From a virus (lineage: Duplodnaviria > Caudoviricetes), in the IMG/VR virus record IMGVR_UViG_3300032030_000007, positions 64,001 to 128,000 of that record: DNA of 64,000 nucleotides. The stretch is one strand, 5' to 3'. Positions 1 to 64,000 of the stretch are shown piece by piece. The notes beneath the pieces are model-generated. The model was not told the origin of the DNA. It saw only the letters and a list, made by a program, of their open reading frames with translations, and ran no database searches. The number at the start of each line of letters is the position of its first letter. Positions within the stretch are counted from its first letter, which is position 1. The position numbers and the translations under genes are program-made.

Positions 1-36
1 AAACCGGCAATCAAAACAAGGATTATCCATAAATTA

Positions 37-1753
37 TTAAAGTTTAATATCAATTTTTAAATTTAACTTAGGATCTATTTCAACTTCAATACAATCAAAT
101 CCACAAAATCCATTCAAATACTTATGAATATTTTCTTTCCACCAAATTCCAAACATCATACAGTCACGTAATAATGCAGATTCCCAAGTTGGAGTATGAT
201 AACCAGGATATGAATAATTTTCATTTCTATAGATTTCGAGTCCAGAATACAAATCAGCGTTCTTACTAAAGAATACAAAATTCTCACCAAACCATCTAAA
301 TGGCTGTTTACGCTCTTCATCAGTCAAATAACCTTTACGAAATGGATTAGAACGAAATCCCTTACCATTTTCAAAATAACTATCAATATTCTGTGTCATA
401 ATTAATATAATTTAATATAAACATTTTCCATAATATTTCATAAATATATTGTGTGCTAATATTTCTGCAGATAATCCTCTTAAATTTGTATTTTGTATTA
501 CCCAATTCTTGAGGATTACATGCCTTGATTTTATATATGATTCACTTAACATTAAACAAATAATTTTAATTATTATTCATAATTTTCATAATCTTGCCAA
601 TCATAATGTTTTCCAAAAATATGAATCATAATTGGATAATATACTTTATATTCCCAAAATCCCTTACACAAAATATAATACTTGAAATATTGCCAATAAG
701 AACATTCATACCATGCACGAATTTTTCTCCCAAGTTTAGTATACATAATAAACCTTTCAGTTGGTCTTTCTCCAAGTTTAAAATCAGGTTCAGACCATTG
801 AATCATATTGTATTTCCAAAGCCAATTCATAACTTCAGGAGTATGATCTCTTTTCCACCTACTTTCTGTGCTACGATTATACATTGTACAAGAACTAAAC
901 TTATGAGCAGTTTCTCCCTTACGAACAAAATATTTCTTAAGCCACATAATATTTCTTATTTATTATAATTCTACTTTATATTAATAATCCCAAGTTTCAG
1001 GTCTCGCATTGTCGTAATCTTCAAGATATCTGTTTTCCATTATCTTATCTTCAATAGCAAAATTAACAGCATCTTTATATTCCTTTGAATTGGGAGCATA
1101 TCCTGAACACCAGTCAGCATCAACATCATAAATCTTTTTTGTTTTTGTTGATATAATACGAACTCCATTAAAATGAACTGTTACGTTCTTCTCAAAATGA
1201 TAAGTCTTATAATTGAATTTCTCCTTAAAGAATCGTTTCATTGGACGTGGTGCGATAACACAAATAAAATCTGCGCCATCCTCAATAGCATTACGATATC
1301 CAATTGTAAGATAAACTTCCTTTCGTTTTCCTACCTCACGATTAACACTGCTGTTTGAACGAACAATTACAAAATCACCAACATTAATAGTATTCATATT
1401 AATAAATATTTAATTCGTGTGCTAATGAATGTTTCTTTAAACATAGTTTTTTCCAAATCTCCATACTTATTGGTATAGTAAATGGAATAATGAACTCCAA
1501 TAAATTATATAAAAGTTTTTTCCTACTCATTGGTCATATCCATAATAAGTTCTGAATTCTTAAACTTCTTCTGAAGCCAAGTAATACCGAGAAGCTCGAA
1601 GATTTTCTCCTTAGTAAAATTCTTAAGATACATAAACAGAATTCCAAGAATAATGAAACCGATAAAATTATAAGAATTAACGTTTTCATTAAGAATCATT
1701 ACCATTGCCATTACTGACAGAATGTAAAACGAAATGGAATTTAAAATCTTCAT
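37..1753 (-). other. Run of small hypothetical genes (37-399, 573-947, 981-1397, 1523-1753 membrane protein) downstream of a conserved promoter
   Basis: Co-oriented, closely spaced ATG ORFs; promoter motif at 1785-1813; 1523-1753 has hydrophobic segments. Confidence 0.7.
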
Positions 1754-1784
1754 ATTTTTTATTTTTATTTATATTAACAGTATT

Positions 1785-1813
1785 AATATAGTTAAGATAT
1801 AAAAAAATTCAAA
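1785..1813 (-). promoter_or_regulatory. Conserved phage promoter TTTGAA-N15-ACTATATT (copy 1)
   Basis: Same motif with identical spacing at 7 intergenic sites, each upstream of a minus-strand gene run. Confidence 0.8.
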
Positions 1814-1865
1814 TATAATTTAATTTTTATGAATTAAATGAAATAAAAATATAATATAAAAAATT

Positions 1866-2609
1866 ATGATATATTTAAAGAAATTCAATAATGATATTGA
1901 AAGAAGCAACTATATAAAATCAAACTTTGTTTCTCCGCATTTATTTTTAGATGTTGAAACTAAGAACGTTAATTATTTACAGCATTATAAAAGATTAGAA
2001 TATATTAGCAGTACACAAACAGGTGGACAGTATATAGATTTAGGATGTCACTTATTGGAAAATACAGATGACATTAAAATAGATATAAAGTTTAATATTA
2101 GAGATGTAGGTAAATCATCTTCAGGTAGTGATCCTAATTTAGCAACATTAATTGGTTCACAATCAGAATCAGGATCACCATGGCCTGGATTTATATTAAG
2201 AAGAAAATCAACATCAGGTTTCCCTCTTCATTTACAAACAAAATGGGCATTTACAAATTCAGTTAAAATTGGTAGTAATAAATGGGAATCAAAATATTTA
2301 TCATATTATGGAAATGATCAACGTACATGGCAAACTATATATGAATTTTCAGAAACATTAGATAACATACCGCAATCGCAAGTCAATGATTGCACATGTA
2401 CTTTATTCTGTGCATTTGACGGTAATGGTAATCCATTCAGATATGCTTTAGCTGATTTATATTATTTGAAATTTACAAAAGGAGGACACATTGTTAGAAA
2501 CTTGATACCAGTACAAAGAAATTCAGATAATGAAGTTGGACTTTGGGATATGGAAAATCAAGTATTCTATACATCACAAGGAAATGAACCTTTTGTAGGA
2601 ACAGAATAA
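1866..2609 (+). CDS. Putative virion appendage/tail-fibre-associated protein, probable LamG/concanavalin-like domain
   Basis: YIDLG and VRNLIPV..DNEVGLWD...FY motifs typical of phage fibre domains; N-terminus resembles that of 39321-41234. Confidence 0.5.
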   Translation: MIYLKKFNNDIERSNYIKSNFVSPHLFLDVETKNVNYLQHYKRLEYISSTQTGGQYIDLGCHLLENTDDIKIDIKFNIRDVGKSSSGSDPNLATLIGSQSESGSPWPGFILRRKSTSGFPLHLQTKWAFTNSVKIGSNKWESKYLSYYGNDQRTWQTIYEFSETLDNIPQSQVNDCTCTLFCAFDGNGNPFRYALADLYYLKFTKGGHIVRNLIPVQRNSDNEVGLWDMENQVFYTSQGNEPFVGTE

Positions 2610-2661
2610 ATGTAAAATAATTTTAATTATAAAGATATATTTTAAATCTTAATAGATAACA

Positions 2662-2745
2662 TAGATCTTACTTCTAATGCGGTCAAACTATAAAGTATTA
2701 ATAACTATACATATTATAATTTGACCGCATTAGAAGTAAGATCTA
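2662..2745. repeat. 84-bp element with perfect 26-bp inverted arms
   Basis: tagatcttacttctaatgcggtcaaa (2662-2687) is the exact reverse complement of 2720-2745; lies between convergent genes. Confidence 0.95.
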
Positions 2746-2752
2746 AGATAAT

Positions 2753-3604
2753 TTATAAATCTTTAAGTTTTATTATTTCATTATCATTTGCCAATATCCA
2801 TGCTTGTCTTGAATCTACCATAGCTATTTTCTTTTCATTATCAACGTGTCCTTCATCAAATCCGTAAGCTGCCAAAGTATGACCAAATATTTGGAAAGGT
2901 CCTCCTTCATTAGCATTATCAAAAGACCATTCTTCATAGTCTGCCCATATACAGCTACCATTTTCTTCATCTCCACCACGTAACCAAGAAGCAGACCATA
3001 ATAAAGCTTGACCTTGCCAATCCAATTTAAATTGATTTAATTCTTCAGCAGTTGGCGTTATATTAGCTAACATATTACAAAATGGCATACGTTCATCTGC
3101 AACTATTTTTGTTTTATTGCCTAATTTATCTGTTCGTGTTTCTTTATTTCTTGTAATACAGTTCTTGCCAATGAAACGCAAATGATCTAACCAATATTTT
3201 GTAGCACCAGCATGTGTATATAAATATCTTTCATCATTGATTGTTTCTTCATAGGCTATATTAAATAATGTAAAATTCTTTAGAAACAAATCTTTAATGA
3301 TTTGAAAGTTCATAGGATTTTCATCTACTCTTGACTTAAATTCACAATCATACCAATAATGCATATCATGATTGCCAATCAATAAATGAATTCTATTATC
3401 ATTTTTTGCAGTTTCTATAATTTCTTTAAAGTTTTCAATTGCTTGTTTTCTTGTTATTCCTTCAAAATCATAAGGATCAACATAATCTCCCAAAAATACT
3501 ATGTTTAATTCTGGGTATTTTTCTTTTGGAAATTTTTGTATAGCATCTTTCCAAAATGTTCTTCCATGTATATCTGGTAATATTAAAGTATGTATGCTAT
3601 TCAT
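2753..3604 (-). CDS. Calcineurin-like metallophosphoesterase
   Basis: DIHG, GDYVD, GNHD, HAG and GHT motifs. Confidence 0.9.
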   Translation of the reverse strand: MNSIHTLILPDIHGRTFWKDAIQKFPKEKYPELNIVFLGDYVDPYDFEGITRKQAIENFKEIIETAKNDNRIHLLIGNHDMHYWYDCEFKSRVDENPMNFQIIKDLFLKNFTLFNIAYEETINDERYLYTHAGATKYWLDHLRFIGKNCITRNKETRTDKLGNKTKIVADERMPFCNMLANITPTAEELNQFKLDWQGQALLWSASWLRGGDEENGSCIWADYEEWSFDNANEGGPFQIFGHTLAAYGFDEGHVDNEKKIAMVDSRQAWILANDNEIIKLKDL

Positions 3605-3824
3605 AAGTCTTTATTTAGTTATATTAAATATGTAAAAGATACATATAGCAACAATAATTAATACGATAATTATTGCAAACATATCTGTTAAACTACTTTG
3701 ATATATAATTGTGTTATTCATATATATATTATAAAATAAAAATAAAATAGTAAATAGCTGACATTATATTTTACTGGAAAGAATATTATTTTTAATATAT
3801 TAATTAATATTATATATCATACGT

Positions 3825-6569
3825 ATGAACGAAGAAACACTTTCACTTATTAATAGTATTAAAGCTAAAAAGATTTCTCAAATGCCTATATTGGATGATA
3901 ATGAAGACTTTGAAAATCTTTGGGTTTTATTAGGATATAAGAATGAAGAAGAAAATCGCGCAGAAAACTATAAAGTAAACATATATCAGTTAGCTCAATT
4001 GTTAATAGATACTGGTATGTTGACTGGTGGTGGAAGCAATCATACAATTTCTTATTCATTAAATAATATATCTACAACATCACCTGATGTATTCACTGGT
4101 GTTAATGCATCTATAACATTAGTTCCTGATAGAGGTTATGATTTACCTGATGAAAATGCTATTAGTGTAGCCGGAGCAAGAATTACATCATATAATCCTC
4201 AAACTGGATTATTGAAGATTGCTGCTTCACCAGATGCTGAAGTTATAACTATATCTGCGAATGGTATTCAAAAAGAATATTCATTAAATTTATATTTAGA
4301 TTATATAACATCTGATTTGGATAATTCTCAAGAAACATATCATATTGATGATGTAGTTGAAATTAATTTTGAAACAACAGAACCAGAACGTTTTGATTTA
4401 CCTGCAAGAGCAAATATTACATATGCTAATTTGCAAATATTATCTTATCAAAATAATGGCTCAACTGGTACATTATCATTTAAAATAAATGGCACAGGAA
4501 ACCCAACAATTAGAATGACTGGTGAAAGAATTTATGTATATTACTTTGGCCATTCAATATCTGGAGATAATATTCTTGAATATAATGATTATGGAATACC
4601 AACAGGCCCAGGTTCTCGTTTCAATAGTTTGATTAACGCTCGTGGAAGATGCCCAATTAATTTTAACGATAATTATGTTTGGCCTGATGGAATTAATGAT
4701 GGAGATGTATTTGTTATAGTTCCTAAAAGATTCTTTATACCAGAAGCTAATTTATATAGAGATGACGAATATAATGGATATGATCGTGTTGCATCTACTT
4801 TAGGAATAAAACGTGTTATACAACAGAATTATTCTGATAATTCATTAATGTATTATGATTTTAGATACCAAGATGTAGAATACTGGGCATATTGTATAAC
4901 TCATGAAGGTATATCCGAATTTGATAAATTTAATAGTATCGGAGATATATCAACAAAACCAATATTTATTAATTGGGTAACAACAATACCTGTATTGGCT
5001 GCAAATAAGAATATAACTATTGATCCTGGATATTGTAACGTAACATTAGGTAATGATACATCAAGTATAATTGAATGGCCTAACTTTAATGTAAGTGTAA
5101 ATGTAGGTACAGCAGATACTACAGGTTCATCAATTGTTTATAATTCTGGTTTAATAACTGAAGATACTGATGTAACATTTACTGCAATATATCGTGGAAT
5201 AGTAAAAGATACTAAAGATACTACAGTTCCTGCTCCAGGCGAAGATGATAATCTTGTACATATATCATATGATTTAGGATTTGATGAAATTGAATCAGGT
5301 CAATCACTTACATTAGATAAGACTCGTGTAATTGGTTATTATGCTGATGATCCTGATAATCCTGATAATTTAACACAACGTCAATTGCCAAAGATTAACA
5401 GTATTGCATTTAGTAAAGTTAAAGGTTCTATTAATAGAGTATCTGATACTATATCTACATATACTGCTCCTTCTAATGTATTGACTGATACACAAGAAAC
5501 TATTACAGTAACATATAAGTCTAATTGGAGTTACCCATGTCCAATAACTATTAAAGCTGTTGATTGTGTAGATATTTATTGGCCAACTAAATTACCATAT
5601 TCTATTTATGATAATGAATTGATTTCACCAGTAGATATTACATGTTATAAAGAAAAGCCTAATGGAAGCTATGAAAAGATTACTGAACCAGTTACATTAA
5701 CTGTATCTGCAGGATCATATGCAAATAACATATATACTCCTCAAACAGTTCAATCTAATACACCAGTAACATTTACATTATCGTGGAATAACTTTACAAC
5801 GATGAAACAAGTTATTATTAAGCCAGCAACTGTAATTCAAAACACAGGATTATATTATTACATAGGTCAATACTTACCATCTGTTAATACAAATCCTGAA
5901 AATGATTTAAGTCAAACTAATTCATCTTCAGCTGGTTGGAGAAAGATTAATGGTTCATTATCATCTTATAGATCACCTAATTCAATAATTAATGAAACTA
6001 TTAAGTTATATGAAAACGTTAATGATTCTGTTACATATTATGTAGTTGTTCCTGATAATGTTGAAATATTTGAAAATAATGATACAAATGCAAATATTCA
6101 ACGTTATGGAGATTCAATCAATATTGGTGGATTATTCTATAATACATATCGTATAACTGGTAATTCATTCAACAAGAAGCTGTTCTATACAAAATCACAA
6201 ATGTTCTATTGGTATGTAGGTCTTGATAATCCTGAATCACCTGAGGTTGATCCTAATACAATTACATATGAAAATAATGCTCCTGGTTGGCATATTATAC
6301 CAAATAATATAACAACATATACAGATAAGGCAAATAATCCAATATGGTCTATTAATGGAGATCCTGATAATGCTATACCACTTGCACCAGGATTAACACC
6401 AGTTAATTATTATATTGCATTGCCTCGTGGCGTTAAAGCTGCTGATGCATTTGGTGATATATCATTACAAACAACAAACAGAACAATAACAATAGATAAT
6501 TATGAATATATTGTTTATACAAGATCTGAATTAGGCTGGGCATATACATTATATTATCCTAATGCTTAA
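3825..6569 (+). CDS. Large beta-rich putative structural/adhesin protein with Ig-like and internally repeated domains
   Basis: 914 aa, rich in T/N/I/Y/P; repeated Y[YW]Y[IV]G...GW module near the C-terminus. Confidence 0.5.
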   Translation: MNEETLSLINSIKAKKISQMPILDDNEDFENLWVLLGYKNEEENRAENYKVNIYQLAQLLIDTGMLTGGGSNHTISYSLNNISTTSPDVFTGVNASITLVPDRGYDLPDENAISVAGARITSYNPQTGLLKIAASPDAEVITISANGIQKEYSLNLYLDYITSDLDNSQETYHIDDVVEINFETTEPERFDLPARANITYANLQILSYQNNGSTGTLSFKINGTGNPTIRMTGERIYVYYFGHSISGDNILEYNDYGIPTGPGSRFNSLINARGRCPINFNDNYVWPDGINDGDVFVIVPKRFFIPEANLYRDDEYNGYDRVASTLGIKRVIQQNYSDNSLMYYDFRYQDVEYWAYCITHEGISEFDKFNSIGDISTKPIFINWVTTIPVLAANKNITIDPGYCNVTLGNDTSSIIEWPNFNVSVNVGTADTTGSSIVYNSGLITEDTDVTFTAIYRGIVKDTKDTTVPAPGEDDNLVHISYDLGFDEIESGQSLTLDKTRVIGYYADDPDNPDNLTQRQLPKINSIAFSKVKGSINRVSDTISTYTAPSNVLTDTQETITVTYKSNWSYPCPITIKAVDCVDIYWPTKLPYSIYDNELISPVDITCYKEKPNGSYEKITEPVTLTVSAGSYANNIYTPQTVQSNTPVTFTLSWNNFTTMKQVIIKPATVIQNTGLYYYIGQYLPSVNTNPENDLSQTNSSSAGWRKINGSLSSYRSPNSIINETIKLYENVNDSVTYYVVVPDNVEIFENNDTNANIQRYGDSINIGGLFYNTYRITGNSFNKKLFYTKSQMFYWYVGLDNPESPEVDPNTITYENNAPGWHIIPNNITTYTDKANNPIWSINGDPDNAIPLAPGLTPVNYYIALPRGVKAADAFGDISLQTTNRTITIDNYEYIVYTRSELGWAYTLYYPNA

Positions 6570-6590
6570 TATAATAAATAACATAAATAA

Positions 6591-6619
6591 AAAAGGAGAA
6601 CTTAATCGTTCTCCTTTTT
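6591..6619. terminator. Bidirectional intrinsic terminator
   Basis: aaaaggagaa...ttctcctttt hairpin between convergent genes. Confidence 0.65.
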
Positions 6620-7096
6620 GTTTTCATCTAAATTCAATTTCTTCTGTACAGGTAATTTTCCTTTGTCTCTCAAATATGTTAATCTTGAACAAAATTCTTG
6701 CGTAGTCAATACAGTTTCAGACTTCTTATTCTTACCCATAGAATGAGTTAATGTTGCTCCTTTTGAAGCTTTTAATGCAGATTGAAATTTACCATTTTCA
6801 TATAATGCATTATAAGCTCTATTCAATAGATCTTGATATTCATCTGAATCTCTTTTAATTGGCTTTCCTCTCCAATATAATGTCTGTTTCTCTTGCCAAT
6901 TTTTATTTCTACCTTTTTTCTTTGCAGCATATCCAACCAAACTGCATACATATTCTTGCATATCCTTTGATTCAAATTTTAATCCTTGTAAGAATCCTTC
7001 CATAGAATTACATTGAACTCCATCTATAATAAATGGGTGAGGAGAGAAGTTACTTAATGCACCCGCAGGATATCCATTTTTACTTCCTATATCCAT
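6602..7096 (-). CDS. T4 gp30.3-like NADAR-family protein (putative DNA ADP-ribosylhydrolase)
   Basis: YPAGALSNFSPHPF..DGV.C.SMEGFLQ.LK and WQ..QTLYW.G motifs characteristic of the phage gp30.3 family. Confidence 0.75.
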   Translation of the reverse strand: MDIGSKNGYPAGALSNFSPHPFIIDGVQCNSMEGFLQGLKFESKDMQEYVCSLVGYAAKKKGRNKNWQEKQTLYWRGKPIKRDSDEYQDLLNRAYNALYENGKFQSALKASKGATLTHSMGKNKKSETVLTTQEFCSRLTYLRDKGKLPVQKKLNLDENKKEND

Positions 7097-7107
7097 AATT
7101 TTTAATT

Positions 7108-7629
7108 TTAAACTGGTGTTCTATTTCCTAATGTTATTATTCTTTGATTTGTACTTCCTCTGAATGGTGTATGTGATATATCTCTTAATTCTTGTTTATA
7201 AGGTCCATCTACCAATACATCAATATTGTCTAATATATCTTTCTTTAATCTATTAACTCTGCTATCATCATTATCTTTAATTATGTCTTCATAAACATAC
7301 CCAGTATATAACCATATTGTTTTTGTTGGGAAGTTTAATCTTACCCATTTAATAATATCTAATAATGATATTAGGCCACGTTCATCCTGGCATAATGGAT
7401 CACCGCCCGAAAATGTAAGTCCATCTACATAATCTCGTGAAAGCCAATTTTCAAGTTTAGATAATATAAAATCTTGTTCTTCAATAAAATCTTTTCCTTG
7501 ATTAAAATCCCACGACCATTGGTTATGACATCCTGGACAGTGATGATGACACCCAGCTACCCATAAAGTTACACGAATTCCATTTCCATTATTAATATCT
7601 GGTGCAGTTATATCTAATATTCTAAGCAT
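7108..7629 (-). CDS. nrdG: Anaerobic ribonucleotide reductase activase (radical SAM)
   Basis: NGNGIRVTLWVAGCHHHCPGCHN (CxxxCxxC), SGGDP, DVLVDGPY, FRGSTNQR. Confidence 0.95.
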   Translation of the reverse strand: MLRILDITAPDINNGNGIRVTLWVAGCHHHCPGCHNQWSWDFNQGKDFIEEQDFILSKLENWLSRDYVDGLTFSGGDPLCQDERGLISLLDIIKWVRLNFPTKTIWLYTGYVYEDIIKDNDDSRVNRLKKDILDNIDVLVDGPYKQELRDISHTPFRGSTNQRIITLGNRTPV

Positions 7630-7642
7630 TATACATATTAAT

Positions 7643-8722
7643 TTATTTATTTAACCATTCTTTTAATTCTTCTATATCCCAAAATTCAATATAGTTTAAA
7701 TTGTTTTGTTTTACAATATTTCTTTTATTAACATCTCTTATTGTCCAAGTTTCTAATTCTAAATCATATCTACTAACAGATTTATTTGTTTCTTTATGCC
7801 TACGTTCTGCCTTTTGTTTTAATATTTCTATATCTTTTGAATCTTCTTCTGTTCCTAAATATGGACGCCCATGATGAAATTGTCCATATTGACATTCTAT
7901 AAAAAGATCTAAACTTGGAATATAAAAATCACAATTAAAAGGATAACGATCATTATCTTTATAATGATGAATAACATCAGGATATTTTTGTTTTAATAAA
8001 TCATATGATTCTAATTCTGTTTTTGATGTATGAAATGAATTATTTTTTCTTTTAGTTTCATATTCTTTTTCTTTAATAAAATCTAAATATCTTATATGTA
8101 TAACTCCATATTTTTCTAACCAAGTTTGCTCTCTTGTTTTATATATTTTTTCTTTTATTTCTTCAACTTTTGCTACATTATCAACTCCGTATTTTTCTAA
8201 ACATGTATTAACTTTTTTAATTTTAATATCATCAATTATTTCTTTAACTTTAAATGAATTATCAACTCCATATTTCTCTAAACAAGTTTGTTTGTATTTA
8301 TTTTGTGCTTCTTTAGTTTTAAAAATATTATCAACTCCATATTTCTCTAAACAAGTTTCTTTACATTTTTTTCTATTATTATAATTTCCTTCTCCATATT
8401 TTTTAATAGAATTTTGAATTCTTAATTTAGATATTTCTGGATCCAAATTACCACACTTAGGTGAGCAATAGTCATTAAATAATTTTTCTTTATGATTATT
8501 AAAATTAACATGACCGCCACAATATTTACAAACAGGTCTTATTTCAATATTATATTTAATTCTATAAATAGTTTCACATAATGATTCAGAATCATTATAA
8601 CGATTAATCAAATAATTATATATATCAATATTTTTATTTAACCAACTTTGTCTAATTCTTGAATGTAAATATTTATTATCTTTAAAAAATATTTTTATAA
8701 TTAAATCATCATTAATATTCAT
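7643..8722 (-). CDS. Putative free-standing homing endonuclease (Zn finger, TCLEKYGVDN repeats, C-terminal PD-(D/E)xK/Vsr-like nuclease)
   Basis: CKYC...YCSPKC; about 5 KYGV-type repeats; CDFYIP..DLFIECQ...HHG...YIEFW; inserted between nrdD and nrdG. Confidence 0.7.
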   Translation of the reverse strand: MNINDDLIIKIFFKDNKYLHSRIRQSWLNKNIDIYNYLINRYNDSESLCETIYRIKYNIEIRPVCKYCGGHVNFNNHKEKLFNDYCSPKCGNLDPEISKLRIQNSIKKYGEGNYNNRKKCKETCLEKYGVDNIFKTKEAQNKYKQTCLEKYGVDNSFKVKEIIDDIKIKKVNTCLEKYGVDNVAKVEEIKEKIYKTREQTWLEKYGVIHIRYLDFIKEKEYETKRKNNSFHTSKTELESYDLLKQKYPDVIHHYKDNDRYPFNCDFYIPSLDLFIECQYGQFHHGRPYLGTEEDSKDIEILKQKAERRHKETNKSVSRYDLELETWTIRDVNKRNIVKQNNLNYIEFWDIEELKEWLNK

Positions 8723-8723
8723 A

Positions 8724-11084
8724 TTAGTGTTTTATATGTTTGACTCTATGTCTAAATTCATCTTGTTTTGCAAAATTAAAATGTTTAACTGTTGTTGATA
8801 AATAACCAGTGACACGACCTAATTCATCTATTTCTTTACTTCCACATTTTGGACATTCTGTTAATGTAGTGTCCCATATTCTTTCATGGCAATTATGGCA
8901 CTGATTGATTTTTACATTAATCGCGAAGTATGGTACATCATGTTCCATTGCATAATCAACAATCTTTTCAACTGCATCAATATTATAATAGCAATTACTT
9001 GGTAATTCGGTATAGACAATACATCCAGCATTTGAATACCCCGTTAGTTGACTTTCGATATCAATCTTTTCAAATGGATTACATTCATGCCATACAGGTA
9101 CATGAATACTATTTGTAAACCATTTCTTTTCTTCCTTTTCTCCATTTTCATTGATAATATATGTTACATTTTCTTGTTCAAATCCTGGATTCATTTGTTT
9201 AAATTTCTTTAACGCAGTACCACAAAGTGATTCGGCTGGAGTATAGTATACACCAATATTAAGTTTATATTGCTGTTTATATTCAGCACAACGTTTCTTA
9301 AATAATCCTTCAATTAATTTTGCATATTCCATTCCTTTTGGTGTGGTATGATCAAATTGGAATATAATTTGTAATGTTTCTGCAAGACCTAATTGACCTA
9401 ATGCTAATGTACCATGCTTTAATGCAGATATAATTCCTTCTTCTGGTTTATATCCCATCATTGTACCATTTTCATACATGAATTTACCAGATTTTGGAGA
9501 TTGTGAAGCAATATGATTAAATCTTTCAATTAATGTATCTTTAGCTTCTCCGATTTTCTTATCAAGTATATTCATAAACTCAATGAATACTTCTTCATTT
9601 GAATATACTCTGTTTTCTTTATTAGCTTTCTTTTCAACTTTTTGTTTTGCTAATAAAGCCAATGTTGGCATAATGACTGTAACTGGGCAAATATTACCAC
9701 GTCCATCTTTCTTTTGTGGATTAACACCAGGTTCTGCATTAATATCAGCGCCATTATATGTGCGGCATCCCATTGTGCTTACATAAGTTGTTGGATCATT
9801 CTTATCATAACCTGCATTAACTGACCAATCAACATTACAGTAATTAGGATATATACGCATAGATGTTGATTTTAATGCCAAACGTTTCAAATCGTAGTTT
9901 GGAGTTCCTGGCTTATCATTAACACCTTTCATATATTGAAATATACCACATGGGAATATTGATGTAACACCCTTTGAACCAAGACCTTCCATTGATACAT
10001 CAAGTAATGCACGTGTTACCATACGGCCTTCAGGTTCTGTACAAGTTCCATAGTTGATAGACGTAAAGGGGAGCTGATTGCCTGAACGACTTTGCAAAGT
10101 ATTTAAGTTGTGATAGAGTCCTTCTACTGCTTGATATGTTTCACGTTTTGTGTCATCTAAAGCACGTTGTCTAATCTTAAGATCTAATGAATCTTTATTT
10201 GCAAACTTAAAATCTTTATCTTTTAATTTAGTTTCAATATAAAATTCAGTAACTTTATTTTCAGTCCAATGCTTATATGCTTCATAATCCATAGACAAGA
10301 TATCTAATTCATAAAACGCATCTAAATGTTGTATCCAATCTACTATATAATGCTTTCTAAATGATTTACGAACATAAGGTACCATTGTCCAATCTAAATG
10401 TGAAGCTGATACACCACCAAACTGTTGCAATGATTGTAATTGGAATAATACAGCAACCAATTGCATAGCTGTATTGACTGAACCTGCAGGACGTACATCT
10501 GTCTGACGTGTCTTAAACCCATTAGCAAGTTGATCATCAAGTGGCATTGTTAAACAATTATGACGTCCATCAGCCCATGCATCCAAATCATGTATATAAA
10601 CCATATTCTTTTCATGATTACGACGGCTAGTCTTGGACATCATCTTAAGAGCTTGGTCTTTACAAACAACACTTGCTGCTTCTCCAACTCTACCACCATA
10701 AGATTCCTCATCTAAGTTTGCATTCTGATTTTGAATATTTTTACCAAACAATGCTGTCTGAACATCTTTAATCAAATCTGATTTCTGTTCTCTTATTTCT
10801 TCTCTTTTTCTACGATAATTAATGAATGCTTCTACAACTTCAAACTTATTTCTTTTAATTAATTCCTTTTGAATAACATCATTAATTTCTTCTACTCCAG
10901 TACCTGCTCCATTGTTTTTAATGATTACTTTTTCTACAGATTCTTTTACTTGTTCCAAAAATTTATCAGGTACTTCTTGTTCTACTGCTTTAAACGCTTT
11001 TGATACAGCATCTACTATTTTTATAAAATTATACTCTTGTATTGTTCCATCTCTTTTGATAATATTCATCTTTTCATAATGCAA
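8724..11084 (-). CDS. nrdD: Class III anaerobic ribonucleoside-triphosphate reductase with N-terminal ATP cone
   Basis: IIKRDG ATP cone; TMGCRT, TPAESL, CHNC..CPKCG, RVTGYL glycyl-radical motif. Confidence 0.97.
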   Translation of the reverse strand: MHYEKMNIIKRDGTIQEYNFIKIVDAVSKAFKAVEQEVPDKFLEQVKESVEKVIIKNNGAGTGVEEINDVIQKELIKRNKFEVVEAFINYRRKREEIREQKSDLIKDVQTALFGKNIQNQNANLDEESYGGRVGEAASVVCKDQALKMMSKTSRRNHEKNMVYIHDLDAWADGRHNCLTMPLDDQLANGFKTRQTDVRPAGSVNTAMQLVAVLFQLQSLQQFGGVSASHLDWTMVPYVRKSFRKHYIVDWIQHLDAFYELDILSMDYEAYKHWTENKVTEFYIETKLKDKDFKFANKDSLDLKIRQRALDDTKRETYQAVEGLYHNLNTLQSRSGNQLPFTSINYGTCTEPEGRMVTRALLDVSMEGLGSKGVTSIFPCGIFQYMKGVNDKPGTPNYDLKRLALKSTSMRIYPNYCNVDWSVNAGYDKNDPTTYVSTMGCRTYNGADINAEPGVNPQKKDGRGNICPVTVIMPTLALLAKQKVEKKANKENRVYSNEEVFIEFMNILDKKIGEAKDTLIERFNHIASQSPKSGKFMYENGTMMGYKPEEGIISALKHGTLALGQLGLAETLQIIFQFDHTTPKGMEYAKLIEGLFKKRCAEYKQQYKLNIGVYYTPAESLCGTALKKFKQMNPGFEQENVTYIINENGEKEEKKWFTNSIHVPVWHECNPFEKIDIESQLTGYSNAGCIVYTELPSNCYYNIDAVEKIVDYAMEHDVPYFAINVKINQCHNCHERIWDTTLTECPKCGSKEIDELGRVTGYLSTTVKHFNFAKQDEFRHRVKHIKH

Positions 11085-11353
11085 AATATATTTTTATATT
11101 CCTTTTCTATTTAGTATAAAATAGATTTTTATGTAAATTATTTTTATTTTTATAAGACAAAAATACTTGAGTATGTTAGTATATTATCCCATACCCAAGC
11201 CTATATTGCCTCTATATATTACTTAGGTAAAATTAGTAATTTCGTATATATAAAAATAACCATTTTACATAAATATAATAGGATGCTTTTCAAATATTAT
11301 ATGTGTATTTTACAAATAATATATTCAAAATAATGAAAAATTTTTCACAATTT

Positions 11354-11572
11354 TTACTTATACCGATAACAGATTCTTCCTTTAGTCAAATCATACGGAC
11401 TCATTTCTACTTTTACCCTATCGCCAGTCATAAGTCGAATATAATTCATACGAATTTTTCCAGATATATGACATATGATTTCTATGCCATTATCTAATTC
11501 AACTCTAAACATAGCATTTGAAAGTTCTTGAATAATCTGTCCGTCTTGTGTAATTGCGCTTTGTTTACTCAT
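11354..11572 (-). CDS. infA: Translation initiation factor IF-1
   Basis: KQSAI.QDG...[12 protein letters not shown]....HISGK.R..YI....[16 protein letters not shown]; Bacteroidales-type sequence. Confidence 0.97.
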
Positions 11573-11620
11573 TCTTAAATATATTTTTTAATTATATAAT
11601 AAATTTATCCTAATGTTTTA

Positions 11621-12670
11621 TTAACCTAATGATTTATTTTTTAGTATTTTAATGAACTGTTTTTGAGTTAATGTACAACCTGCAGCACCAGGATGACCAC
11701 CACCTTTATAATGTTCCTTCATAAAGTCTCCACAATGGAAATAATCATTATTCCAATGCTTTCCTTCAGAATCAATATTATATAATGATACTACCCAGTT
11801 TCCATTTTTCTCATGCTTGAATACAATACCATTTGCACACGTATCAATAACTGATTTGAACATTGTAGAATTGGATGCTCCCTGATGGAATATAGCACAA
11901 GCAGGTCTCCATGTTGGATTATCACCAACCATACCAGTCATAATCTTCCACGAAGTATCACCAGATGTTTTAATAATGTTTTCCATTACTTTATCATCAT
12001 ATGTATTTATAATATGTCCAGTATTATACATATCATCAATGATCATACGATCTTTTGTAAGATCTAGATCATCATCATAACATTTTCTGATAATACCTAT
12101 AAGTGATTTAATTGAACCTAAATCAAGATCATATGTATTTGTTACACCTTTATTAACGTCTCTTACATATTCAAAATCATATCCTTCTCTTTCATATGAC
12201 CATGAATCCCATGCTGAAAGAATTCTAAGTAACTCAGGAACTTTCTTTTCATTATATGCTTCATCAAATGGATCATATAAGAATTTCCAAACATTCAAAA
12301 TTGCAGAACGATTTGTATCTCTAACTCCAAGGGCATCATAAAATTTATATTCAAAAGAAGCCTTAATAATAGGGGCATGATGATCACACCAAGTAAATTG
12401 ATTACCAAATTCCTTAAAAATTTTCTTCATATACTTTGGATCATTAAAAGAAATATCTGTCATTATGATATTCTCAAAATCCTCATGTAATTTTTCTACT
12501 GTGTTTTCTTTAGCAAATGTTTCCAACATATTATAGTTGGCACCAAGGAAACAAATATCTTCAAGCTTAATTTTAAGATCATTTGTTAAATAATCATAAA
12601 ATAATGCAGCTGAAAATAATCCATCATTATCTTCATTGTGATAAATAATCAAGTATTTCTTTCTATCCAT
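11621..12670 (-). CDS. DHH/DHHA1 family phosphoesterase
   Basis: H.EDNDG, TD, DHH, GGGHPGAAG motifs. Confidence 0.9.
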   Translation of the reverse strand: MDRKKYLIIYHNEDNDGLFSAALFYDYLTNDLKIKLEDICFLGANYNMLETFAKENTVEKLHEDFENIIMTDISFNDPKYMKKIFKEFGNQFTWCDHHAPIIKASFEYKFYDALGVRDTNRSAILNVWKFLYDPFDEAYNEKKVPELLRILSAWDSWSYEREGYDFEYVRDVNKGVTNTYDLDLGSIKSLIGIIRKCYDDDLDLTKDRMIIDDMYNTGHIINTYDDKVMENIIKTSGDTSWKIMTGMVGDNPTWRPACAIFHQGASNSTMFKSVIDTCANGIVFKHEKNGNWVVSLYNIDSEGKHWNNDYFHCGDFMKEHYKGGGHPGAAGCTLTQKQFIKILKNKSLG

Positions 12671-12727
12671 ATTTAATTAAATATTATTGTAAAAATAATA
12701 TAGTAACTTTTTTAATTTATTTAAATA

Positions 12728-12755
12728 AAAAGAACCTAATTAATTAGGTTCTTTT
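12728..12755. terminator. Perfect 28-bp palindrome, probable terminator
   Basis: aaaagaacctaattaattaggttctttt overlapping the stop of 12744-12998. Confidence 0.6.
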
Positions 12756-12998
12756 ATTATATGGTACTTGAGGATCTAAAGCAAAATTGACTCCCCCATA
12801 AAATCCCATATCATGTATTTTTCTAAAGAAATCAACTAATGGAAAACCCTCTTCCTCAGTTTTCTTAATGTCTTCTGCTATATCAAAATAATCAACCAAA
12901 TAATTAAATACATCTTCCCATCTGTCCTTTTTCTGTTTTTCCATTTCTACAATAAATTCAGATGGTAACTGTTTTAGTTGGTCATTTATATTGATCAT
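12744..12998 (-). CDS. Hypothetical protein
   Basis: ATG ORF co-oriented in the operon. Confidence 0.6.
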   Translation of the reverse strand: MININDQLKQLPSEFIVEMEKQKKDRWEDVFNYLVDYFDIAEDIKKTEEEGFPLVDFFRKIHDMGFYGGVNFALDPQVPYNKRT

Positions 12999-13009
12999 TT
13001 ATATTAAAA

Positions 13010-13273
13010 TCATTGTTTTTCTATAATAGCTTCATATTTACCAGATTTTAAACAACAATTCTTGTATTTTTTTCCGCTTTTGCAAGGACATGGGTCATTA
13101 CGACCAATCTTTTTATATTCTCTTACTTTCTGCGTATGAGCTTTCTTCCATGCTTGTGCTAATTCTTCTAATTGCTTCATTTGATTATTTTGAATAGCAG
13201 TCTCCATTGATTCTTTACTTTGATAATTCTTTTCAGAAAGCTGAGTAGCATCCATTATCATTCCTGTTTGCAT
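13010..13273 (-). CDS. SEC-C motif protein (likely start at ATG 13273)
   Basis: [20 protein letters not shown]; upstream extension overlaps a terminator-like hairpin at 13331-13357. Confidence 0.85.
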
Positions 13274-13383
13274 ATTGATATTATCTATATATTTATATAA
13301 AAATAGTAATATTATTTTACAAATTAAAAAATGCAGAGATATAAAATACCTCTGCATCTAACTCGCATTATGTTTTCTAAATA

Positions 13384-14502
13384 TTAGAATGGAAGATCAT
13401 CAGTTGATTCCTCTACAGCATGAGCTGTAGGTTCTTCAGTCTTTGGAGCTTCCTCCTCAGTTTCTTTCTTAGTTTCTTCCTTATCTAATCCAAATCCTTC
13501 ATAAGATTTTTCATCTTCAGGATCATTACCTGCAAGTACGATCTTAATCCAACGATCTACACGAGCCTTAACTGTATCACTCCATGGCTTATATGAAAGT
13601 TCCTCTTCAATATTTGGACATACAGACTTAATCTGCTCAAGTACCTTAGTATAGATCTTTCCAAGTTCAGCAGTATTTGGATCTGCTTTGATTTTAGCTT
13701 CCATTTCAGCTCTTGCAGCAGGATCTTTACTATCCCAAACTGGTTCCATAGCAGTAATGTAGTTATTCAATATAACCTTTTCATTATCATTAAGCATTGG
13801 AGAACCATCAGGATTAATACAGCTTACAGGACGACGTGAGAATTCACCAAGATACTTAGTATCACGACCATAAGTTTCATCACCAGGATTACCTGCACCA
13901 GGAATTACTTCCAATTCAATTGAATTACCGAAAAGATAATCCATTACAGGAATCTTAGCTTTCTTTGATTCTACTGAAGGATGAATCTTAGCATCAATCT
14001 GTAACCAAATAGCCTTTGGACATTTCCAGAACAAATACTTACCTACCTTATCTGGTTGGTTTTCATCTTCAAGAACCTGTACAACTACATAACGAGCATA
14101 ACGCTTGTCGAATAATCCCTTACCACCTTTATCCTTTGGTAAAGCCTGGTCATAAAGAATCTTATCCATACCACCATTCTCTGGCTTTGCAAAATGACAT
14201 TTCTTCCATGCTTTAAAGATAGGACATTCATCTTTCTTATTAACAGTTAATGCACTGATAACAGTTAACCAACCATCCTTATCATGTAAAGCGTATGCTT
14301 GTTGTTCAAGTACAGATTGTTTTGGGTTAAATGGATTATAAACTACTTTAATTGTACAACGATAATGACCGTCCTCAGATTTTGCATTAGCAGGACTAGT
14401 TTTGTAAATTAAAGGATTACCTTGTGATTTGTTTTCTGTTTGATTAAATACTTCAAGTTGTGATGGATCAAAACCTAAAAAATCATTGTCAAAATTACTC
14501 AT
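13384..14502 (-). CDS. T4 gp32-like single-stranded DNA-binding protein
   Basis: ECPI..W, R.ARY..VQVLEDENQPD.VGK core; acidic tail ending DDLPF; ATG at 14502. Confidence 0.75.
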   Translation of the reverse strand: MSNFDNDFLGFDPSQLEVFNQTENKSQGNPLIYKTSPANAKSEDGHYRCTIKVVYNPFNPKQSVLEQQAYALHDKDGWLTVISALTVNKKDECPIFKAWKKCHFAKPENGGMDKILYDQALPKDKGGKGLFDKRYARYVVVQVLEDENQPDKVGKYLFWKCPKAIWLQIDAKIHPSVESKKAKIPVMDYLFGNSIELEVIPGAGNPGDETYGRDTKYLGEFSRRPVSCINPDGSPMLNDNEKVILNNYITAMEPVWDSKDPAARAEMEAKIKADPNTAELGKIYTKVLEQIKSVCPNIEEELSYKPWSDTVKARVDRWIKIVLAGNDPEDEKSYEGFGLDKEETKKETEEEAPKTEEPTAHAVEESTDDLPF

Positions 14503-14690
14503 AAAATTTAAATTCAAATATTTTTACAAATTTGACAAGTACGACTTGTCTTTATTTCAATTATCTTTAATAATTATTTTAATATAGTCTTTATAAATAT
14601 ATTATTTTCAATCTTTTTACAAAATTTTTTACAAACTTTTATTGTACCTTATATTATATAAAAATAATATATTTTGTATATTTTATGATA

Positions 14691-14987
14691 CTATAAGGAA
14701 TCTTTTTCATTTAGTTTTTTAAGTATTTCTTCATAATTATTATTAAGTCTTTCTAACATTTCTTTATCTGCAAATATAGGATTTAATACTTCAACACCTT
14801 GGTATTCTTCACATAATACAGGCATAACAAGAACTTTAACAGTATCATCAAATTTACTTTCAAAGTATTTGTTTAATTGATGCAATTGAGCTATTCCACG
14901 TTGACGGCTTAAATCTTTTATGCATACATTTACGACCAATATAAGTTTATCTTTATCATGTAATAAACTTGGTAATTTAGTATCCAT
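14691..14987 (-). CDS. Hypothetical protein
   Basis: ATG ORF ending in TAG. Confidence 0.6.
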   Translation of the reverse strand: MDTKLPSLLHDKDKLILVVNVCIKDLSRQRGIAQLHQLNKYFESKFDDTVKVLVMPVLCEEYQGVEVLNPIFADKEMLERLNNNYEEILKKLNEKDSL

Positions 14988-15020
14988 TTAAAGTTAACAT
15001 ATATTTATAATAAAATAGAA

Positions 15021-15047
15021 AGATCCTGGAATCAAATTCCAGGATCT
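15021..15047 (-). terminator. Hairpin terminator downstream of mdh
   Basis: agatcctggaat...attccaggatct inverted repeat followed by T-rich sequence on the minus strand. Confidence 0.65.
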
Positions 15048-15079
15048 GTAAATAAAAATTCAAATATATATATAATAGG

Positions 15080-16015
15080 TTAACTTAGTGCAGCATTTAC
15101 ATTTTTTACAGCATTAACACTTGCATCAAACTTATCACGGATAGCAGGATCATTGCCTTCATAGTGTACTGATGTAATACCAGTAGCTCCAATAGTTACA
15201 GTATCGCCAATACATAGTCCAAGTGTATCATGATAAACAGAAGCAGATACAGTATTAATCTTATTAAAAGTAATCATCTTAATAGTCTCGCAGATTCCCT
15301 GAGCCGGAGCCTCCCAAGCAGATGTTCCAAGAAGCTTTGTTAAAGTAGCTCCGCCCTTCATTGTCTTCTCAACCACATCATTAATCTCTTCCTCAGTAAG
15401 ATACTCAGTAATAGGATTTCCGAATATAGTAGCAGTATGTACCATAGGAATCATTGTAGTATCTCCATGACCACCAATTACACGAGCATAAATATCACCA
15501 AGCTTCATATGGTTTACTGGAGTCTTCTCCTTCATCTTCATATAGATATTATACTTAAATCGTGCACTATCCAAAATTCCACCCATGCCAATTACTCTGT
15601 TAGCATTCTCAACACCAAGATAATTAACTACCATCTGAGTCATAGTATCCATAGGATTAGATACGACAATATAAATTGCATTTGGAGAATACTTGGTACA
15701 TCCATCCATAACCATTGTCATTACCTTAGAATTGACTCCGACTAATTCCTCACGAGTCATACCAGGCTTACGAGGAACACCAGAAGTAATAACGATGATA
15801 TCCGAATTAGCAGTCTTTGAATAATCGCCAGTTGTACCTGTCACGTTCTTAGTGTTATTAACCATCATAAGTGACTGCATAATATCCATTGCCTTACCTT
15901 CAGCAACACCCTCCTTTACGTCAAGAAGTACGATATTATCAATAATAGTCTCAGATGCAATTTTCATAGCGGCGGTTGCACCTACATTACCCGCACCAAT
16001 AATAGATACTTTCAT
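15080..16015 (-). CDS. mdh: LDH-like malate dehydrogenase
   Basis: GAGNVG, GKAMD, GVPRKPGMTREEL (Arg at the MDH specificity position), SNPMD, LDSAR, GGHGD. Confidence 0.93.
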   Translation of the reverse strand: MKVSIIGAGNVGATAAMKIASETIIDNIVLLDVKEGVAEGKAMDIMQSLMMVNNTKNVTGTTGDYSKTANSDIIVITSGVPRKPGMTREELVGVNSKVMTMVMDGCTKYSPNAIYIVVSNPMDTMTQMVVNYLGVENANRVIGMGGILDSARFKYNIYMKMKEKTPVNHMKLGDIYARVIGGHGDTTMIPMVHTATIFGNPITEYLTEEEINDVVEKTMKGGATLTKLLGTSAWEAPAQGICETIKMITFNKINTVSASVYHDTLGLCIGDTVTIGATGITSVHYEGNDPAIRDKFDASVNAVKNVNAALS

Positions 16016-16039
16016 ATTATTTATTATATTTTATTTAAT

Positions 16040-17324
16040 TTATTTCTTTTTTGGAACAATCTTAAATGTTCTATATCCCTGTTTGATCTCAATATTTAAA
16101 AGTTTGAATATCTCAATTGGAAATTCATAACGATAAACTACATAATGTTTGTTATGACGATGCTTACCACGTTTAAAAACCTCAATATTATATCCAAATA
16201 CATATTTCTCATTTCTATGATTATCTACATATGCGGTTCCAAATTGACTAGAACAACACAAACACATTCCTCGATAAGAAGATCTAAATCTCTCTTTAGC
16301 ATCTTTTGTAGTGCCATAACCCGTAAGAATTGTAGGTTTAATTCCAATTGTAAACTTCATATTTCTAATATTATTTTATTTAACGAATTTATTAATTTAT
16401 AAATATAATATAGAAATTATTTTTAAAAATTAAAATAATATATAAATTTTTTCATACTTTATAAAATTAAATTATACTAATGTTACATTATCTATCTTTG
16501 ACAAATATACTCCTTCATGATAAGGGCGACCCTGTTTAACAAGCCAGTAACACATTGCATTTCCAATATTAGGACCTGTTACAATTTCAAAATTATTCTT
16601 TAATAGAATGTCTTGAATTTTCTTTGCACTGTCACGCAAATTTTCATAATCATTGTTCTGTTTCATCTTTTGCTCTAAAACTTAAGTTATATGTATTAAT
16701 CAAGTTCATACGATCTGTTTCTCCCCACTGAGTTGCAAAAACATTAATAGTGTTCCACAGTTTTTTATGTAGGTGCCATGCATTTGCTGCAAGTTCCTCA
16801 AACTCTTTAATCATTCTTTGTTTCTCGTAGCATTCAGCAGCCAACTGAACAACGAACATTGTATTGTATTTTTCTTTGAATATTGTATTCAGAAAATCAT
16901 TAAACATTTGAATATTATGTTCATGAATTTCATATCCATAATTGAATCCTGTACGACGGTCTGAATATCGTTCATCCTTATTAGCATCTGCCATTTCAAA
17001 TACCCAGATATCATCAGCAGTTTTTATAATATCTGTCTTATATAGTTTCTGTTCGTCCTCATCAAGTTTTCTTTCCTGTTTTGCAATCAAACGAAAACTA
17101 ATATGTGTGTTTATGATATCGATTTGAATATGACCGATATTATATGGTGCAGGAAGACCGAAAATACGGCAAGTATCCCAATGTGTTTTAAAACCGTACC
17201 AATCTTCTGTGTCATAAGATTTCTCCCAACAATCATATTCAGTTATTCCGCAAGATGCAAGATACCTCTTAATGTAATTTACCAATTCTTGATGAGAAAA
17301 TGTAAAATTATGTTCTTTATACAT
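16040..17324 (-). other. Hypothetical genes (16040-16360, 16472-16666, 16650-17324)
   Basis: Co-oriented ORFs behind promoter motifs at about 16407-16435 (variant) and 17352-17380. Confidence 0.65.
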
Positions 17325-17351
17325 ATTTGAAATTTATTTGTTTGATAATAC

Positions 17352-17380
17352 AATATAGTACATTATCTAAAAAATTCAAA
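17352..17380 (-). promoter_or_regulatory. Conserved promoter (copy 2)
   Basis: TTTGAA-N15-ACTATATT. Confidence 0.8.
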
Positions 17381-17574
17381 TATAATATGTATTATTGTCT
17401 TTTCTGTATTTCTGACCTTATTTCAACTTCTATTCCCAGCCTATGGCATTCTCTTGAACGTTTGTTAAATGTCATTGTGCATTCATGTTCGTATTCAAGA
17501 TTATGCGCACCCATATAACTAACAATAAAAATTAGTATTGTAAGAAATAACGAAAATAAAAATTCCATAGACTA

Positions 17575-17874
17575 TTATCCTTTCTGTGCTTTAAATCGTT
17601 TTAAAACCTCTTTACAGAAATCTTCTTGAGTATCATATAAAATATTTTCTCCACACTCTTTTAGCATTTCACTTACAATATCATTAATATTAGCAATATC
17701 TTCCCAAGTAAGTGATTTATTTACTTTTAGGTTTTCTGATAGTGAGTCACTAATAAAATCTACAGCAGAATCAATGTTAGCTATGTCAATTACATCTGTA
17801 TCCCCGTTCCATGCAATAAAAAGCTCAATAATATTTCTGATTTTCTCTTTATCTGTCATACTTATCTCCTTCAT
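17575..17874 (-). CDS. Hypothetical protein
   Basis: ATG ORF overlapping the end of the upstream gene. Confidence 0.6.
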   Translation of the reverse strand: MKEISMTDKEKIRNIIELFIAWNGDTDVIDIANIDSAVDFISDSLSENLKVNKSLTWEDIANINDIVSEMLKECGENILYDTQEDFCKEVLKRFKAQKG

Positions 17875-18691
17875 ATTTCTTTTTTGTAAATATTGCCTTT
17901 ACATGAGTATAATCATTAATTGTAATATCGAAATCTTTCTTCCAGCACTGCTCCCACCAAGGAAGTCTAAATCTCTCAAAGTAATCAATATTGAAACCAT
18001 CGTTGAACATCTGAACAAGAAGATTTGTAGAAATAGGGAAATAGTTCTCATGAACCTCACGATTCCAATTTACCTTCCAACGATACTTAAGAAGAAAATG
18101 AATCAAATTACGATTATTTAAAATTGAACCCCATGTATCTTCAAATTCCTTTAACATATTGGAATCTGCATTCTGACGAATTCTAGTTTCAATCCAACTA
18201 ACTGACTTTCTATCAATATCATCAGAAGGACACATATCACGGATAATAATATAATCAAATCCTGTGTTCAGAACTCGTTTCCAAAATGTTGCAATATCGT
18301 TTTCATCTTTTGCATAAGAATAAACTTCATGAATAACTGAAGAAAGAATCAATACAGTCTTTCTATATAAATTAAATTTTTTCTCAACTTCAGACCAGTC
18401 AGTTGTAAAGATTACATCAGCATTTGCAGGACCATGATAATTTGTCTTTGCAATATCGATCATAGTCTCGGAAATATCATAACCAATATATGTCTTATTT
18501 GATGGTTTATCACTCTCGAAAATTGAAGCAAGAGCATTTATCATAGATCCGTCAGCACATCCAAAGTCAACAAAAACATAATTGTCATTTTTTGGTAGAC
18601 GGTCTAAAAAAAATAATTTATCTTCCATACCTTTTTGCATTTCTTTATTATAAAAATTAATACTTGTAAAATTTTTTCCTATTTCACACAT
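17849..18691 (-). CDS. Class I SAM-dependent methyltransferase-like protein
   Basis: VFVDFGCADG motif I, YIGYDIS motif II, LSSVIHE, IIIRD. Confidence 0.8.
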   Translation of the reverse strand: MCEIGKNFTSINFYNKEMQKGMEDKLFFLDRLPKNDNYVFVDFGCADGSMINALASIFESDKPSNKTYIGYDISETMIDIAKTNYHGPANADVIFTTDWSEVEKKFNLYRKTVLILSSVIHEVYSYAKDENDIATFWKRVLNTGFDYIIIRDMCPSDDIDRKSVSWIETRIRQNADSNMLKEFEDTWGSILNNRNLIHFLLKYRWKVNWNREVHENYFPISTNLLVQMFNDGFNIDYFERFRLPWWEQCWKKDFDITINDYTHVKAIFTKKKYEGDKYDR

Positions 18692-18717
18692 ATTTATTTA
18701 TTGTTTGATCCATATAT

Positions 18718-18746
18718 AATATAGTCAAAAAACGCAGAAATTCAAA
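18718..18746 (-). promoter_or_regulatory. Conserved promoter (copy 3)
   Basis: TTTGAA-N15-ACTATATT. Confidence 0.8.
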
Positions 18747-18790
18747 TATTAATTGAATTCCTGCTTATATAAAATATAATAAATAAAATA

Positions 18791-19860
18791 TTATGAAATA
18801 CCTAAAGTATTTGGAACTTTACCATTTGTTATTGGTGTTTCAATATGAAATATCTGTGCCTGCTGTGTAAATGGACTACCCGTGGTCACAATTGTACCAG
18901 TTATAGCTGCATTTCTTATATGATAATCTATTGCTTGTGCCAATACCTCTGCTAATGCATCAGATACCATATCATCAAATGCATCTCCAATTTCACGAGC
19001 TTTTTGTTTGCCTACTTCACTTGTATCTGCAAACTGCATTGATATAATACGTTCAACAGCAGGTACAACAATATTTTTAATTCCTGTTTCTATATGTTCT
19101 TTAAGATCATCTACCTTAAGACTCATTTATATAAACTTAAAATTTATTTATCTATTCATAATCCAACATGCAAATTCAAATAAACCTGCATATGCATCAT
19201 TAATCTGGGTTTCAGTTAACTTACCATTATTAAATGGCTTAACCATTGTGTCAACGTATTCTTGTACAATCTTATGAATCTGAAGTTTCTTATTTACATC
19301 AAGTAAATCAGATGGTCTTGTAAATTTAAATTTTTCATCTTCTTCCTTCTTATTATTTTCATAAATTGCATTACCTATCTTACGAAGTCTATCAATAATA
19401 TCATCCCCATCAATGCCAAATAACTTAAGAATGCTCAAATCACTATTCTCAAGTTGATCTAATTGCTTATTGTAGCCTTCTAAACCTTCTTTTGTAGATA
19501 AGTCAAAAACTTCAATAGATTTCTTTTTATTATCTTCCATATTTATATTATTAATTTGTTTATTAAAAATAAATAATCATTATTTAAATATAGATTATTA
19601 GTGGTATATTATTCTATTATTTTACATAATGATAAATCAATATTATTTGAATTTATTTTAATTTTAATATATTCAATGTTAATATTTGTATTTGCTTTAT
19701 CATAAATATCATAATATTCATTTTGTTTTTCAATAGTTTTAAAAATTAAAATTTTATTATGATCATTTACAAGTTGAATAGTATTTTGATTTGAATTTAA
19801 TGGTTTTTTATATTTTCTTCCTATTGCATAATAAAAGAGATCTTTCATATTAAGATACAT
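18791..19860 (-). other. Hypothetical genes (18791-19126, 19148-19540, 19609-19860)
   Basis: Co-oriented ATG ORFs. Confidence 0.6.
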
Positions 19861-19904
19861 ATTATTTTTATTTAAATAAGTATATATAAAAATATAATTA
19901 GTAT

Positions 19905-20393
19905 ATGAATTACACTAAGCTTTATGGTGTTGAAAATTTTGATAAATATGATAATAAATATGCTATTTATCTAAAAAACAATATCACAACTAAAATTGTA
20001 TATAAATTGAATTCTTCTATAATTGAAAGATTAAAATCAAAATATCCTTTATATAAAATATATAAAAATATAGAAGATGAATCATATATATTAATTGGCA
20101 TTAATAAATTATTTATTCCTATATATGGTCATTTTTATAATAATGCAGATTATTTAATAGCAAAATATGCAACAAGTAATTACGATAATGATAAGTATAT
20201 GATAGTTAAAAAATATGAAGTATATTGTAATGAATATAATCATCCTGCATTATATGTAACATTAAACGAATGCAAGAGAAAAATTGTTGCATTAAAAACA
20301 GATATTGAAAATATAACATATTCTGGAGAAATTGATTTATCTGAATATAATACAAATAAATATGAAGCTATAAATCCCGAAGAATTTGAATAA
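19905..20393 (+). CDS. Hypothetical protein
   Basis: 162-aa ORF ending at a hairpin (20374-20404) shared with the convergent gene. Confidence 0.6.
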   Translation: MNYTKLYGVENFDKYDNKYAIYLKNNITTKIVYKLNSSIIERLKSKYPLYKIYKNIEDESYILIGINKLFIPIYGHFYNNADYLIAKYATSNYDNDKYMIVKKYEVYCNEYNHPALYVTLNECKRKIVALKTDIENITYSGEIDLSEYNTNKYEAINPEEFE

Positions 20394-20409
20394 TTCCTCG
20401 GGATATTTT

Positions 20410-21303
20410 TTATTTAAGATTGATAAAATGCGATTCCTTTTGAGGTTCCAAATTAACTTTTTCAGGGTCTTCATTTGGTTCTTCAGCATCTCCATCTCCT
20501 TTAATTCCTGTATCAATATTTGACTCTTCTTTTAGTTGTTTCAATTCTTCAGGTTCTGAAAATGAAATTGGTTCATGAATTTCTGTAGCAGGTATTTGAT
20601 GAATTTTTGGATTCTTTAAATCTTCAATTTCCTTTTTAAGTTTATCAATTTCTTCATTCTTTTCTTTAAAAACAATATTTTCTGCATCTTTATTAAATTC
20701 ATCAAATTCTTTTTCATCTAATTGAACTTCTTCTTTAGGAAGATCAATATCCTCATTATGTTTCTCTGAATCTTCCTGCGGATTATCTTCATTCTTATCT
20801 TCAATCTCATTAGTTATTTCTTCAATATGTTTTTCTTCTAATTGTTCTTTCTTAAGTTCTTCTTGGTCAGACAAATAATTAGTTATCATACTTGTAAGTA
20901 ATAATGCGCATACTGGAAGAATAGCTCCAACAATATAAGTTACTATTACTGTTGCTTGGTCATCTGGGAGACTAGTCCAAATAAATATTGGTTCTTTGAA
21001 ATATATAAGATTTTCTACAGAATTTAATTTCAAATATTTATATGAACTAAATACATTACCAATAACCTGTACTAATGTAAACATCGTCATCAGAACCCAT
21101 GGCATAATACGTGATCTATCTTTAGACGAAGTCAATAAACTAAATAATACAGCAGCTTGTCCAACCTCAAATGCAAATGCCAATATAACAGACATCCAAG
21201 AATTATTAGCTAAACCAAAGAATGATACTGCATGCCAAAAACTTGAGAACGCAACAATAAGATAAAGAACAGCAAATAATGATATATAAATCTTTTGCTT
21301 CAT
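20410..21303 (-). CDS. Membrane protein with about 4 TM helices and an acidic coiled-coil tail
   Basis: Four hydrophobic segments in the first ~145 aa; E/K/D-rich C-terminus. Confidence 0.75.
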   Translation of the reverse strand: MKQKIYISLFAVLYLIVAFSSFWHAVSFFGLANNSWMSVILAFAFEVGQAAVLFSLLTSSKDRSRIMPWVLMTMFTLVQVIGNVFSSYKYLKLNSVENLIYFKEPIFIWTSLPDDQATVIVTYIVGAILPVCALLLTSMITNYLSDQEELKKEQLEEKHIEEITNEIEDKNEDNPQEDSEKHNEDIDLPKEEVQLDEKEFDEFNKDAENIVFKEKNEEIDKLKKEIEDLKNPKIHQIPATEIHEPISFSEPEELKQLKEESNIDTGIKGDGDAEEPNEDPEKVNLEPQKESHFINLK

Positions 21304-21338
21304 TATACTTATTTATATATTTTATCTAAAAATAATAT

Positions 21339-24087
21339 TTATGTATGTCTTAACACTATTTTATCACAATCAATTATCCTATCAACAATGTAATTATCAA
21401 ATTGTGAACCAACGTAAACCATGGGACCTCCTGATGGATCTACAAAATCAATAGTCTTATTATCTTCAGTATATCCTAATCTCATAAAATTAAGAACATA
21501 TTGATGTTTAGCATCTACTTCGAAATGCCAATATCTTTCATCATCATTATGAACTAAAAATAAGTCAGCACCATCTCTATTAAATAATCTTATTCTTTCC
21601 ATATTTATAATTTTTCATTATAATCCTTATATATAACGGTATAATACGTATTAGATAAAGTTATTCCTAATATAACATTTTCTTGGCGAAACCCACAATA
21701 ATCTAATTCATTATTAAGGAATTCTTCTAATTCTTTTTCACCATTACAAATTTTAGTCTTAATTTTCATGATATTTCATTTAATATAGATTCATACGTAT
21801 GTTTACCACGATATTTGTTAAATACTTCCATTAATACATTTATATAAGTATTTTCCTGATTTATTAATTTATTACAGTTATCAGTTCCCCACCCAAATCT
21901 GTCCTCAGAAAAATCTTGAATTCTTGATTTTGCATGATATATCTGTTCTACTAAATAATATAGTAATTCATTGTATTCATTCTTTGTTATTTCAAATGAA
22001 TGAATATTATTTGAAGCTTTTATTTTCTTAAATAGATTATTACAATCTTTGATATTTTCTAAAAGCTCCTGACAATACTTGATTTGACGTTTTTCTTTTT
22101 CTTTATCATAGTTATCATTATTTATATATTCAATTTCATCATTAATCCAATTTATTTTATGCCGTAAATTGTCTTCATGAAATTTAATAGTATCTAACAA
22201 TAATTTGTAACCAGTGTCTGATAAATCTAATTGTATTTTCATAATGTATTTATTTAAAGTATTAAACCATTTTTGTTTTCTTCTTTTTTCTCTGCAAATT
22301 CTTCAAGCTTATATTCTTTTCTATAATCCTTCATAATAGCTCCGCATTTCTTACAAACCACTACATCTAAAGGATACTGTACATCATCACTTCCATTTCC
22401 CATAACTAATCCAGGAATATTCTTTATAATAAATGCAGCTTCAAACGTTTCATTACCGCATTTATCACATTTAATGTTTTCATAATCAATAGGATTAATT
22501 TTTGGTCCTGTTGGCTTCATTGGCTTACCGCCACCTAATATCATTTCTTCTGTCATAATTTAATATTCAATTTATATTTAACTTATATTTTCTTTAATTG
22601 ATTCATCTGGAATATATGTTGTTATACTTCCGTTCCATTTATCAACAGGAACTCTTATCTTCTTATATCCAAATGTTCTATAATAATATCCATCATCATG
22701 AAGTTCAGTCTTATTTGTCCATGTCCAAAACCATTCACATTCAGTTCCATCTATAAGAATTGATTTATGATGATGTTCAAAATCAAAACAATGTACTAAA
22801 TCATTCCAAACAAAAAGATCTTCAATATCATGCATATAATAATTATCTGCTTTTGGCATATCTATTGTAATTCTTTCGAATTCCTTAATCATTTCTTTCT
22901 GTTCCATTTTTTCACCAGAAGCCCAGTATTCAAAATATTTCCAAGCGAAGTCTGCAGACATTGCATCGTTACCATAATACTTTGAAACAATATCTAATAC
23001 TTGTGGACGAAGCCATTCTTCCCACGTTACAGTTTCAAATACATATCCGCATTCATTATCATATAATTTAATATACACATCTCTATATTTAATCAAATCA
23101 CCAATATCTTCAATCTTAAAATCTTCTAAGAACTGACAGAAAATATCAATAGCAGATGTATAAATACGATTAAGAGATGTTAATGGGAAATGAAAGTAAG
23201 GTTTAATAAATGCCATTGAAGATTCAATTTCTCTATTAATATCAAATGCTGTAAATAAAGTACGTTCGTCAGTCATTCTACCTTTACAGTTTTGCCATAT
23301 TCCATTTGCATGCATATGTGAAGCTATAGTATGACGTCCTATGCAATAACGATAAGACATCCACATGCAATCTTCTTCATAATCAGATAATGGATAATTA
23401 TCTTGATATGCTAATCTTAATGAATATTCTGCAATCTGCTTGTGATGTGATAGTGCATCTTTCAATAACTTACCGTTAATTTTTGTTTCACCAGTTTTTG
23501 TATCAATTGTAACTTTCATTTTTTACAAATTTATGTCATTTATAATCATAATACATTTCAATATTACTAAAATCAGATATTTCTACCATAATTTATTTAA
23601 GTAATCTAATCTTCATATAATTCCCATTTATTCGTTTCTATATTATAAAATTCATTGTTTAACATATGTCCTAGCATTTCCATACGAAATGCCCACCATG
23701 CAGCACCTTCATAAAACATTATTGGATGATTATCTTCAGCATTAAAATCATTACACATATCAATAGTGCTAAGCATAACATTAATTATTAACTGTTTAGT
23801 TTCATCATCTAATGAATTAAAATATTCCGCACCTTTTTTCTTTAATTCAATATTGCTCATGATTCTCCAATATTTTCTTTAAAATTACCTAAAATAATAC
23901 AAACTTCTGTAGCTGTTTTTTCACTACTATCTTCACATTCACTATCTCCATGTGACCAGCCCAAATCTAATTCACCTTCATAAGGAAGACTATCTGGCAT
24001 TATGATTTCTATTTCTGCCTCAGGATTAAACTTTAAAAGATCTTTAATTTTCATAATATTCAACAATACTTTATATAATATAGTCAA
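21339..24087 (-). other. Hypothetical genes (21339-21602, 21766-22242, 22254-22556 Zn-ribbon, 22578-23519, 23606-23860, 23857-24087)
   Basis: Tightly packed co-oriented ORFs; CDKC/CKKC pairs in 22254-22556. Confidence 0.65.
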
Positions 24088-24309
24088 ATATTAAATAAAA
24101 TACAAAAGAAGGGTGTTTACCCTTATCTTATAATTTCAGTTTTATATATTGTTGATAATGAATAATGCTCGCCTCTCATGAATTCTTCAGTCTCATATTG
24201 TATATTATCAATCTCTTCTTCAGTCATTCCAATGTACGTTTGTGTAACATCAGAATAATATGGATCTATTGTTGTATATTTTACTATACGTTTCATAAAA
24301 AATGATATA

Positions 24310-25254
24310 TTAATTTAAAAATTTATTACGACAAGTATCATCAGTTATTAATATATTATTTAAATTTTCTATACAAAGTTTTGGTAATTGGTGATCTAAT
24401 TTCTTTAACGTTTTCTTAGATAATGCTCTTAATGTTTTAAATATTTGATTTGCATTTTTCTTTTCACCAGTTATTTCTATATATGCCTTTTCAATTTCTC
24501 CAATATTTTTATTCATTAATGTTCCTTTGAAAAATGCATTAATTTCATTATCTAATTTTTTATAAGCCTTATATACTTGTGAATTTTTTAATACTTTTAA
24601 TGCATCCTTAGGATTTTCAATTTTATCATTATTTTCTTCTAATTCTGCTTTAATTTCTGCAAAGAATGCATTCTTTTCATATCCTAATAATAAGTATAAT
24701 GCTTTCTTTAATAAATGTTCATTAGTATTTGATGAATCCTTTTGTATATTTTGATATAATAATGATTTTGCTGCATTAATATATCCATTATCACCTTTTA
24801 ATAACATTAAATAATTATTATATGCATGTGTTAGCTCATGCATTAATATCTCTTTTACTTTATTAAGGTGATTTTCATATTGATATATGTTTATGACAAC
24901 TTCATCAAATAAAAAATGATCATTTAAAGAATCATTATCAATATATTCACCACCACTATCATCAGATGAATCAATATCAACTATAAGTTTATCAAAAAAT
25001 ATATTCTTAAATGATGTTAAATCATTACTATCGAATGAATATTGATTATCCATCCCTTCCTTTTTTATTTTTTCATATATATATTTTGATAATTCTTCAC
25101 ACCCATCATATATACCATATTTTTCAAGAATAACGCGTCTTCTTGAATATAAATTATTTTCTTTATATTCAATTGCCAAATGTTGAAGCATACTATAGTC
25201 TATATAATCTTCAACAATACTTGTATCATTTATAAAATCAGAAATTAATTTCAC
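24310..25254 (-). CDS. Zincin-like metalloprotease-domain protein with capsid-targeting-like N-terminus
   Basis: ILMHELTHAY (HExxH), downstream E.NAF; N-terminus MKLISDFIND. Confidence 0.6.
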   Translation of the reverse strand: MKLISDFINDTSIVEDYIDYSMLQHLAIEYKENNLYSRRRVILEKYGIYDGCEELSKYIYEKIKKEGMDNQYSFDSNDLTSFKNIFFDKLIVDIDSSDDSGGEYIDNDSLNDHFLFDEVVINIYQYENHLNKVKEILMHELTHAYNNYLMLLKGDNGYINAAKSLLYQNIQKDSSNTNEHLLKKALYLLLGYEKNAFFAEIKAELEENNDKIENPKDALKVLKNSQVYKAYKKLDNEINAFFKGTLMNKNIGEIEKAYIEITGEKKNANQIFKTLRALSKKTLKKLDHQLPKLCIENLNNILITDDTCRNKFLN

Positions 25255-25565
25255 TTCTGTCTTACTTGAACATTAATATTCTTTTTTGCTTCAGATATAC
25301 GTTTATTTGCTTCATCCTGAATTGATAATGCATTATTAAGACCGTTTACTTTTTCTTCATAAACTGTAATCTTTGTGTTAAGCACAGTTATAGAATCATT
25401 TAATACTTTAATAGTAGAATCCATCTTCTGTACATATTCAGTATGATTCTTTTCAGATTCTTCAAATTTAGTTGAATTTGTACAAGATGATGTACATTTA
25501 GACATTCCAAACAATAGCAAAAGTACGATAACAATTATCTTCCAATTTTTCTTTAAAAATTCCAT
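25251..25565 (-). CDS. Membrane-anchored coiled-coil protein (spanin-like architecture)
   Basis: N-terminal hydrophobic helix, Cys residues, heptad-rich remainder. Confidence 0.4.
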   Translation of the reverse strand: MEFLKKNWKIIVIVLLLLFGMSKCTSSCTNSTKFEESEKNHTEYVQKMDSTIKVLNDSITVLNTKITVYEEKVNGLNNALSIQDEANKRISEAKKNINVQVRQK

Positions 25566-25610
25566 ACTTATTATATCTTTTTATATTATAATAATATAGT
25601 TAAGTCTTAT

Positions 25611-27568
25611 TTAATTTTCTACATATTCTTTAATTAGATTCTGTAACTTTGTAAAATAATATCTATCTACTGGAAATGCAAATCTTCCACCAGGATTACA
25701 CCAGAATCTTTTAATCTTACATTTTACTTTTCCATATTTATTATAACCGTAAGTACCAACTATACATACATATGCCCAATGGTCTGCTTTCTTGCAATCA
25801 TATCTAAGTTCAATATTCCATTCAAATCCAGGTTCCTTTTTAACATTTTCTAATACGTCAGATTTAAACATTGGAAGAAACTCTGTTATATAATCTTCAC
25901 AAAGTCCAAGATCTAAATCTGAATACTTATCGAAAATTTTATTCTCTTCAGGATAATCTGGAATCTGAACATCAATTATTTCAAGAATAAACTGCTCATA
26001 TCCAATATCACGAATAGTCCATTGTTCAGAATCTTTAGGAACAATAATATGCTTCTTAATTTTTTCAAGCATCTTATTTATAGAACGTCCTTTATAATCA
26101 AACCATCGGGAACAAAATGAATTTGAATGATATCCACCAACAAATACATTTATTTTATTGTATTTATCAAACTTAACTTCAAAATCTTCAATACGTTCAC
26201 AATAACTATCATCAACGTATTTTACACGAATATAATTTCTATATTTATTTTCTTCCATAATTACACCATTGTTCTACATCATTTATTAATAAAGGATGTT
26301 TACTAAGAAGCCATAAAATATTTTCCTCTATATTTTTCAAAATTCATTATCATACATATAAGAAGATCATTACAATAAATAGTTCCATCATTTATTTTAT
26401 TTTGTAGTAACTATTTAATATTCATAATTACAACAAATTTAATTTATATTAAATATCTTTTTCTTTTTACCACATTTATTGCAAATATATTCTGTATAAT
26501 GCTCTTGCCATGAATTATAGCAACCATCTCCACTAAAATCAGATTCTGTATGAGTAATAACACCAGTACAAGAATACTTATAATTATGCTTACAAAAAAG
26601 ACGTTTTAAAATATTCATAATCACAACATTTTAAAGTTCTTTCATATATAAATCATTAATGAATTTTTTCTATATTATTTTTAAGCCATTCTATAGTCTT
26701 AATTGCTATTTCTTTACGGCCATCTTTATCACGTCTACTATATGTAGGCGTATCACAATATTCATTATGACTAGACATATATGAAAGAGTCATATAATAT
26801 AATGTATTCTTTGCAATAGAATCTATATCGTTATCATTAATATCATTTATAGATGCTGCAAGCCAATTACATGCATCTGTTGCAAGATCCTTCATCTCAG
26901 GAATATCAACAAAACTAAAGTCATCTAAATCATGAATGAAATTCCACTTTTCTGGTTTCTCAAAACGAAGATAATCATAAATAGTATAAAACAAATCTTC
27001 GTTACAATTAAAAAGCTCAGCAATATAATGCATATTTAAACTAATTTAAGTACTTTACAAATATTGAATAATTCTTCCTTACTTACATATTCAGGAGATA
27101 CCCAAATTTTTCCAACTTCAACTCGTTTACGTGGCTTACACTGACCATCATAAACATAATCAACAGCATCTACGCAAAACTTAATTGTATTAGGAGCTTC
27201 CATGTAACACCCAATAATCATTCCTTTTCGTGTATTTGATTTATTTGAATGAAAGTATTCAACATCTGTACAAGAACTACCGCTACGATATCCATTGCAT
27301 AAATGTGATTTGCAATAATTAATTATCAAATTCAAATATTCTTGTTTACTCATACTTCAACCTCCTTCATTTCAATTCCATAAATCTTATAGTTACCAGC
27401 TTTGCCACCCCATCTTGTATCTTTATCAAATATTCGTTTCATGGCATTTGTAGCACCTACTATTCCTTTAAAAACTTTAGCATAATAAATATCTGGTGTC
27501 CAAACAAAATATGTATCACCCTGACGGAGATATTCTCCAGAATCCAAATCTTTAATAATATACTTCAT
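25611..27568 (-). other. Hypothetical genes (25611-26258, 26439-26624, 26656-27033, 27036-27353, 27350-27568)
   Basis: Co-oriented ORFs downstream of promoter copy 4. Confidence 0.65.
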
Positions 27569-27612
27569 AATTTTGAATTTTTTAAATTATTCCTATATTC
27601 ATTTATATATTA

Positions 27613-27641
27613 AATATAGTATATAACTTAAAAAATTCAAA
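27613..27641 (-). promoter_or_regulatory. Conserved promoter (copy 4)
   Basis: TTTGAA-N15-ACTATATT. Confidence 0.8.
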
Positions 27642-27689
27642 TATTATTTATATTTTGATAAATATATTCAATAATATTTATATTTTCAA

Positions 27690-29441
27690 TTAATCTACAT
27701 TATTTTCTTCATCATATTCAAGTTTTCTATTAATAAACATATTATAAGAACAGCCTGGATATAGTTCCTGTCCAAGCGAATGATAATCAGATGGACCACT
27801 TGGCATCAATTTTTCAAATTCGTCAACCCATTCATTAAATGACCCCTGTCCATATTTCTCTTCATAATCATAAATTGAATCTTCATCCACGTATCTATCA
27901 ATATCGTCTGATTCATATACTTCATATGGGGCATCATATGATTTATGCACAGAATAATAAATAATCTTTTCCAATCCTGGTGCTGCGTCAAATAGTTTCT
28001 TACAATGATCTAAGAATTCTTTATCATCATTCTTATTTTTATTAGATTTCTTTGTTTTCTTTGCAATATTCAACTTATGCTTAGGATCAATTTTCTTCAT
28101 AAGCGTTGATGCAGTTTTTTCAAATGCCTTATAAATATTATCTACAATGTCAGGATCGTCTTTCAATATACCAACATCAATATCATTTACACCAGGATAT
28201 TTCTCATGAATATCATTATAAATTTCTTTTGACTTTTTAAGATATTCATTCTTTGCTGCTTCAAGTTTATCATAAATATCATTATAAATATCTACAAGTT
28301 TATTTTCAAATTCTTGAGCCATTAACTTATAGTTTACATGATAAGCAGTCTTAGCATATTTAACTGTATCTTTATATCCATCAATAGCTTTATACATTTC
28401 ACGAGTCTTATTAAGATCTTTAACATAACCTATGAAATTTTCAGTCATTGTGTATCCTTTCTTACCATATAAAAGACATATATGATAACAGTTATAATAA
28501 GGATATGATGTTATAGAATATTTATCATCCCAATCCTTTGTTATATGTAAACATTTACATTTATCAACATATTCTTCAATAAATGTTTCTTTACTTTCTG
28601 AAAGTCGCATCATACCAATTACATCATCCAATGTAACGTTTTGATTTTCAACATATAATGCAACCCATACATCATAAATTTCCTCAGGCTTCAAATGAAC
28701 AGACTTGCATTTTTTAATGAATTCCTTATTATCAAGTATATCATTATTTTCATAATATGCCTTTGGCGCATATTCGTTTACTTTCTTTGCAAACTTTTCA
28801 AGTTTATCAGCAAATTCATTAAGCGTATGCTTGTTCTTATGAGGTGAACTTATAATAGGTTTTCCATTAAACCCAATAGAATAAAACTTATCAATAAATT
28901 CGTATTGATCTAACCATTTATTATGGTAATCACCAGATTCACTTAACTGATAATGAACAGCCAAATCTGAATTATTAACTACATCAGGTCCATCAATATA
29001 TACTCTGCATTTATTATTCTCAGTATCTTCACATGTTATTTTTTCAAGTTCAAAAGAATACTGACGATCAATATAATAATCAAATCCCATAATCTTCTTC
29101 CCGTTTTCGTATTTCTTCTTTACATCTGTATATGTAAAACGACCGGAAAGTGTATAAACTAAGCATTCTCCATATTTTGATACTTTTGCAACCGCAAATT
29201 TAAGTGTATCATAATACTTTGTCTTAATTTTTTCAAGAGGAGATGAGTCTTTATCTCTATATGTTGACATACATGGAATGATTCGCCAACCACATCCTTC
29301 AGGAAACTCTACACCAAAACAATCTTTAATGTCTGTAAACCAATATTCTTTCTTATAATATCCTTTTGGATCTCTATAATTCTCTGTAAGCCAATCTCCC
29401 ATTTCGCAAATTGGCATATTAAATAATTCGTCTATTGTCAT
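27690..29441 (-). CDS. Hypothetical protein, 583 aa
   Basis: Long uninterrupted ORF; no motif recognised. Confidence 0.75.
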   Translation of the reverse strand: MTIDELFNMPICEMGDWLTENYRDPKGYYKKEYWFTDIKDCFGVEFPEGCGWRIIPCMSTYRDKDSSPLEKIKTKYYDTLKFAVAKVSKYGECLVYTLSGRFTYTDVKKKYENGKKIMGFDYYIDRQYSFELEKITCEDTENNKCRVYIDGPDVVNNSDLAVHYQLSESGDYHNKWLDQYEFIDKFYSIGFNGKPIISSPHKNKHTLNEFADKLEKFAKKVNEYAPKAYYENNDILDNKEFIKKCKSVHLKPEEIYDVWVALYVENQNVTLDDVIGMMRLSESKETFIEEYVDKCKCLHITKDWDDKYSITSYPYYNCYHICLLYGKKGYTMTENFIGYVKDLNKTREMYKAIDGYKDTVKYAKTAYHVNYKLMAQEFENKLVDIYNDIYDKLEAAKNEYLKKSKEIYNDIHEKYPGVNDIDVGILKDDPDIVDNIYKAFEKTASTLMKKIDPKHKLNIAKKTKKSNKNKNDDKEFLDHCKKLFDAAPGLEKIIYYSVHKSYDAPYEVYESDDIDRYVDEDSIYDYEEKYGQGSFNEWVDEFEKLMPSGPSDYHSLGQELYPGCSYNMFINRKLEYDEENNVD

Positions 29442-29452
29442 ATTATATAAGT

Positions 29453-30767
29453 TTAAATGTCTGAAGTATGAATATTATCGTATTTATAAGTAATATCGAA
29501 AGCAGTTGTACAATTCATATATGGAAACACATAAAGAATATCTTTCCATGTATCTTCCCCATAATGCTTAACGCAGAATTTCAAATCATTATCAAGACAT
29601 GCATAAGGATGATGATCTTTACCCATTTTAACACATTCAAACAACTTAATAGGCATAATGCCACCATCTTTAATTGTACGAATTAATTGTTTAATTTGTT
29701 GTGCAATACTATTAAGAATATGTGTTGTATCAATATCTGATAATCCAAATTCCTTACTTCCAAAAGGACTCATCATAGCATCAAGCAATACATTTGCTTG
29801 ACCAATTCCACCACCAAGATACAAATTATTTTTTATATCTTTAATGCGGTCTTCGTAACTTTTATTATTTAAATCTTCCATTTAATCTTCGTTTTTAATT
29901 TCTTCAATATCTGACTTAGGAATTTCAAATTGCAATTGTAATGTTCTTTTAATTGGCCACCAATTTTTACCTTCACCAGGATAATTCCAATAATGATAAT
30001 TTGATGGTTTATTTACATAAGTTTTACCAATGTATGCACGATTAATCACATTTGCATATCCAATAACAGGAGAAGTACAATAACAAGTCACCAAACAATT
30101 ATCATATTCATCCCCATATTCTGCTAATATATCTTTAAGTTCTTTTACTGTCATATTAATTTAAATTCTTTACATTCACCTATTTTAACATCAGGAAAAT
30201 CTGTAGGTACAAGTGTTACCATAAAACCATCATTATGTTTTAACCATACTTTTAATTCATCATCCCAAATAGGAGGCATTCTATAGCAAAGACACAATCT
30301 GCTATTAAAATAATCACTATTTGTTGCTTCCCTACAAACCCAGATTTTAGTAAAATCTCTTTCCATTAAATATTTAAAATAACAAATCTTCAATATAATC
30401 AGGTTCTAAACCAAGATATTCCATAAGAATATTGTCTGCTTCAAATGGATCTTCAAGTGAAATAATCTCATCTCTAGTCTCATTAAATAGGACACGTGCT
30501 TCCTGTTCAGTCATTCCATCACGTTCCATTAAAATCTTAATAATTCTATTCATATCTAATAATTTAATGTATCATAGTTAAAATTTATCCAATATCTCTT
30601 GATTCATAACCACAATTATTGCATATGTATAAATCACAAAACATACCACATTTGATATAAACATTATCTGATTTACATCTTGGGCATATCACCTTATCGT
30701 TTTCTTTATCATATATCATTTTCATATTTATAATATAGTTTGTTTTTCTTATTATTTCATTAATCAT
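29453..30767 (-). other. Small hypothetical genes (29453-29881, 29882-30154, 30151-30366, 30374-30553, 30585-30725 Zn-ribbon)
   Basis: Abutting ORFs; 30374-30553 (59 aa, MNRIIKILMERDG...) read manually; CPRC/CNNC in the last. Confidence 0.6.
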
Positions 30768-30816
30768 AATTTTATTTTTTATTATTAATTATTAAAGATA
30801 TATAATAATTGTTAAT

Positions 30817-31560
30817 ATGAAATCATTAAATAATTACATTTTAGAATCTAAAGAAACTGTTCAACTTAAAGAATCTGGACAGATTGTTTCTTTAGAAGGA
30901 ATTGATGAAGAATTTGCATCAAAAATAAACAACCTTAATGAAGCGCCAATTTATGAATGCTGTGGTTGTGGATGCTGTTGTGGTCCTGAGCCATGTGATA
31001 AATGCTGTGACACTGGTAAGTCATTCGTATTTACATCAGAATATCAAGTTGTTGATAGATTATCATATGTACCTGTTGTAGATGATTTATATCAAATTCA
31101 TTGGCAGTTTGGAAATAAGTTTATGTTCCACCCAGAAAATGAATCTGAAATAAAAGAACCTTTATATTTCAATGGTTCTGTAGAATATTCTATACCAAGA
31201 ATACCTAAGAATTCTCCAGGAATTGTTCAACCTACTGAAAATGCTATAGTTCCATTTAATAAGTCTAAAAAATTATATGACTTTGTTAAAGATCTTTGCA
31301 CAGCATATGATATGAATTATCCTGTTGTTTTAGAACATTGCGGTAAAGTACAATTATTCTTTATTAAGTCAACTGGAGATAATAAGATTGAAGGATCAAT
31401 TAAAGATTCATTAACAGAAGTTGCTAAAGTATTAGGCAAGCTTGATGATAAATCAGAAATAACATGGTCACAAGTATTAAATGTATCTATTGATAATTTA
31501 GATGATTTATATTATTTCTTAATTACTTGTACTGTTGATATGTCAAAATTTAATAAGTAA
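30817..31560 (+). CDS. Putative capsid-targeted protein with a Cys-rich segment
   Basis: N-terminus MKSLNNYILE-S; CCGCGCCCGPEPCDKCC. Confidence 0.6.
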   Translation: MKSLNNYILESKETVQLKESGQIVSLEGIDEEFASKINNLNEAPIYECCGCGCCCGPEPCDKCCDTGKSFVFTSEYQVVDRLSYVPVVDDLYQIHWQFGNKFMFHPENESEIKEPLYFNGSVEYSIPRIPKNSPGIVQPTENAIVPFNKSKKLYDFVKDLCTAYDMNYPVVLEHCGKVQLFFIKSTGDNKIEGSIKDSLTEVAKVLGKLDDKSEITWSQVLNVSIDNLDDLYYFLITCTVDMSKFNK

Positions 31561-32168
31561 TGAAACAATTAATTACATATATAAAAGAAAATCTAAAACC
31601 TGATATACAAAAGTTTGTTCAAAATGTTTATAATGCTGAATTAAAATTAATTCAGAATAATAAAATAGAACCTATAGAATTTGATGTTACAAAACTTAGT
31701 AAGCCAAAATCAGAATTCTTATATGATAATTATTATAATGACAAACAATTCAAAATGATAATTGATAATAAGATTTTTGGTTTTGTTGTAATAAGTCAGA
31801 TGCTAAAACAGGTTAAGCAATATCTTATTGATGGAGATAAAGAACTTAAACCATCTGCATATCCATATTGGTATCAAGGCGATAAAGGAGTGTATTGCAT
31901 AGGAATGTGTCTTTTTGATAAGAATATTGTTTATAAAGAAAACTACTTAACATTATGCGCAATTGAATCTGCATTATTCGTAAAGAATTCCCAGGATTTA
32001 AATAAAGCTATATTAAATGACTTTATAAAAGAAGTACCTAAGATGGGTCAATATGAAGGTATAGCTATTAAACCATTGCATCCCAAGATGAAAGCACAGA
32101 TAATGAAAATTGGGTTTAGAACAGATACAGAATCAGAAAATAAAGATATATTAATTTATAAATTATGA
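31560..32168 (+). CDS. Putative capsid-targeted protein, possible degenerate GNAT fold
   Basis: N-terminus MKQLITYIKE-N; C-terminal ...MKIGF resembles the GNAT Y.K.GF motif. Confidence 0.45.
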   Translation: MKQLITYIKENLKPDIQKFVQNVYNAELKLIQNNKIEPIEFDVTKLSKPKSEFLYDNYYNDKQFKMIIDNKIFGFVVISQMLKQVKQYLIDGDKELKPSAYPYWYQGDKGVYCIGMCLFDKNIVYKENYLTLCAIESALFVKNSQDLNKAILNDFIKEVPKMGQYEGIAIKPLHPKMKAQIMKIGFRTDTESENKDILIYKL

Positions 32169-32977
32169 AACACATAAAAGAATACATTAATGAAGAACTT
32201 CAACTTAATGAAGGTTTATTATTGATGGCACTATGCGGTGCTGCAGCTTTGCATTTTAGTATAAAAGGAATGAAAGCTATTCGTAAACACGCAGGTAATT
32301 TCTGGGGATGGGCTCTTGGAGAACGTGACCTTAATGTAGGAACAACTGCGGCTGAATCATTAGATGATAGACAAAATATCATTAATGAAGATGAAGAAGG
32401 TAAAATAAATAAAGATAATATCCAACCCATGCAAGTACCTGATGAAAAGGTATTAGGTCAATTAATGGATACTTTAAAATCAGATGCTAAAAAGAAACAA
32501 GGTTTTTATGTATTTGATAATTTATTCAATGAAACACCAGAACTTAAAAAATTAAATAAAGCTCCTTATTTTGCAAATTATGTAGTATTCATGGACCCGG
32601 GTTCAGATGAAAAGAAAGATGAAAAACCAAATTTCTATGGTATGCTTGGTTTCTCTCTTAAATATTGGAAAGTTATCGCAAAGAAAGGAAAGACTGATGA
32701 AATTAAAGCAGCAGGAGCAAAACTATCAAATTACATTAATATCTTTGCAGTTCAAACTGATGCTAAATATGCAAAACAAGGTTTATTTGATGTATATCTT
32801 GAAAAAATGAAGAAAGCTGTTAAAGAAGCTCACATGGATGGATTAACAATTAAATATGCTAATGATGATATTGCTAAAGTATTTGAAAAATACGGATTTA
32901 AGAAAGTTGAAGGCATTGATGGATATATGGTAATGAGCCTAAAGAAAGAAGATGATAAAGGAGATTCAATATTATAA
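32165..32977 (+). CDS. Putative capsid-targeted GNAT-family acetyltransferase-like protein
   Basis: N-terminus MKHIKEYINE; IFAVQTDAKYAKQGLF (motif A-like) and VFEKYGF. Confidence 0.55.
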   Translation: MKHIKEYINEELQLNEGLLLMALCGAAALHFSIKGMKAIRKHAGNFWGWALGERDLNVGTTAAESLDDRQNIINEDEEGKINKDNIQPMQVPDEKVLGQLMDTLKSDAKKKQGFYVFDNLFNETPELKKLNKAPYFANYVVFMDPGSDEKKDEKPNFYGMLGFSLKYWKVIAKKGKTDEIKAAGAKLSNYINIFAVQTDAKYAKQGLFDVYLEKMKKAVKEAHMDGLTIKYANDDIAKVFEKYGFKKVEGIDGYMVMSLKKEDDKGDSIL

Positions 32978-33843
32978 TGAAATCACTTAAAAACTATATA
33001 TACGAAAGTAAAATTAACGAAGAACTTGATGATAATTTATTTTGGCTTTTAGATAAATGGTTTGAAAGAAACGAAAATCAAAAGTCAGAATTTATTGGCA
33101 TCACTGTTCAATGTCGCCAAGAAGGAGATAAAGTAAATATTGATAATCTTAAGAAACTATTACATAATACTGAATTGAAAAAAGATTTGAAAGAATTCAT
33201 TAATTTCTTAAGTAATGATTTAGAACCTCAGAATAATAAAGATTATTTATATGAATTAAAACAGGTTATAGAAGTTGTTATTGGTAAAAAAGAAAAGAAT
33301 AAATATTTAGATGAAAGTCAAATATCAGAAAAACTAATCATAAATAAGAATACCAAAATAGATAAGTATCATTATCATCCTAAAGATAAAGATGAATTAC
33401 ATAGTTTAGTTAATAAATTAATAAAAGAACGTGGTGATAACGCAGATCTTAATGATATAGATACATCAAAAATAGATAATATGTCAGGTATATTTCTTAA
33501 TTCTGATTTTAACGGTGATATATCTGAATGGGATGTAAGTAATGTTAAAAATATGTTACTTATGTTTAATAGTTCTAAATTTGATGGAGATTTAAGTAAA
33601 TGGGATGTAAGTAATGTTACAAATATGGCGTCAATGTTTGCTGAATCTAAATTTACTGGTAAAAATGGAGATATATCTAATTGGGATGTAAGTAAAGTTA
33701 AAGCTACGAATAATATGTTTAAATCAACCAATTTTAATCAAGATTTATCAAAATGGGATGTACACAGTTTATTAACTATGGGTTTTATGTTTAAAGATTG
33801 CCCTATAGAAAAAAATCCGCCTAAATGGTATAAAAGTAAATAA
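32977..33843 (+). CDS. BspA/DUF285 repeat protein with capsid-targeting-like N-terminus
   Basis: 4-5 repeats of F.GD[IL]S.WDVS.V.NM..MF; N-terminus MKSLKNYIYE-S. Confidence 0.85.
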   Translation: MKSLKNYIYESKINEELDDNLFWLLDKWFERNENQKSEFIGITVQCRQEGDKVNIDNLKKLLHNTELKKDLKEFINFLSNDLEPQNNKDYLYELKQVIEVVIGKKEKNKYLDESQISEKLIINKNTKIDKYHYHPKDKDELHSLVNKLIKERGDNADLNDIDTSKIDNMSGIFLNSDFNGDISEWDVSNVKNMLLMFNSSKFDGDLSKWDVSNVTNMASMFAESKFTGKNGDISNWDVSKVKATNNMFKSTNFNQDLSKWDVHSLLTMGFMFKDCPIEKNPPKWYKSK

Positions 33844-33845
33844 TT

Positions 33846-34070
33846 ATGAAAAATTTAAAAACTTATATATTAGAATCTAAAAAGAAATATGATAAGTATA
33901 AAGTTTATTTTAATGGTAAGCTTGATAATACGTTTTCTGAAAATTCAAAAAAATGGAAACATGATCCTAAAGTAGGTCAAGGTTGGTATTGTGGAGGAAC
34001 AGTTTTCAAAATCGTAAAAATTGTAGATGATAAAGTTTATACTGAAGAAGATAAAAATTGCCACCCATAA
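33846..34070 (+). CDS. Small putative internal-head protein
   Basis: N-terminus MKNLKTYILE-S; basic, 74 aa. Confidence 0.55.
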   Translation: MKNLKTYILESKKKYDKYKVYFNGKLDNTFSENSKKWKHDPKVGQGWYCGGTVFKIVKIVDDKVYTEEDKNCHP

Positions 34071-34076
34071 AATATA

Positions 34077-34102
34077 AAAGGCAGTACATATGTACTGCCT
34101 TT
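34077..34102. terminator. Bidirectional terminator (perfect 26-bp palindrome)
   Basis: aaaggcagtacatatgtactgccttt between convergent operons. Confidence 0.85.
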
Positions 34103-34104
34103 AT

Positions 34105-35409
34105 TTATTGTACAAATTCTTTACTAAATCTATTAAAGATTGATTTAACACCAGGTTGAGGTTCATATGTAAATCCTAAGTCTTTAGCGATATTTCCAAA
34201 TATTCCATTAATGATTAATGAACCATCCAAATATTCAGGCTTAATTTTCTTAAAGCATTCATCCATAAGATCTTTATATTTCTGTGGATTAGCTTCAAGT
34301 TCTTCAATCTTGTTTAAGAAATCTTTTTCATCCTTAACATAAAGATACTCTGGAAGATCTAACAAATGATAGCAGTCATAGTCAGGATGTATGAATGGAA
34401 GCAATCCAATTGTAATCATTTCCCATGGCTTACATGTTACAAAACCAGGTGCCTGAGAATAAACCAATGTATATTTTGCTTCAGATACTTCTTTACCTAA
34501 GTCAAGCATTAACTTATCTTGAATCTGTGGATATTGTTCATATATTTCCTTATCCCATAATCCATATATCTTTGTATTCTCAAATTTAGTTCCTTTGAAA
34601 TTATCAATGATATATTTTTTATATGTACCTAATCTTGAGCTATAACCACCTGCACAATTAATCTTTCCTGTACCACAACCATTTGAAAGAACAATAACAG
34701 GCTCAACATCAGTATGGAACTTAGCTTCAATATCAATATTATCTCTCCAATTTTCAGAAAGACCCATTAAGAATATTTTCTCAAGATGAGAATAAATAGC
34801 CTTATGCTTAGTCTTAGTCATTGTTAAATCAGTTTCAGATTGAACATGGGGAACTGATGTTTCAAACTCCTGATTGATCTGGGAGAATATAAGTCTTTCT
34901 CTATTATAGAAATCTTTTGCATTAACAGTTATATATCTTGCATCTTCTGCCATTGTATAAACTGGGCATCCTAACTTATTTAATGCATAAAGAATAGGTG
35001 CTGTATAATTTTGAAAACAAATCAATGGACTATAATCATTTCCATCTTTCTTCTTTAAGAATCCTTTGATATTTACATTTGAACACATTCCAACAAACAC
35101 CAAACTAAAATCAGGCTTAACATTATTATCTGTAAAATAATTTACAATAGATTGATAATCCATATTCTTACGTACTTCTGGAGTCCATGCAGTATGTACA
35201 TTCTTATTTGGAAATAACTTCAAATATTCCTCTTCAGTACATTTATGTAATTCATTAGGACCAATAAAATAAAAATGATAATTTGGATTCATCTTAGCCA
35301 TTGATGAATATAATACCAAATCTGCTCCGCCACCAGTCTCAATGTGAATATTCTTCATTTTGACTGCTTTACCAATTTTTCCAATTAAAATGTTTTTTCT
35401 TTCATTCAT
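34105..35409 (-). CDS. Putative DNA (hmC) glycosyltransferase, GT-B/phage BGT-like, paralog 1
   Basis: EDARY, IYG.W, FVT.KPWEMI..G..PFIHPDYD; clear paralog of 36310-37623; context with gp42 homolog. Confidence 0.6.
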   Translation of the reverse strand: MNERKNILIGKIGKAVKMKNIHIETGGGADLVLYSSMAKMNPNYHFYFIGPNELHKCTEEEYLKLFPNKNVHTAWTPEVRKNMDYQSIVNYFTDNNVKPDFSLVFVGMCSNVNIKGFLKKKDGNDYSPLICFQNYTAPILYALNKLGCPVYTMAEDARYITVNAKDFYNRERLIFSQINQEFETSVPHVQSETDLTMTKTKHKAIYSHLEKIFLMGLSENWRDNIDIEAKFHTDVEPVIVLSNGCGTGKINCAGGYSSRLGTYKKYIIDNFKGTKFENTKIYGLWDKEIYEQYPQIQDKLMLDLGKEVSEAKYTLVYSQAPGFVTCKPWEMITIGLLPFIHPDYDCYHLLDLPEYLYVKDEKDFLNKIEELEANPQKYKDLMDECFKKIKPEYLDGSLIINGIFGNIAKDLGFTYEPQPGVKSIFNRFSKEFVQ

Positions 35410-35413
35410 AATA

Positions 35414-36310
35414 TTATCTACTTTTAATAAAATTCTTCAACTTTTCAAAATCTTTAGTTTCAATTATTTCTTTACATAATTCGTATAATTGATTATGATA
35501 TTTATCATTCTTTATTGGAAGATGATTATAATCTGAATAACTATTCCATCTTACAATAATACGAAATTTATTATTCTTATCAACTCGTAATGTTATACCA
35601 TCCCGATATTTTAAATATAGATTAATATGCATTAAACTTTCAATATCTTTACCAAAAGATGAATTATCAACAGATTTAATATCTATAAAGAAAGTATAAT
35701 ACATTAATGCAGCAATTCCTAATCCTTTTAATCTAATTTGAAATATAATATCTATATCTTCATGTTCATAAGGATTTTGCGTAAACTTAATTCCGCTTTC
35801 AATAATTCTTTTAATGTTAAATAAACCAAATTGACCAAAGTTACATGTCTTATTAACCATTACTTTTCCAGGATAATGAAATCCTAATGCAAATGATCTA
35901 ACTGTTGTTAAGAATGAAACGTTAAGTTCATTCATTTTCTTGTCACATTCATTGCATAAATCTAAGAAATCTGTACTAAGTCCTTTATATCCTTTTCCTG
36001 ATTCCAATTTACGGCCTTCAACTAATTTTCTTGAAAGATAAGTAATATCATCATCAATTAAAAAACTTTTTTCATATCCTTTATTATAAAGATAGCCAAA
36101 TATATATTGTTTCTTTTCCATTAATGTATGACAATCTGTTTTAATTAAATTAAGATTATCATATACATTATATTCATCTATATTTTTATCTTCATTTGAT
36201 AAAAAAACAAATACATCATATTGACTTCTCAAATTTTGGTCATTATTTAATCCTTTCAATAAATTTTTATAACGATTACCATAAGAAGGTATTGAAATAG
36301 CTGTTTTCAT
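35414..36310 (-). CDS. GT-A fold glycosyltransferase (TAGT / T-even hmC-sugar extending transferase-like)
   Basis: ISIPSYGNR, FLIDDDI (DxD), EDID...Q...G motifs. Confidence 0.65.
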   Translation of the reverse strand: MKTAISIPSYGNRYKNLLKGLNNDQNLRSQYDVFVFLSNEDKNIDEYNVYDNLNLIKTDCHTLMEKKQYIFGYLYNKGYEKSFLIDDDITYLSRKLVEGRKLESGKGYKGLSTDFLDLCNECDKKMNELNVSFLTTVRSFALGFHYPGKVMVNKTCNFGQFGLFNIKRIIESGIKFTQNPYEHEDIDIIFQIRLKGLGIAALMYYTFFIDIKSVDNSSFGKDIESLMHINLYLKYRDGITLRVDKNNKFRIIVRWNSYSDYNHLPIKNDKYHNQLYELCKEIIETKDFEKLKNFIKSR

Positions 36311-37623
36311 TAAATATGCATATTATTATAATTGTGATTAATAAATTTTAATTCTATATTATGCTTAGGTTCATATTCAAATCCTAAATCTTTTGCAATT
36401 TCTGTCATTATAAAATTATTAATATATGAGCCATCTCTATCTTCTTTCTTAATGCAATCCATACATTGATTAATAATAGAAAAATATAATTCGTTATTAT
36501 TATCCAATTCAATAACTTTATTTTTTAAGTCTTCAGGATCTTTAATATAAACATATTCAGGTAATCCAAGAATATGTTCAGGATCATAATCTGGATGTAT
36601 GAATGGAATAATTCCATTTGCAATCATTTCCCAAGGCTTAACAGTAACAAAATTCTTTATTTGTGAATAAACTAATGAATATCTTGCATCTTTTAAAATA
36701 TCATTAAGTTCAATCATTGGTTTATCCTCAAAATTATTTGGATATTTTTCATATATGTCTTCAGTCCATTTTCCATATATCTTAGATTTATTATAAATAG
36801 TATCTTTAAAATTATCTATGATATAATCTTTATATCCTTGAAAACGGCCATTCTTAATAGTTACATTTGAATTAATTGCCTTAGTACCGTTTCCATGTGA
36901 TATAACTAATAAATGATTTTCTTTTGGAGAATATAATTTCCTATTTAAATCAATTCTATCTTTCCAATTGTCAGGCATTCCAATAAGATCAATTCTTTCA
37001 ATATGAGCATATACACAATCAATTATATCTGTCTTTAATGTGAAATCAGTCATTGATGTTATATGCGTTATTGTTTCAAGCTTATGATTTGCTTGCGTAA
37101 ACACTTTACGTTCACGATTCCAAAGATCTCTAAAATTTAAAAGAATATTACGAGCATCATCAGCCATGCAATATACTGGGCATCCTAAATGATTAATTGT
37201 ATAAATATAAGGACCCATATAATTAAGTTGAGATATTAACAACTTACGTTTTCCACCATCTTTCTTTGGATAAAAATCAGGTACACATACTGTTGATGAT
37301 CCTCCCGTATTTAATAATGCAAAATCAATCTTTATATTATTATTATCAAAATATTTTATAATTGATGAGAAATCTTGTGTCTTTCTTATATCATTAGTCC
37401 ATGCTGAAAACACATTATGATTTGGAAATATTTCATCATATTCTTCTTCAGTCAACTTATGAAAATCAGATGGACCTATAAAATAAAAATTATAATCTGG
37501 GTTATATTGTGATAACAAAGAATATATCATCCTATCAGTATCACATGCTGTTTGAGTTCCTATCTTAATTCCTGTGAATTTAATTGTTAATCCTAATCTT
37601 CCTATAACAATATTTTTCTTCAT
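36310..37623 (-). CDS. Putative DNA (hmC) glycosyltransferase, paralog 2
   Basis: Shares NP.Y.FYFIGP, DAR, NRER..F.Q, YG.W, FVT.KPWEMI, PFIHPDYD with 34105-35409. Confidence 0.6.
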   Translation of the reverse strand: MKKNIVIGRLGLTIKFTGIKIGTQTACDTDRMIYSLLSQYNPDYNFYFIGPSDFHKLTEEEYDEIFPNHNVFSAWTNDIRKTQDFSSIIKYFDNNNIKIDFALLNTGGSSTVCVPDFYPKKDGGKRKLLISQLNYMGPYIYTINHLGCPVYCMADDARNILLNFRDLWNRERKVFTQANHKLETITHITSMTDFTLKTDIIDCVYAHIERIDLIGMPDNWKDRIDLNRKLYSPKENHLLVISHGNGTKAINSNVTIKNGRFQGYKDYIIDNFKDTIYNKSKIYGKWTEDIYEKYPNNFEDKPMIELNDILKDARYSLVYSQIKNFVTVKPWEMIANGIIPFIHPDYDPEHILGLPEYVYIKDPEDLKNKVIELDNNNELYFSIINQCMDCIKKEDRDGSYINNFIMTEIAKDLGFEYEPKHNIELKFINHNYNNMHI

Positions 37624-37626
37624 ATA

Positions 37627-38346
37627 TTAGTTATTTTTTATTTCAAAATCTTCATATCCTGTTGCTTCTATTGGTCTAAACTTTAAACTTTTATTTAACA
37701 TTAACCAATAAATAATATGTGATATATACATATGATTATGAATGTCTTCAAAACCCATCAATGCTTCATATGCAGTTCTAAAATCTTCAGCATTATTAAA
37801 ACCATATCCACCGCAATTAAATAGATTACTAACTACCCTTTTTTCAATAATATTAGTAACAAAATTTTGATCATCAATCGCTATATAAGACTTATGCTGC
37901 GGGTCAACTATTGGTGTTAATTCTAAAGGATAAACAAAAACAAAATTTCCTTTGCAATTATCTAAATCCATATCACAAGCATTATCTGCATCCTTAATTA
38001 TAATAGGACCTTCTATATCATATCTATTAATTTCATCATATATTGTTTGGGCTTGTGATGATGTTGGATTATTTACTTTTGATATAACAATATCTATATC
38101 TTCATATCGTTCTTCATCAAATTTAATTGCAGATTTAATCTTTCTTGTTATATTATATTCATTATCATGTTGTTTAAGTATAATAAAATGAATTGATCCT
38201 ATTTTTCTTAAATTCATTCTATTAAGAGTTTCAATACAATTCATTATACCAGTATCATTATTATATTGAAATTCTATTGGACACTTATCTTTATATTTTG
38301 GTGATGTATCTAACATCGGCATTATTAATGTATACTTTTCTTTCAT
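37627..38346 (-). CDS. Sugar nucleotidyltransferase-like protein (divergent Gly-rich loop)
   Basis: LIMPM, TSSQAQT, IKDAD, KSY, IIEKRVVS..F.CGGYGF, YISHII. Confidence 0.75.
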   Translation of the reverse strand: MKEKYTLIMPMLDTSPKYKDKCPIEFQYNNDTGIMNCIETLNRMNLRKIGSIHFIILKQHDNEYNITRKIKSAIKFDEERYEDIDIVISKVNNPTSSQAQTIYDEINRYDIEGPIIIKDADNACDMDLDNCKGNFVFVYPLELTPIVDPQHKSYIAIDDQNFVTNIIEKRVVSNLFNCGGYGFNNAEDFRTAYEALMGFEDIHNHMYISHIIYWLMLNKSLKFRPIEATGYEDFEIKNN

Positions 38347-39203
38347 AACTCTACAAATGATGTCAATATATTTAATACAAAATCTCTTACAGATTCTTTC
38401 TTAACATAAGGCAAGATTCTTAATATATTCATAATCTGTAATGTTTCATAATGCTTTTCATAATATTCATTTTTTGAAAAGTATTCATCTATTTTATTAT
38501 CTATATAACTAAATATCATATTAAGTCTAACGATATCATACTTTTTAGTATACATCATTGTTGACCAAAAATATTTAGTATCCTGTCTTAACTTAACAAT
38601 ATCTTGTATAGGTGTTTCAATAAACGAATCTAAATAATCAATAAAATAAAACTTATTTGATGTAAAAAGAATATTTGAAAATGTTAAATCACCATGACAT
38701 ATATTACATGGTAAATCCATTCTTTCTGGTAAGTTATTGAACTTCTTTTCACATGCATTAAGAATATATCTTACATTATCATTATTCTTTGTTAATTTAT
38801 TGTTTTCACAATTCTTTTTAACAGAATTAAACTTATCTATAAATACATTCTTTTCTACAGATTTAATTTCACAAGCATCTAATTCTTTATTAATATATTC
38901 TATAAATGTTTCTATAAAATGATTAATGTCTTCTGGAGATGCATTTTCAAAATAATCAATAAAATTCTTAGCATATACATAATCCATTAATATATATGCT
39001 TCTTTATCGTTTTTTACTAACTCATGAACCTTTGGATTAACTATAGATCCTCCTAAAGCATTATCATTTACTTGTTTATCACCTTGTAAATAAAGTCTAT
39101 TTAAATATTTTGGATCTAATGTAGATTTTTTAACAAAAAGCTTATCATTAATTTCTAAAATATCTATATTACAACCTGAATGACCTTTAATATCAATAGT
39201 CAT
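38343..39203 (-). CDS. APH/choline-kinase-like phosphotransferase (putative sugar kinase)
   Basis: GHSGC, V.K, CHGDLTFSNIL, FIDYLDS, D..KLRQD. Confidence 0.8.
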   Translation of the reverse strand: MTIDIKGHSGCNIDILEINDKLFVKKSTLDPKYLNRLYLQGDKQVNDNALGGSIVNPKVHELVKNDKEAYILMDYVYAKNFIDYFENASPEDINHFIETFIEYINKELDACEIKSVEKNVFIDKFNSVKKNCENNKLTKNNDNVRYILNACEKKFNNLPERMDLPCNICHGDLTFSNILFTSNKFYFIDYLDSFIETPIQDIVKLRQDTKYFWSTMMYTKKYDIVRLNMIFSYIDNKIDEYFSKNEYYEKHYETLQIMNILRILPYVKKESVRDFVLNILTSFVEL

Positions 39204-39320
39204 ATTTTTAGTACATATATTTATATTTTAATATAGTCATTGTAAATAAAATTATCAATGATATTAGTACATATTTATTATTAATAAATAGTCAACAAAA
39301 TAAATATATAAAATAAATCT

Positions 39321-41234
39321 ATGTTAAAAAAATATTTTGCATTATTTGAAACAGAGGCACAATATAGTGAATTTTTAAATTCTGAAGATTTTGTTCAGCC
39401 TAACGTTTCATTAATAAATGAATTAAGAAAACTTTATTTCAATAAGAAAACTGTTAAACAAGGAATATTGATCAACGGTGTAATGCATACTGAAAAGGTA
39501 ATAAGATTAACTGCTGGTGGAACATATGAATTACAAGGTGTTCATGAAGGACAGATTATTGTTGATGCGCAAACTAAACCTGATACATGGACAACAATCA
39601 AATTAAATGGAGCAACCATTTTATCTGATGAAGCTTATGGTATTTTATATGATTGTCCATCATCAAGTAATAAAGGTTATCAAGGTTTGTATGTAACACT
39701 TGAAAAAGATACTCATAACTTCATAGTATGCAATAAAGAAACAATTGTAGAAGGTGATGAAACTTATGCATCAATTGATTCTTGGAAAGACTTAACAGTT
39801 CAGGGTGTTGGTTATCTTGCAGTTTACAATAACATTGGTCATGGTTTAAGAGGTGAAACAATGAATATTGCTGGTCCTCACATTTATATTGATACTGTTC
39901 ATGACGGTGTTCATGGTAAGAATGTTAACATTCTTGATGGTGTATTCTATGTACAAGCTGCTAAAGATGCATTTGGAACAACAGAAAATGGTAAGATCAA
40001 TGTATTTGGTGGAGAATTTGAATTCATTAATGTTACACAAGATCAATTTGATTCTAAGAAAGATGGTTATTATGCAGTTGCTGGTGTTTCAGGAGCAAAT
40101 ATGCACCCAATTGAAGAAATGTATGATGAAGGTACTGTTACTGCATATCCAACAAAAGAAGATTATGAAGCCGGAATCAATGGAGTACAGATTAATCTAG
40201 CAATAGGCACAACTATTAATTCAGGTACATTCTATAATGCTGATGAAAATGAAAATGTTGTATCTTCATCAACTCCTGCTGGGTATCTTACATGGGTATG
40301 GGATGATCCTGCGGAAGTAGTATTTGATTCTCCTCAAGCATATTTAATTAATGCTAATTATAATGTAGTTGAAGTAACAGGAAAAATTACACGTCCTATT
40401 GTTCGTCCTGCTGATGCAATTGCAATAATTGAACCTACATTCTCAAAGAAAGGTAAACTTAATGGAGGATATGACAATAAGTTAGATATTTATCTTAATG
40501 GTGCTGTAATTGTTACCGATGGTCATGCTCCTTCTATTGCTAATCTTCCTGATGTTGGTAGAGTTAAGATTACTGCTGTTAAAGATACAATTAATGCAAT
40601 AATCAATAAAGATATAGCTGAAAATGATTCAGAAGGCTTATATGATCATGATGCAATTAAATCAGAAAACAATGTAACTATAGAAGTAAAAGGTGGTTCT
40701 GTTCTTTATGTAACATCAGGCATTGGTGATGGTGTTGATGGTGGTGAAACAAGATTCATTGATTCTAAAGGTTCATTCGTTGTAACAAAATGCGGTCAAC
40801 GCGGTGTAAAAGGAAATGCAATTGTCATTGGACCAGATGCAATTATCAATGCATCAGTTATAGATAGTTATATAACAGATACTACAGATCCTGAATACAC
40901 AACATTTGATGGTATATTTGTTGCAAAAGGAAATGTAGTTAATCATACTGTAGGACATGGTGTTATAACAGCTGAAGATCCTGAAGCAAAACAAACTGGA
41001 TTTGCTGATGTTTATGGTAGAAACGGTAAGCATTCAAAAGGTATGTTCGGTACAACTGATACAGAACTTAAAGGTGTTGCAATTATAGGCTCACTTGGCG
41101 CAGCAATCAGATTAGATACTGGCAATGCTCATAACTTATATGTAAATACATTATTGGGAGATGCATTAAATCCAGTGTCAACTGTAGAAGAACAATATAA
41201 AGCAGTTCCTTATGAAGGTGACCCAATTGTTTAA
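39321..41234 (+). CDS. Carbohydrate-binding beta-helix (DUF4353-like) protein, probable virion appendage
   Basis: GTYELQG....QIIVDA, I.LNGA.I, HDGVHG, KDAF, HDAIKS, GDGVDG; domain appears duplicated. Confidence 0.65.
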   Translation: MLKKYFALFETEAQYSEFLNSEDFVQPNVSLINELRKLYFNKKTVKQGILINGVMHTEKVIRLTAGGTYELQGVHEGQIIVDAQTKPDTWTTIKLNGATILSDEAYGILYDCPSSSNKGYQGLYVTLEKDTHNFIVCNKETIVEGDETYASIDSWKDLTVQGVGYLAVYNNIGHGLRGETMNIAGPHIYIDTVHDGVHGKNVNILDGVFYVQAAKDAFGTTENGKINVFGGEFEFINVTQDQFDSKKDGYYAVAGVSGANMHPIEEMYDEGTVTAYPTKEDYEAGINGVQINLAIGTTINSGTFYNADENENVVSSSTPAGYLTWVWDDPAEVVFDSPQAYLINANYNVVEVTGKITRPIVRPADAIAIIEPTFSKKGKLNGGYDNKLDIYLNGAVIVTDGHAPSIANLPDVGRVKITAVKDTINAIINKDIAENDSEGLYDHDAIKSENNVTIEVKGGSVLYVTSGIGDGVDGGETRFIDSKGSFVVTKCGQRGVKGNAIVIGPDAIINASVIDSYITDTTDPEYTTFDGIFVAKGNVVNHTVGHGVITAEDPEAKQTGFADVYGRNGKHSKGMFGTTDTELKGVAIIGSLGAAIRLDTGNAHNLYVNTLLGDALNPVSTVEEQYKAVPYEGDPIV

Positions 41235-41261
41235 CAAACATATTTGATTATTATATAAATT

Positions 41262-41288
41262 AAAGGTACCCATATTATGGGTACCTTT
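41262..41288. terminator. Bidirectional terminator
   Basis: aaaggtacccata-t-tatgggtaccttt. Confidence 0.8.
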
Positions 41289-41620
41289 GTTTGATTTGGA
41301 TTCTCAAATAACTTGATTACCATGTCTGCATACAACTGTCTGGTATTATTTTATTGAATCCATGTTTAATGTTTAACCTATTTAAATGTTATTTTATGAA
41401 TATATTTAATTGGTCGAATCTCTAATCTTCATTCTGAAGCCCTCCATCGGTTTGCGGCGACGATTAGGGTTGTTTCGCCTTCACCCATAAGCCCAGTCTC
41501 AAGAAATAATTAAAATCAAATCGGACGATCTCTTGCCATGGTTATGGACTTTATTGATATGGATTTAAAACCAAATATTGGGAAAACTTTCCACTGGATT
41601 TTCTATCTCCTTCGTTAGTT
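41288..41620 (-). ncRNA. Candidate structured non-coding RNA (family not identified)
   Basis: No substantial ORF, locally GC-richer, several potential stems, bounded by a terminator. Confidence 0.4.
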
Positions 41621-41639
41621 TTTTATTTTGATTATTTAT

Positions 41640-42104
41640 TTATGAAATTATATAAGTTTTCACAGTTGTTGTATAACCTTTAGGACCTACATATTTATAT
41701 GTTCCATCTGAAATTTTTGTCATATATTTTGGATTAATAATAACTTTACCGCCATCATTCATAAATCCATCAGGTAAAAATGAATCAGATAACAAATATG
41801 TATCTTTATTATTATAAATATCTTCAATTATTTCTTTAACTTCATTTAATGTTGTAGCATATCTTCCCCATGCGCATAAACCTCCATTATAACTATAATA
41901 AAGTAATATTTCAAAATCATTTTCATGATATTTAGTATCAGTCTTAAATGCGAATTCCCAATTCCATCCTTCACCCAAGTAATATACTTTATAAATAATG
42001 AAATCCTTAAACTCATAAATTGGACCTTTTACACAACCTTCAGCAATTGATTCATTAATCCAATTTGGGTAATTCGATTCTTTAACTTTTGTTATTTTAA
42101 TCAT
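41640..42104 (-). CDS. Hypothetical protein
   Basis: ATG ORF directly behind promoter copy 5. Confidence 0.7.
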   Translation of the reverse strand: MIKITKVKESNYPNWINESIAEGCVKGPIYEFKDFIIYKVYYLGEGWNWEFAFKTDTKYHENDFEILLYYSYNGGLCAWGRYATTLNEVKEIIEDIYNNKDTYLLSDSFLPDGFMNDGGKVIINPKYMTKISDGTYKYVGPKGYTTTVKTYIIS

Positions 42105-42135
42105 ATTTATTATTTGTTTGTTTAATTACAAATAT

Positions 42136-42164
42136 AATATAGTACTTAATTTATAAAATTCAAA
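42136..42164 (-). promoter_or_regulatory. Conserved promoter (copy 5)
   Basis: TTTGAA-N15-ACTATATT. Confidence 0.8.
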
Positions 42165-42178
42165 TATAATTAAAAAAA

Positions 42179-42936
42179 TTATCGAGATTCATAAATTAGT
42201 GTTGTCTTACCATGTAAACCAAACTCCTTGAAATAAATTCGTCCTGTACCATTAGGACGGAACCAATCTGAACAAAACTTAAGTCCTTCACGAGCTTCAT
42301 CTTCTGTTGCAAAGTAACCACTTATACTCGAATGAATTTCATTAATATAATTTTCAATATAATAAATTCCCTTCATAATTATTTAAATTTTTCCGTAATA
42401 CTTTTCATATGTTTCTTTTACAAACTCAATCTCTTCTTTATTACGGCGAAGTGCATTAATAAGATTAAATGAAATCATTGGATACGCAGTAGCTCCTCTG
42501 AATAGATTATCAATCTTATTGAAAAGATCTTCATCAGTAAGACTAAATTTTGTAGAATTCTTATAGAAGTTATGCTCATCAAAATTCTCAATGATTACAT
42601 AATAATCATTATCAGTATCAAGGAGCGCCTGAATAATACAGTCTTCAAGTTCATCAATATGTTCTACATAATCAACATATTCGATTGTTGAGCATCCCTT
42701 TTCAACTGCTTTATAAATCTTAAGCTTTCTTGGGAAATTTGATATCTTTCTTTTTACTTTCATATATTATTTAATTAAATTTCGTTCTTCCAACTTTTAT
42801 TATGACGAAAACTGCGAGCGTATTTTTTTGCCTCAGCCTTAACCCAAGCAATCTTCTTTCCCTTTGAATTGCGATCCTTGAAATCTGATACCCAAATTTC
42901 GTTTCGCATAATAACTGATTTTCCAGATCTTTTCAT
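42179..42936 (-). other. Small hypothetical genes (42179-42376, 42383-42763, 42775-42936 basic 53 aa)
   Basis: Co-oriented behind promoter copy 6; 42775-42936 (MKRSGKSVIMRNEIW...) read manually. Confidence 0.6.
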
Positions 42937-42973
42937 TTAAAGCTTATATTAAATTATTTGTTTGATTAATTAA

Positions 42974-43002
42974 AATATAGTATTTTTTATATAATATTCA
43001 AA
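42974..43002 (-). promoter_or_regulatory. Conserved promoter (copy 6)
   Basis: TTTGAA-N15-ACTATATT. Confidence 0.8.
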
Positions 43003-43058
43003 ATATTCACAAGAAAATATATGAACTTGTTATATTCAAATTTTAATAAGAAAAAATA

Positions 43059-43080
43059 AAGGTAGCTTATTTGCTACCTT
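43059..43080 (-). terminator. Terminator at the end of the epimerase operon
   Basis: aaggtagc-ttattt-gctacctt followed by a T-run on the minus strand. Confidence 0.6.
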
Positions 43081-44098
43081 CATCTAATTTTTGAAATTGT
43101 TTAACAGTATATTCAATCATTTTACTCATTCCTTCAGTTATATCAACTTTAGGTTGCCAATTATATCTTGCAAGAGCATGAGTGTTATCACATAATGAAA
43201 ACTTATTTACTTCATGTTCAAGTATTTCTGGTTTAATTGAATATGCACCTTCGTAAAGTTGTGGATATTTTTTCCAATAATTTGAAGAATCTACATATTG
43301 GGCTTGAATATTCTTGTGCATAATATCCTGTGCAACTTCATAAATCTGGCGTACTGAATATGATTTATTTGATGAACAATTAACTGTATCAAAACCTTTA
43401 CAATCTTGAACATTTTCAAGTAAATCAGTTAAGTCATCTACATATATATAATCTCGTGCTTGTTTACCATCTGAATGGAATACTGGAACTCTATCATAAT
43501 AAAGTTCACGAATAAGATATCCTACAAATGGTGGCTGCTTACGAAGGCAATCAACATGCGGTCCATATACGTTTGCAAATCGAACACAACATACATTCAT
43601 TCCATAAGTATCACAATATGACTGAGCAAATCTTTCTGCACAATATTTTGTATTTGGATAAATTAATGTTGGTTGTGGAAAATCATTCTCAAATGTTGGA
43701 AATGCTGTACAATTTTCATACATTGCATTTGTTGATGCTTGAATAACTGTCTTAACTCCATATATTCTGCTAAGTTCAAGTATATTAACAAATCCATTAA
43801 CATTAACATCAACCGCTTCACATGGATTTGACTGACAATCTGGAAGTGGAGCAATGCCTGCTATGTTATATACATAATCAAAATTCATTGATTTAAATAT
43901 AGGTTCTAATTTCCCTCTATCTCGAATATCTATTATATTTATACCTTTACTTAAATCAGTATCTTCAAATATAAGATTATCTTCATGCCCATAAGACATA
44001 TTATCGATAAGAGTTAAATTATATCCTTCATTCAAAAATTTATATGCAAGCTGTGAACCAATAAATCCAGCAGCTCCAGTTATTAAAATTTTACTCAT
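43067..44098 (-). CDS. NAD-dependent NDP-sugar epimerase/dehydratase (extended SDR)
   Basis: TGAAGFIG, AST, YPNTK (YxxxK), RFANVYGP, RDYIYVDD. Confidence 0.92.
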   Translation of the reverse strand: MSKILITGAAGFIGSQLAYKFLNEGYNLTLIDNMSYGHEDNLIFEDTDLSKGINIIDIRDRGKLEPIFKSMNFDYVYNIAGIAPLPDCQSNPCEAVDVNVNGFVNILELSRIYGVKTVIQASTNAMYENCTAFPTFENDFPQPTLIYPNTKYCAERFAQSYCDTYGMNVCCVRFANVYGPHVDCLRKQPPFVGYLIRELYYDRVPVFHSDGKQARDYIYVDDLTDLLENVQDCKGFDTVNCSSNKSYSVRQIYEVAQDIMHKNIQAQYVDSSNYWKKYPQLYEGAYSIKPEILEHEVNKFSLCDNTHALARYNWQPKVDITEGMSKMIEYTVKQFQKLDEGSK

Positions 44099-44101
44099 AT
44101 A

Positions 44102-44665
44102 TTATTTATTTAATTTATTTACATCTATATAATTAATTCCTGCATTATATGCTGCAAGACATCCTGTATCTGAATCTTCAAATACTATAGCATTATCTTT
44201 ATTTACTTTTAATAATTCTAATGCTTTATCATATACTTCAGAATGTGGTTTTCCAAACTTAACATCTTCTCCAGTTATAATAACATCAAAATATTCTTTA
44301 ATACTAAAATAATTTAATACATTATAAAGATTTTCTTTAGAAGCAGTTGATGCAATACATGTTTTAATTCCTATTGCTTTAGAATATGCAATAAATTTCA
44401 GTAATGATTCATTGAGTTCAAGCCAAGAAAAGAATTTTGGATATGATTCTTTCTTTTCTTTCTTAATGTCATCTCTTATTTCTTTTGGAACATTTAATTT
44501 ATCACAAAGTCCATCAAATCGTAATCCAAAACATTCTTTATATTGTTCTTTCTTAAGATCTATACCATGATTCTTAAATACTAACTTATAAGCAAAATAA
44601 TTTGCCATAAATGTATTTACTAATGTTCCATCAAAATCTGTTATAACTGCATCTATTCGTCCCAT
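44102..44665 (-). CDS. HAD-family phosphatase (beta-PGM/CbbY-like)
   Basis: DFDGTL, AST, GKP, FEDS..G..AA..AG. Confidence 0.9.
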   Translation of the reverse strand: MGRIDAVITDFDGTLVNTFMANYFAYKLVFKNHGIDLKKEQYKECFGLRFDGLCDKLNVPKEIRDDIKKEKKESYPKFFSWLELNESLLKFIAYSKAIGIKTCIASTASKENLYNVLNYFSIKEYFDVIITGEDVKFGKPHSEVYDKALELLKVNKDNAIVFEDSDTGCLAAYNAGINYIDVNKLNK

Positions 44666-45444
44666 ATATTTCTATCGTAATTATAATGTTCTAAATCGTA
44701 GGGTGTTCCAAATGACCAATAATGATCAATATGCATATTCATATCAACTATTTGTACATTGGCTTTAATTATTTTTATAATATAGTTAAATACACCTGAT
44801 AAATATAATTCTTTCGTTTTAATATTTCCTTTTTCAAAATCTTTAATATATTGTTCTGATGCTAATTTTAAATTTTTTCCAATACCTAAACAATAACATC
44901 CACCAATAGCATATGTTGATATAGGATCCTTTTCTACAAGATAATCTCCATAATGTGTATTAATTGGGTGTATAAAACTATAAATAGGATTTTTTGAATA
45001 AAATGTTAATACCATTGGAATATGAGAATCATAAAAACATCTTTCACCAATTTGTCTTTTATAAGATAAACATTCAAATTTAATGTCACAATCCATTGAT
45101 ATTACATAATCTTCATCATCAATTAATTCTTTTGCTAACATTAATGTTTCTAATGCACCTCTTGTAGTTTTTTCAACAGATATAATATTTGCATTAGGAT
45201 AATATTTTTTGATTTCTTCATCAATATGATAATCAGTTATAAATTCTTTACGAACAATAAAAGTATATTTAATATTCATATTGAAATATGTTTTTAATTG
45301 TTCAAAATTTAAACTTTCTAATGAATGCCTATACAATTCTTTACCTTCAAATTTAATCAAAGGTTTTGGAACTGTATATCCTGCATCTTTAAATCGACTG
45401 CCTTCTCCAGCCATTGGCATTATAATATGTAATGTTCTCATCAA
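44653..45444 (-). CDS. Sugar-phosphate nucleotidyltransferase
   Basis: IIMPMAGEGSRF..AGY..PKPLI, TRGALET, DCD, EKDPIS, ELY.S..N, FGTP. Confidence 0.9.
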   Translation of the reverse strand: MMRTLHIIMPMAGEGSRFKDAGYTVPKPLIKFEGKELYRHSLESLNFEQLKTYFNMNIKYTFIVRKEFITDYHIDEEIKKYYPNANIISVEKTTRGALETLMLAKELIDDEDYVISMDCDIKFECLSYKRQIGERCFYDSHIPMVLTFYSKNPIYSFIHPINTHYGDYLVEKDPISTYAIGGCYCLGIGKNLKLASEQYIKDFEKGNIKTKELYLSGVFNYIIKIIKANVQIVDMNMHIDHYWSFGTPYDLEHYNYDRNIWDE

Positions 45445-46295
45445 TCTTTAATTTTTATTTCTTTACATAAACTTGCAGGTATACTATTATATATAAATAT
45501 TGCTTCCTTTTGATGCATTGCAGTATCTTTATATATTGGAAAATTTGTATGATATAAATCAACTTTTATGATACCAAGATCTTCTATTGTTTTATCTTCT
45601 CCAAATAATTCTTTTATAAAATTGTCTAAATCTTTATTAGTTTTTAAATTTTTATCAGCTCCTGCCCATAAATAAATTCTTTCAGGATAATTAAGCCAAT
45701 ATCCAGATTTTCCTTTTAATTTAATTCCATTTTTTAATATATTTTTAACATTACTTTTATAAGTAAAATGATATGCCTGTCTTTTTAATTTATTAAAATA
45801 ATCTGTTGCATCTTCTGAATATATCGGTTCAATAAAAAGACATATATGTCCTTCAATAATTTCACGTTCTCTATATTTATAATTGAAGAAATTTAAAAGT
45901 TTAAAAAATACTTCAGTATCTCCTGAATGTTTTCTTAAATCAGATATATTTAATTTGGCCTTTTTTGTTATATTATTATATTCTGTTTTTAATATTATCC
46001 AAAATGAATATTTATCTTCAGAACCTTCATATTTTTTGAAACTCTTAATTTCATCTCCATAATATTCTAACAATTTTTCTTGTAATTTCTTTGTATTATG
46101 CGTCTTAAGATTTTCATTTATATAATTAAATCCAAATTTATATAATATTCTATTTTCAAATAATTCAATTAAATTATTTGGTATATTATTTTTTCCATAA
46201 AAATCTTTTAATTGCTCATAAAAATATTCATTACTATTTTCTAATTTTAATGTTGGATGTAAAATATCATCCATATATTCTTTAATTTTCTTCAT
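45441..46295 (-). CDS. Putative ADP-ribosyltransferase-fold protein (DarT/Tpt1-like) with capsid-targeting-like N-terminus
   Basis: YHFT...NV..IL.NGI...IYL....IP...; N-terminus MKKIKEYMDD and internal INEN. Confidence 0.5.
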   Translation of the reverse strand: MKKIKEYMDDILHPTLKLENSNEYFYEQLKDFYGKNNIPNNLIELFENRILYKFGFNYINENLKTHNTKKLQEKLLEYYGDEIKSFKKYEGSEDKYSFWIILKTEYNNITKKAKLNISDLRKHSGDTEVFFKLLNFFNYKYREREIIEGHICLFIEPIYSEDATDYFNKLKRQAYHFTYKSNVKNILKNGIKLKGKSGYWLNYPERIYLWAGADKNLKTNKDLDNFIKELFGEDKTIEDLGIIKVDLYHTNFPIYKDTAMHQKEAIFIYNSIPASLCKEIKIKD

Positions 46296-46313
46296 ATTTT
46301 CTTTTATTCTTTT

Positions 46314-47030
46314 TTATTGTTCTTTACTAATCATATCATCAAGAAATTTAAAATGTCTTTCATAAATATGTAATGAACCTGCGTTCCAAATAATATTGTC
46401 ACAAATTATTTCTTTATTTAATGCTGTATGTTCACTTAATTTTTGCGCTAACATTAATTGAACGTTCTGATGCCATAATGCATCATTATCAAAACCAAAT
46501 ACAGCATCATTTGAACGCATATAAACAATATATTTTAAATGCATTTGATTATCTTCATCTTCATTTAAGAAACATTGTACAGCATAAGTACAACAAAAAT
46601 CATGCATACCGCCTTTACAATATTCTTCTTGCATACTTGGACGATTATATATCATACAAGCTTCACGTGTATGTGGGTCATTTAATAGTTTCATAAAACA
46701 ATTATCAAATTGTGATCCATTTTCTTTTGACCAAATCATCCATCCATAATTTGAATTAATAAGTCCTTCTGATGTTGCACAAGCTTTCCACATTTTAGGT
46801 GCTCCTCCAGGTATATCATTAACATTCAGACTTTGTGATTTATACCATTCAAATTCTTTATTAAAATATTCATAATTTGGCTCACGTATTATCCAAGGTT
46901 TATCAACTTCAAACTGAACATTCTGAAGTTCTATTGTTTTTGATTGTTGAACTTTATTTCCTATAATACGAAATTTCTTTTGAGCATATTTTTGAATGAA
47001 TTCTTTTTTAATATCTTCAGTATTCAACAT
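46314..47030 (-). CDS. dCMP hydroxymethyltransferase (T4 gp42-like, thymidylate synthase fold)
   Basis: EWYKSQSL..DIPG..PK.W, INSNYGW.IWS..N, IY.RPSMQ, DFCCT, MRSND..FGF.ND (Asp specifying dCMP), WNAGSLHIY.RHF; colinear with T4 gp42 as I recall it. Confidence 0.9.
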   Translation of the reverse strand: MLNTEDIKKEFIQKYAQKKFRIIGNKVQQSKTIELQNVQFEVDKPWIIREPNYEYFNKEFEWYKSQSLNVNDIPGGAPKMWKACATSEGLINSNYGWMIWSKENGSQFDNCFMKLLNDPHTREACMIYNRPSMQEEYCKGGMHDFCCTYAVQCFLNEDEDNQMHLKYIVYMRSNDAVFGFDNDALWHQNVQLMLAQKLSEHTALNKEIICDNIIWNAGSLHIYERHFKFLDDMISKEQ

Positions 47031-47033
47031 ATA

Positions 47034-47600
47034 TTATTTATTAGATATTTTTTCTTTTTTATTATAAATGAAATCAAATGCATCTTGATATATATCATCT
47101 TTATCTCTGAATTTATCTCCATCATTAATATATATCATTTTTTTATTAAGTTTTGATTTATCAAATATTTCTTTAAATCTTCTGACTTCAGCACCTATTG
47201 AATTAATATTTCCTTTTGATAAAGATTTATTATCATCATTCTTTAAAAGTAATGTTTCTGATGTTGATAATAATTGAATATAATATGTTTCTATATCATA
47301 TTTCAAATATATGTTATCTATTTCATTAATTATATCTAATGCATCTTTATCAGAAATTCCTCTATATAAACACCCATATACATATTCTCCATAATGACTT
47401 CTATTCAGAATTATTGCATCAGTATCATATACCTTATTGACTATTGCATATGCATAACCTCTAAATAAAGTATTTTGAATATATTTGTTCTCTGGTTTTG
47501 TATAATGAATATTTGTTACAGTTAAGAAATTTTCAGATAATCTTTGAATTAATGAATCTTTTCCACAATTATCAGGTCCTTCGATAATGATTAATTTCAT
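47034..47600 (-). CDS. dNMP (thymidylate-kinase-like) kinase, probably for hm-dCMP
   Basis: IIIEGPDNCGKD P-loop; LNRSHYGEYVYG.LYR. Confidence 0.8.
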   Translation of the reverse strand: MKLIIIEGPDNCGKDSLIQRLSENFLTVTNIHYTKPENKYIQNTLFRGYAYAIVNKVYDTDAIILNRSHYGEYVYGCLYRGISDKDALDIINEIDNIYLKYDIETYYIQLLSTSETLLLKNDDNKSLSKGNINSIGAEVRRFKEIFDKSKLNKKMIYINDGDKFRDKDDIYQDAFDFIYNKKEKISNK

Positions 47601-47693
47601 TCGTTAAATTGCTCATATATATTTATTATTTAAGTTAATTAATTATTTTTATATAAAATAGAACTTTTTTAAAAATAGTTAAATCATATTACT

Positions 47694-49298
47694 ATGAATA
47701 TTGAACAAAAATTTAATTATAGAGATCCAATCGCTATATCTGAAGTATATGAAAATCTAGATAAAGTTCGTAAAGAACGTCGTGAAAAAGAAATATTAGA
47801 AGCTAAACAACAGAAAGAAGAAGGCGCATATTTCTTTAAGAACATACTTTTCTTTACAAACGATAGAGATTCAAAATCAAATAAGACATTAAAGAATCTC
47901 GAAGATGCTGTCAAAGGCAAAGACGTAACAATCTATCCATTCGTTGCTGAAGAAATCGATTATAAAGCTACTGATGATAAAATAGTATTTAATGACAATA
48001 AAAACAAATATAAGATAACAGAACAATCTAATATTGATACTATTGTCATAACACGTCTTGGTATTCAAGAATCTGAAGAATGTATGGAACTTATTAAAGA
48101 ACTTCAGGACTGGGGATTTTTTGTTATCAATCCAGTGCAATCTGCAAAGAAAGCTTCTAATAAGTATACATCTGCTGTATTGATGGAACGTTATGAAATT
48201 CCACAACCTAAGTTTACATTAATATCTAAAAATGATATCAAAGATGGTGAAGAATCATTAAATAAGAAACTTAAGACAATATATAAAGAAGTTGGAAAAG
48301 ATAAAGACAAAGATAAAGAATTAGAATATGTTGTTAAGATTCTTGATGGACATGGCGGAACTGGTGTAACAATGCAGACAGGTAAGACATTATTATCTAT
48401 GCTTCAGATGGCATTTGCTGTAGATGAAGAACTTGAATTATTAGTTCAGAAAAAAGAAGAAGCAGATGGAGGAGATATTCGTGTCCATGTTTTGACTATG
48501 AGAACTGAACAGAAGATACTTGCTGCTATGAAACGTGTTAAGATTGGTGGTGACTTCCGTTCAAATGTATCTTTAGGAGCTACTGCAGAAAAAGTTACAT
48601 TAACTAAAGAACAAGAAGAAATTGCACTTAAAGTTGCTAAAATTTCGGGTATGCCTTGGTGTGCTGTAGATATCATGCCATTAGTAAAAGGATCAAATCC
48701 TGAAATTGGAGATAATGTAGTATTAGAGTATAATGCATCTCCAGGTACTGATGGAATATCTGAAGTAATAGAAGAAAACTTTATGAAGATATTACTTGAT
48801 AATATTAACGATATTAATCAATTAGTACTTGCACCTAAAGCAATAGGTTATCTTGAAAATGTAACATTCACAATGGATAATGATGATGAGTTTACAATGG
48901 AAGCTAAACTTGATACAGGTAATGGTGCTAAAGCTTCTACAATAGGATGCGACGAGTTAACTTATAGAGGTGATACAATCGTTGCTACTATTGAAGGTAA
49001 GAAATATAATTTTACAAAACATGGCGAATCAAATGCTATTGTTGGTCAAGTAACAGAAACAAGAAATACAGTATTAGTACCTTGCATTCAGATTGGTTCT
49101 CGTAAATTATTAGATGTTGAATTTGCTTTGGTTGATAATAGAAAGAAGAAACAAAAAGTATTATTGAATAGAGACATAATGAGTAAGATGGGTTATCTTA
49201 TTAGTCCTGCAAAGAAACATGTACTTGAAGATGATCTTGCTTGGGATTTTGAACAGCAAAAACTTAAAGCAGAACAAGAAAAAAATAATACAAAATAA
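47694..49298 (+). CDS. RimK-like ATP-grasp ligase fused to a C-terminal retropepsin-like (RimB-type) protease
   Basis: VIN...A.NK, K..DGHGG.GV, DIRV, FRSNVSLG, AVDI, LEYNASPG; then AKLDTGNG and VLLNR. Confidence 0.85.
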   Translation: MNIEQKFNYRDPIAISEVYENLDKVRKERREKEILEAKQQKEEGAYFFKNILFFTNDRDSKSNKTLKNLEDAVKGKDVTIYPFVAEEIDYKATDDKIVFNDNKNKYKITEQSNIDTIVITRLGIQESEECMELIKELQDWGFFVINPVQSAKKASNKYTSAVLMERYEIPQPKFTLISKNDIKDGEESLNKKLKTIYKEVGKDKDKDKELEYVVKILDGHGGTGVTMQTGKTLLSMLQMAFAVDEELELLVQKKEEADGGDIRVHVLTMRTEQKILAAMKRVKIGGDFRSNVSLGATAEKVTLTKEQEEIALKVAKISGMPWCAVDIMPLVKGSNPEIGDNVVLEYNASPGTDGISEVIEENFMKILLDNINDINQLVLAPKAIGYLENVTFTMDNDDEFTMEAKLDTGNGAKASTIGCDELTYRGDTIVATIEGKKYNFTKHGESNAIVGQVTETRNTVLVPCIQIGSRKLLDVEFALVDNRKKKQKVLLNRDIMSKMGYLISPAKKHVLEDDLAWDFEQQKLKAEQEKNNTK

Positions 49299-49319
49299 TT
49301 TTATAAAAGATAATATATT

Positions 49320-49817
49320 ATGAGATCAATTAAACAAGTTATAACAGAAGCTAATGAATCTAAAGATAAGACCTGGAAGCAAATTAGAAAAGGAGATACA
49401 ATTTACTATTTAGAATGTTATAATTCAGATAAAAATCATAAGATAGAAGTTGCAACAGTAACTAAGTCAATGTATTATGAAACAATGTATCTTGGTGGTG
49501 ATTATAGAGTTCCTGAAAATTATGCTATAGAATTTACTCGTAAATCAAAGAATAAAGAAGGTTCTGCTGTTATTTGGAAAGAAGACTGGGATAAAAAAAT
49601 TTTATGTTCCACTTCAATGGATGGCACAGTATTTCATTATATTTCTACAGATAGAGAGTTATTAACAGAATTCCAAGAAAAACTTGTAGATGATGACGTT
49701 AAGAAAATTGAAAAGGAAATTGAAAAGTTCACCATTCAATATGAATCTAAAAAGAAAGAATTGGAAGATAAGATGAATGCTTTAATAGCAAAGAAATTAG
49801 AAAAATATGAAGACTAA
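49320..49817 (+). CDS. Putative capsid-targeted protein
   Basis: N-terminus MRSIKQVITE-A; C-terminal coiled coil. Confidence 0.55.
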   Translation: MRSIKQVITEANESKDKTWKQIRKGDTIYYLECYNSDKNHKIEVATVTKSMYYETMYLGGDYRVPENYAIEFTRKSKNKEGSAVIWKEDWDKKILCSTSMDGTVFHYISTDRELLTEFQEKLVDDDVKKIEKEIEKFTIQYESKKKELEDKMNALIAKKLEKYED

Positions 49818-49819
49818 TT

Positions 49820-50353
49820 ATGAAAGATATAACTAAATATATAAATGAATCCTTAGATAATGCTATATTTGAAGGATTTTTAGATAAATTGAAAAATGCA
49901 ATTTATAAAGTAACAAATAATCCTAAAAAATATTTTAAAATAGTAAATGATAAATTACAATATTTAAAAGATAAAGAAGATTACAATTATTTCAAAAAGA
50001 AAGATCCTGAAGAAGTTTCTAAAGAATTAGATAATCTTAATAATGATAAAGATCTAAAAGATATATATCTTTATGCAAAAAAAGATTATAAAAATTTATC
50101 ATATTATGAAAATAACGAATATAATTATATGCATTTTATTAAAGACATTAAAGAATATTTTAATTGTGATGACAATAAAGCATATGCAATTATGCAGATA
50201 GCATTAGTAATTGCTAACGAAATAAAACAAGAAGAAAAGAAAAAGAAAGAAAAAGAAAAATCATATTATAATTATTCAAATAGATCTAGTGGTTCCAATA
50301 CTGCTGCTTTTGTAGGATCTGCTGTTGCAGCAGCTATGGTAATGCACAAATAA
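49820..50353 (+). CDS. Putative capsid-targeted protein with hydrophobic C-terminus
   Basis: N-terminus MKDITKYINE-S; IFEG; C-terminus AAFVGSAVAAAMVM. Confidence 0.55.
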   Translation: MKDITKYINESLDNAIFEGFLDKLKNAIYKVTNNPKKYFKIVNDKLQYLKDKEDYNYFKKKDPEEVSKELDNLNNDKDLKDIYLYAKKDYKNLSYYENNEYNYMHFIKDIKEYFNCDDNKAYAIMQIALVIANEIKQEEKKKKEKEKSYYNYSNRSSGSNTAAFVGSAVAAAMVMHK

Positions 50354-50394
50354 AAATATAAATAGTTTAAATAAGATATAAGTAAATCATAAAT

Positions 50395-50595
50395 ATGAAA
50401 AGACTTAAGATATATTTAGAGGAATTATTTGCAACACCAGCAACAACAATAGGCATGGGTAATGTATCTATGCCAGCTGAACCTAATGTACAAGGTGGTT
50501 CTGGAGATGTTCCTGTATGTCCTCAGTGCATAGATATTAAGACTGGTAAAATTTATAAAAGAAAAAAGAAATTTAAAAGATATAAGATAATATGA
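50395..50595 (+). CDS. Small putative internal-head protein
   Basis: N-terminus MKRLKIYLEE; basic tail. Confidence 0.55.
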   Translation: MKRLKIYLEELFATPATTIGMGNVSMPAEPNVQGGSGDVPVCPQCIDIKTGKIYKRKKKFKRYKII

Positions 50596-50598
50596 AAC

Positions 50599-50625
50599 AT
50601 AAGGGTAACTTAATGTTACCCTTAT
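50599..50625. terminator. Bidirectional terminator
   Basis: ataagggtaac-ttaat-gttacccttat between convergent operons. Confidence 0.8.
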
Positions 50626-50630
50626 ATTTT

Positions 50631-53461
50631 TTATTTCTTTATAACTGACATAGATGAACTTCCACTAGTAAATACAATATATTTCTGTCCTTCAACATAT
50701 ATTGTTTGCGTATTTACATTTGACTGTACGTTTTGTGTATTCATTGTATTAGGAATTGGATTTGCATAAGATTTAGTACTTGATGCACAAACACCAAATC
50801 CCAATATAAAACCTAAAAAATAACTAATAGCAATAATACCAACTACTGCATAAAATTTAACATGATAAATTTCAATCTTTTCCATAATTTATAATTTTAA
50901 AAACTTTCAATCTTTACAGGTTCATCTTCCCAAGTAAGTTTTCTACCAAGTAGTTTTTCAATTGATCCTTTTGGTAGATATAACCATTTAGGTAAATATC
51001 CCGTCTTAGGAGTATTTTCAGGATTATGGTATTCAACCCAATGATCATATTCTAAAATCGTATCATTATAAGATATTACTTTTCTCACTTCTTTAAGATG
51101 TTCTTGATGAACATTTATATCATATTTTCTATGATACAGACTTGGCGAAAATCTTTGAAAACCTTCTTCATTAGAAGTCATTCTTTCATCACCATTTGCA
51201 TCAACAGCGACCCATACAAAATGTAGATTATTCATATTTAAATTTTAATGATATTTTATTAGTTAAATTAATAGCAAGTTTAGCATCATCTAATTTCCCA
51301 TATAATGAAAGGTAATTTGCACAATCCATCATAATATTATTTAATGCTAATAATGCATCATTAGTATATTCAGTTTTATTTATAAGAATCATTTCATACA
51401 ATTTATTTGCTTCCAATAATTTTGTATGCATTTCCTTTACTCTATAAACAGGAATGATTAACTTTAATAGATATAGTAAATCGTTCTTATCATTTTTAAT
51501 GTCTTCCCATATAATCTTATCCATGAATTTAGAATATTAATGTTTTAACATTTACTAAGTATTTAATAAATTCAGATAAAAAGAATCCTGTGCCAAAGAA
51601 ACATATTAATTTAAAAATATGAAATATAATTGTACGTTTATGCTTATATGATTTAATTAACTTAATTTCATAATAAGCAAGTAAAACACCAATTGTTAAT
51701 AGAAATATTGATATAAATAAATTAATCATAATCTTTCAAAATACTTTGTCCAACTATACTCATGAAAACATTGTTCTTTATCTTTAGAATCATTAACAGT
51801 AAACCAAACAATATCATTCATTCGGTTTTCATTTAATGTATATCTATATCCTTCATAAAATGCTCCTCTGTCGGGAGTCTTAATGCATTTTACATCAATT
51901 CTTTGTAACATAATTATTTATTAATTTATTTATCAAACATTTTAGATGCACGACTATTCATATACTTATATGTCATAGAAATAGAAGGCTTATTGTCACA
52001 TCTTCCTAATCTCCATGAACCTCTTTTATAAACAGGCTTGTTAAGTTTAATTTCATCTTTACTCATGCCCTGAAGAATACCATGAATAATTAAAGCAATT
52101 GCGTATTCTTCTGAAACATCATAAAGACTTATATATCTTTTAGTTTCATCTCTAAATGCTTTATGAGAACATAGCCATCTACTATTTCGTTTGTCTCCAT
52201 CATCAAGATATGTATAGATAAGATCCAATGCTTTTAATAAATATCCAATAACTTCATCCTTTGTCATCTTCTCAGGATACCAATAATCTTTATTCATCTT
52301 AATGGCATGTTCCAAATCTCCAAAAAACATATCCTCATTGTTTCTTTCAGATGTTCTTTCCCAATAAGCCTCATACCATCCTTTGCAATAAAGAACTAAA
52401 TCATTAAATCTAAAATTCTCAATCTGCTTCATGTGATTAACGTTTAACTGTTCTTTTTCCTATAATAGTAATCTTAAGTTTTGAAAAATCACCATCGAAT
52501 AGAAGTGATCCCATCTTCAAACCTGGATCTGATACTGTCTGCCCAATAGAGCATCTGTCATAATATGATTTATCTACAGGAATTTCAAATTCAACATCAT
52601 TAATCTTATTCTTCATATGCTCTCCAATATCTATTGTATATGTAGTCTGATGTATCTTAATCTTAACAATATAAATTGTCTTTGATACAACCAATGCAAA
52701 CTTATCATTATTAATCTGCTTATTCAATACATCATACTGCTGTTTAAGTCTATAATTAATATTTTTATTTGCATTAATTTCATATTCAATCTGTTTACGT
52801 TCATTCATTAAACGATTATTACGTTCAGCAGATTCCATATTCTCCATAATATTCTTATTAATCAAGAACAATGAATCGTTAAATGCAATAACTATTCTGC
52901 GAGCATCCTTAAGACTATCTAGCTCCTTCTGGAGTCCAATTCTTTGATTTTTCAATATTTCATTAAGAGCTTGTGATTCTCGTGTACAACTTTGATAAGA
53001 ACACATTGTAACTGATGTAGCAAGAATACAACTAAAAATTGCTATCAAATAATGTTTCATTCCCATACGCTACAATTATTTAAATACTTATTTCTTTCAA
53101 TACTCCAGTTATGTAATTCTCGTTTTTCTTTTTCATCAAAATAAGAAATAAACTGACCAATAGTCTTAAATTTTTCTCTAAAAATTTCTAACTCATATTT
53201 ACTATCTATAAATAATGGAAGATAATTAAAACTATCATTTTTATCATATAGATATGCAGTTATATGATTATTAAAATAAATTGGCTGATGCCAATTTGTT
53301 TTAAATTTTCGTTTAATAGTAAATCTAAATCCAAAAATTGAATATTCCTTTTCATAAGTTAAATCTTGATTTGGACTAATACGGTATTCTAATACATGTG
53401 ATGCAGAATAAGGTACTGCTCTGAATTCAATTTTTAGATTATTCTTATATTTTAAACTCAT
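50631..53461 (-). other. Hypothetical genes (50631-50885 TM, 50897-51235, 51228-51524, 51529-51729 TM, 51726-51911, 51926-52432, 52437-53066 TM plus coiled coil, 53057-53461)
   Basis: Tightly packed co-oriented ORFs; variant promoter at about 53669-53698. Confidence 0.65.
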
Positions 53462-53715
53462 AATATTTAATTAAATTGTCGTACAAAAAATTATTAAAAC
53501 TACAGCAAGTAAAGACAATCCAATCCCAGCAATCATACCGCATCTCCAACCACTATCCCATACTTCATATTCGCGATCATTTTCTGGCTTAACGAAAAAC
53601 TCCATACTATCATATTCCATATTTATTATTTTTATTCATTTGTTTGATTTTTAAATTTTATAATTAAATATATAGAAATATAATTTAAAAAATTCAATAT
53701 TATTTAAATTTTATT

Positions 53716-54027
53716 ATGTTAAATTTTGGATATGTATATTTGCTTTGCGATGGGGAGAAATTCAAAATAGGTATGACAACAAAACCTATTGAAAAACGTA
53801 TATCAGAATTGCAAACAGGCAATCCTAATGAAATATGGATGCATTCTTATTATGAAACTAAATATCCAAATAAAATAGAAAAGATGCTACATAAACGTCA
53901 TGCAGCATCTAATGTGAAAAACGAATGGTTTGATATGACTGTAGAAGAAGTCTACAATTTTAAAAATGAATGTAAGCATTGTGAAGATCTTATCAAACCT
54001 TTGATTGAATCCAATCCGTTTTTCTAA
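53716..54027 (+). CDS. GIY-YIG/T5orf172-family nuclease-like protein
   Basis: GYVYL...KIG.T....KRI.ELQTGNP...EK.LH......EWF. Confidence 0.85.
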   Translation: MLNFGYVYLLCDGEKFKIGMTTKPIEKRISELQTGNPNEIWMHSYYETKYPNKIEKMLHKRHAASNVKNEWFDMTVEEVYNFKNECKHCEDLIKPLIESNPFF

Positions 54028-54029
54028 AC

Positions 54030-56561
54030 TTACATTTTTCTAAACGATGTCTTTAAGTCAAATCCATGTGAAAGAATTTTTGTCTTATTATCTGGATTAG
54101 CTATAGGCTCCTGTTTTACTGACCATAAGAAGTTTTCAATATTATTATATGTATTGATATCATTAAGTTCATCAAACCAATATTTTAATATATTATTAGA
54201 TAGCTTATTAAAGCATACATTCGTAATATAACGAATATCTGTAATCTTCCATTCATTTATCTTTTCAGCATATACAGTATTATTGAATAACTTATAATCA
54301 TACCAAACATATACTGGAGCATTAAGTTTATTGAATATTTCCTTACATTCAATCTTATATGTATTATCTGATATTTTTCCTTTAAGATTATAAGTAGAAA
54401 GCATCTTCAATTTATTAGGAATATATACTTCCTTGATTTCTTCATTCTTATATAATGAATTCATACAATAAGTACAGATCTTATTTTCTAATTCAGTTGT
54501 ATCTTTAATTGTAATCAATTCATCAATACAAGCTTTAGAATGAATAATATTAACAACCTCAGTACCACAAGCAGAATTAATACAAACTTTAAAATAAGGC
54601 TGAGCATATACATAAGGATAAATTCCAAATACGAACTTATCTATTGAAACATGACTAGGATATCTATAAAGACTATCTCCATAAACTGAACATCTATGCT
54701 TAAGATCAAAAAGATCTTCATAATTCTTTCCAATAATTTCAGGATTTCTCACATATGTAATGTCAGAATCATAATCAATTGTTAAGAAATCATAAAAGTC
54801 TTTATACTTAGATATAATTTTCATAAATTTCTGAATCTATAATATTGTTAGTAAATTTCTTTAAATAATTACGACGTTTCTTTCCAGCTATTTTACGAAT
54901 GCCTTTCATTCTGTCAGATTTAGAATCTCGTTCATTCATAAGATTATGTGTATCTTTAACAAGCCAAATGCCACCCATTAAACTACATCCATGAAACTCA
55001 CGAAGCAATGTATTATGATGTCCTCTTTGACCGTTACGAAGTAGACTCTTTGTAAATTCTTTTTTATATGTCTTGCTCATTTGTGATTATTATATTTCAA
55101 TTGTTCTTCTTTTGTATATATTGGATCAAAAAATTCTTTGCATGGACATCTCATTTTTTCTCCAACAAAATACATATCTTCTGATTTATCGTAATGAAGT
55201 ATCCCAGGCCGTTTTTTATTTATTTCTTCTCCTTTTGAGCATGGGTAATTTGATAATCATGTGGACCCCAAGCTGAACCACGATTTTTACAATTATTACA
55301 ATATGGTTTTCTACTTATTAACATTGTATTTATATTTACAAATTATGATATGTATTATTAATGTCTACAAAATTTACATAAAAACTATTCTCATCTCTTC
55401 GGATTATCTGATATCCCTGTAACAATAATAATGCTTCAACCTTTCCAGGAAGCTCACCACGTTCACCTTCTAAAATGAAACTAACATAACCATCTCTGAT
55501 TGATTCATAAATCTTCTTGTTTATATTTGCAATATATTCAGCATAAAAATCTTTAAACATTGGATCATTCTCCATGTCTGCCATTATCTTCTTAAGAGTC
55601 AATGTACGAGCAGTATCAACAGAAATAATATTAAATTTACTTTTTTCCATTATTCAAAAAGATTATTCAAAAAGATTTACATTACCATAAATAACTACTC
55701 TACTAAAGAACTTCTTTTGTGATGAACATGAAATTACATTGGAAACTCCATTTTCGTTTACAGTAATACGTTTCTTAAGATATATAGGTTTTTTGCCATG
55801 AATACCATAATATTCTTTAGTATCAATAAGTTTAATCTGCCATTTGTTATCTCCCTTCTTATTTACTTCAAGTACTTTAAAAGGGCCATCAGTATAAGAA
55901 TTTTTGTAATGCCAATATGGGTCATCTGAATTACTGTCTCTCCAAAAAGTCTGAAGTTTAATAAATTTACCTTCACAAAGATCCTCAGGATTCATTCCTT
56001 TAAAATTAAATGGATATTTCATCTTTTCGTATATGTTTTAAGTTCATCTATATTATTGAATTTCTTACCCCAGTTTGTCCAAGCACCAATTACTAATTTA
56101 GATGTTTGTGATACCTCTATATATAGCATCTCTGGATCTTTCTTATTGAAACGATACATAATGTTATATGAATAAACATAAGTATCTTTTTTGATTTCAA
56201 TAATGAAACTATATACTGCATTATCAGTAAGATACTTATTAAGTTCAGTATACGTAATCTTTCCAAATGAATTAATCCTTGGTCTCATCTATTATTCGTA
56301 AATTAAAATATCATTAAATCTATCATTAAGTTCAATTTTCTTATCAATACGAGCAATTGCAGTTTCGATTACATTTTCAATATCTGTGTTATCTGTAATG
56401 CAAGGATAAAATACATATTCTTGAGCAACTAAATCAAAAGCATCAGCAGAATATTTATTATTTGTATAATCATAATAAATTTCAATCCGATATCCTTTAT
56501 ACTCAGTAATATCTTCTCCAAATTCTCCTTTATGAAATTTATACCAATTGTAAAGATTCAT
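54030..56561 (-). other. Hypothetical genes (54030-54824, 54808-55080 basic, 55336-55650, 55663-56022, 56019-56288, 56292-56561)
   Basis: Co-oriented ORFs behind promoter copy 7. Confidence 0.65.
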
Positions 56562-56588
56562 TTTTATATATTATTTAAATTATAATTT

Positions 56589-56617
56589 AATATAGTATTT
56601 AATATTAAAAATTCAAA
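56589..56617 (-). promoter_or_regulatory. Conserved promoter (copy 7)
   Basis: TTTGAA-N15-ACTATATT. Confidence 0.8.
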
Positions 56618-56650
56618 AAGAATTTATATTTTTATATATAGTATATAAGT

Positions 56651-58768
56651 ATGAAAAGAAATGTAGTTAATATAGGAGAACATAGGTTTTTAATAGAACA
56701 TTATGATGCAGATACTGACTTAGGAAATATACAGTATTATGCAGAATTTGTTATGTTAAGAAATTTTTCAATTATAAACAATATAGCAAATGATACTGAT
56801 ATTTACATAATTGAAAAGTCTTTCTTTAATGAATATATAAAGGAATTAAAAGAAAATAATGATCATCATGGAGAATCAATAGTATTTCCTGATACATCAT
56901 CAGATATAATATCATATTCAAATACATATATAAAGTTTAATTCAAGTTTCAATTTGAATGATAACTTATCATTATATAATGGAGATGAATATGGAGATGC
57001 TGTTTATGAAATATATGAAAAGAAAAATAATAGATTAGTTTCTAAGAAAATTAAATGTGATAAGATAAGAATATATCATCCAATGTCTAAAAAGAATATG
57101 GATGCTATTATAGATATAACTAATTATATAAACAATATTCATTTTCATTATTTATGCAAACAGATAAAAGATTATGAACCAAAAACAGAAACAGAAATAA
57201 AAGTAAATAATGAAGTATATTCTGAATTTATAGAAATATATTATCCAAATCTTAATGACTTATTTAAGATTAATGACGATGGAGAATATATGACTTTTTA
57301 TAAAGAAGATATGGATATTGTTGCTTCAACAAAAAATGAAAGGTTTATTAATTCTATAATGAGTAATTCTGATGATCTTATTCAGTCTGAAGATTATGAT
57401 GGTGCTCAAATAGTACCAATGAATTTATTAATACAACCATACAGAATAGTTGAAGAATATGCTGCTGAAAACGCATTAAACTATGATGAAGATTTATCGA
57501 ATGATGATAAGATATTTGTAAAGCTTTATTTAAAAAATAAGTTATCTATTGAAAATAATTATCTTACATATCCTATAAATTTGATAATATATCCTTTTAG
57601 TAAAATTGATGATGAATTACAACTTTATAGAATTAATGATAATTTAAATTCAGTAACATCATCATTTACAAATAATATCAAATTTGAATTAAATTCATGT
57701 TTAGGTTTTGATGGCGGAATAATTTCAATTATTACATTCTTTAAATATCCTAATGAATCATACTTTTATAATTTATATAAAAACGATTCTACAACAACAC
57801 CAGTTAAAGAAGCATATGTATATTATAATAGTATTGATACAGATATATATAATATGTTCATTAATGAAGATATACAAAAACAGTTAGAAACTATTGATAG
57901 TGTAAATTCAATTAATGACCAAATAAAGCAACAGGTTATAGAGATTACAAATACTGCATATTCAAGTGATGATGAAATATTGGAGAAATGGAAATCATTA
58001 ATGAAAGAATCAATATTGAAAGAATATGAAGATGAAATGGGAACACCAAGTAATTTCTTAGGATTTAAAGTACAGATATCATCTTCAATATGGTTCAATA
58101 ATATTATATATGACAAAAACGTTAGAATTAACTTAGATGATTTAGATGATTTCTCATTTGCATTAAATGGAATATTTCAACAATATAAGCAATTTCCTGA
58201 GCAATTAGTAGCGAGAATATTATTCTATGATAGGATACTTGGAATTGAACTCGTAAGTAATCCTATTATTATAAGTAATGAATGGCGTAAATATTTAATT
58301 AATGATAATAACATATATAGATTACATAGTCTATCTCAAATAAATTATAATTTAGGTAATTCTGATGATATGAAAGAAATAAGATTACAAGAAAACAATA
58401 TAAACTTTATTAATAACATTAAATGCAGAGTCAATAAGAACGATTCAACAAATGCTATTAAGCCTACTGAAAGCAATATTCAGAAGATAATATATAAGCC
58501 TATATTCTATAAAGTTAAAGAACTTCAGAATATTAAGTTAGTTAAAGGCATATCTCAAAATATTGGAATTAACCTATCTGAATATATGACAAAAGTTGAA
58601 ACATTTAAAATCAATATAGATGGAACACAATATGTTGAAACTGGAAGAAATGATATATATGTAATATTCAATATTAATACTGCTATTATTTCAAAAACAT
58701 CAGGATATTATAATATTGTTAATCAAGATGATGATTATATATCATCTGGAAACTGGGAAATTAAATAA
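56651..58768 (+). CDS. Large hypothetical protein, probably structural (baseplate region)
   Basis: 705 aa, directly upstream of gp25/gp6-like genes. Confidence 0.55.
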   Translation: MKRNVVNIGEHRFLIEHYDADTDLGNIQYYAEFVMLRNFSIINNIANDTDIYIIEKSFFNEYIKELKENNDHHGESIVFPDTSSDIISYSNTYIKFNSSFNLNDNLSLYNGDEYGDAVYEIYEKKNNRLVSKKIKCDKIRIYHPMSKKNMDAIIDITNYINNIHFHYLCKQIKDYEPKTETEIKVNNEVYSEFIEIYYPNLNDLFKINDDGEYMTFYKEDMDIVASTKNERFINSIMSNSDDLIQSEDYDGAQIVPMNLLIQPYRIVEEYAAENALNYDEDLSNDDKIFVKLYLKNKLSIENNYLTYPINLIIYPFSKIDDELQLYRINDNLNSVTSSFTNNIKFELNSCLGFDGGIISIITFFKYPNESYFYNLYKNDSTTTPVKEAYVYYNSIDTDIYNMFINEDIQKQLETIDSVNSINDQIKQQVIEITNTAYSSDDEILEKWKSLMKESILKEYEDEMGTPSNFLGFKVQISSSIWFNNIIYDKNVRINLDDLDDFSFALNGIFQQYKQFPEQLVARILFYDRILGIELVSNPIIISNEWRKYLINDNNIYRLHSLSQINYNLGNSDDMKEIRLQENNINFINNIKCRVNKNDSTNAIKPTESNIQKIIYKPIFYKVKELQNIKLVKGISQNIGINLSEYMTKVETFKINIDGTQYVETGRNDIYVIFNINTAIISKTSGYYNIVNQDDDYISSGNWEIK

Positions 58769-58777
58769 TTATATATT

Positions 58778-59119
58778 ATGATAGATTTAGCATTAGACGG
58801 AAGAGTAATTATTAGAAACTTAATGGATGAAGCTGTTCAGGAATTGGATATATTATTTAATACAGATACAACTGAATTATTAGGATATCCTACATACGGT
58901 ACAAATTTTGAACAGTTTCTATGGAGAATATCTCCAGAAGAAGATCAATTAAGACAATATATTAGAGATAAAATTGCATCTACATTATATCTTTCACAAT
59001 TAAAGACCGATGTAGAAGTTACAACAGATTTTGGCCAATATCGTCTTATATATAAAATAAGAATACATGTATATGACAATAACAATAACGAAGTAATTCG
59101 TAACTATGAATTTAGATAA
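58778..59119 (+). CDS. Baseplate wedge protein, gp25-like
   Basis: Q.L..LF.T...E.LG.P.YGTN....L motif; size; adjacent to a gp6-like gene. Confidence 0.7.
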   Translation: MIDLALDGRVIIRNLMDEAVQELDILFNTDTTELLGYPTYGTNFEQFLWRISPEEDQLRQYIRDKIASTLYLSQLKTDVEVTTDFGQYRLIYKIRIHVYDNNNNEVIRNYEFR

Positions 59120-59136
59120 TATAAAGATAATATAAT

Positions 59137-60822
59137 ATGAAATTATTTAAGACAATAGATACTTCTTTTGAAAAATTTGATAATACGATTAATCAATATT
59201 TATCAAAAGCATTAAATGCTATTGGAATGCAATATTCAAATAATCAATTATTTGGTATTATATTCAATGGTATCAAGGGTGTTATGCAGAATGCTATGTT
59301 TTATATAGAAGATGCTTTAACAGAACAAAATATATTTAAAGCAAGTAGAAAGCAATCTGTATATTCATTAGCAAAAGTTTCTGGTTATGAAGCATATTAT
59401 GGTTCAGCTGCTTCAGGATTATTGCTTGGCAAACTTGAGATTAATAATGGTTTAGATTCAAAATCTACGAAAGTATTTATTCATAATCATTGCACAGTAA
59501 GAAATAAGAATACTGGTGTAGAATATTCAATAATACTTCCAACTGATACTTATGTATTTGATGTTTCAAAACCATTAGTAACTCACCAATTTAAAATTGT
59601 CCAAGGAGAATATGAAAGATATGTGTATAGTGCTAAAGGAACATCATTAGAAGCAATACATATAACTTCATTACAATTATTTGATAGATCATATATAGAA
59701 GTAAAAGTAAATGGTGAAACATGGGAAGAAGTTGGCAATCTTTATGATATGACTGAAGATGGTCACGAATATATGTTATCAATAGGTTATGACAATACTT
59801 TTGATATAATATTTGGTAATGGTGTTTATGGAAAGATTATGGAAGAAGGTGATTCTGTAACAGTTGATTATTTAAAGCACACTGGTGAATCTGGAAACAT
59901 TTCAGAAAATACTGCTACAGATTTTATATTTTCAGAATATGGTAAAGATAGTTTAGGAAACAGTATTAACATAAATGATTATATGAAATTAACAATGTCT
60001 ACTTGTGTATCAGGTGGAACTGATTCTGATACTATTGATTTTATTAGAAATATGGTAGGAACAAATTCTCGTTCATTAGTATTGGCATCTGAAGACAATT
60101 TCAGACTATTCTTTAAACGTTTTTCATTTATAGGATATATATCTTGTTGGTCAGAATCAAATAATATGACGGTTAATGTTGTTGCGTTAACTAATATCAA
60201 AGAACGTCTGAAGTCAAATAAAGATTATCTTAAGTATGATGCAAAAGATATGGTTCTGAATAAAGAGCAAAAAGATATGATTATTAATACATTGGAAAAT
60301 TCTAAAAAGACTTTTGCTGGAATAACAATTAACTTTAAAGATCCCGTTATTAGAAAATATGCATTCTTATGTTATGTAAAAATAGATAACGTATATGTTA
60401 AAGATACTGTAAGAGATTCAATTCGCAATACATTATTAGATTATTTCATTAATCTTAAAGATAGTACACAATTTATTTCAAAGGCTGAACTGATATCTAA
60501 TATAATGAATAACTGTTCTGATATAAAAGGATTAGACATTAATATTATATCTGAAGCAGCAGAAAAAGCATATTATGAAAATTCATATATTAAATACGAA
60601 TTAAAACATAATAATGGTGTTTACTATTATATTCCTGTTAAACACATATATGATAAATCTGATTTGCCAGGATTAGATGAATATGGAAATATTTCATTAG
60701 ATTCTAAACTTGAAGTGCCAATGCTTCATGGTGGATTTAAATATTATCCTGAGAAAGAAGGATCAATTAAGAATAAAAAAGATTCAATAATGATTAACGA
60801 TATAGAAATTTATTTTATATAA
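59137..60822 (+). CDS. Baseplate wedge subunit, T4 gp6/baseplate J-like
   Basis: E.NI..A....SVY.LAK..GY, I.FGNG..GK, V.YL...G..GN, GG.D.D....IR. Confidence 0.8.
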   Translation: MKLFKTIDTSFEKFDNTINQYLSKALNAIGMQYSNNQLFGIIFNGIKGVMQNAMFYIEDALTEQNIFKASRKQSVYSLAKVSGYEAYYGSAASGLLLGKLEINNGLDSKSTKVFIHNHCTVRNKNTGVEYSIILPTDTYVFDVSKPLVTHQFKIVQGEYERYVYSAKGTSLEAIHITSLQLFDRSYIEVKVNGETWEEVGNLYDMTEDGHEYMLSIGYDNTFDIIFGNGVYGKIMEEGDSVTVDYLKHTGESGNISENTATDFIFSEYGKDSLGNSININDYMKLTMSTCVSGGTDSDTIDFIRNMVGTNSRSLVLASEDNFRLFFKRFSFIGYISCWSESNNMTVNVVALTNIKERLKSNKDYLKYDAKDMVLNKEQKDMIINTLENSKKTFAGITINFKDPVIRKYAFLCYVKIDNVYVKDTVRDSIRNTLLDYFINLKDSTQFISKAELISNIMNNCSDIKGLDINIISEAAEKAYYENSYIKYELKHNNGVYYYIPVKHIYDKSDLPGLDEYGNISLDSKLEVPMLHGGFKYYPEKEGSIKNKKDSIMINDIEIYFI

Positions 60823-60829
60823 TTAAAAT

Positions 60830-62467
60830 ATGACTACCTTTTTAAATTTTTTAGAAAGAAGACAGAAACTTGTTACAGAAAGTTTCAATAATAAAGATAT
60901 AGATAATGCATTTGAGAAAATAGATGCAGTATTAAAGAAACATATTGAAGGACTTATTCCATTAATTGGATATGTTAAAGTTAAACAATCTGATTCTGAA
61001 TATATGTCTAAGCAATATATGATTGTTCCAAAAAAGAATCCAGAAAATGCATCATTATTCCAAATTAACTTTAAACAGTCTGGAGATGATTCAAACGTAT
61101 TTTCTATAGATTTCTTTAAAGACATGGATATACTTTGGACAGGTAAAGCAAAAGCAAATCTTACGATTTATACAATGGGTAGTTCTATAGTATATTTCTT
61201 ACCTATCATTTGGACTGTTGTAAATACTGGTGATTATAATCTTTCTGAACGTGAAGCTTTAGATTTAGGAAGAAAAATATTTAAAGATGAAAAGATTAAA
61301 GAAGGTTTAATATATAGAGGAACATTAACATACCGTATTTTTGAAAATCTTTCTTCAAATATTATTAATGATGTATTTGAATTAAACATAGCAAATACTA
61401 TATTTAATAATCAACAAACAATACAAGAAATGGAAGACGACGTAAGAGATTACAAGAATCGAAAAATTAAGGATCTTGAGCATAAGCGTGCGCATAAGAA
61501 TGATTCTCCAGAAGCAAAAAACGCTTGGAAACAAGCTGTAGAAGATATTAAAGATATTGATAAAGCTATTCGTGGCGGTGCTAATACTTTACAAGAACTT
61601 AGATTAGCATTAAAACATAATTTATCAGTTTCAATGGAAATTGATAAAGAATTAGAAAAAGCTCAAAAGCAATTTGAAGAGGAACGTGATGATCCTGAAA
61701 TGGTGTTCAAGAAAATGAACAAATATGTTAAAATGGTTATCAAAGGAATTAACCCATCAGTTATATTATGCGGTGCTCCTGGTGTTGGTAAGACATATAA
61801 TGTAAAGAAACAACTTAAAGCTGCTGGATATAATGAAGGACATAATCTTATTACAATAAAAGGCAAATGTACTGCAAGAGTATTATATCTTACTTTACAT
61901 GAATATAAAGATAAAGGAAACATCGTATTAATTGATGATGCTGATGGATTAGTTGGCCCTGGTGCTTCAGAAGACTGTATTAATATTCTTAAAGCTGCAT
62001 TGGATTCTACTTCTGATGATGAAGGACGTTTAGTAAGTTATGGCGTAAGTGGTCCTCTTAAGGATGACGAAGGAACACCTATGGAAAAACGTTTCTATTA
62101 TAACGGTGGAATTATCGTTATTACAAACTATCAGGCAGGTTCGCTTGATACTGCATTAAGAGGACGATCATTCGTACAGGATATCAAATTTACCACTGAA
62201 GAACTTTTGGATATCATTAAGAAACTTATGCCAGCGATTGATCCTGAGCATCTTTCACCAAAATCAAAGATTAAGGCATATGATTATCTTGTAGAACTTT
62301 CAAATGCTGATGCTGAAATGGAAGTATCAATCCGTACATTCGGAATATGTGCAAAGATATTTGAAACTGCTGCAGGTGATCCTGATTTTACTGATGATGA
62401 TGCTAAATCAATGATTAAAGAACAAATGAAACTTCAGGCTCAAAGATTGAAAAGAAAGAAATATTAA
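60830..62467 (+). CDS. AAA+ family ATPase with N-terminal extension
   Basis: Walker A GAPGVGKT, Walker B VLIDDAD, ILKAALD, IVITN, ALRGR. Confidence 0.85.
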   Translation: MTTFLNFLERRQKLVTESFNNKDIDNAFEKIDAVLKKHIEGLIPLIGYVKVKQSDSEYMSKQYMIVPKKNPENASLFQINFKQSGDDSNVFSIDFFKDMDILWTGKAKANLTIYTMGSSIVYFLPIIWTVVNTGDYNLSEREALDLGRKIFKDEKIKEGLIYRGTLTYRIFENLSSNIINDVFELNIANTIFNNQQTIQEMEDDVRDYKNRKIKDLEHKRAHKNDSPEAKNAWKQAVEDIKDIDKAIRGGANTLQELRLALKHNLSVSMEIDKELEKAQKQFEEERDDPEMVFKKMNKYVKMVIKGINPSVILCGAPGVGKTYNVKKQLKAAGYNEGHNLITIKGKCTARVLYLTLHEYKDKGNIVLIDDADGLVGPGASEDCINILKAALDSTSDDEGRLVSYGVSGPLKDDEGTPMEKRFYYNGGIIVITNYQAGSLDTALRGRSFVQDIKFTTEELLDIIKKLMPAIDPEHLSPKSKIKAYDYLVELSNADAEMEVSIRTFGICAKIFETAAGDPDFTDDDAKSMIKEQMKLQAQRLKRKKY

Positions 62468-62490
62468 TATTATTAAGATATATTTCATAG

Positions 62491-62520
62491 AAGATAGGTT
62501 ATTAATTAACCTATCTTTTT
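62491..62520 (+). terminator. Intrinsic terminator
   Basis: aagataggtta...taacctatctt plus T-run. Confidence 0.75.
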
Positions 62521-62553
62521 TATTATTATATATATTTATTGAATTAAATTATA

Positions 62554-62937
62554 ATGAAAAGTATCTACGATATTATAAATGAAAGCAAATCAATAGATTC
62601 AGGATTATTAGAATTTAAAGATGGTTCTGATAGCGTTGTATCTATGATAGTAAAACGTATGGAAATATGGGATGCAAATAAAACTCCTACATCAAGACTT
62701 CCAATGTTTTTAGTAAGTGAAAATCATGAAGCAATAAGATGGGTACAAAAGAAATATCTTACAACACCTAAAGACAGTGGAGAGACTGTTGAAACTTATG
62801 ATGGATATTTCAAAGAATATCTTATGAAGAAAAATACTCCAAATGATTGTTATATAATTGGTGTATTTGTAGATAGATGCTTCATACCAATTATCAATAA
62901 AGAAACATATGACAATATAATTGAAAAGATTTCTTAA
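62554..62937 (+). CDS. Putative capsid-targeted protein
   Basis: N-terminus MKSIYDIINE-S. Confidence 0.55.
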   Translation: MKSIYDIINESKSIDSGLLEFKDGSDSVVSMIVKRMEIWDANKTPTSRLPMFLVSENHEAIRWVQKKYLTTPKDSGETVETYDGYFKEYLMKKNTPNDCYIIGVFVDRCFIPIINKETYDNIIEKIS

Positions 62938-63092
62938 TATATGAAAATCCAATTCTTAACAGATAGAATAGGATTTAATATTATAGATGGCGGTAAAATA
63001 TTAGAAACTAGAATATTTAACGATGAAAAAGATATGTATAATTTTTTATACATAAAAATGCATGCAAGAGAATATATAGATTTTTTAGAAAT

Positions 63093-63380
63093 ATGAAAAC
63101 TATTTCAGAACAAGAAAATAAACAAGAAACAATAAATGAATCTTTAGCATATGAAGAAATCATTCAAAAACTTAATGAAGCTAAAGAAAACAATACTCCT
63201 ATTGAAGAAGGATTACTTGGCGCAATAGGTGGAGTTATTCTCGGTACAACAATTGGACCTAAACTTGGTGCTGCAATATGTAAAGCTTTAGGATGTGATC
63301 CAAAAGGAACATTCGGATCTTTATTGACATCTAAGTTAGTTATGGCGAGTATTTGTGGAACAATGGGTTGGAAAATGTGA
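63093..63380 (+). CDS. Small protein with glycine-zipper hydrophobic C-terminal half
   Basis: INES, LNEA and IEEG sites followed by GLLGAIGGVILG...LGAAI..ALG. Confidence 0.6.
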   Translation: MKTISEQENKQETINESLAYEEIIQKLNEAKENNTPIEEGLLGAIGGVILGTTIGPKLGAAICKALGCDPKGTFGSLLTSKLVMASICGTMGWKM

Positions 63381-63512
63381 TAAATATTATAATTTTTATT
63401 AATCAAATAGAATTTTAATTATTATTAAATAAATAATAAATGATATAAAAGTAATATAACAAATCATTTTGTTATAAATTAAAGATATAAAAATATAACA
63501 AATATATAAAGT

Positions 63513-64000
63513 ATGAGCGAAAAATTATTGACAAACCTTAACTTTGCCGAACTTATATCTAAGAATGAAGCAATAACTGAGGCAGGTAAGGAAATGCTTA
63601 AGGGATACCGCGGATATTGCTATGGTAATCCAGTTTCATGTTCTTTGGTAAACAACTTTGTCGCTGAAGCTTCAAAGTACGGCTTTGATACAGGTTTAAC
63701 CAATATTTTAGAATCTGTTAACAACTTCATCAAAGAAAATAACATATCATGGAAATTGGCATCTGCATGTGAAAGCATATCTGCAAATAATTCAACATAT
63801 AACTATATCAATAAGATTGGTGTATCTCAGGTTGAAAATCTTTTAGAAATGAACGAAGCTGAAGTAGTTAGCTATATTAAGGCAGGTGCATTAAAGAACA
63901 TTCAGTATATACCTGAATTCCGTACAATATGTAAAGAAGTTTATAAGACACAGGTTACTGAAGCTCAAGCAGTTAATTACAACGTAGTAAATCCAATTAG
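63513..64000 (+). CDS. Partial ORF running off the window (MSEKLLTNLNFAEL...), possibly a head/core protein
   Basis: Open frame from ATG 63513 to the window end; ITEA, ILES and VTEA sites. Confidence 0.65.
   Translation, partial: MSEKLLTNLNFAELISKNEAITEAGKEMLKGYRGYCYGNPVSCSLVNNFVAEASKYGFDTGLTNILESVNNFIKENNISWKLASACESISANNSTYNYINKIGVSQVENLLEMNEAEVVSYIKAGALKNIQYIPEFRTICKEVYKTQVTEAQAVNYNVVNPI

Follow-up and report, generated by a model that had tools for sequence, protein, structure and literature searches.

A T4-like ten-residue N-terminal leader on mostly unrelated proteins in a 64-kb phage sequence and its relatives

In phage T4, internal proteins are addressed to the capsid by a short capsid-targeting sequence (CTS), which is removed by gp21 (PMC5694885). 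The CTS has been described for IPI, IPII, IPIII and Alt, and a 10-residue propeptide for gp24, according to Mullaney and Black 1996 as cited in PMC5694885. The same source counts gp24, gp67 and gp68 among the processed proteins. In the T4 record NC_000866, IPII and IPIII start with MKTYQEFIAE followed by Ala, and gp24 with MAKINELLRE followed by Ser. Other proteases of the gp21 family prefer Ser/Ala/Gly-x-Glu. In the phiKZ-like giant phages (phiKZ, 201phi2-1 and SPN3US), the propeptides form paralogous families, mostly exceed 100 residues and are cut at Ser/Ala/Gly-x-Glu; a targeting role towards the prohead is assumed for them (PMC5694885).

A leader of similar design is present in the DNA analysed here, a stretch of 64 kb from an uncultured giant phage, referred to as the window. 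The motif M-[KR]-x-[LI]-x-x-[YIV]-[IL]-x-E opens nine ORFs, all on the plus strand; these are the nine N-termini that an earlier note on this DNA had listed, and each was recovered at its coordinates. These ORFs (called tagged below) and two untagged neighbours are as follows, with scores against the tag profile described below and orthologs in the related contigs G001 and G003.

30817..31560, plus strand: tagged, 247 residues, MKSLNNYILE then Ser; score 22.2; ortholog in G001
31560..32168, plus strand: tagged, 202 residues, MKQLITYIKE then Asn; GNAT-fold body
32165..32977, plus strand: tagged, 270 residues, MKHIKEYINE then Glu; hydrophobic helix, then GNAT-fold body
32977..33843, plus strand: tagged, 288 residues, MKSLKNYIYE then Ser; DUF285/BspA-type repeats
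33846..34070, plus strand: tagged, 74 residues, basic, MKNLKTYILE then Ser; score 24.4; tag-bearing ortholog in G003 at 184552
47694..49298, plus strand: untagged RimK-type ATP-grasp protein (Pfam RimK, 7.3e-22), heading a unit with three tagged ORFs
49320..49817, plus strand: tagged, 165 residues, MRSIKQVITE then Ala; score 15.8; without known family
49820..50353, plus strand: tagged, 177 residues, MKDITKYINE then Ser; score 21.5; hydrophobic C-terminus
50395..50595, plus strand: tagged, 66 residues, MKRLKIYLEE then Leu; capsid N-arm-like body, Lys/Arg-rich tail
59137..60822, plus strand: untagged baseplate wedge (T4 gp6-like; PHROG 219 at 2.3e-23)
62554..62937, plus strand: tagged, 127 residues, MKSIYDIINE then Ser; score 17.1; ortholog in G001

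The baseplate wedge protein is 30% identical to gp17 of phage PAU and to the products of annotated baseplate wedge genes of pT24 and PTm1. Its strand agrees with the statement of the earlier note that the tagged ORFs run with the structural genes, and ORF 62554 lies directly downstream of this gene and an AAA ATPase gene.

The pattern is matched by 9 of the 103 called ORFs (9 of 25 on the plus strand, 0 of 78 on the minus strand), whereas about 0.011 matches are expected from N-terminal composition, and six-frame translation of the whole window yields nine matches, each coinciding with an ORF start. The enrichment of the tag is far above chance. The tag profile rests on 74 tags, of which 65 come from contigs other than that of the window; the nine tags score from 8.5 to 24.4 and the next best start in the window only reaches -1.9. 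The minus-strand ORF 45441-46295, one of two that the earlier note had proposed as variants with Asp at position 10, scores -1.9; the other, 24310-25254, also on the minus strand, begins with GTG. We rejected both as tags: they lie on the strand opposite to the tagged ORFs, among early or metabolic genes, and no Pfam family was found for either of them.

The tag combines charge with an amphipathic pattern: positions 3, 5, 6 and 9 are polar, and Glu closes it. The next residue is in most cases Ser, Ala, Gly, Thr or Lys. The hydrophobic core of a Sec/Tat or lipoprotein signal, about 10-15 residues after a basic N-region, was not found in it. A second site, [LIVM]-N-E-G, recurs in some tagged families. 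Further [IL]-x-E sites, noted before as a common trait, are indeed enriched but weakly: such a site occurs at least once within residues 11-30 in 37% of the tagged proteins and in 26% of the untagged ones (Fisher p = 0.024).

Position by position, the tag resembles the T4 CTS: it occupies the extreme N-terminus, is 10 residues long, and has Lys2, a hydrophobic residue at 4, an aromatic one at 7, Ile/Leu8 and Glu10, mostly followed by a small residue. As in T4, a short leader ending in the gp21 motif Leu/Ile-x-Glu stands on otherwise mostly unrelated proteins, many of them small. On the other hand, the relation to T4 is distant: the phage falls into the PAU/Tenacibaculum/huge-phage group, whose baseplate proteins are 23-30% identical to its own. 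The phiKZ-like ejection and inner-body proteins are also packaged into the head and cut after Glu by a gp21-family protease, and the tag likewise ends in Glu. In contrast to the phiKZ/SPN3US type, with its long propeptides and Ser/Ala/Gly-x-Glu sites, the leader is a uniform 10-mer with Ile/Leu at P3 and the bodies are non-homologous. A looser analogy is offered by the cargo-loading peptides of encapsulins, where a short modular peptide sends diverse enzymes, including ferritin-like ones, inside an HK97-fold shell. Encapsulin signals, usually C-terminal, are retained rather than cut off by a maturation protease, and the encapsulin shell is free of DNA.

The tagged bodies of the window are diverse. 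ORF 30817 continues after the tag with about 35 residues containing several hydrophobic-x-E sites, a Cys-rich stretch and a C-terminal domain; its 12 Cys, including the CCGCGCCCG stretch, bear out the earlier Cys-rich label, and neither a Pfam or PHROG family nor an ESM Atlas entry was found for it. ORF 32977 matches Pfam DUF285 (6.4e-32), as labelled before, and PHROG 17273, and has seven tagged relatives over the four contigs examined. The GNAT-like label holds as well, by fold match of ORF 32165 and also of its neighbour ORF 31560. The zincin and ART-like labels found no support: no tagged protein contains HExxH, and no Pfam or PHROG match was obtained for either label.

The AF2 model of ORF 31560 has a mean pLDDT of 92.3 and falls below 50 only at residues 1-9, and its best Foldseek matches are the GNAT toxins KacT/AtaT/TacT (E 2e-5). 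Its family of 32 divergent homologs, down to 22% identity and collected independently of the tag search, retains only M1 and E10 as invariant columns, as selection on the putative cut site would produce. Foldseek also assigns a GNAT fold to ORF 32165, whose AF2 model is confident for the body and below 50 for residues 1-15; a second conserved site, LNE followed by Gly, lies at 14-16, and Y7, E10 and E16 are nearly invariant among the 42 aligned sequences. Similarly, ORF 49820 carries an additional IFE followed by Gly at 16-18. In these models, the tag is a disordered add-on ahead of folded domains. The nearest solved folds to the GNAT cargo are tRNA-acetylating toxins.

The tag extends to three related IMG/VR contigs, with 8, 30 and 46 tagged ORFs. 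BLASTP groups the 93 tagged ORFs of the four contigs into 80 clusters, 72 of them singletons, so that the earlier description of the bodies as unrelated stands for most of them but not without reserve, as the neighbours 31560 and 32165 share the GNAT fold. Since hhalign between these two was not significant, they are not shown as paralogs. Tagged bodies in the clade include AAA_33/Zeta-type kinases, HAD, Pol-beta nucleotidyltransferase and ferritin-like proteins, and the Pfam profiles begin well behind the tag, at residue 16-17 for AAA_33 and at 22 for HAD. The tagged slots occupy fixed places in a conserved gene order while the cargo differs between phages, as at T4 internal-protein loci. For instance, the arrangement of the RimK gene and tagged ORFs is kept in G003 (44749-46368, then tagged ORFs). 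T4 has a handful of such genes, against nine within 64 kb here and as many as ~46 per genome, and the cargo here includes recognisable enzymes. With up to ~46 tagged genes in relatives, packing and injection of a large number of proteins is probable for these phages. No publication describing such leaders for this phage clade was found.

Chryseobacterium phage MA9V-1 has two ORFs with related tags, MKNFFSFINE and MKTFTCFINE, in its head module, the genes MA9V1_146 and MA9V1_150; one of them sits between a "capsid assembly protein" and a "prohead core protein serine protease".

The 64-kb window itself lacks a protease and a capsid gene, and the head machinery is therefore deduced from the closest near-complete relative, G003, which is 98% complete and whose baseplate protein is 61% identical to that of the window. 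The 534-residue ORF upstream of the tagged trio, considered as a protease, is the RimK ATP-grasp protein and has no match to the protease loci of relatives. In G003, a Peptidase_S77 (gp21-family) ORF (E 8.4e-13) immediately precedes a Gp23-family capsid gene (E 2.8e-28), so that this relative has a pair of the T4 type; its Peptidase_S77 domain is placed at 212537-214165. In a departure from T4, a scaffold-like region is fused to the G003 protease and carries tandem 12-residue repeats containing W-[IV]-x-E-E-F. This ORF ranks first of 650 for [FYW][ILV]xE, with 9 sites (Poisson 1e-5), which is the expectation for a scaffold cut at the motif of the tag. PAU and PTm1 have the same protease family without the tag, so the protease family alone does not predict it.

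A second link to the head is provided by ORF 50395. It has 29 homologs and aligns with residues 66-126 of the G003 major capsid protein (MCP; hhalign probability 95.8%, E 6.8e-9), and the G003 copy matches the G003 MCP by BLASTP (E 2e-5). These alignments establish homology between the body of this 66-residue tagged protein and the N-terminal arm region of the MCP; BPT24_102 of phage pT24 has the same build. In the MCPs of G003, PTm1 and MA9V-1, 3-4 hydrophobic-x-E sites crowd into the N-terminal ~60 residues (46 for G003), whereas the following 100 residues have none. This clustering fits a putative propeptide, the pattern leaving the exact cut site unfixed.

Collectively, these data point to M-K-x-[LI]-x-x-[YF]-[IL]-x-E as a T4-type capsid-targeting propeptide, a reading that we consider probable, with packaging, cleavage and injection as its presumed consequences. 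The capsid-targeting interpretation of the earlier note is thus supported by the position-by-position match to IPII/IPIII, the [IL]-x-E end, the mostly unrelated bodies, the disordered add-on, and the gp21-family protease and Gp23-type capsid protein in relatives. The tag would direct late-made proteins into the assembling prohead core, where the Peptidase_S77 prohead protease would cut after Glu10, at [aromatic]-[ILV]-x-E, if its specificity is that of T4. Inside the head, the mature proteins would stay packed alongside the DNA, and the majority would pass into the host at infection.

The tag could instead be a propeptide or handle for proteins acting only in assembly (core, scaffold-like or shell-lining), which are then degraded or stay bound to the capsid, with no injected effector set. 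The capsid N-arm resemblance of the 66-residue protein and its basic tail of DNA-binding type would suit such a role, as would the position of the MA9V-1 tagged ORFs within the head-assembly module and the processing of gp24, gp67 and gp68 in T4 (PMC5694885). Many tagged bodies, though, are enzymes without an obvious assembly role (GNAT folds, AAA_33/Zeta-type, HAD, Pol-beta, ferritin-like), and the bodies turn over like accessory cassettes. Since enzyme cargo and cassette-like turnover better fit cargo of the T4 IP and Alt type, we regard a purely assembly role as unlikely.

It is comparably improbable that the tag serves a function outside the capsid, as a recognition peptide for another phage factor (protease activation or degradation, chaperone or docking, other compartment) or as a booster of late-gene translation. 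AT-rich genomes often have MK starts with AAA codons, and a RimK-type ligase heads one tagged operon, which would agree with such a role. Against a translation effect, Glu10 is invariant and Ile/Leu8 and the aromatic residue at 7 are kept alongside free synonymous codons, and the equally AT-rich PTm1 lacks such a leader. Furthermore, the T4 CTS match, the co-occurring T4-type head genes and the capsid N-arm homolog direct attention to the head, and the missing Sec- or Tat-type hydrophobic core argues against another destination.

The shared start might also reflect a DNA element (cassette recombination site, promoter or ribosome loading) or a relic of recent gene duplication. Tagged genes do occupy swap-prone slots, and AAAGAT is mildly enriched 5' of tagged ORFs; in a late-promoter search it occurred upstream of 22/93 tagged ORFs against 50/623 upstream regions (uncorrected), at variable positions, and no promoter was established. 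AGATATA-like words were seen upstream of some tagged ORFs. At the DNA level, the 30-nt tag regions have a mean pairwise nucleotide identity of 0.66, synonymous codon use within the tag, also at conserved residues, equals that of the gene bodies, and Ser in tags is encoded by both Ser codon families. This free synonymous choice together with the low identity places the constraint on the peptide, and 72 of the 80 body clusters show no sequence similarity to others, which makes a DNA element or a duplication relic very improbable.

Chance or a compositional artefact can be practically dismissed: although Lys, Ile, Asn and Tyr are frequent owing to the 27% GC of the genome, nine tags stand against the 0.011 expected, searches of the three related contigs return 22, 7 and 31 hits with the back-translated pattern and 1, 0 and 0 with its reversed control, the pattern has 0 hits in PAU and PTm1, and the largest N-terminal similarity group of PTm1 (29.7% GC, same protease family), which has no shared leader, comprises 2 members against 43 in G003.

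Beyond the capsid-targeting propeptide itself, a more tentative possibility is that this clade of huge gut or rumen phages packs several dozen proteins per genome into the capsid and delivers them together with the DNA as an exchangeable set of effectors, loaded by mimicry of the W-[IV]-x-E-E-F of the protease scaffold and freed by the same cut. The cargo so considered comprises GNAT acetyltransferases, P-loop kinases, HAD phosphatase, nucleotidyltransferase, ferritin-like and DUF285 repeat proteins. To our knowledge, at least 40 cargo species per capsid would be far above anything measured for T4, which speaks against the capsid-targeting reading.

The tag-bearing clade is large, its protease family counting more than 2600 cluster representatives in public metagenomes. 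If the tag works as in T4, the proteins carried in the capsids of huge uncultured phages could be read from sequence. This would give access to first-wave functions of host takeover and anti-defence that are otherwise invisible without a cultured host, and provide a ready list of candidate counter-defence enzymes. The tag could also serve as a short portable signal for loading foreign proteins into non-T4 capsids, and the known scale of co-injected phage proteins would rise from a handful to dozens.

The ten-residue N-terminal tag M-[KR]-x-[LI]-x-x-[YFIV]-[IL]-x-E was present at all nine starts named in the earlier note, each being the first ATG of a + strand ORF. The enrichment check proposed there, run on the window, gave a regular-expression match in 9 of 103 called ORFs (9/25 on the + strand and 0/78 on the − strand), and six-frame translation of the whole window yielded no match beyond the nine ORF starts. 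Scored with a position-specific profile trained on 74 tags, of which other contigs supplied 65, the nine reached 8.5 to 24.4 and the next best ATG start of the window -1.9. The latter is one of the two Asp10 variants previously listed; the other has a GTG start codon. Both are encoded on the − strand amid early-type genes, lack a Pfam family and were not counted as tagged. A 95-aa ORF at 63093-63380 (+) starts with MKTISEQENKQETINE, then Ser; it scores -6.8, below the tag profile, and possibly has an extended leader with I-N-E at its end.

The 64-kb window has a GC content of 27% and looks like a piece of a very large phage genome. Early-type genes, including those of nucleotide metabolism, are on its − strand, and a baseplate gene is on the + strand:

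− strand: NrdD-like reductase (PHROG 487, 1e-169)
− strand: thymidylate-synthase-family gene
− strand: nucleotidyl transferase
59137-60822 (+): baseplate wedge gene, T4 gp6-like (PHROG 219, 2.3e-23)

The block 34105-47600 (-), located between tagged islands, contains glycosyltransferase-like, NDP-sugar (epimerase, nucleotidyl transferase, HAD) and thymidylate-synthase-family genes and is collinear with 46-56 kb of G003, the closest near-complete relative. Between early-type genes, a small GIY-YIG/T5orf172-type nuclease gene at 53716-54027 (+) (Pfam MUG113, 3.4e-16) is probably a homing endonuclease. Compared by tblastn, the baseplate wedge protein shares 23-30% identity with gp17 of Sphingomonas phage PAU, with genes annotated as baseplate wedge in Tenacibaculum phages pT24 and PTm1, and with sequences of uncultured phages of 460-735 kb. 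The same protein led to three IMG/VR contigs, 49-61% identical, in which the profile detects numerous tagged ORFs:

G001: 168 kb, 30 tagged ORFs
G002: 46 kb, 8 tagged ORFs
G003: 376 kb, 98% complete by CheckV, 46 tagged ORFs

The back-translated DNA pattern of the tag matched 22, 7 and 31 times in G001, G002 and G003, respectively, versus 1, 0 and 0 times for the reversed control. It had no match in PAU or PTm1 and three in pT24. A few related tags occur in more distant relatives: several of the MK-x-F-x-x-F-I-N-E type in a 735-kb uncultured phage, and two in Chryseobacterium phage MA9V-1. The 28-60 kb region of G003 shares its gene order with the window (baseplate genes, AAA ATPase, RimK-type ligase, sugar and nucleotide genes), with tagged slots at matching places that differ in gene number and kind. 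A parallel for these swapped contents, in our view, is offered by the internal-protein loci of T-even phages, which are likewise variable.

Within the tagged islands of G003, further small ORFs start with another leader variant, MK-x-[IL]-x-x-K-I-N-E-[GSV] (186869, 189416, 190092, 229255, 231744 and 232402, all +), and in some ORFs the canonical tag lies 10-15 residues inside a longer leader. A RimK-type ATP-grasp gene of the glutamate-ligase family (47694-49298, +) is the first in a + strand unit of three tagged ORFs, an arrangement also seen in G003; a Pfam search of this ORF reported no fused RimB-like protease.

Altogether, the window and the three contigs contain 93 tagged ORFs of 57-360 aa (median 138). 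After removal of the first 12 residues, BLASTP sorted their bodies into 80 clusters, of which 72 have a single member. Pfam profile matches to tagged enzymes of G003 and G001 begin at residue 16-17 for AAA_33 and at residue 22 for HAD. In the AlphaFold2 model of the 31560 family (mean pLDDT 92.3), residues 1-9 are the sole low-confidence segment; in the 32165 family, pLDDT is below 50 at residues 1-15 and the body is confident. Thus, the tag is, according to these models, a disordered add-on to folded domains.

The GNAT-like cargo anticipated from sequence was borne out by predicted GNAT folds for both bodies. Among solved structures, they match best to the GNAT toxins KacT, AtaT and TacT and to the acetyltransferase NatD (E ~1e-4 to 2e-5); such matches of predicted structures establish the fold, not the substrate. 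KacT, AtaT and TacT, the nearest solved structures for these adjacent tagged ORFs (31560-32977, +), are tRNA-acetylating toxins. No link was detected by hhalign between neighbours 31560 and 32165, so that the description of the bodies as unrelated holds for their sequences but is softened by the common fold of these two. DUF285 and Cys-rich cargo were likewise recovered, in 32977 and 30817, whereas zincin and ART-like bodies found no support in the window, and the five remaining tagged window ORFs belong to no known family. In 30817-31560 (+), a leader region with several hydrophobic-x-E sites precedes the Cys-rich stretch (CCGCGCCCG..C..CC); its G001 ortholog, starting at 109258 (-), has Asn rather than Glu at position 10. 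Most of the 93 tagged ORFs have no Pfam family; the others include DUF285 (6), Zeta-toxin/AAA_33/KTI12-type P-loop kinases (2-3), a ferritin or rubrerythrin, a Pol-beta nucleotidyltransferase, a HAD hydrolase and a GNAT.

The alignment of the 31560 family, drawn from 50%-identity cluster representatives and reaching 22% identity to the query, has Met1 and Glu10 as its sole invariant columns, and its longer leaders repeatedly include a second site, [LIVM]-N-E-G, whose distance varies. Near-invariant positions of the 32165 family are Tyr7, Glu10 and Glu16, the last of these in a second site, [IL]-N-E. Judging from these alignments, the putative cut site is under selection. The further [IL]-x-E sites said to be carried by many tagged proteins are only weakly enriched near the N-terminus over the whole set (37% vs 26%, p = 0.024).

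Internal head proteins of T4 enter the prohead core via a capsid targeting sequence, and the gp21 protease cuts 10-20-residue propeptides off IPs, Alt and gp24 (PMC5694885). In the T4 record, IPII and IPIII start with MKTYQEFIAE, then Ala, and gp24 with MAKINELLRE, then Ser; the consensus of the clade tag is M-K-x-[LI]-x-x-[YF]-[IL]-x-E, and the residue after it is Ser, Lys, Ala, Thr, Gly or Glu. The T4 leader and the tag agree in length and at positions 1, 2, 4 (hydrophobic), 7 (aromatic), 8 and 10.

A Peptidase_S77 match (T4 gp21 family, E 8.4e-13) lies in a 542-aa ORF of G003 at 212537-214165, with a Gp23-family major capsid gene (E 2.8e-28) directly 3'. This ORF is a fusion of a protease domain, an acidic linker, a coiled coil and a tandem array of seven or eight 12-residue repeats (EVQNWVVEEFAP type). 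It ranks top of 650 called ORFs for [FYW]-[ILV]-x-E (9 sites, Poisson 1e-5, the repeats not being independent events). A scaffold-like region with so many copies of the tag's terminal four-residue pattern is consistent with cutting at the motif and with cargo that imitates the scaffold. The protease family is abundant in public metagenomes, where a search at E ≤ 1e-10 gave >2600 cluster representatives and contigs of up to 467 kb. By homology, T4-type head machinery is present in the clade. In MA9V-1, both related tags are on head-module genes, one between the genes annotated as capsid assembly protein and prohead core serine protease, which recalls T4, where protease gene 21 is immediately preceded by the small core genes 67 and 68.

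A second head link is a conserved tagged protein of 57-66 aa:

Window 50395-50595 (+): 66-aa protein, 29 close metagenomic homologs
G003 44193-44366 (-): G003's own copy
pT24: BPT24_102, built alike

The body of the window protein aligns to residues 66-126 of the G003 major capsid protein (MCP; hhalign probability 95.8%, E 6.8e-9), and G003's copy matches its own MCP by BLASTP (E 2e-5), establishing one tagged protein as homologous to the MCP N-arm. With its body motif ATP-x-x-T-x-G-M-G-N ... G-S-G-D-[IV]-P and Lys/Arg-rich tail at the end, it may be a capsid N-arm mimic anchoring DNA to the shell.

The best-supported reading, which we consider likely, is that the tag is a T4-type capsid-targeting propeptide. 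Late proteins would be loaded into the prohead by the tag, the S77 protease would cut after Glu10, and the mature proteins would be retained in the head, many being delivered along with the DNA. Less probably, the tag could serve an assembly-only role, or a function unrelated to the capsid. That the shared start is instead a recombination site, promoter or other DNA-level element is opposed by its codons: window tags use different synonymous codons at conserved residues (Leu4 TTA or CTT; Ser TCN or AGY), and over the 93 tags codon choice at Lys2, Ile/Leu4, Tyr7, Ile8 and Glu10 is like that of gene bodies, with a mean identity of the 30-nt tag DNA of 66%. The constraint acts on the peptide. Chance is dismissed by ~0.011 matches expected from N-terminal composition versus 9 observed in the window, and by the equally AT-rich PTm1 (29.7% GC, same protease family), where no leader is shared and the largest similar-N-terminus group has 2 members versus 43 in G003; the tag extends across the clade and is not explained by composition. 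Its existence, peptide-level selection and modular, disordered add-on character are established here.

Capsid-targeting leaders and prohead proteases are unmentioned in two broad jumbo-phage overviews (PMC7824862, PMC13282480), and a full-text literature search for "capsid targeting" found, among phages, only work on T4, P1 and phiKZ-like phages. The principle behind a capsid-targeting propeptide is already known from T4; what is notable in this clade is the number of tagged genes, which reaches about 46 in one genome.

Follow-up and report, generated by a model that had tools for sequence, protein, structure and literature searches.

Introduction

What does a phage keep in a long stretch of DNA between two genes that encodes no protein of ordinary length? 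The window analysed here is the whole stretch of 64,000 nucleotides described above. It belongs to a T4-like jumbo phage from rumen metagenomes and yields a match to a baseplate wedge protein. Between two convergent genes, at 39321-41234 on the plus strand and at 41640-42104 on the minus strand, lies an intergenic gap of 405 nt (41235-41639), the largest among the approximately 100 genes called in the window by a simple gene call. The first gene encodes a 637-aa product with a Cthe_2159 carbohydrate-binding domain, and the second encodes a 154-aa product.

An original prediction, made from the letters of the DNA, held that this gap is the largest non-coding one in the window, that its GC content exceeds that of other intergenic DNA, and that its minus strand encodes a phage RNA that is structured, kept by selection, and ended by a terminator. 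Here, the identity, conservation, and possible function of this element are considered.

Composition and surroundings of the gap

The best 100-nt window of the gap has 48% GC, compared to 5-39% in the other gaps and 28% in coding DNA, and both the size of the gap and its base composition thus bear out the original description. The 60-nt window at 41439-41498 has 58% GC, the top value of the 64 kb (mean 27%). The gap had also been called ORF-free. It is free of ORFs of 30 codons or more, but two conserved minigenes are present. Because all six frames contain stops and stop usage at the gene ends of the window is standard (TAA 60, TGA 8, TAG 1), a recoded stop, another genetic code, and a hidden ORF were rejected. 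The gap sequence is not repeated elsewhere within the window. On either strand, its minimum free energy is not better than that of shuffled sequence (z 0.2-0.3), so the case for structure must rest on relatives. The element is assigned to the minus strand because of its G-U pairs, the direction of its minigenes, and the position of its promoter. Two features bound the transcribed unit:

42134-42163, minus strand: promoter-like motif TTGAAT, a spacer of 16-18 nt, and TATATT/TATTAT, upstream of the 154-aa gene
41262-41288, minus strand: intrinsic terminator, bidirectional, with a 12-13 bp stem and a T run on both strands, the predicted 3' end of the RNA

The upstream motif was located exactly and by a sigma-70-like scan. 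A promoter copy had been proposed upstream of the island; the motif exists, and in two relatives, L002 and L062, the same motif directly precedes the minigene and RNA unit. It likely drives the transcription unit whose last part is the RNA. The terminator is common to the RNA and the convergent 637-aa gene. At this position, five distinct stem sequences occur among the relatives, and the terminator stands as originally placed. Another motif, TATAAATA, was considered as a late promoter of the RNA and is uninformative, occurring 39 times in the AT-rich window.

Searches of known RNA families

Covariance models of Rfam 15, searched over 41000-41900 at E<=10, returned only terminator-hairpin noise (miRNA models, E>=0.02). 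No family matched the whole window at the gathering score, and none matched the relatives L017, L062, and L053 at E<=1. The original prediction had named this covariance search as its check and had guessed at a ribozyme or an RNA mimic similar to 6S, SRP, or RNase P; the search returned no family, and these guesses found no support in the window (E<=10 at the locus) or in the relatives. The models of 6S, SRP, known riboswitches, and self-cleaving ribozymes gave no match at the locus or in relatives, and the RNase P models (bacterial A and B, archaeal, and nuclear) gave none at the locus, in the window, or in L017, L062, and L053. ARAGORN found no tRNA and no tmRNA in the whole window.

Decay of a gene, a mobile-element remnant, and divergence from a known RNA class (RNase P, tmRNA, 6S, SRP, self-cleaving ribozyme, or group I intron) were also considered as origins of the locus. 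For RNase P, the segments AAUAAAGUCCA and GAGACUGGGCUUAU are similar to CR-I and CR-V, and their pairing would give a P4-like helix of 7 bp. RNase P would have a P4 helix from CR-I (GGAAAGUCC) and CR-V (ACAGAAnnnGGCUUA) that is both conserved and covarying. The helix in question, AAGUCCA/UGGGCUU, has no double changes, is broken in L017 (UGGGAGA), and is partly broken in L062 (UGUACUU). In addition, approximately 90 nt of conserved RNA 3' of the supposed P4 3' strand does not fit the topology of RNase P, and a search of the literature on phage-encoded RNase P RNA found nothing relevant. tmRNA was rejected on the negative ARAGORN result and on the frame through the core of the element, which has a stop in L011 and a shift in L002. 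A remnant of murA was suggested by a 24-nt pattern that matched murA genes; the match stops where the pattern ends and is due to chance. Mimicry of 23S or 16S rRNA was likewise rejected, since the best local matches have an E value of 0.6 in a 4.6-kb database, the level of chance. Conservation of the element in relatives speaks against gene decay and a mobile remnant, as does the lack of any frame through its pseudoknot that stays open in them. With the putative P4 uncompensated, Rfam and ARAGORN negative, and no repeats of the gap in the window, decay or descent from a known class is very improbable.

Broader searches were also negative. BLAST gave no match against approximately 50,000 phage genomes or against E. 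coli genomes, and the 154-aa neighbour had no match when searched against phages and IMG/VR. Exact and degenerate patterns returned only the G003 contig or nothing from IMG/VR, and nothing from GTDB genomes. The element represents an RNA family that is new and combines its features in an unusual way; no family on file matches the combination.

Relatives and conservation of the element

Four approaches led to relatives: the cluster of proteins to which the 154-aa neighbour belongs; a single pattern scan of JGI metagenomes, in which L009 and L011 were the only true hits and the others (murA and GC-rich sequences) were due to chance; covariance models run over IMG/VR relatives reached through the baseplate protein; and contigs with homologues of a nearby 286-aa kinase. 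Together, these provide 13 distinct variants of the element from rumen and gut metagenomes, in at least five gene contexts and with one copy per genome. A 376-kb relative that is 98% complete has exactly one copy. A multi-copy leader, considered as an identity for the 5' domain, is ruled out by the single copy per genome.

The full element is found in the window (identical to L005), L001, L002, L011, L009, L060, L062, L071, and L017. In L004, L053, L064-L067, and L074, the 5' domain is present and the GC-rich core is absent. The upstream gene encodes 154, 126, 113, 95, 68, 65, 61, or 56 aa depending on the variant, and the downstream neighbour is the convergent Cthe_2159 gene, a convergent 226-aa or 514-aa gene, or a co-directional kinase operon. 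The kinase of L002 is 99% identical to that of the window and its RNA 5' domain is 80% identical, so the locus is mosaic and behaves as an independent cassette.

The 4-fold degenerate sites of the neighbouring kinase gene serve as a neutral yardstick. At these sites, the window is 68% identical to L062 and 53% identical to L017. The corresponding values for L062 and L017 are 97% and 58% for pseudoknot PK1 (with all 9 pairs kept in L017), 90% and 95% for minigene 2 (21 nt), and 88% and 76% for the stretch of AAGUCCA and minigene 1; in the AT-rich loop between the conserved stretches, identity falls as low as 67% and 40%. Homologues and covariation had been set out in advance as the check on the RNA, and comparison of the relatives gives compensatory pairs in PK1 (4) and in the 3' rod (7). 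With conservation well above the neutral benchmark and these compensatory changes, the central inference of a selected, structured minus-strand RNA ending at the terminator is upheld.

Pseudoknot PK1 and minigene 2

The GC-rich island contains the following features:

41456-41486, minus strand: H-type pseudoknot PK1, the GC island itself, from covariation among nine distinct sequences
41483-41486 with 41467-41470, minus strand: PK1 stem 1, GGGU with ACCC
41475-41479 with 41456-41460, minus strand: PK1 stem 2, GGCGA with UCGCC
41441-41445, minus strand: GGAGG, Shine-Dalgarno-like, 10 nt 3' of PK1 and 8 nt 5' of the minigene 2 start
41427-41439, minus strand: candidate small hairpin CUUCA-GAA-UGAAG, which encloses the minigene 2 start codon
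41406-41432, minus strand: minigene 2, AUG AAG AUU AGA GAU UCG ACC AAU UAA (MKIRDSTN and stop), 8 codons, in nine variants

Stem 2 of PK1 begins within the loop of stem 1, which identifies it as an H-type pseudoknot. Among the nine sequences, 4 of the 9 pairs are changed on both sides; none of 500 column shuffles reaches this value, and slid controls give 0. All four compensatory pairs come from a single sequence, L017, in which GGGU/ACCC becomes GAGC/GCUC and GGCGA/UCGCC becomes GCGGA/UCCGC. One terminal pair is broken in L071. The loop sequences are highly conserved. A nested RNAalifold model of the core is superseded by the pseudoknot. Of the helices proposed earlier for this region, GGGU/ACCC is confirmed by covariation; AUCG/CGAU has no compensation, is broken in L017 and L062, and is rejected. 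A 19-codon frame through PK1 (MGEGETT...) is not conserved and was also rejected: a stop interrupts it in L011, it is shifted in L002, and in L017 the compensatory changes of the RNA leave none of its residues the same.

The GGAGG is kept in the variants (GGGGG in L017) with a spacer of 7-10 nt. An SD-like 4-mer is found upstream of 3 of 78 genes in the window, below the 7% background. Because the genes of this phage lack SD sequences, it is uncertain whether GGAGG serves to bind ribosomes. A search for conserved alternative pairings that could mask GGAGG or the AUG found none. The hairpin CUUCA-GAA-UGAAG was part of the original prediction and is kept in relatives, with its four pairs formed in 97% of cells; its changes are one-sided, to G-U only, with no double changes, and it overlaps the start codon, so a small hairpin at this position is at most weakly suggested.

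Minigene 2 is present in nine variants, in all of which codons 1-7 encode MKIRDST. The differences between them (AUU/AUC, AGA/CGA, UCG/UCA/UCU, and ACC/ACU) are all synonymous, and variation of the peptide is limited to the last residue or residues (N, K, F, or KY). These codons have undergone at least 5 substitutions, all synonymous. With 19% of single-base changes in this stretch expected to be synonymous, the chance of 5 in 5 is approximately 2.5e-4. Judged from these substitutions, selection at the level of the peptide is well supported, and minigene 2 appears to be coding. This 8-codon frame, which the original prediction missed, is also the 3' motif of the GC island with the highest conservation.

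PK1 and minigene 2 co-occur: both are present in 9 variants and both are absent in 4. From the end of PK1 to the AUG of minigene 2 are 24 nt, and this spacer, GCAAACCGAUGGAGGGCUUCAGA, has no UUAAA repeats. The GC island is one unit composed of PK1, GGAGG, and minigene 2.

The 5' domain and minigene 1

Upstream of the GC island, the element has two further features:

41517-41624, minus strand: 5' domain of hairpin Pa (41596-41610), hairpin Pb (41559-41594), and an A-rich single strand, as in covariance model R3
41516-41539, minus strand: minigene 1, AUG GCA AGA GAU CGU CCG AUU UGA (MARDRPI and stop), 7 codons, in 13 of 13 variants

Hairpin Pb holds a nested CCAA/UUGG hairpin, and the A-rich strand 3' of it contains the AAGUCCA motif. 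Covariance model R3 scores 86.9 bits in the window and 78-100 bits in 12 relatives, and RNAfold independently predicts the two-hairpin topology in 7 of 10 variants. The stems of the 5' hairpins differ among variants, with GUGGA/UCCAU, GUGAA/UUCAC, and CUGAG/CUCAG all found.

Minigene 1 has the consensus M[A/V]R[D/A][R/S]P-x-stop in all 13 variants. It retains 7 codons (8 in one variant) even where its sequence differs by 6 nt, as in L064 (MVRASPK and stop). Synonymous changes are seen (AGA/CGA, GAU/GAC, and CGU/CGA), along with several non-synonymous changes, and the substitutions give moderate grounds for taking minigene 1 as coding. A longer frame upstream of MARDRPI was rejected, having no common start codon and homologous bases read in different frames.

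The 3' rod, added modules, and further minigenes

Between minigene 2 and the terminator lies the last structured part of the element:

41297-41363, minus strand: 3' rod, a three-helix hairpin of 67 nt, from covariation

Composed of a UGGAUUC/GAAUCCA base, an AAUAAUA/GUUAUUU middle, and an ACCA/UGGU top, the rod has 18 pairs, formed in 96.8% of cells, and 7 of these carry compensatory changes from L060, L062, and L064, which bears out the rod proposed originally. None of 500 shuffles reaches the observed value, and slid controls give 0-1. By covariation, the rod is better supported than PK1. In L017 and L071, base helices (GGUUCU/AGAACC and GGGUUC/GAACCC) are added with compensation, and the apex carries an insert of approximately 145-155 nt. 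In L009, the rod is absent and termination would come right after the core. Some relatives have a second pseudoknot module between the core and the rod (in L001, AAUCCC/GGGAUU with GGAGUU/AACUCC), and L074 has two copies of this module, referred to as module X.

Relatives also carry extra minigenes upstream of the RNA, of the types M..NKPPP.. and MIKSRD[R/M/Q]P... These added ORFs are 8-15 codons long, and in L064-L067 the NKPPP and MIKSRD types form tandem units of approximately 166 nt. The NKPPP minigenes have at least 5 substitutions, all synonymous, with a chance of approximately 9e-4. The C-terminal ends of the minigenes read R-D-R-P-x, R-A-S-P-K, R-D-S-P-I-F, or R-D-S-T-x before the stop.

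The modular build of the RNA, in which whole pseudoknots and the rod come, go, or double (two copies of module X in L074; inserts in the rod of L017 and L071), agrees with a purely non-coding, trans-acting structured RNA, which would bind a protein or act as a decoy and whose minigenes would be incidental to conserved motifs. Its place as the last part of an operon, ahead of a terminator, and the highly conserved loops of PK1 also agree with such an RNA. However, the substitutions in MKIRDST are synonymous only, including the first-position change AGA/CGA, and those of NKPPP are likewise, a pattern that is hard to explain by constraint on the RNA, and the length of minigene 1 is kept despite turnover of its sequence. 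We consider an RNA of this kind unlikely.

The same substitutions could instead mean that the micropeptides themselves are the products, as effectors of 7-12 residues, with the RNA structure serving only for stability or translational control. Peptide-level selection on MKIRDST and NKPPP is in line with this, and so is a paralogous minigene family that shares R-D-x-P/T-x-stop and forms tandem arrays in L064-L067. Yet there are few precedents for effectors as short as 7-8 residues that lack an export signal and vary in their last residue, and the structured parts are conserved as much as the ORFs. Conservation that is concentrated in the C-terminal end, beside the stop codon, is seen more typically in arrest peptides. 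Products of this type are quite unlikely.

Genes downstream of the RNA

In the window, a kinase operon (38343-39203, minus strand) is separated from the RNA by the inverted 637-aa gene. In L017 (G003), L071, and L074, the 286-aa kinase gene comes immediately after the RNA and its terminator and is encoded on the same strand as they are. The element may therefore be a cis-acting leader, or attenuator, of a DNA-modification operon (kinase, nucleotidyltransferase, and glycosyltransferase), in which translation of the minigenes decides termination; in the lineage of the window, the convergent 637-aa gene would have been inserted later between leader and operon. A promoter, short ORFs with stall-prone codons (PPP), structure, and a terminator make up the classic layout of such a leader. 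Set against this, at least 8 variants have no co-directional gene after the terminator and the element is still conserved there. The minigene stops are 40-300 nt from the terminator with a stable rod between them, and inspection and RNAalifold found no antiterminator or alternative pairing. Moreover, the kinase gene is preceded by its own promoter-like TATAAATA, and L068-L070 and L076 carry the operon without the RNA. In L017, L071, and L074, with the operon immediately downstream, attenuation is plausible; as the explanation of the element as a whole it is rather unlikely.

Proposed function

The reading that we favour, tentatively and at somewhat less than an even chance, is that T4-like jumbo phages of the rumen and gut conserve the element as an RNA gene, modular and present in a single copy, that has a dual nature and acts on the ribosome through a pseudoknot operator and an arrest-like minigene. 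Its structure and coding are well supported by comparison of the variants; from these, we infer its transcription, translation, arrest, and regulatory output. The minus-strand transcript would run from approximately 41625 to the terminator at 41262, a length of approximately 370 nt, in the order of two-hairpin 5' domain, MARDRPI, PK1, GGAGG, MKIRDSTN, rod, and terminator. In this proposal, two translated minigenes would sit in a scaffold folded from the two 5' hairpins, the H-type pseudoknot, and the 3' rod. PK1 would be a translational operator or loading platform for minigene 2, and the conserved peptide ends (R-D/A-R/S-P/T-x-stop, and NKPPP in relatives) would be sequences for arrest or slow termination. 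Ribosomes may be held on the RNA, or the state of translation may be sensed, and the fate or activity of the RNA would thereby be set during infection. Counting against this reading, four variants lack the unit of PK1 and minigene 2, which is thus dispensable in some phages.

A bolder form of the idea makes the locus a ribosome-aimed device of the phage, in which the pseudoknotted scaffold displays arrest-type minigenes, with selection of special ribosomes or a readout of the host translation capacity. Its minigenes, of the NKPPP and R-D/A-R/S-P types, could be expanded to tandem arrays, and one of them would be the only strongly SD-led ORF in a phage otherwise without SD sequences. Such a device might select special ribosomes (compare those lacking bS21 in Bacteroidia) or read EF-P, Pro-tRNA, or release factors, and its output might time late functions or counter a translation-directed defence. 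The ribosomes of Bacteroidia disregard SD sequences unless bS21 is missing, and SD-poor genes are typical there (PMC7797042, PMC9976891). The SD-poor gene starts of the window match the pattern of Bacteroidia, an observation recorded as a lead only. Genes for peptidyl-tRNA hydrolase and bS21 are absent from five related phage records, so nothing in them ties the RNA to a ribosome-directed scheme. We hold this device to be decidedly unlikely.

Nearly all that is known of gut and rumen jumbo phages comes from genes for proteins, and this locus is a conserved RNA gene with clear covariation and no Rfam family. At 7-8 codons, its minigenes are among the smallest frames with comparative evidence of peptide selection. 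If they stall ribosomes or are gated by the pseudoknot, they would represent a new phage route to sense or manipulate host translation, and a compact natural system in which to study very short arrest peptides and the use of SD sequences in SD-independent hosts. Even with a modest function, the family offers a covariance model, 13 variants, and swappable modules for probing and for metatranscriptome searches.

Comparison with known systems

Similar to tmRNA, the element has several pseudoknots together with a short, stop-terminated reading frame in its interior. It differs from tmRNA in having no tRNA-like domain (ARAGORN was negative), in its AUG-started ORFs, and in having no peptide end of the ALAA type.

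Dual-function sRNAs, such as SgrS/SgrT and RNAIII/hld, also join a structured regulatory RNA to a small peptide. Their peptides have 26-43 residues, and the RNAs base-pair with mRNAs. The frames of the present element, in contrast, have 7-8 codons.

Leader-peptide attenuators and arrest peptides (trp, mgtA/mgtL, SecM, and ApdA/ApdP) resemble the element in their short ORFs, structure, and terminator (PMC10951233, PMC7897499). A short leader ORF is found upstream of an intrinsic terminator, its translation being suggested by the substitution patterns. Unlike these systems, most variants have no regulated gene that follows: the next gene in the window is convergent, the kinase follows only in L017, L071, and L074, and no mutually exclusive terminator and antiterminator folds were found. 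In RAPP/RAGP arrest peptides, a C-terminal Arg-Ala-Pro-Pro or Arg-Ala-Gly-Pro lies at the arrest point, with RAGP in SecM and RAPP in ApdA/ApdP (PMC10951233). The minigenes share with arrest peptides their stall-prone ends, with PPP or Arg-x-x-Pro beside the stop codon. Unlike the proven motifs, they end in R-D-R-P, R-A-S-P, or R-D-S-T in ORFs that are far shorter; neither RAPP nor RAGP is present, and only the spacing of Arg and Pro is similar.

The bar minigenes of phage lambda trap peptidyl-tRNA, and ORFs of 3-8 codons can do so, as summarized in PMC2490762 from its reference 20. As in lambda bar, the candidate ORFs of the element are phage ORFs of a few codons in a stretch that is otherwise non-coding and probably transcribed, and at 7 and 8 codons they fall within the range of approximately 2-8 codons of toxic minigenes. 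The bar effect depends on the last codon and its tRNA, whereas here the peptide is conserved and the last codon varies. The present minigenes also sit in a conserved folded scaffold, and the relatives (five records) encode no peptidyl-tRNA hydrolase.

In the operator of T4 gene 32, repressor binding is nucleated by an H-type pseudoknot of approximately 28 nt that lies 5' of the ribosome-binding site (PMC535899). PK1 has no likeness to it in sequence. Unlike the T4 operator, PK1 precedes an ORF of 8 codons and not the gene of an ssDNA-binding protein, and neither a UUAAA/UAAA tract in the 24-nt spacer nor autogenous control by an ssDNA-binding protein was found. What the two share is a phage of the T4 type and a compact H-type pseudoknot (31 nt here, with 4 compensatory pairs) that stands tens of nucleotides 5' of a translation start.

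Apparent recombination of the RNA cassette

The kinase gene of the nearby operon (window 38343-39203, minus strand) is 99% identical, and 97% identical at 4-fold sites, to its counterpart in the related contig L002 (3645-4505), whereas the 5' domain of the RNA, only ~2 kb from the kinase, is 80% identical between the two. This disparity indicates that phage lineages have recently exchanged the RNA cassette by recombination.

Additional modules in related RNAs

In three distant relatives, the tip of the 3' rod holds an insert of ~145-155 nt with conserved blocks in common, such as CGACAGUUGAGAAACAGUGG, which is common to L071 and L074. This insert may be an additional structured domain. Separately, a second small predicted pseudoknot module, with base pairings assigned by eye, lies between the core and the rod in relatives and is not present in the window.

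Variable modules of the RNA in related contigs
L017:1700-1860, rod-tip insert
L071:4660-4850, rod-tip insert
L074:4490-4680, rod-tip insert
L001:4700-4800, second pseudoknot module, AAUCCC...GGGAUU, loop pairs downstream as GGAGUU/AACUCC
L004:1250-1342, second pseudoknot module, AAUCCC...GGGAUU type, loop-downstream pairing GAGGUU/AACCUC
L060:3800-3860, second pseudoknot module
L062:2280-2335, second pseudoknot module
L074:4380-4490, second pseudoknot module, two copies (duplicated)

Minigene arrangement

The related contig L065 (3000-3660) carries at least 3 tandem repeats of a ~166-nt unit, in which a TTGAAT promoter-like box accompanies two minigenes, MMNTNKPPPNFQ* and MIKSRD[R/Q]PI*; the same arrangement is found in L064, L066, and L067. 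Runs of N (assembly gaps) interrupt these arrays, and the copy number of the unit seems to differ from sample to sample. In L009 (3150-3270) and L053 (1362-1400), the MIKSRD..P.* minigene directly follows the upstream gene's stop codon and precedes the promoter-like box. Given this position, the minigene may be translated together with the operon before it.

Host and genomic surroundings

Shine-Dalgarno motifs are nearly absent upstream of the called window genes (3 of 78), and gene starts lie in A/T-rich surroundings, such as AAAUAUG. This sequence pattern points to a host that would initiate translation without Shine-Dalgarno motifs, as in Bacteroidia. At odds with such a host, one kinase homologue (58% identity) is filed under a Clostridia MAG.

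In the third-largest gap of the window (55081-55335, 255 nt), the best 100-nt stretch reaches 39% GC, the second-highest value among window gaps. This gap could be a further structured RNA, and had no Rfam match at gathering score.

The convergent gene at window 39321-41234 encodes a 637-aa protein with a Cthe_2159 domain. In relatives, the Cthe_2159-domain gene is an inverted insertion that separates the RNA from the kinase operon. The sole phage-database relatives of the 637-aa protein are from the crAss-like phages cr272_1 and cr273_1 of pig faeces, at 38% identity.
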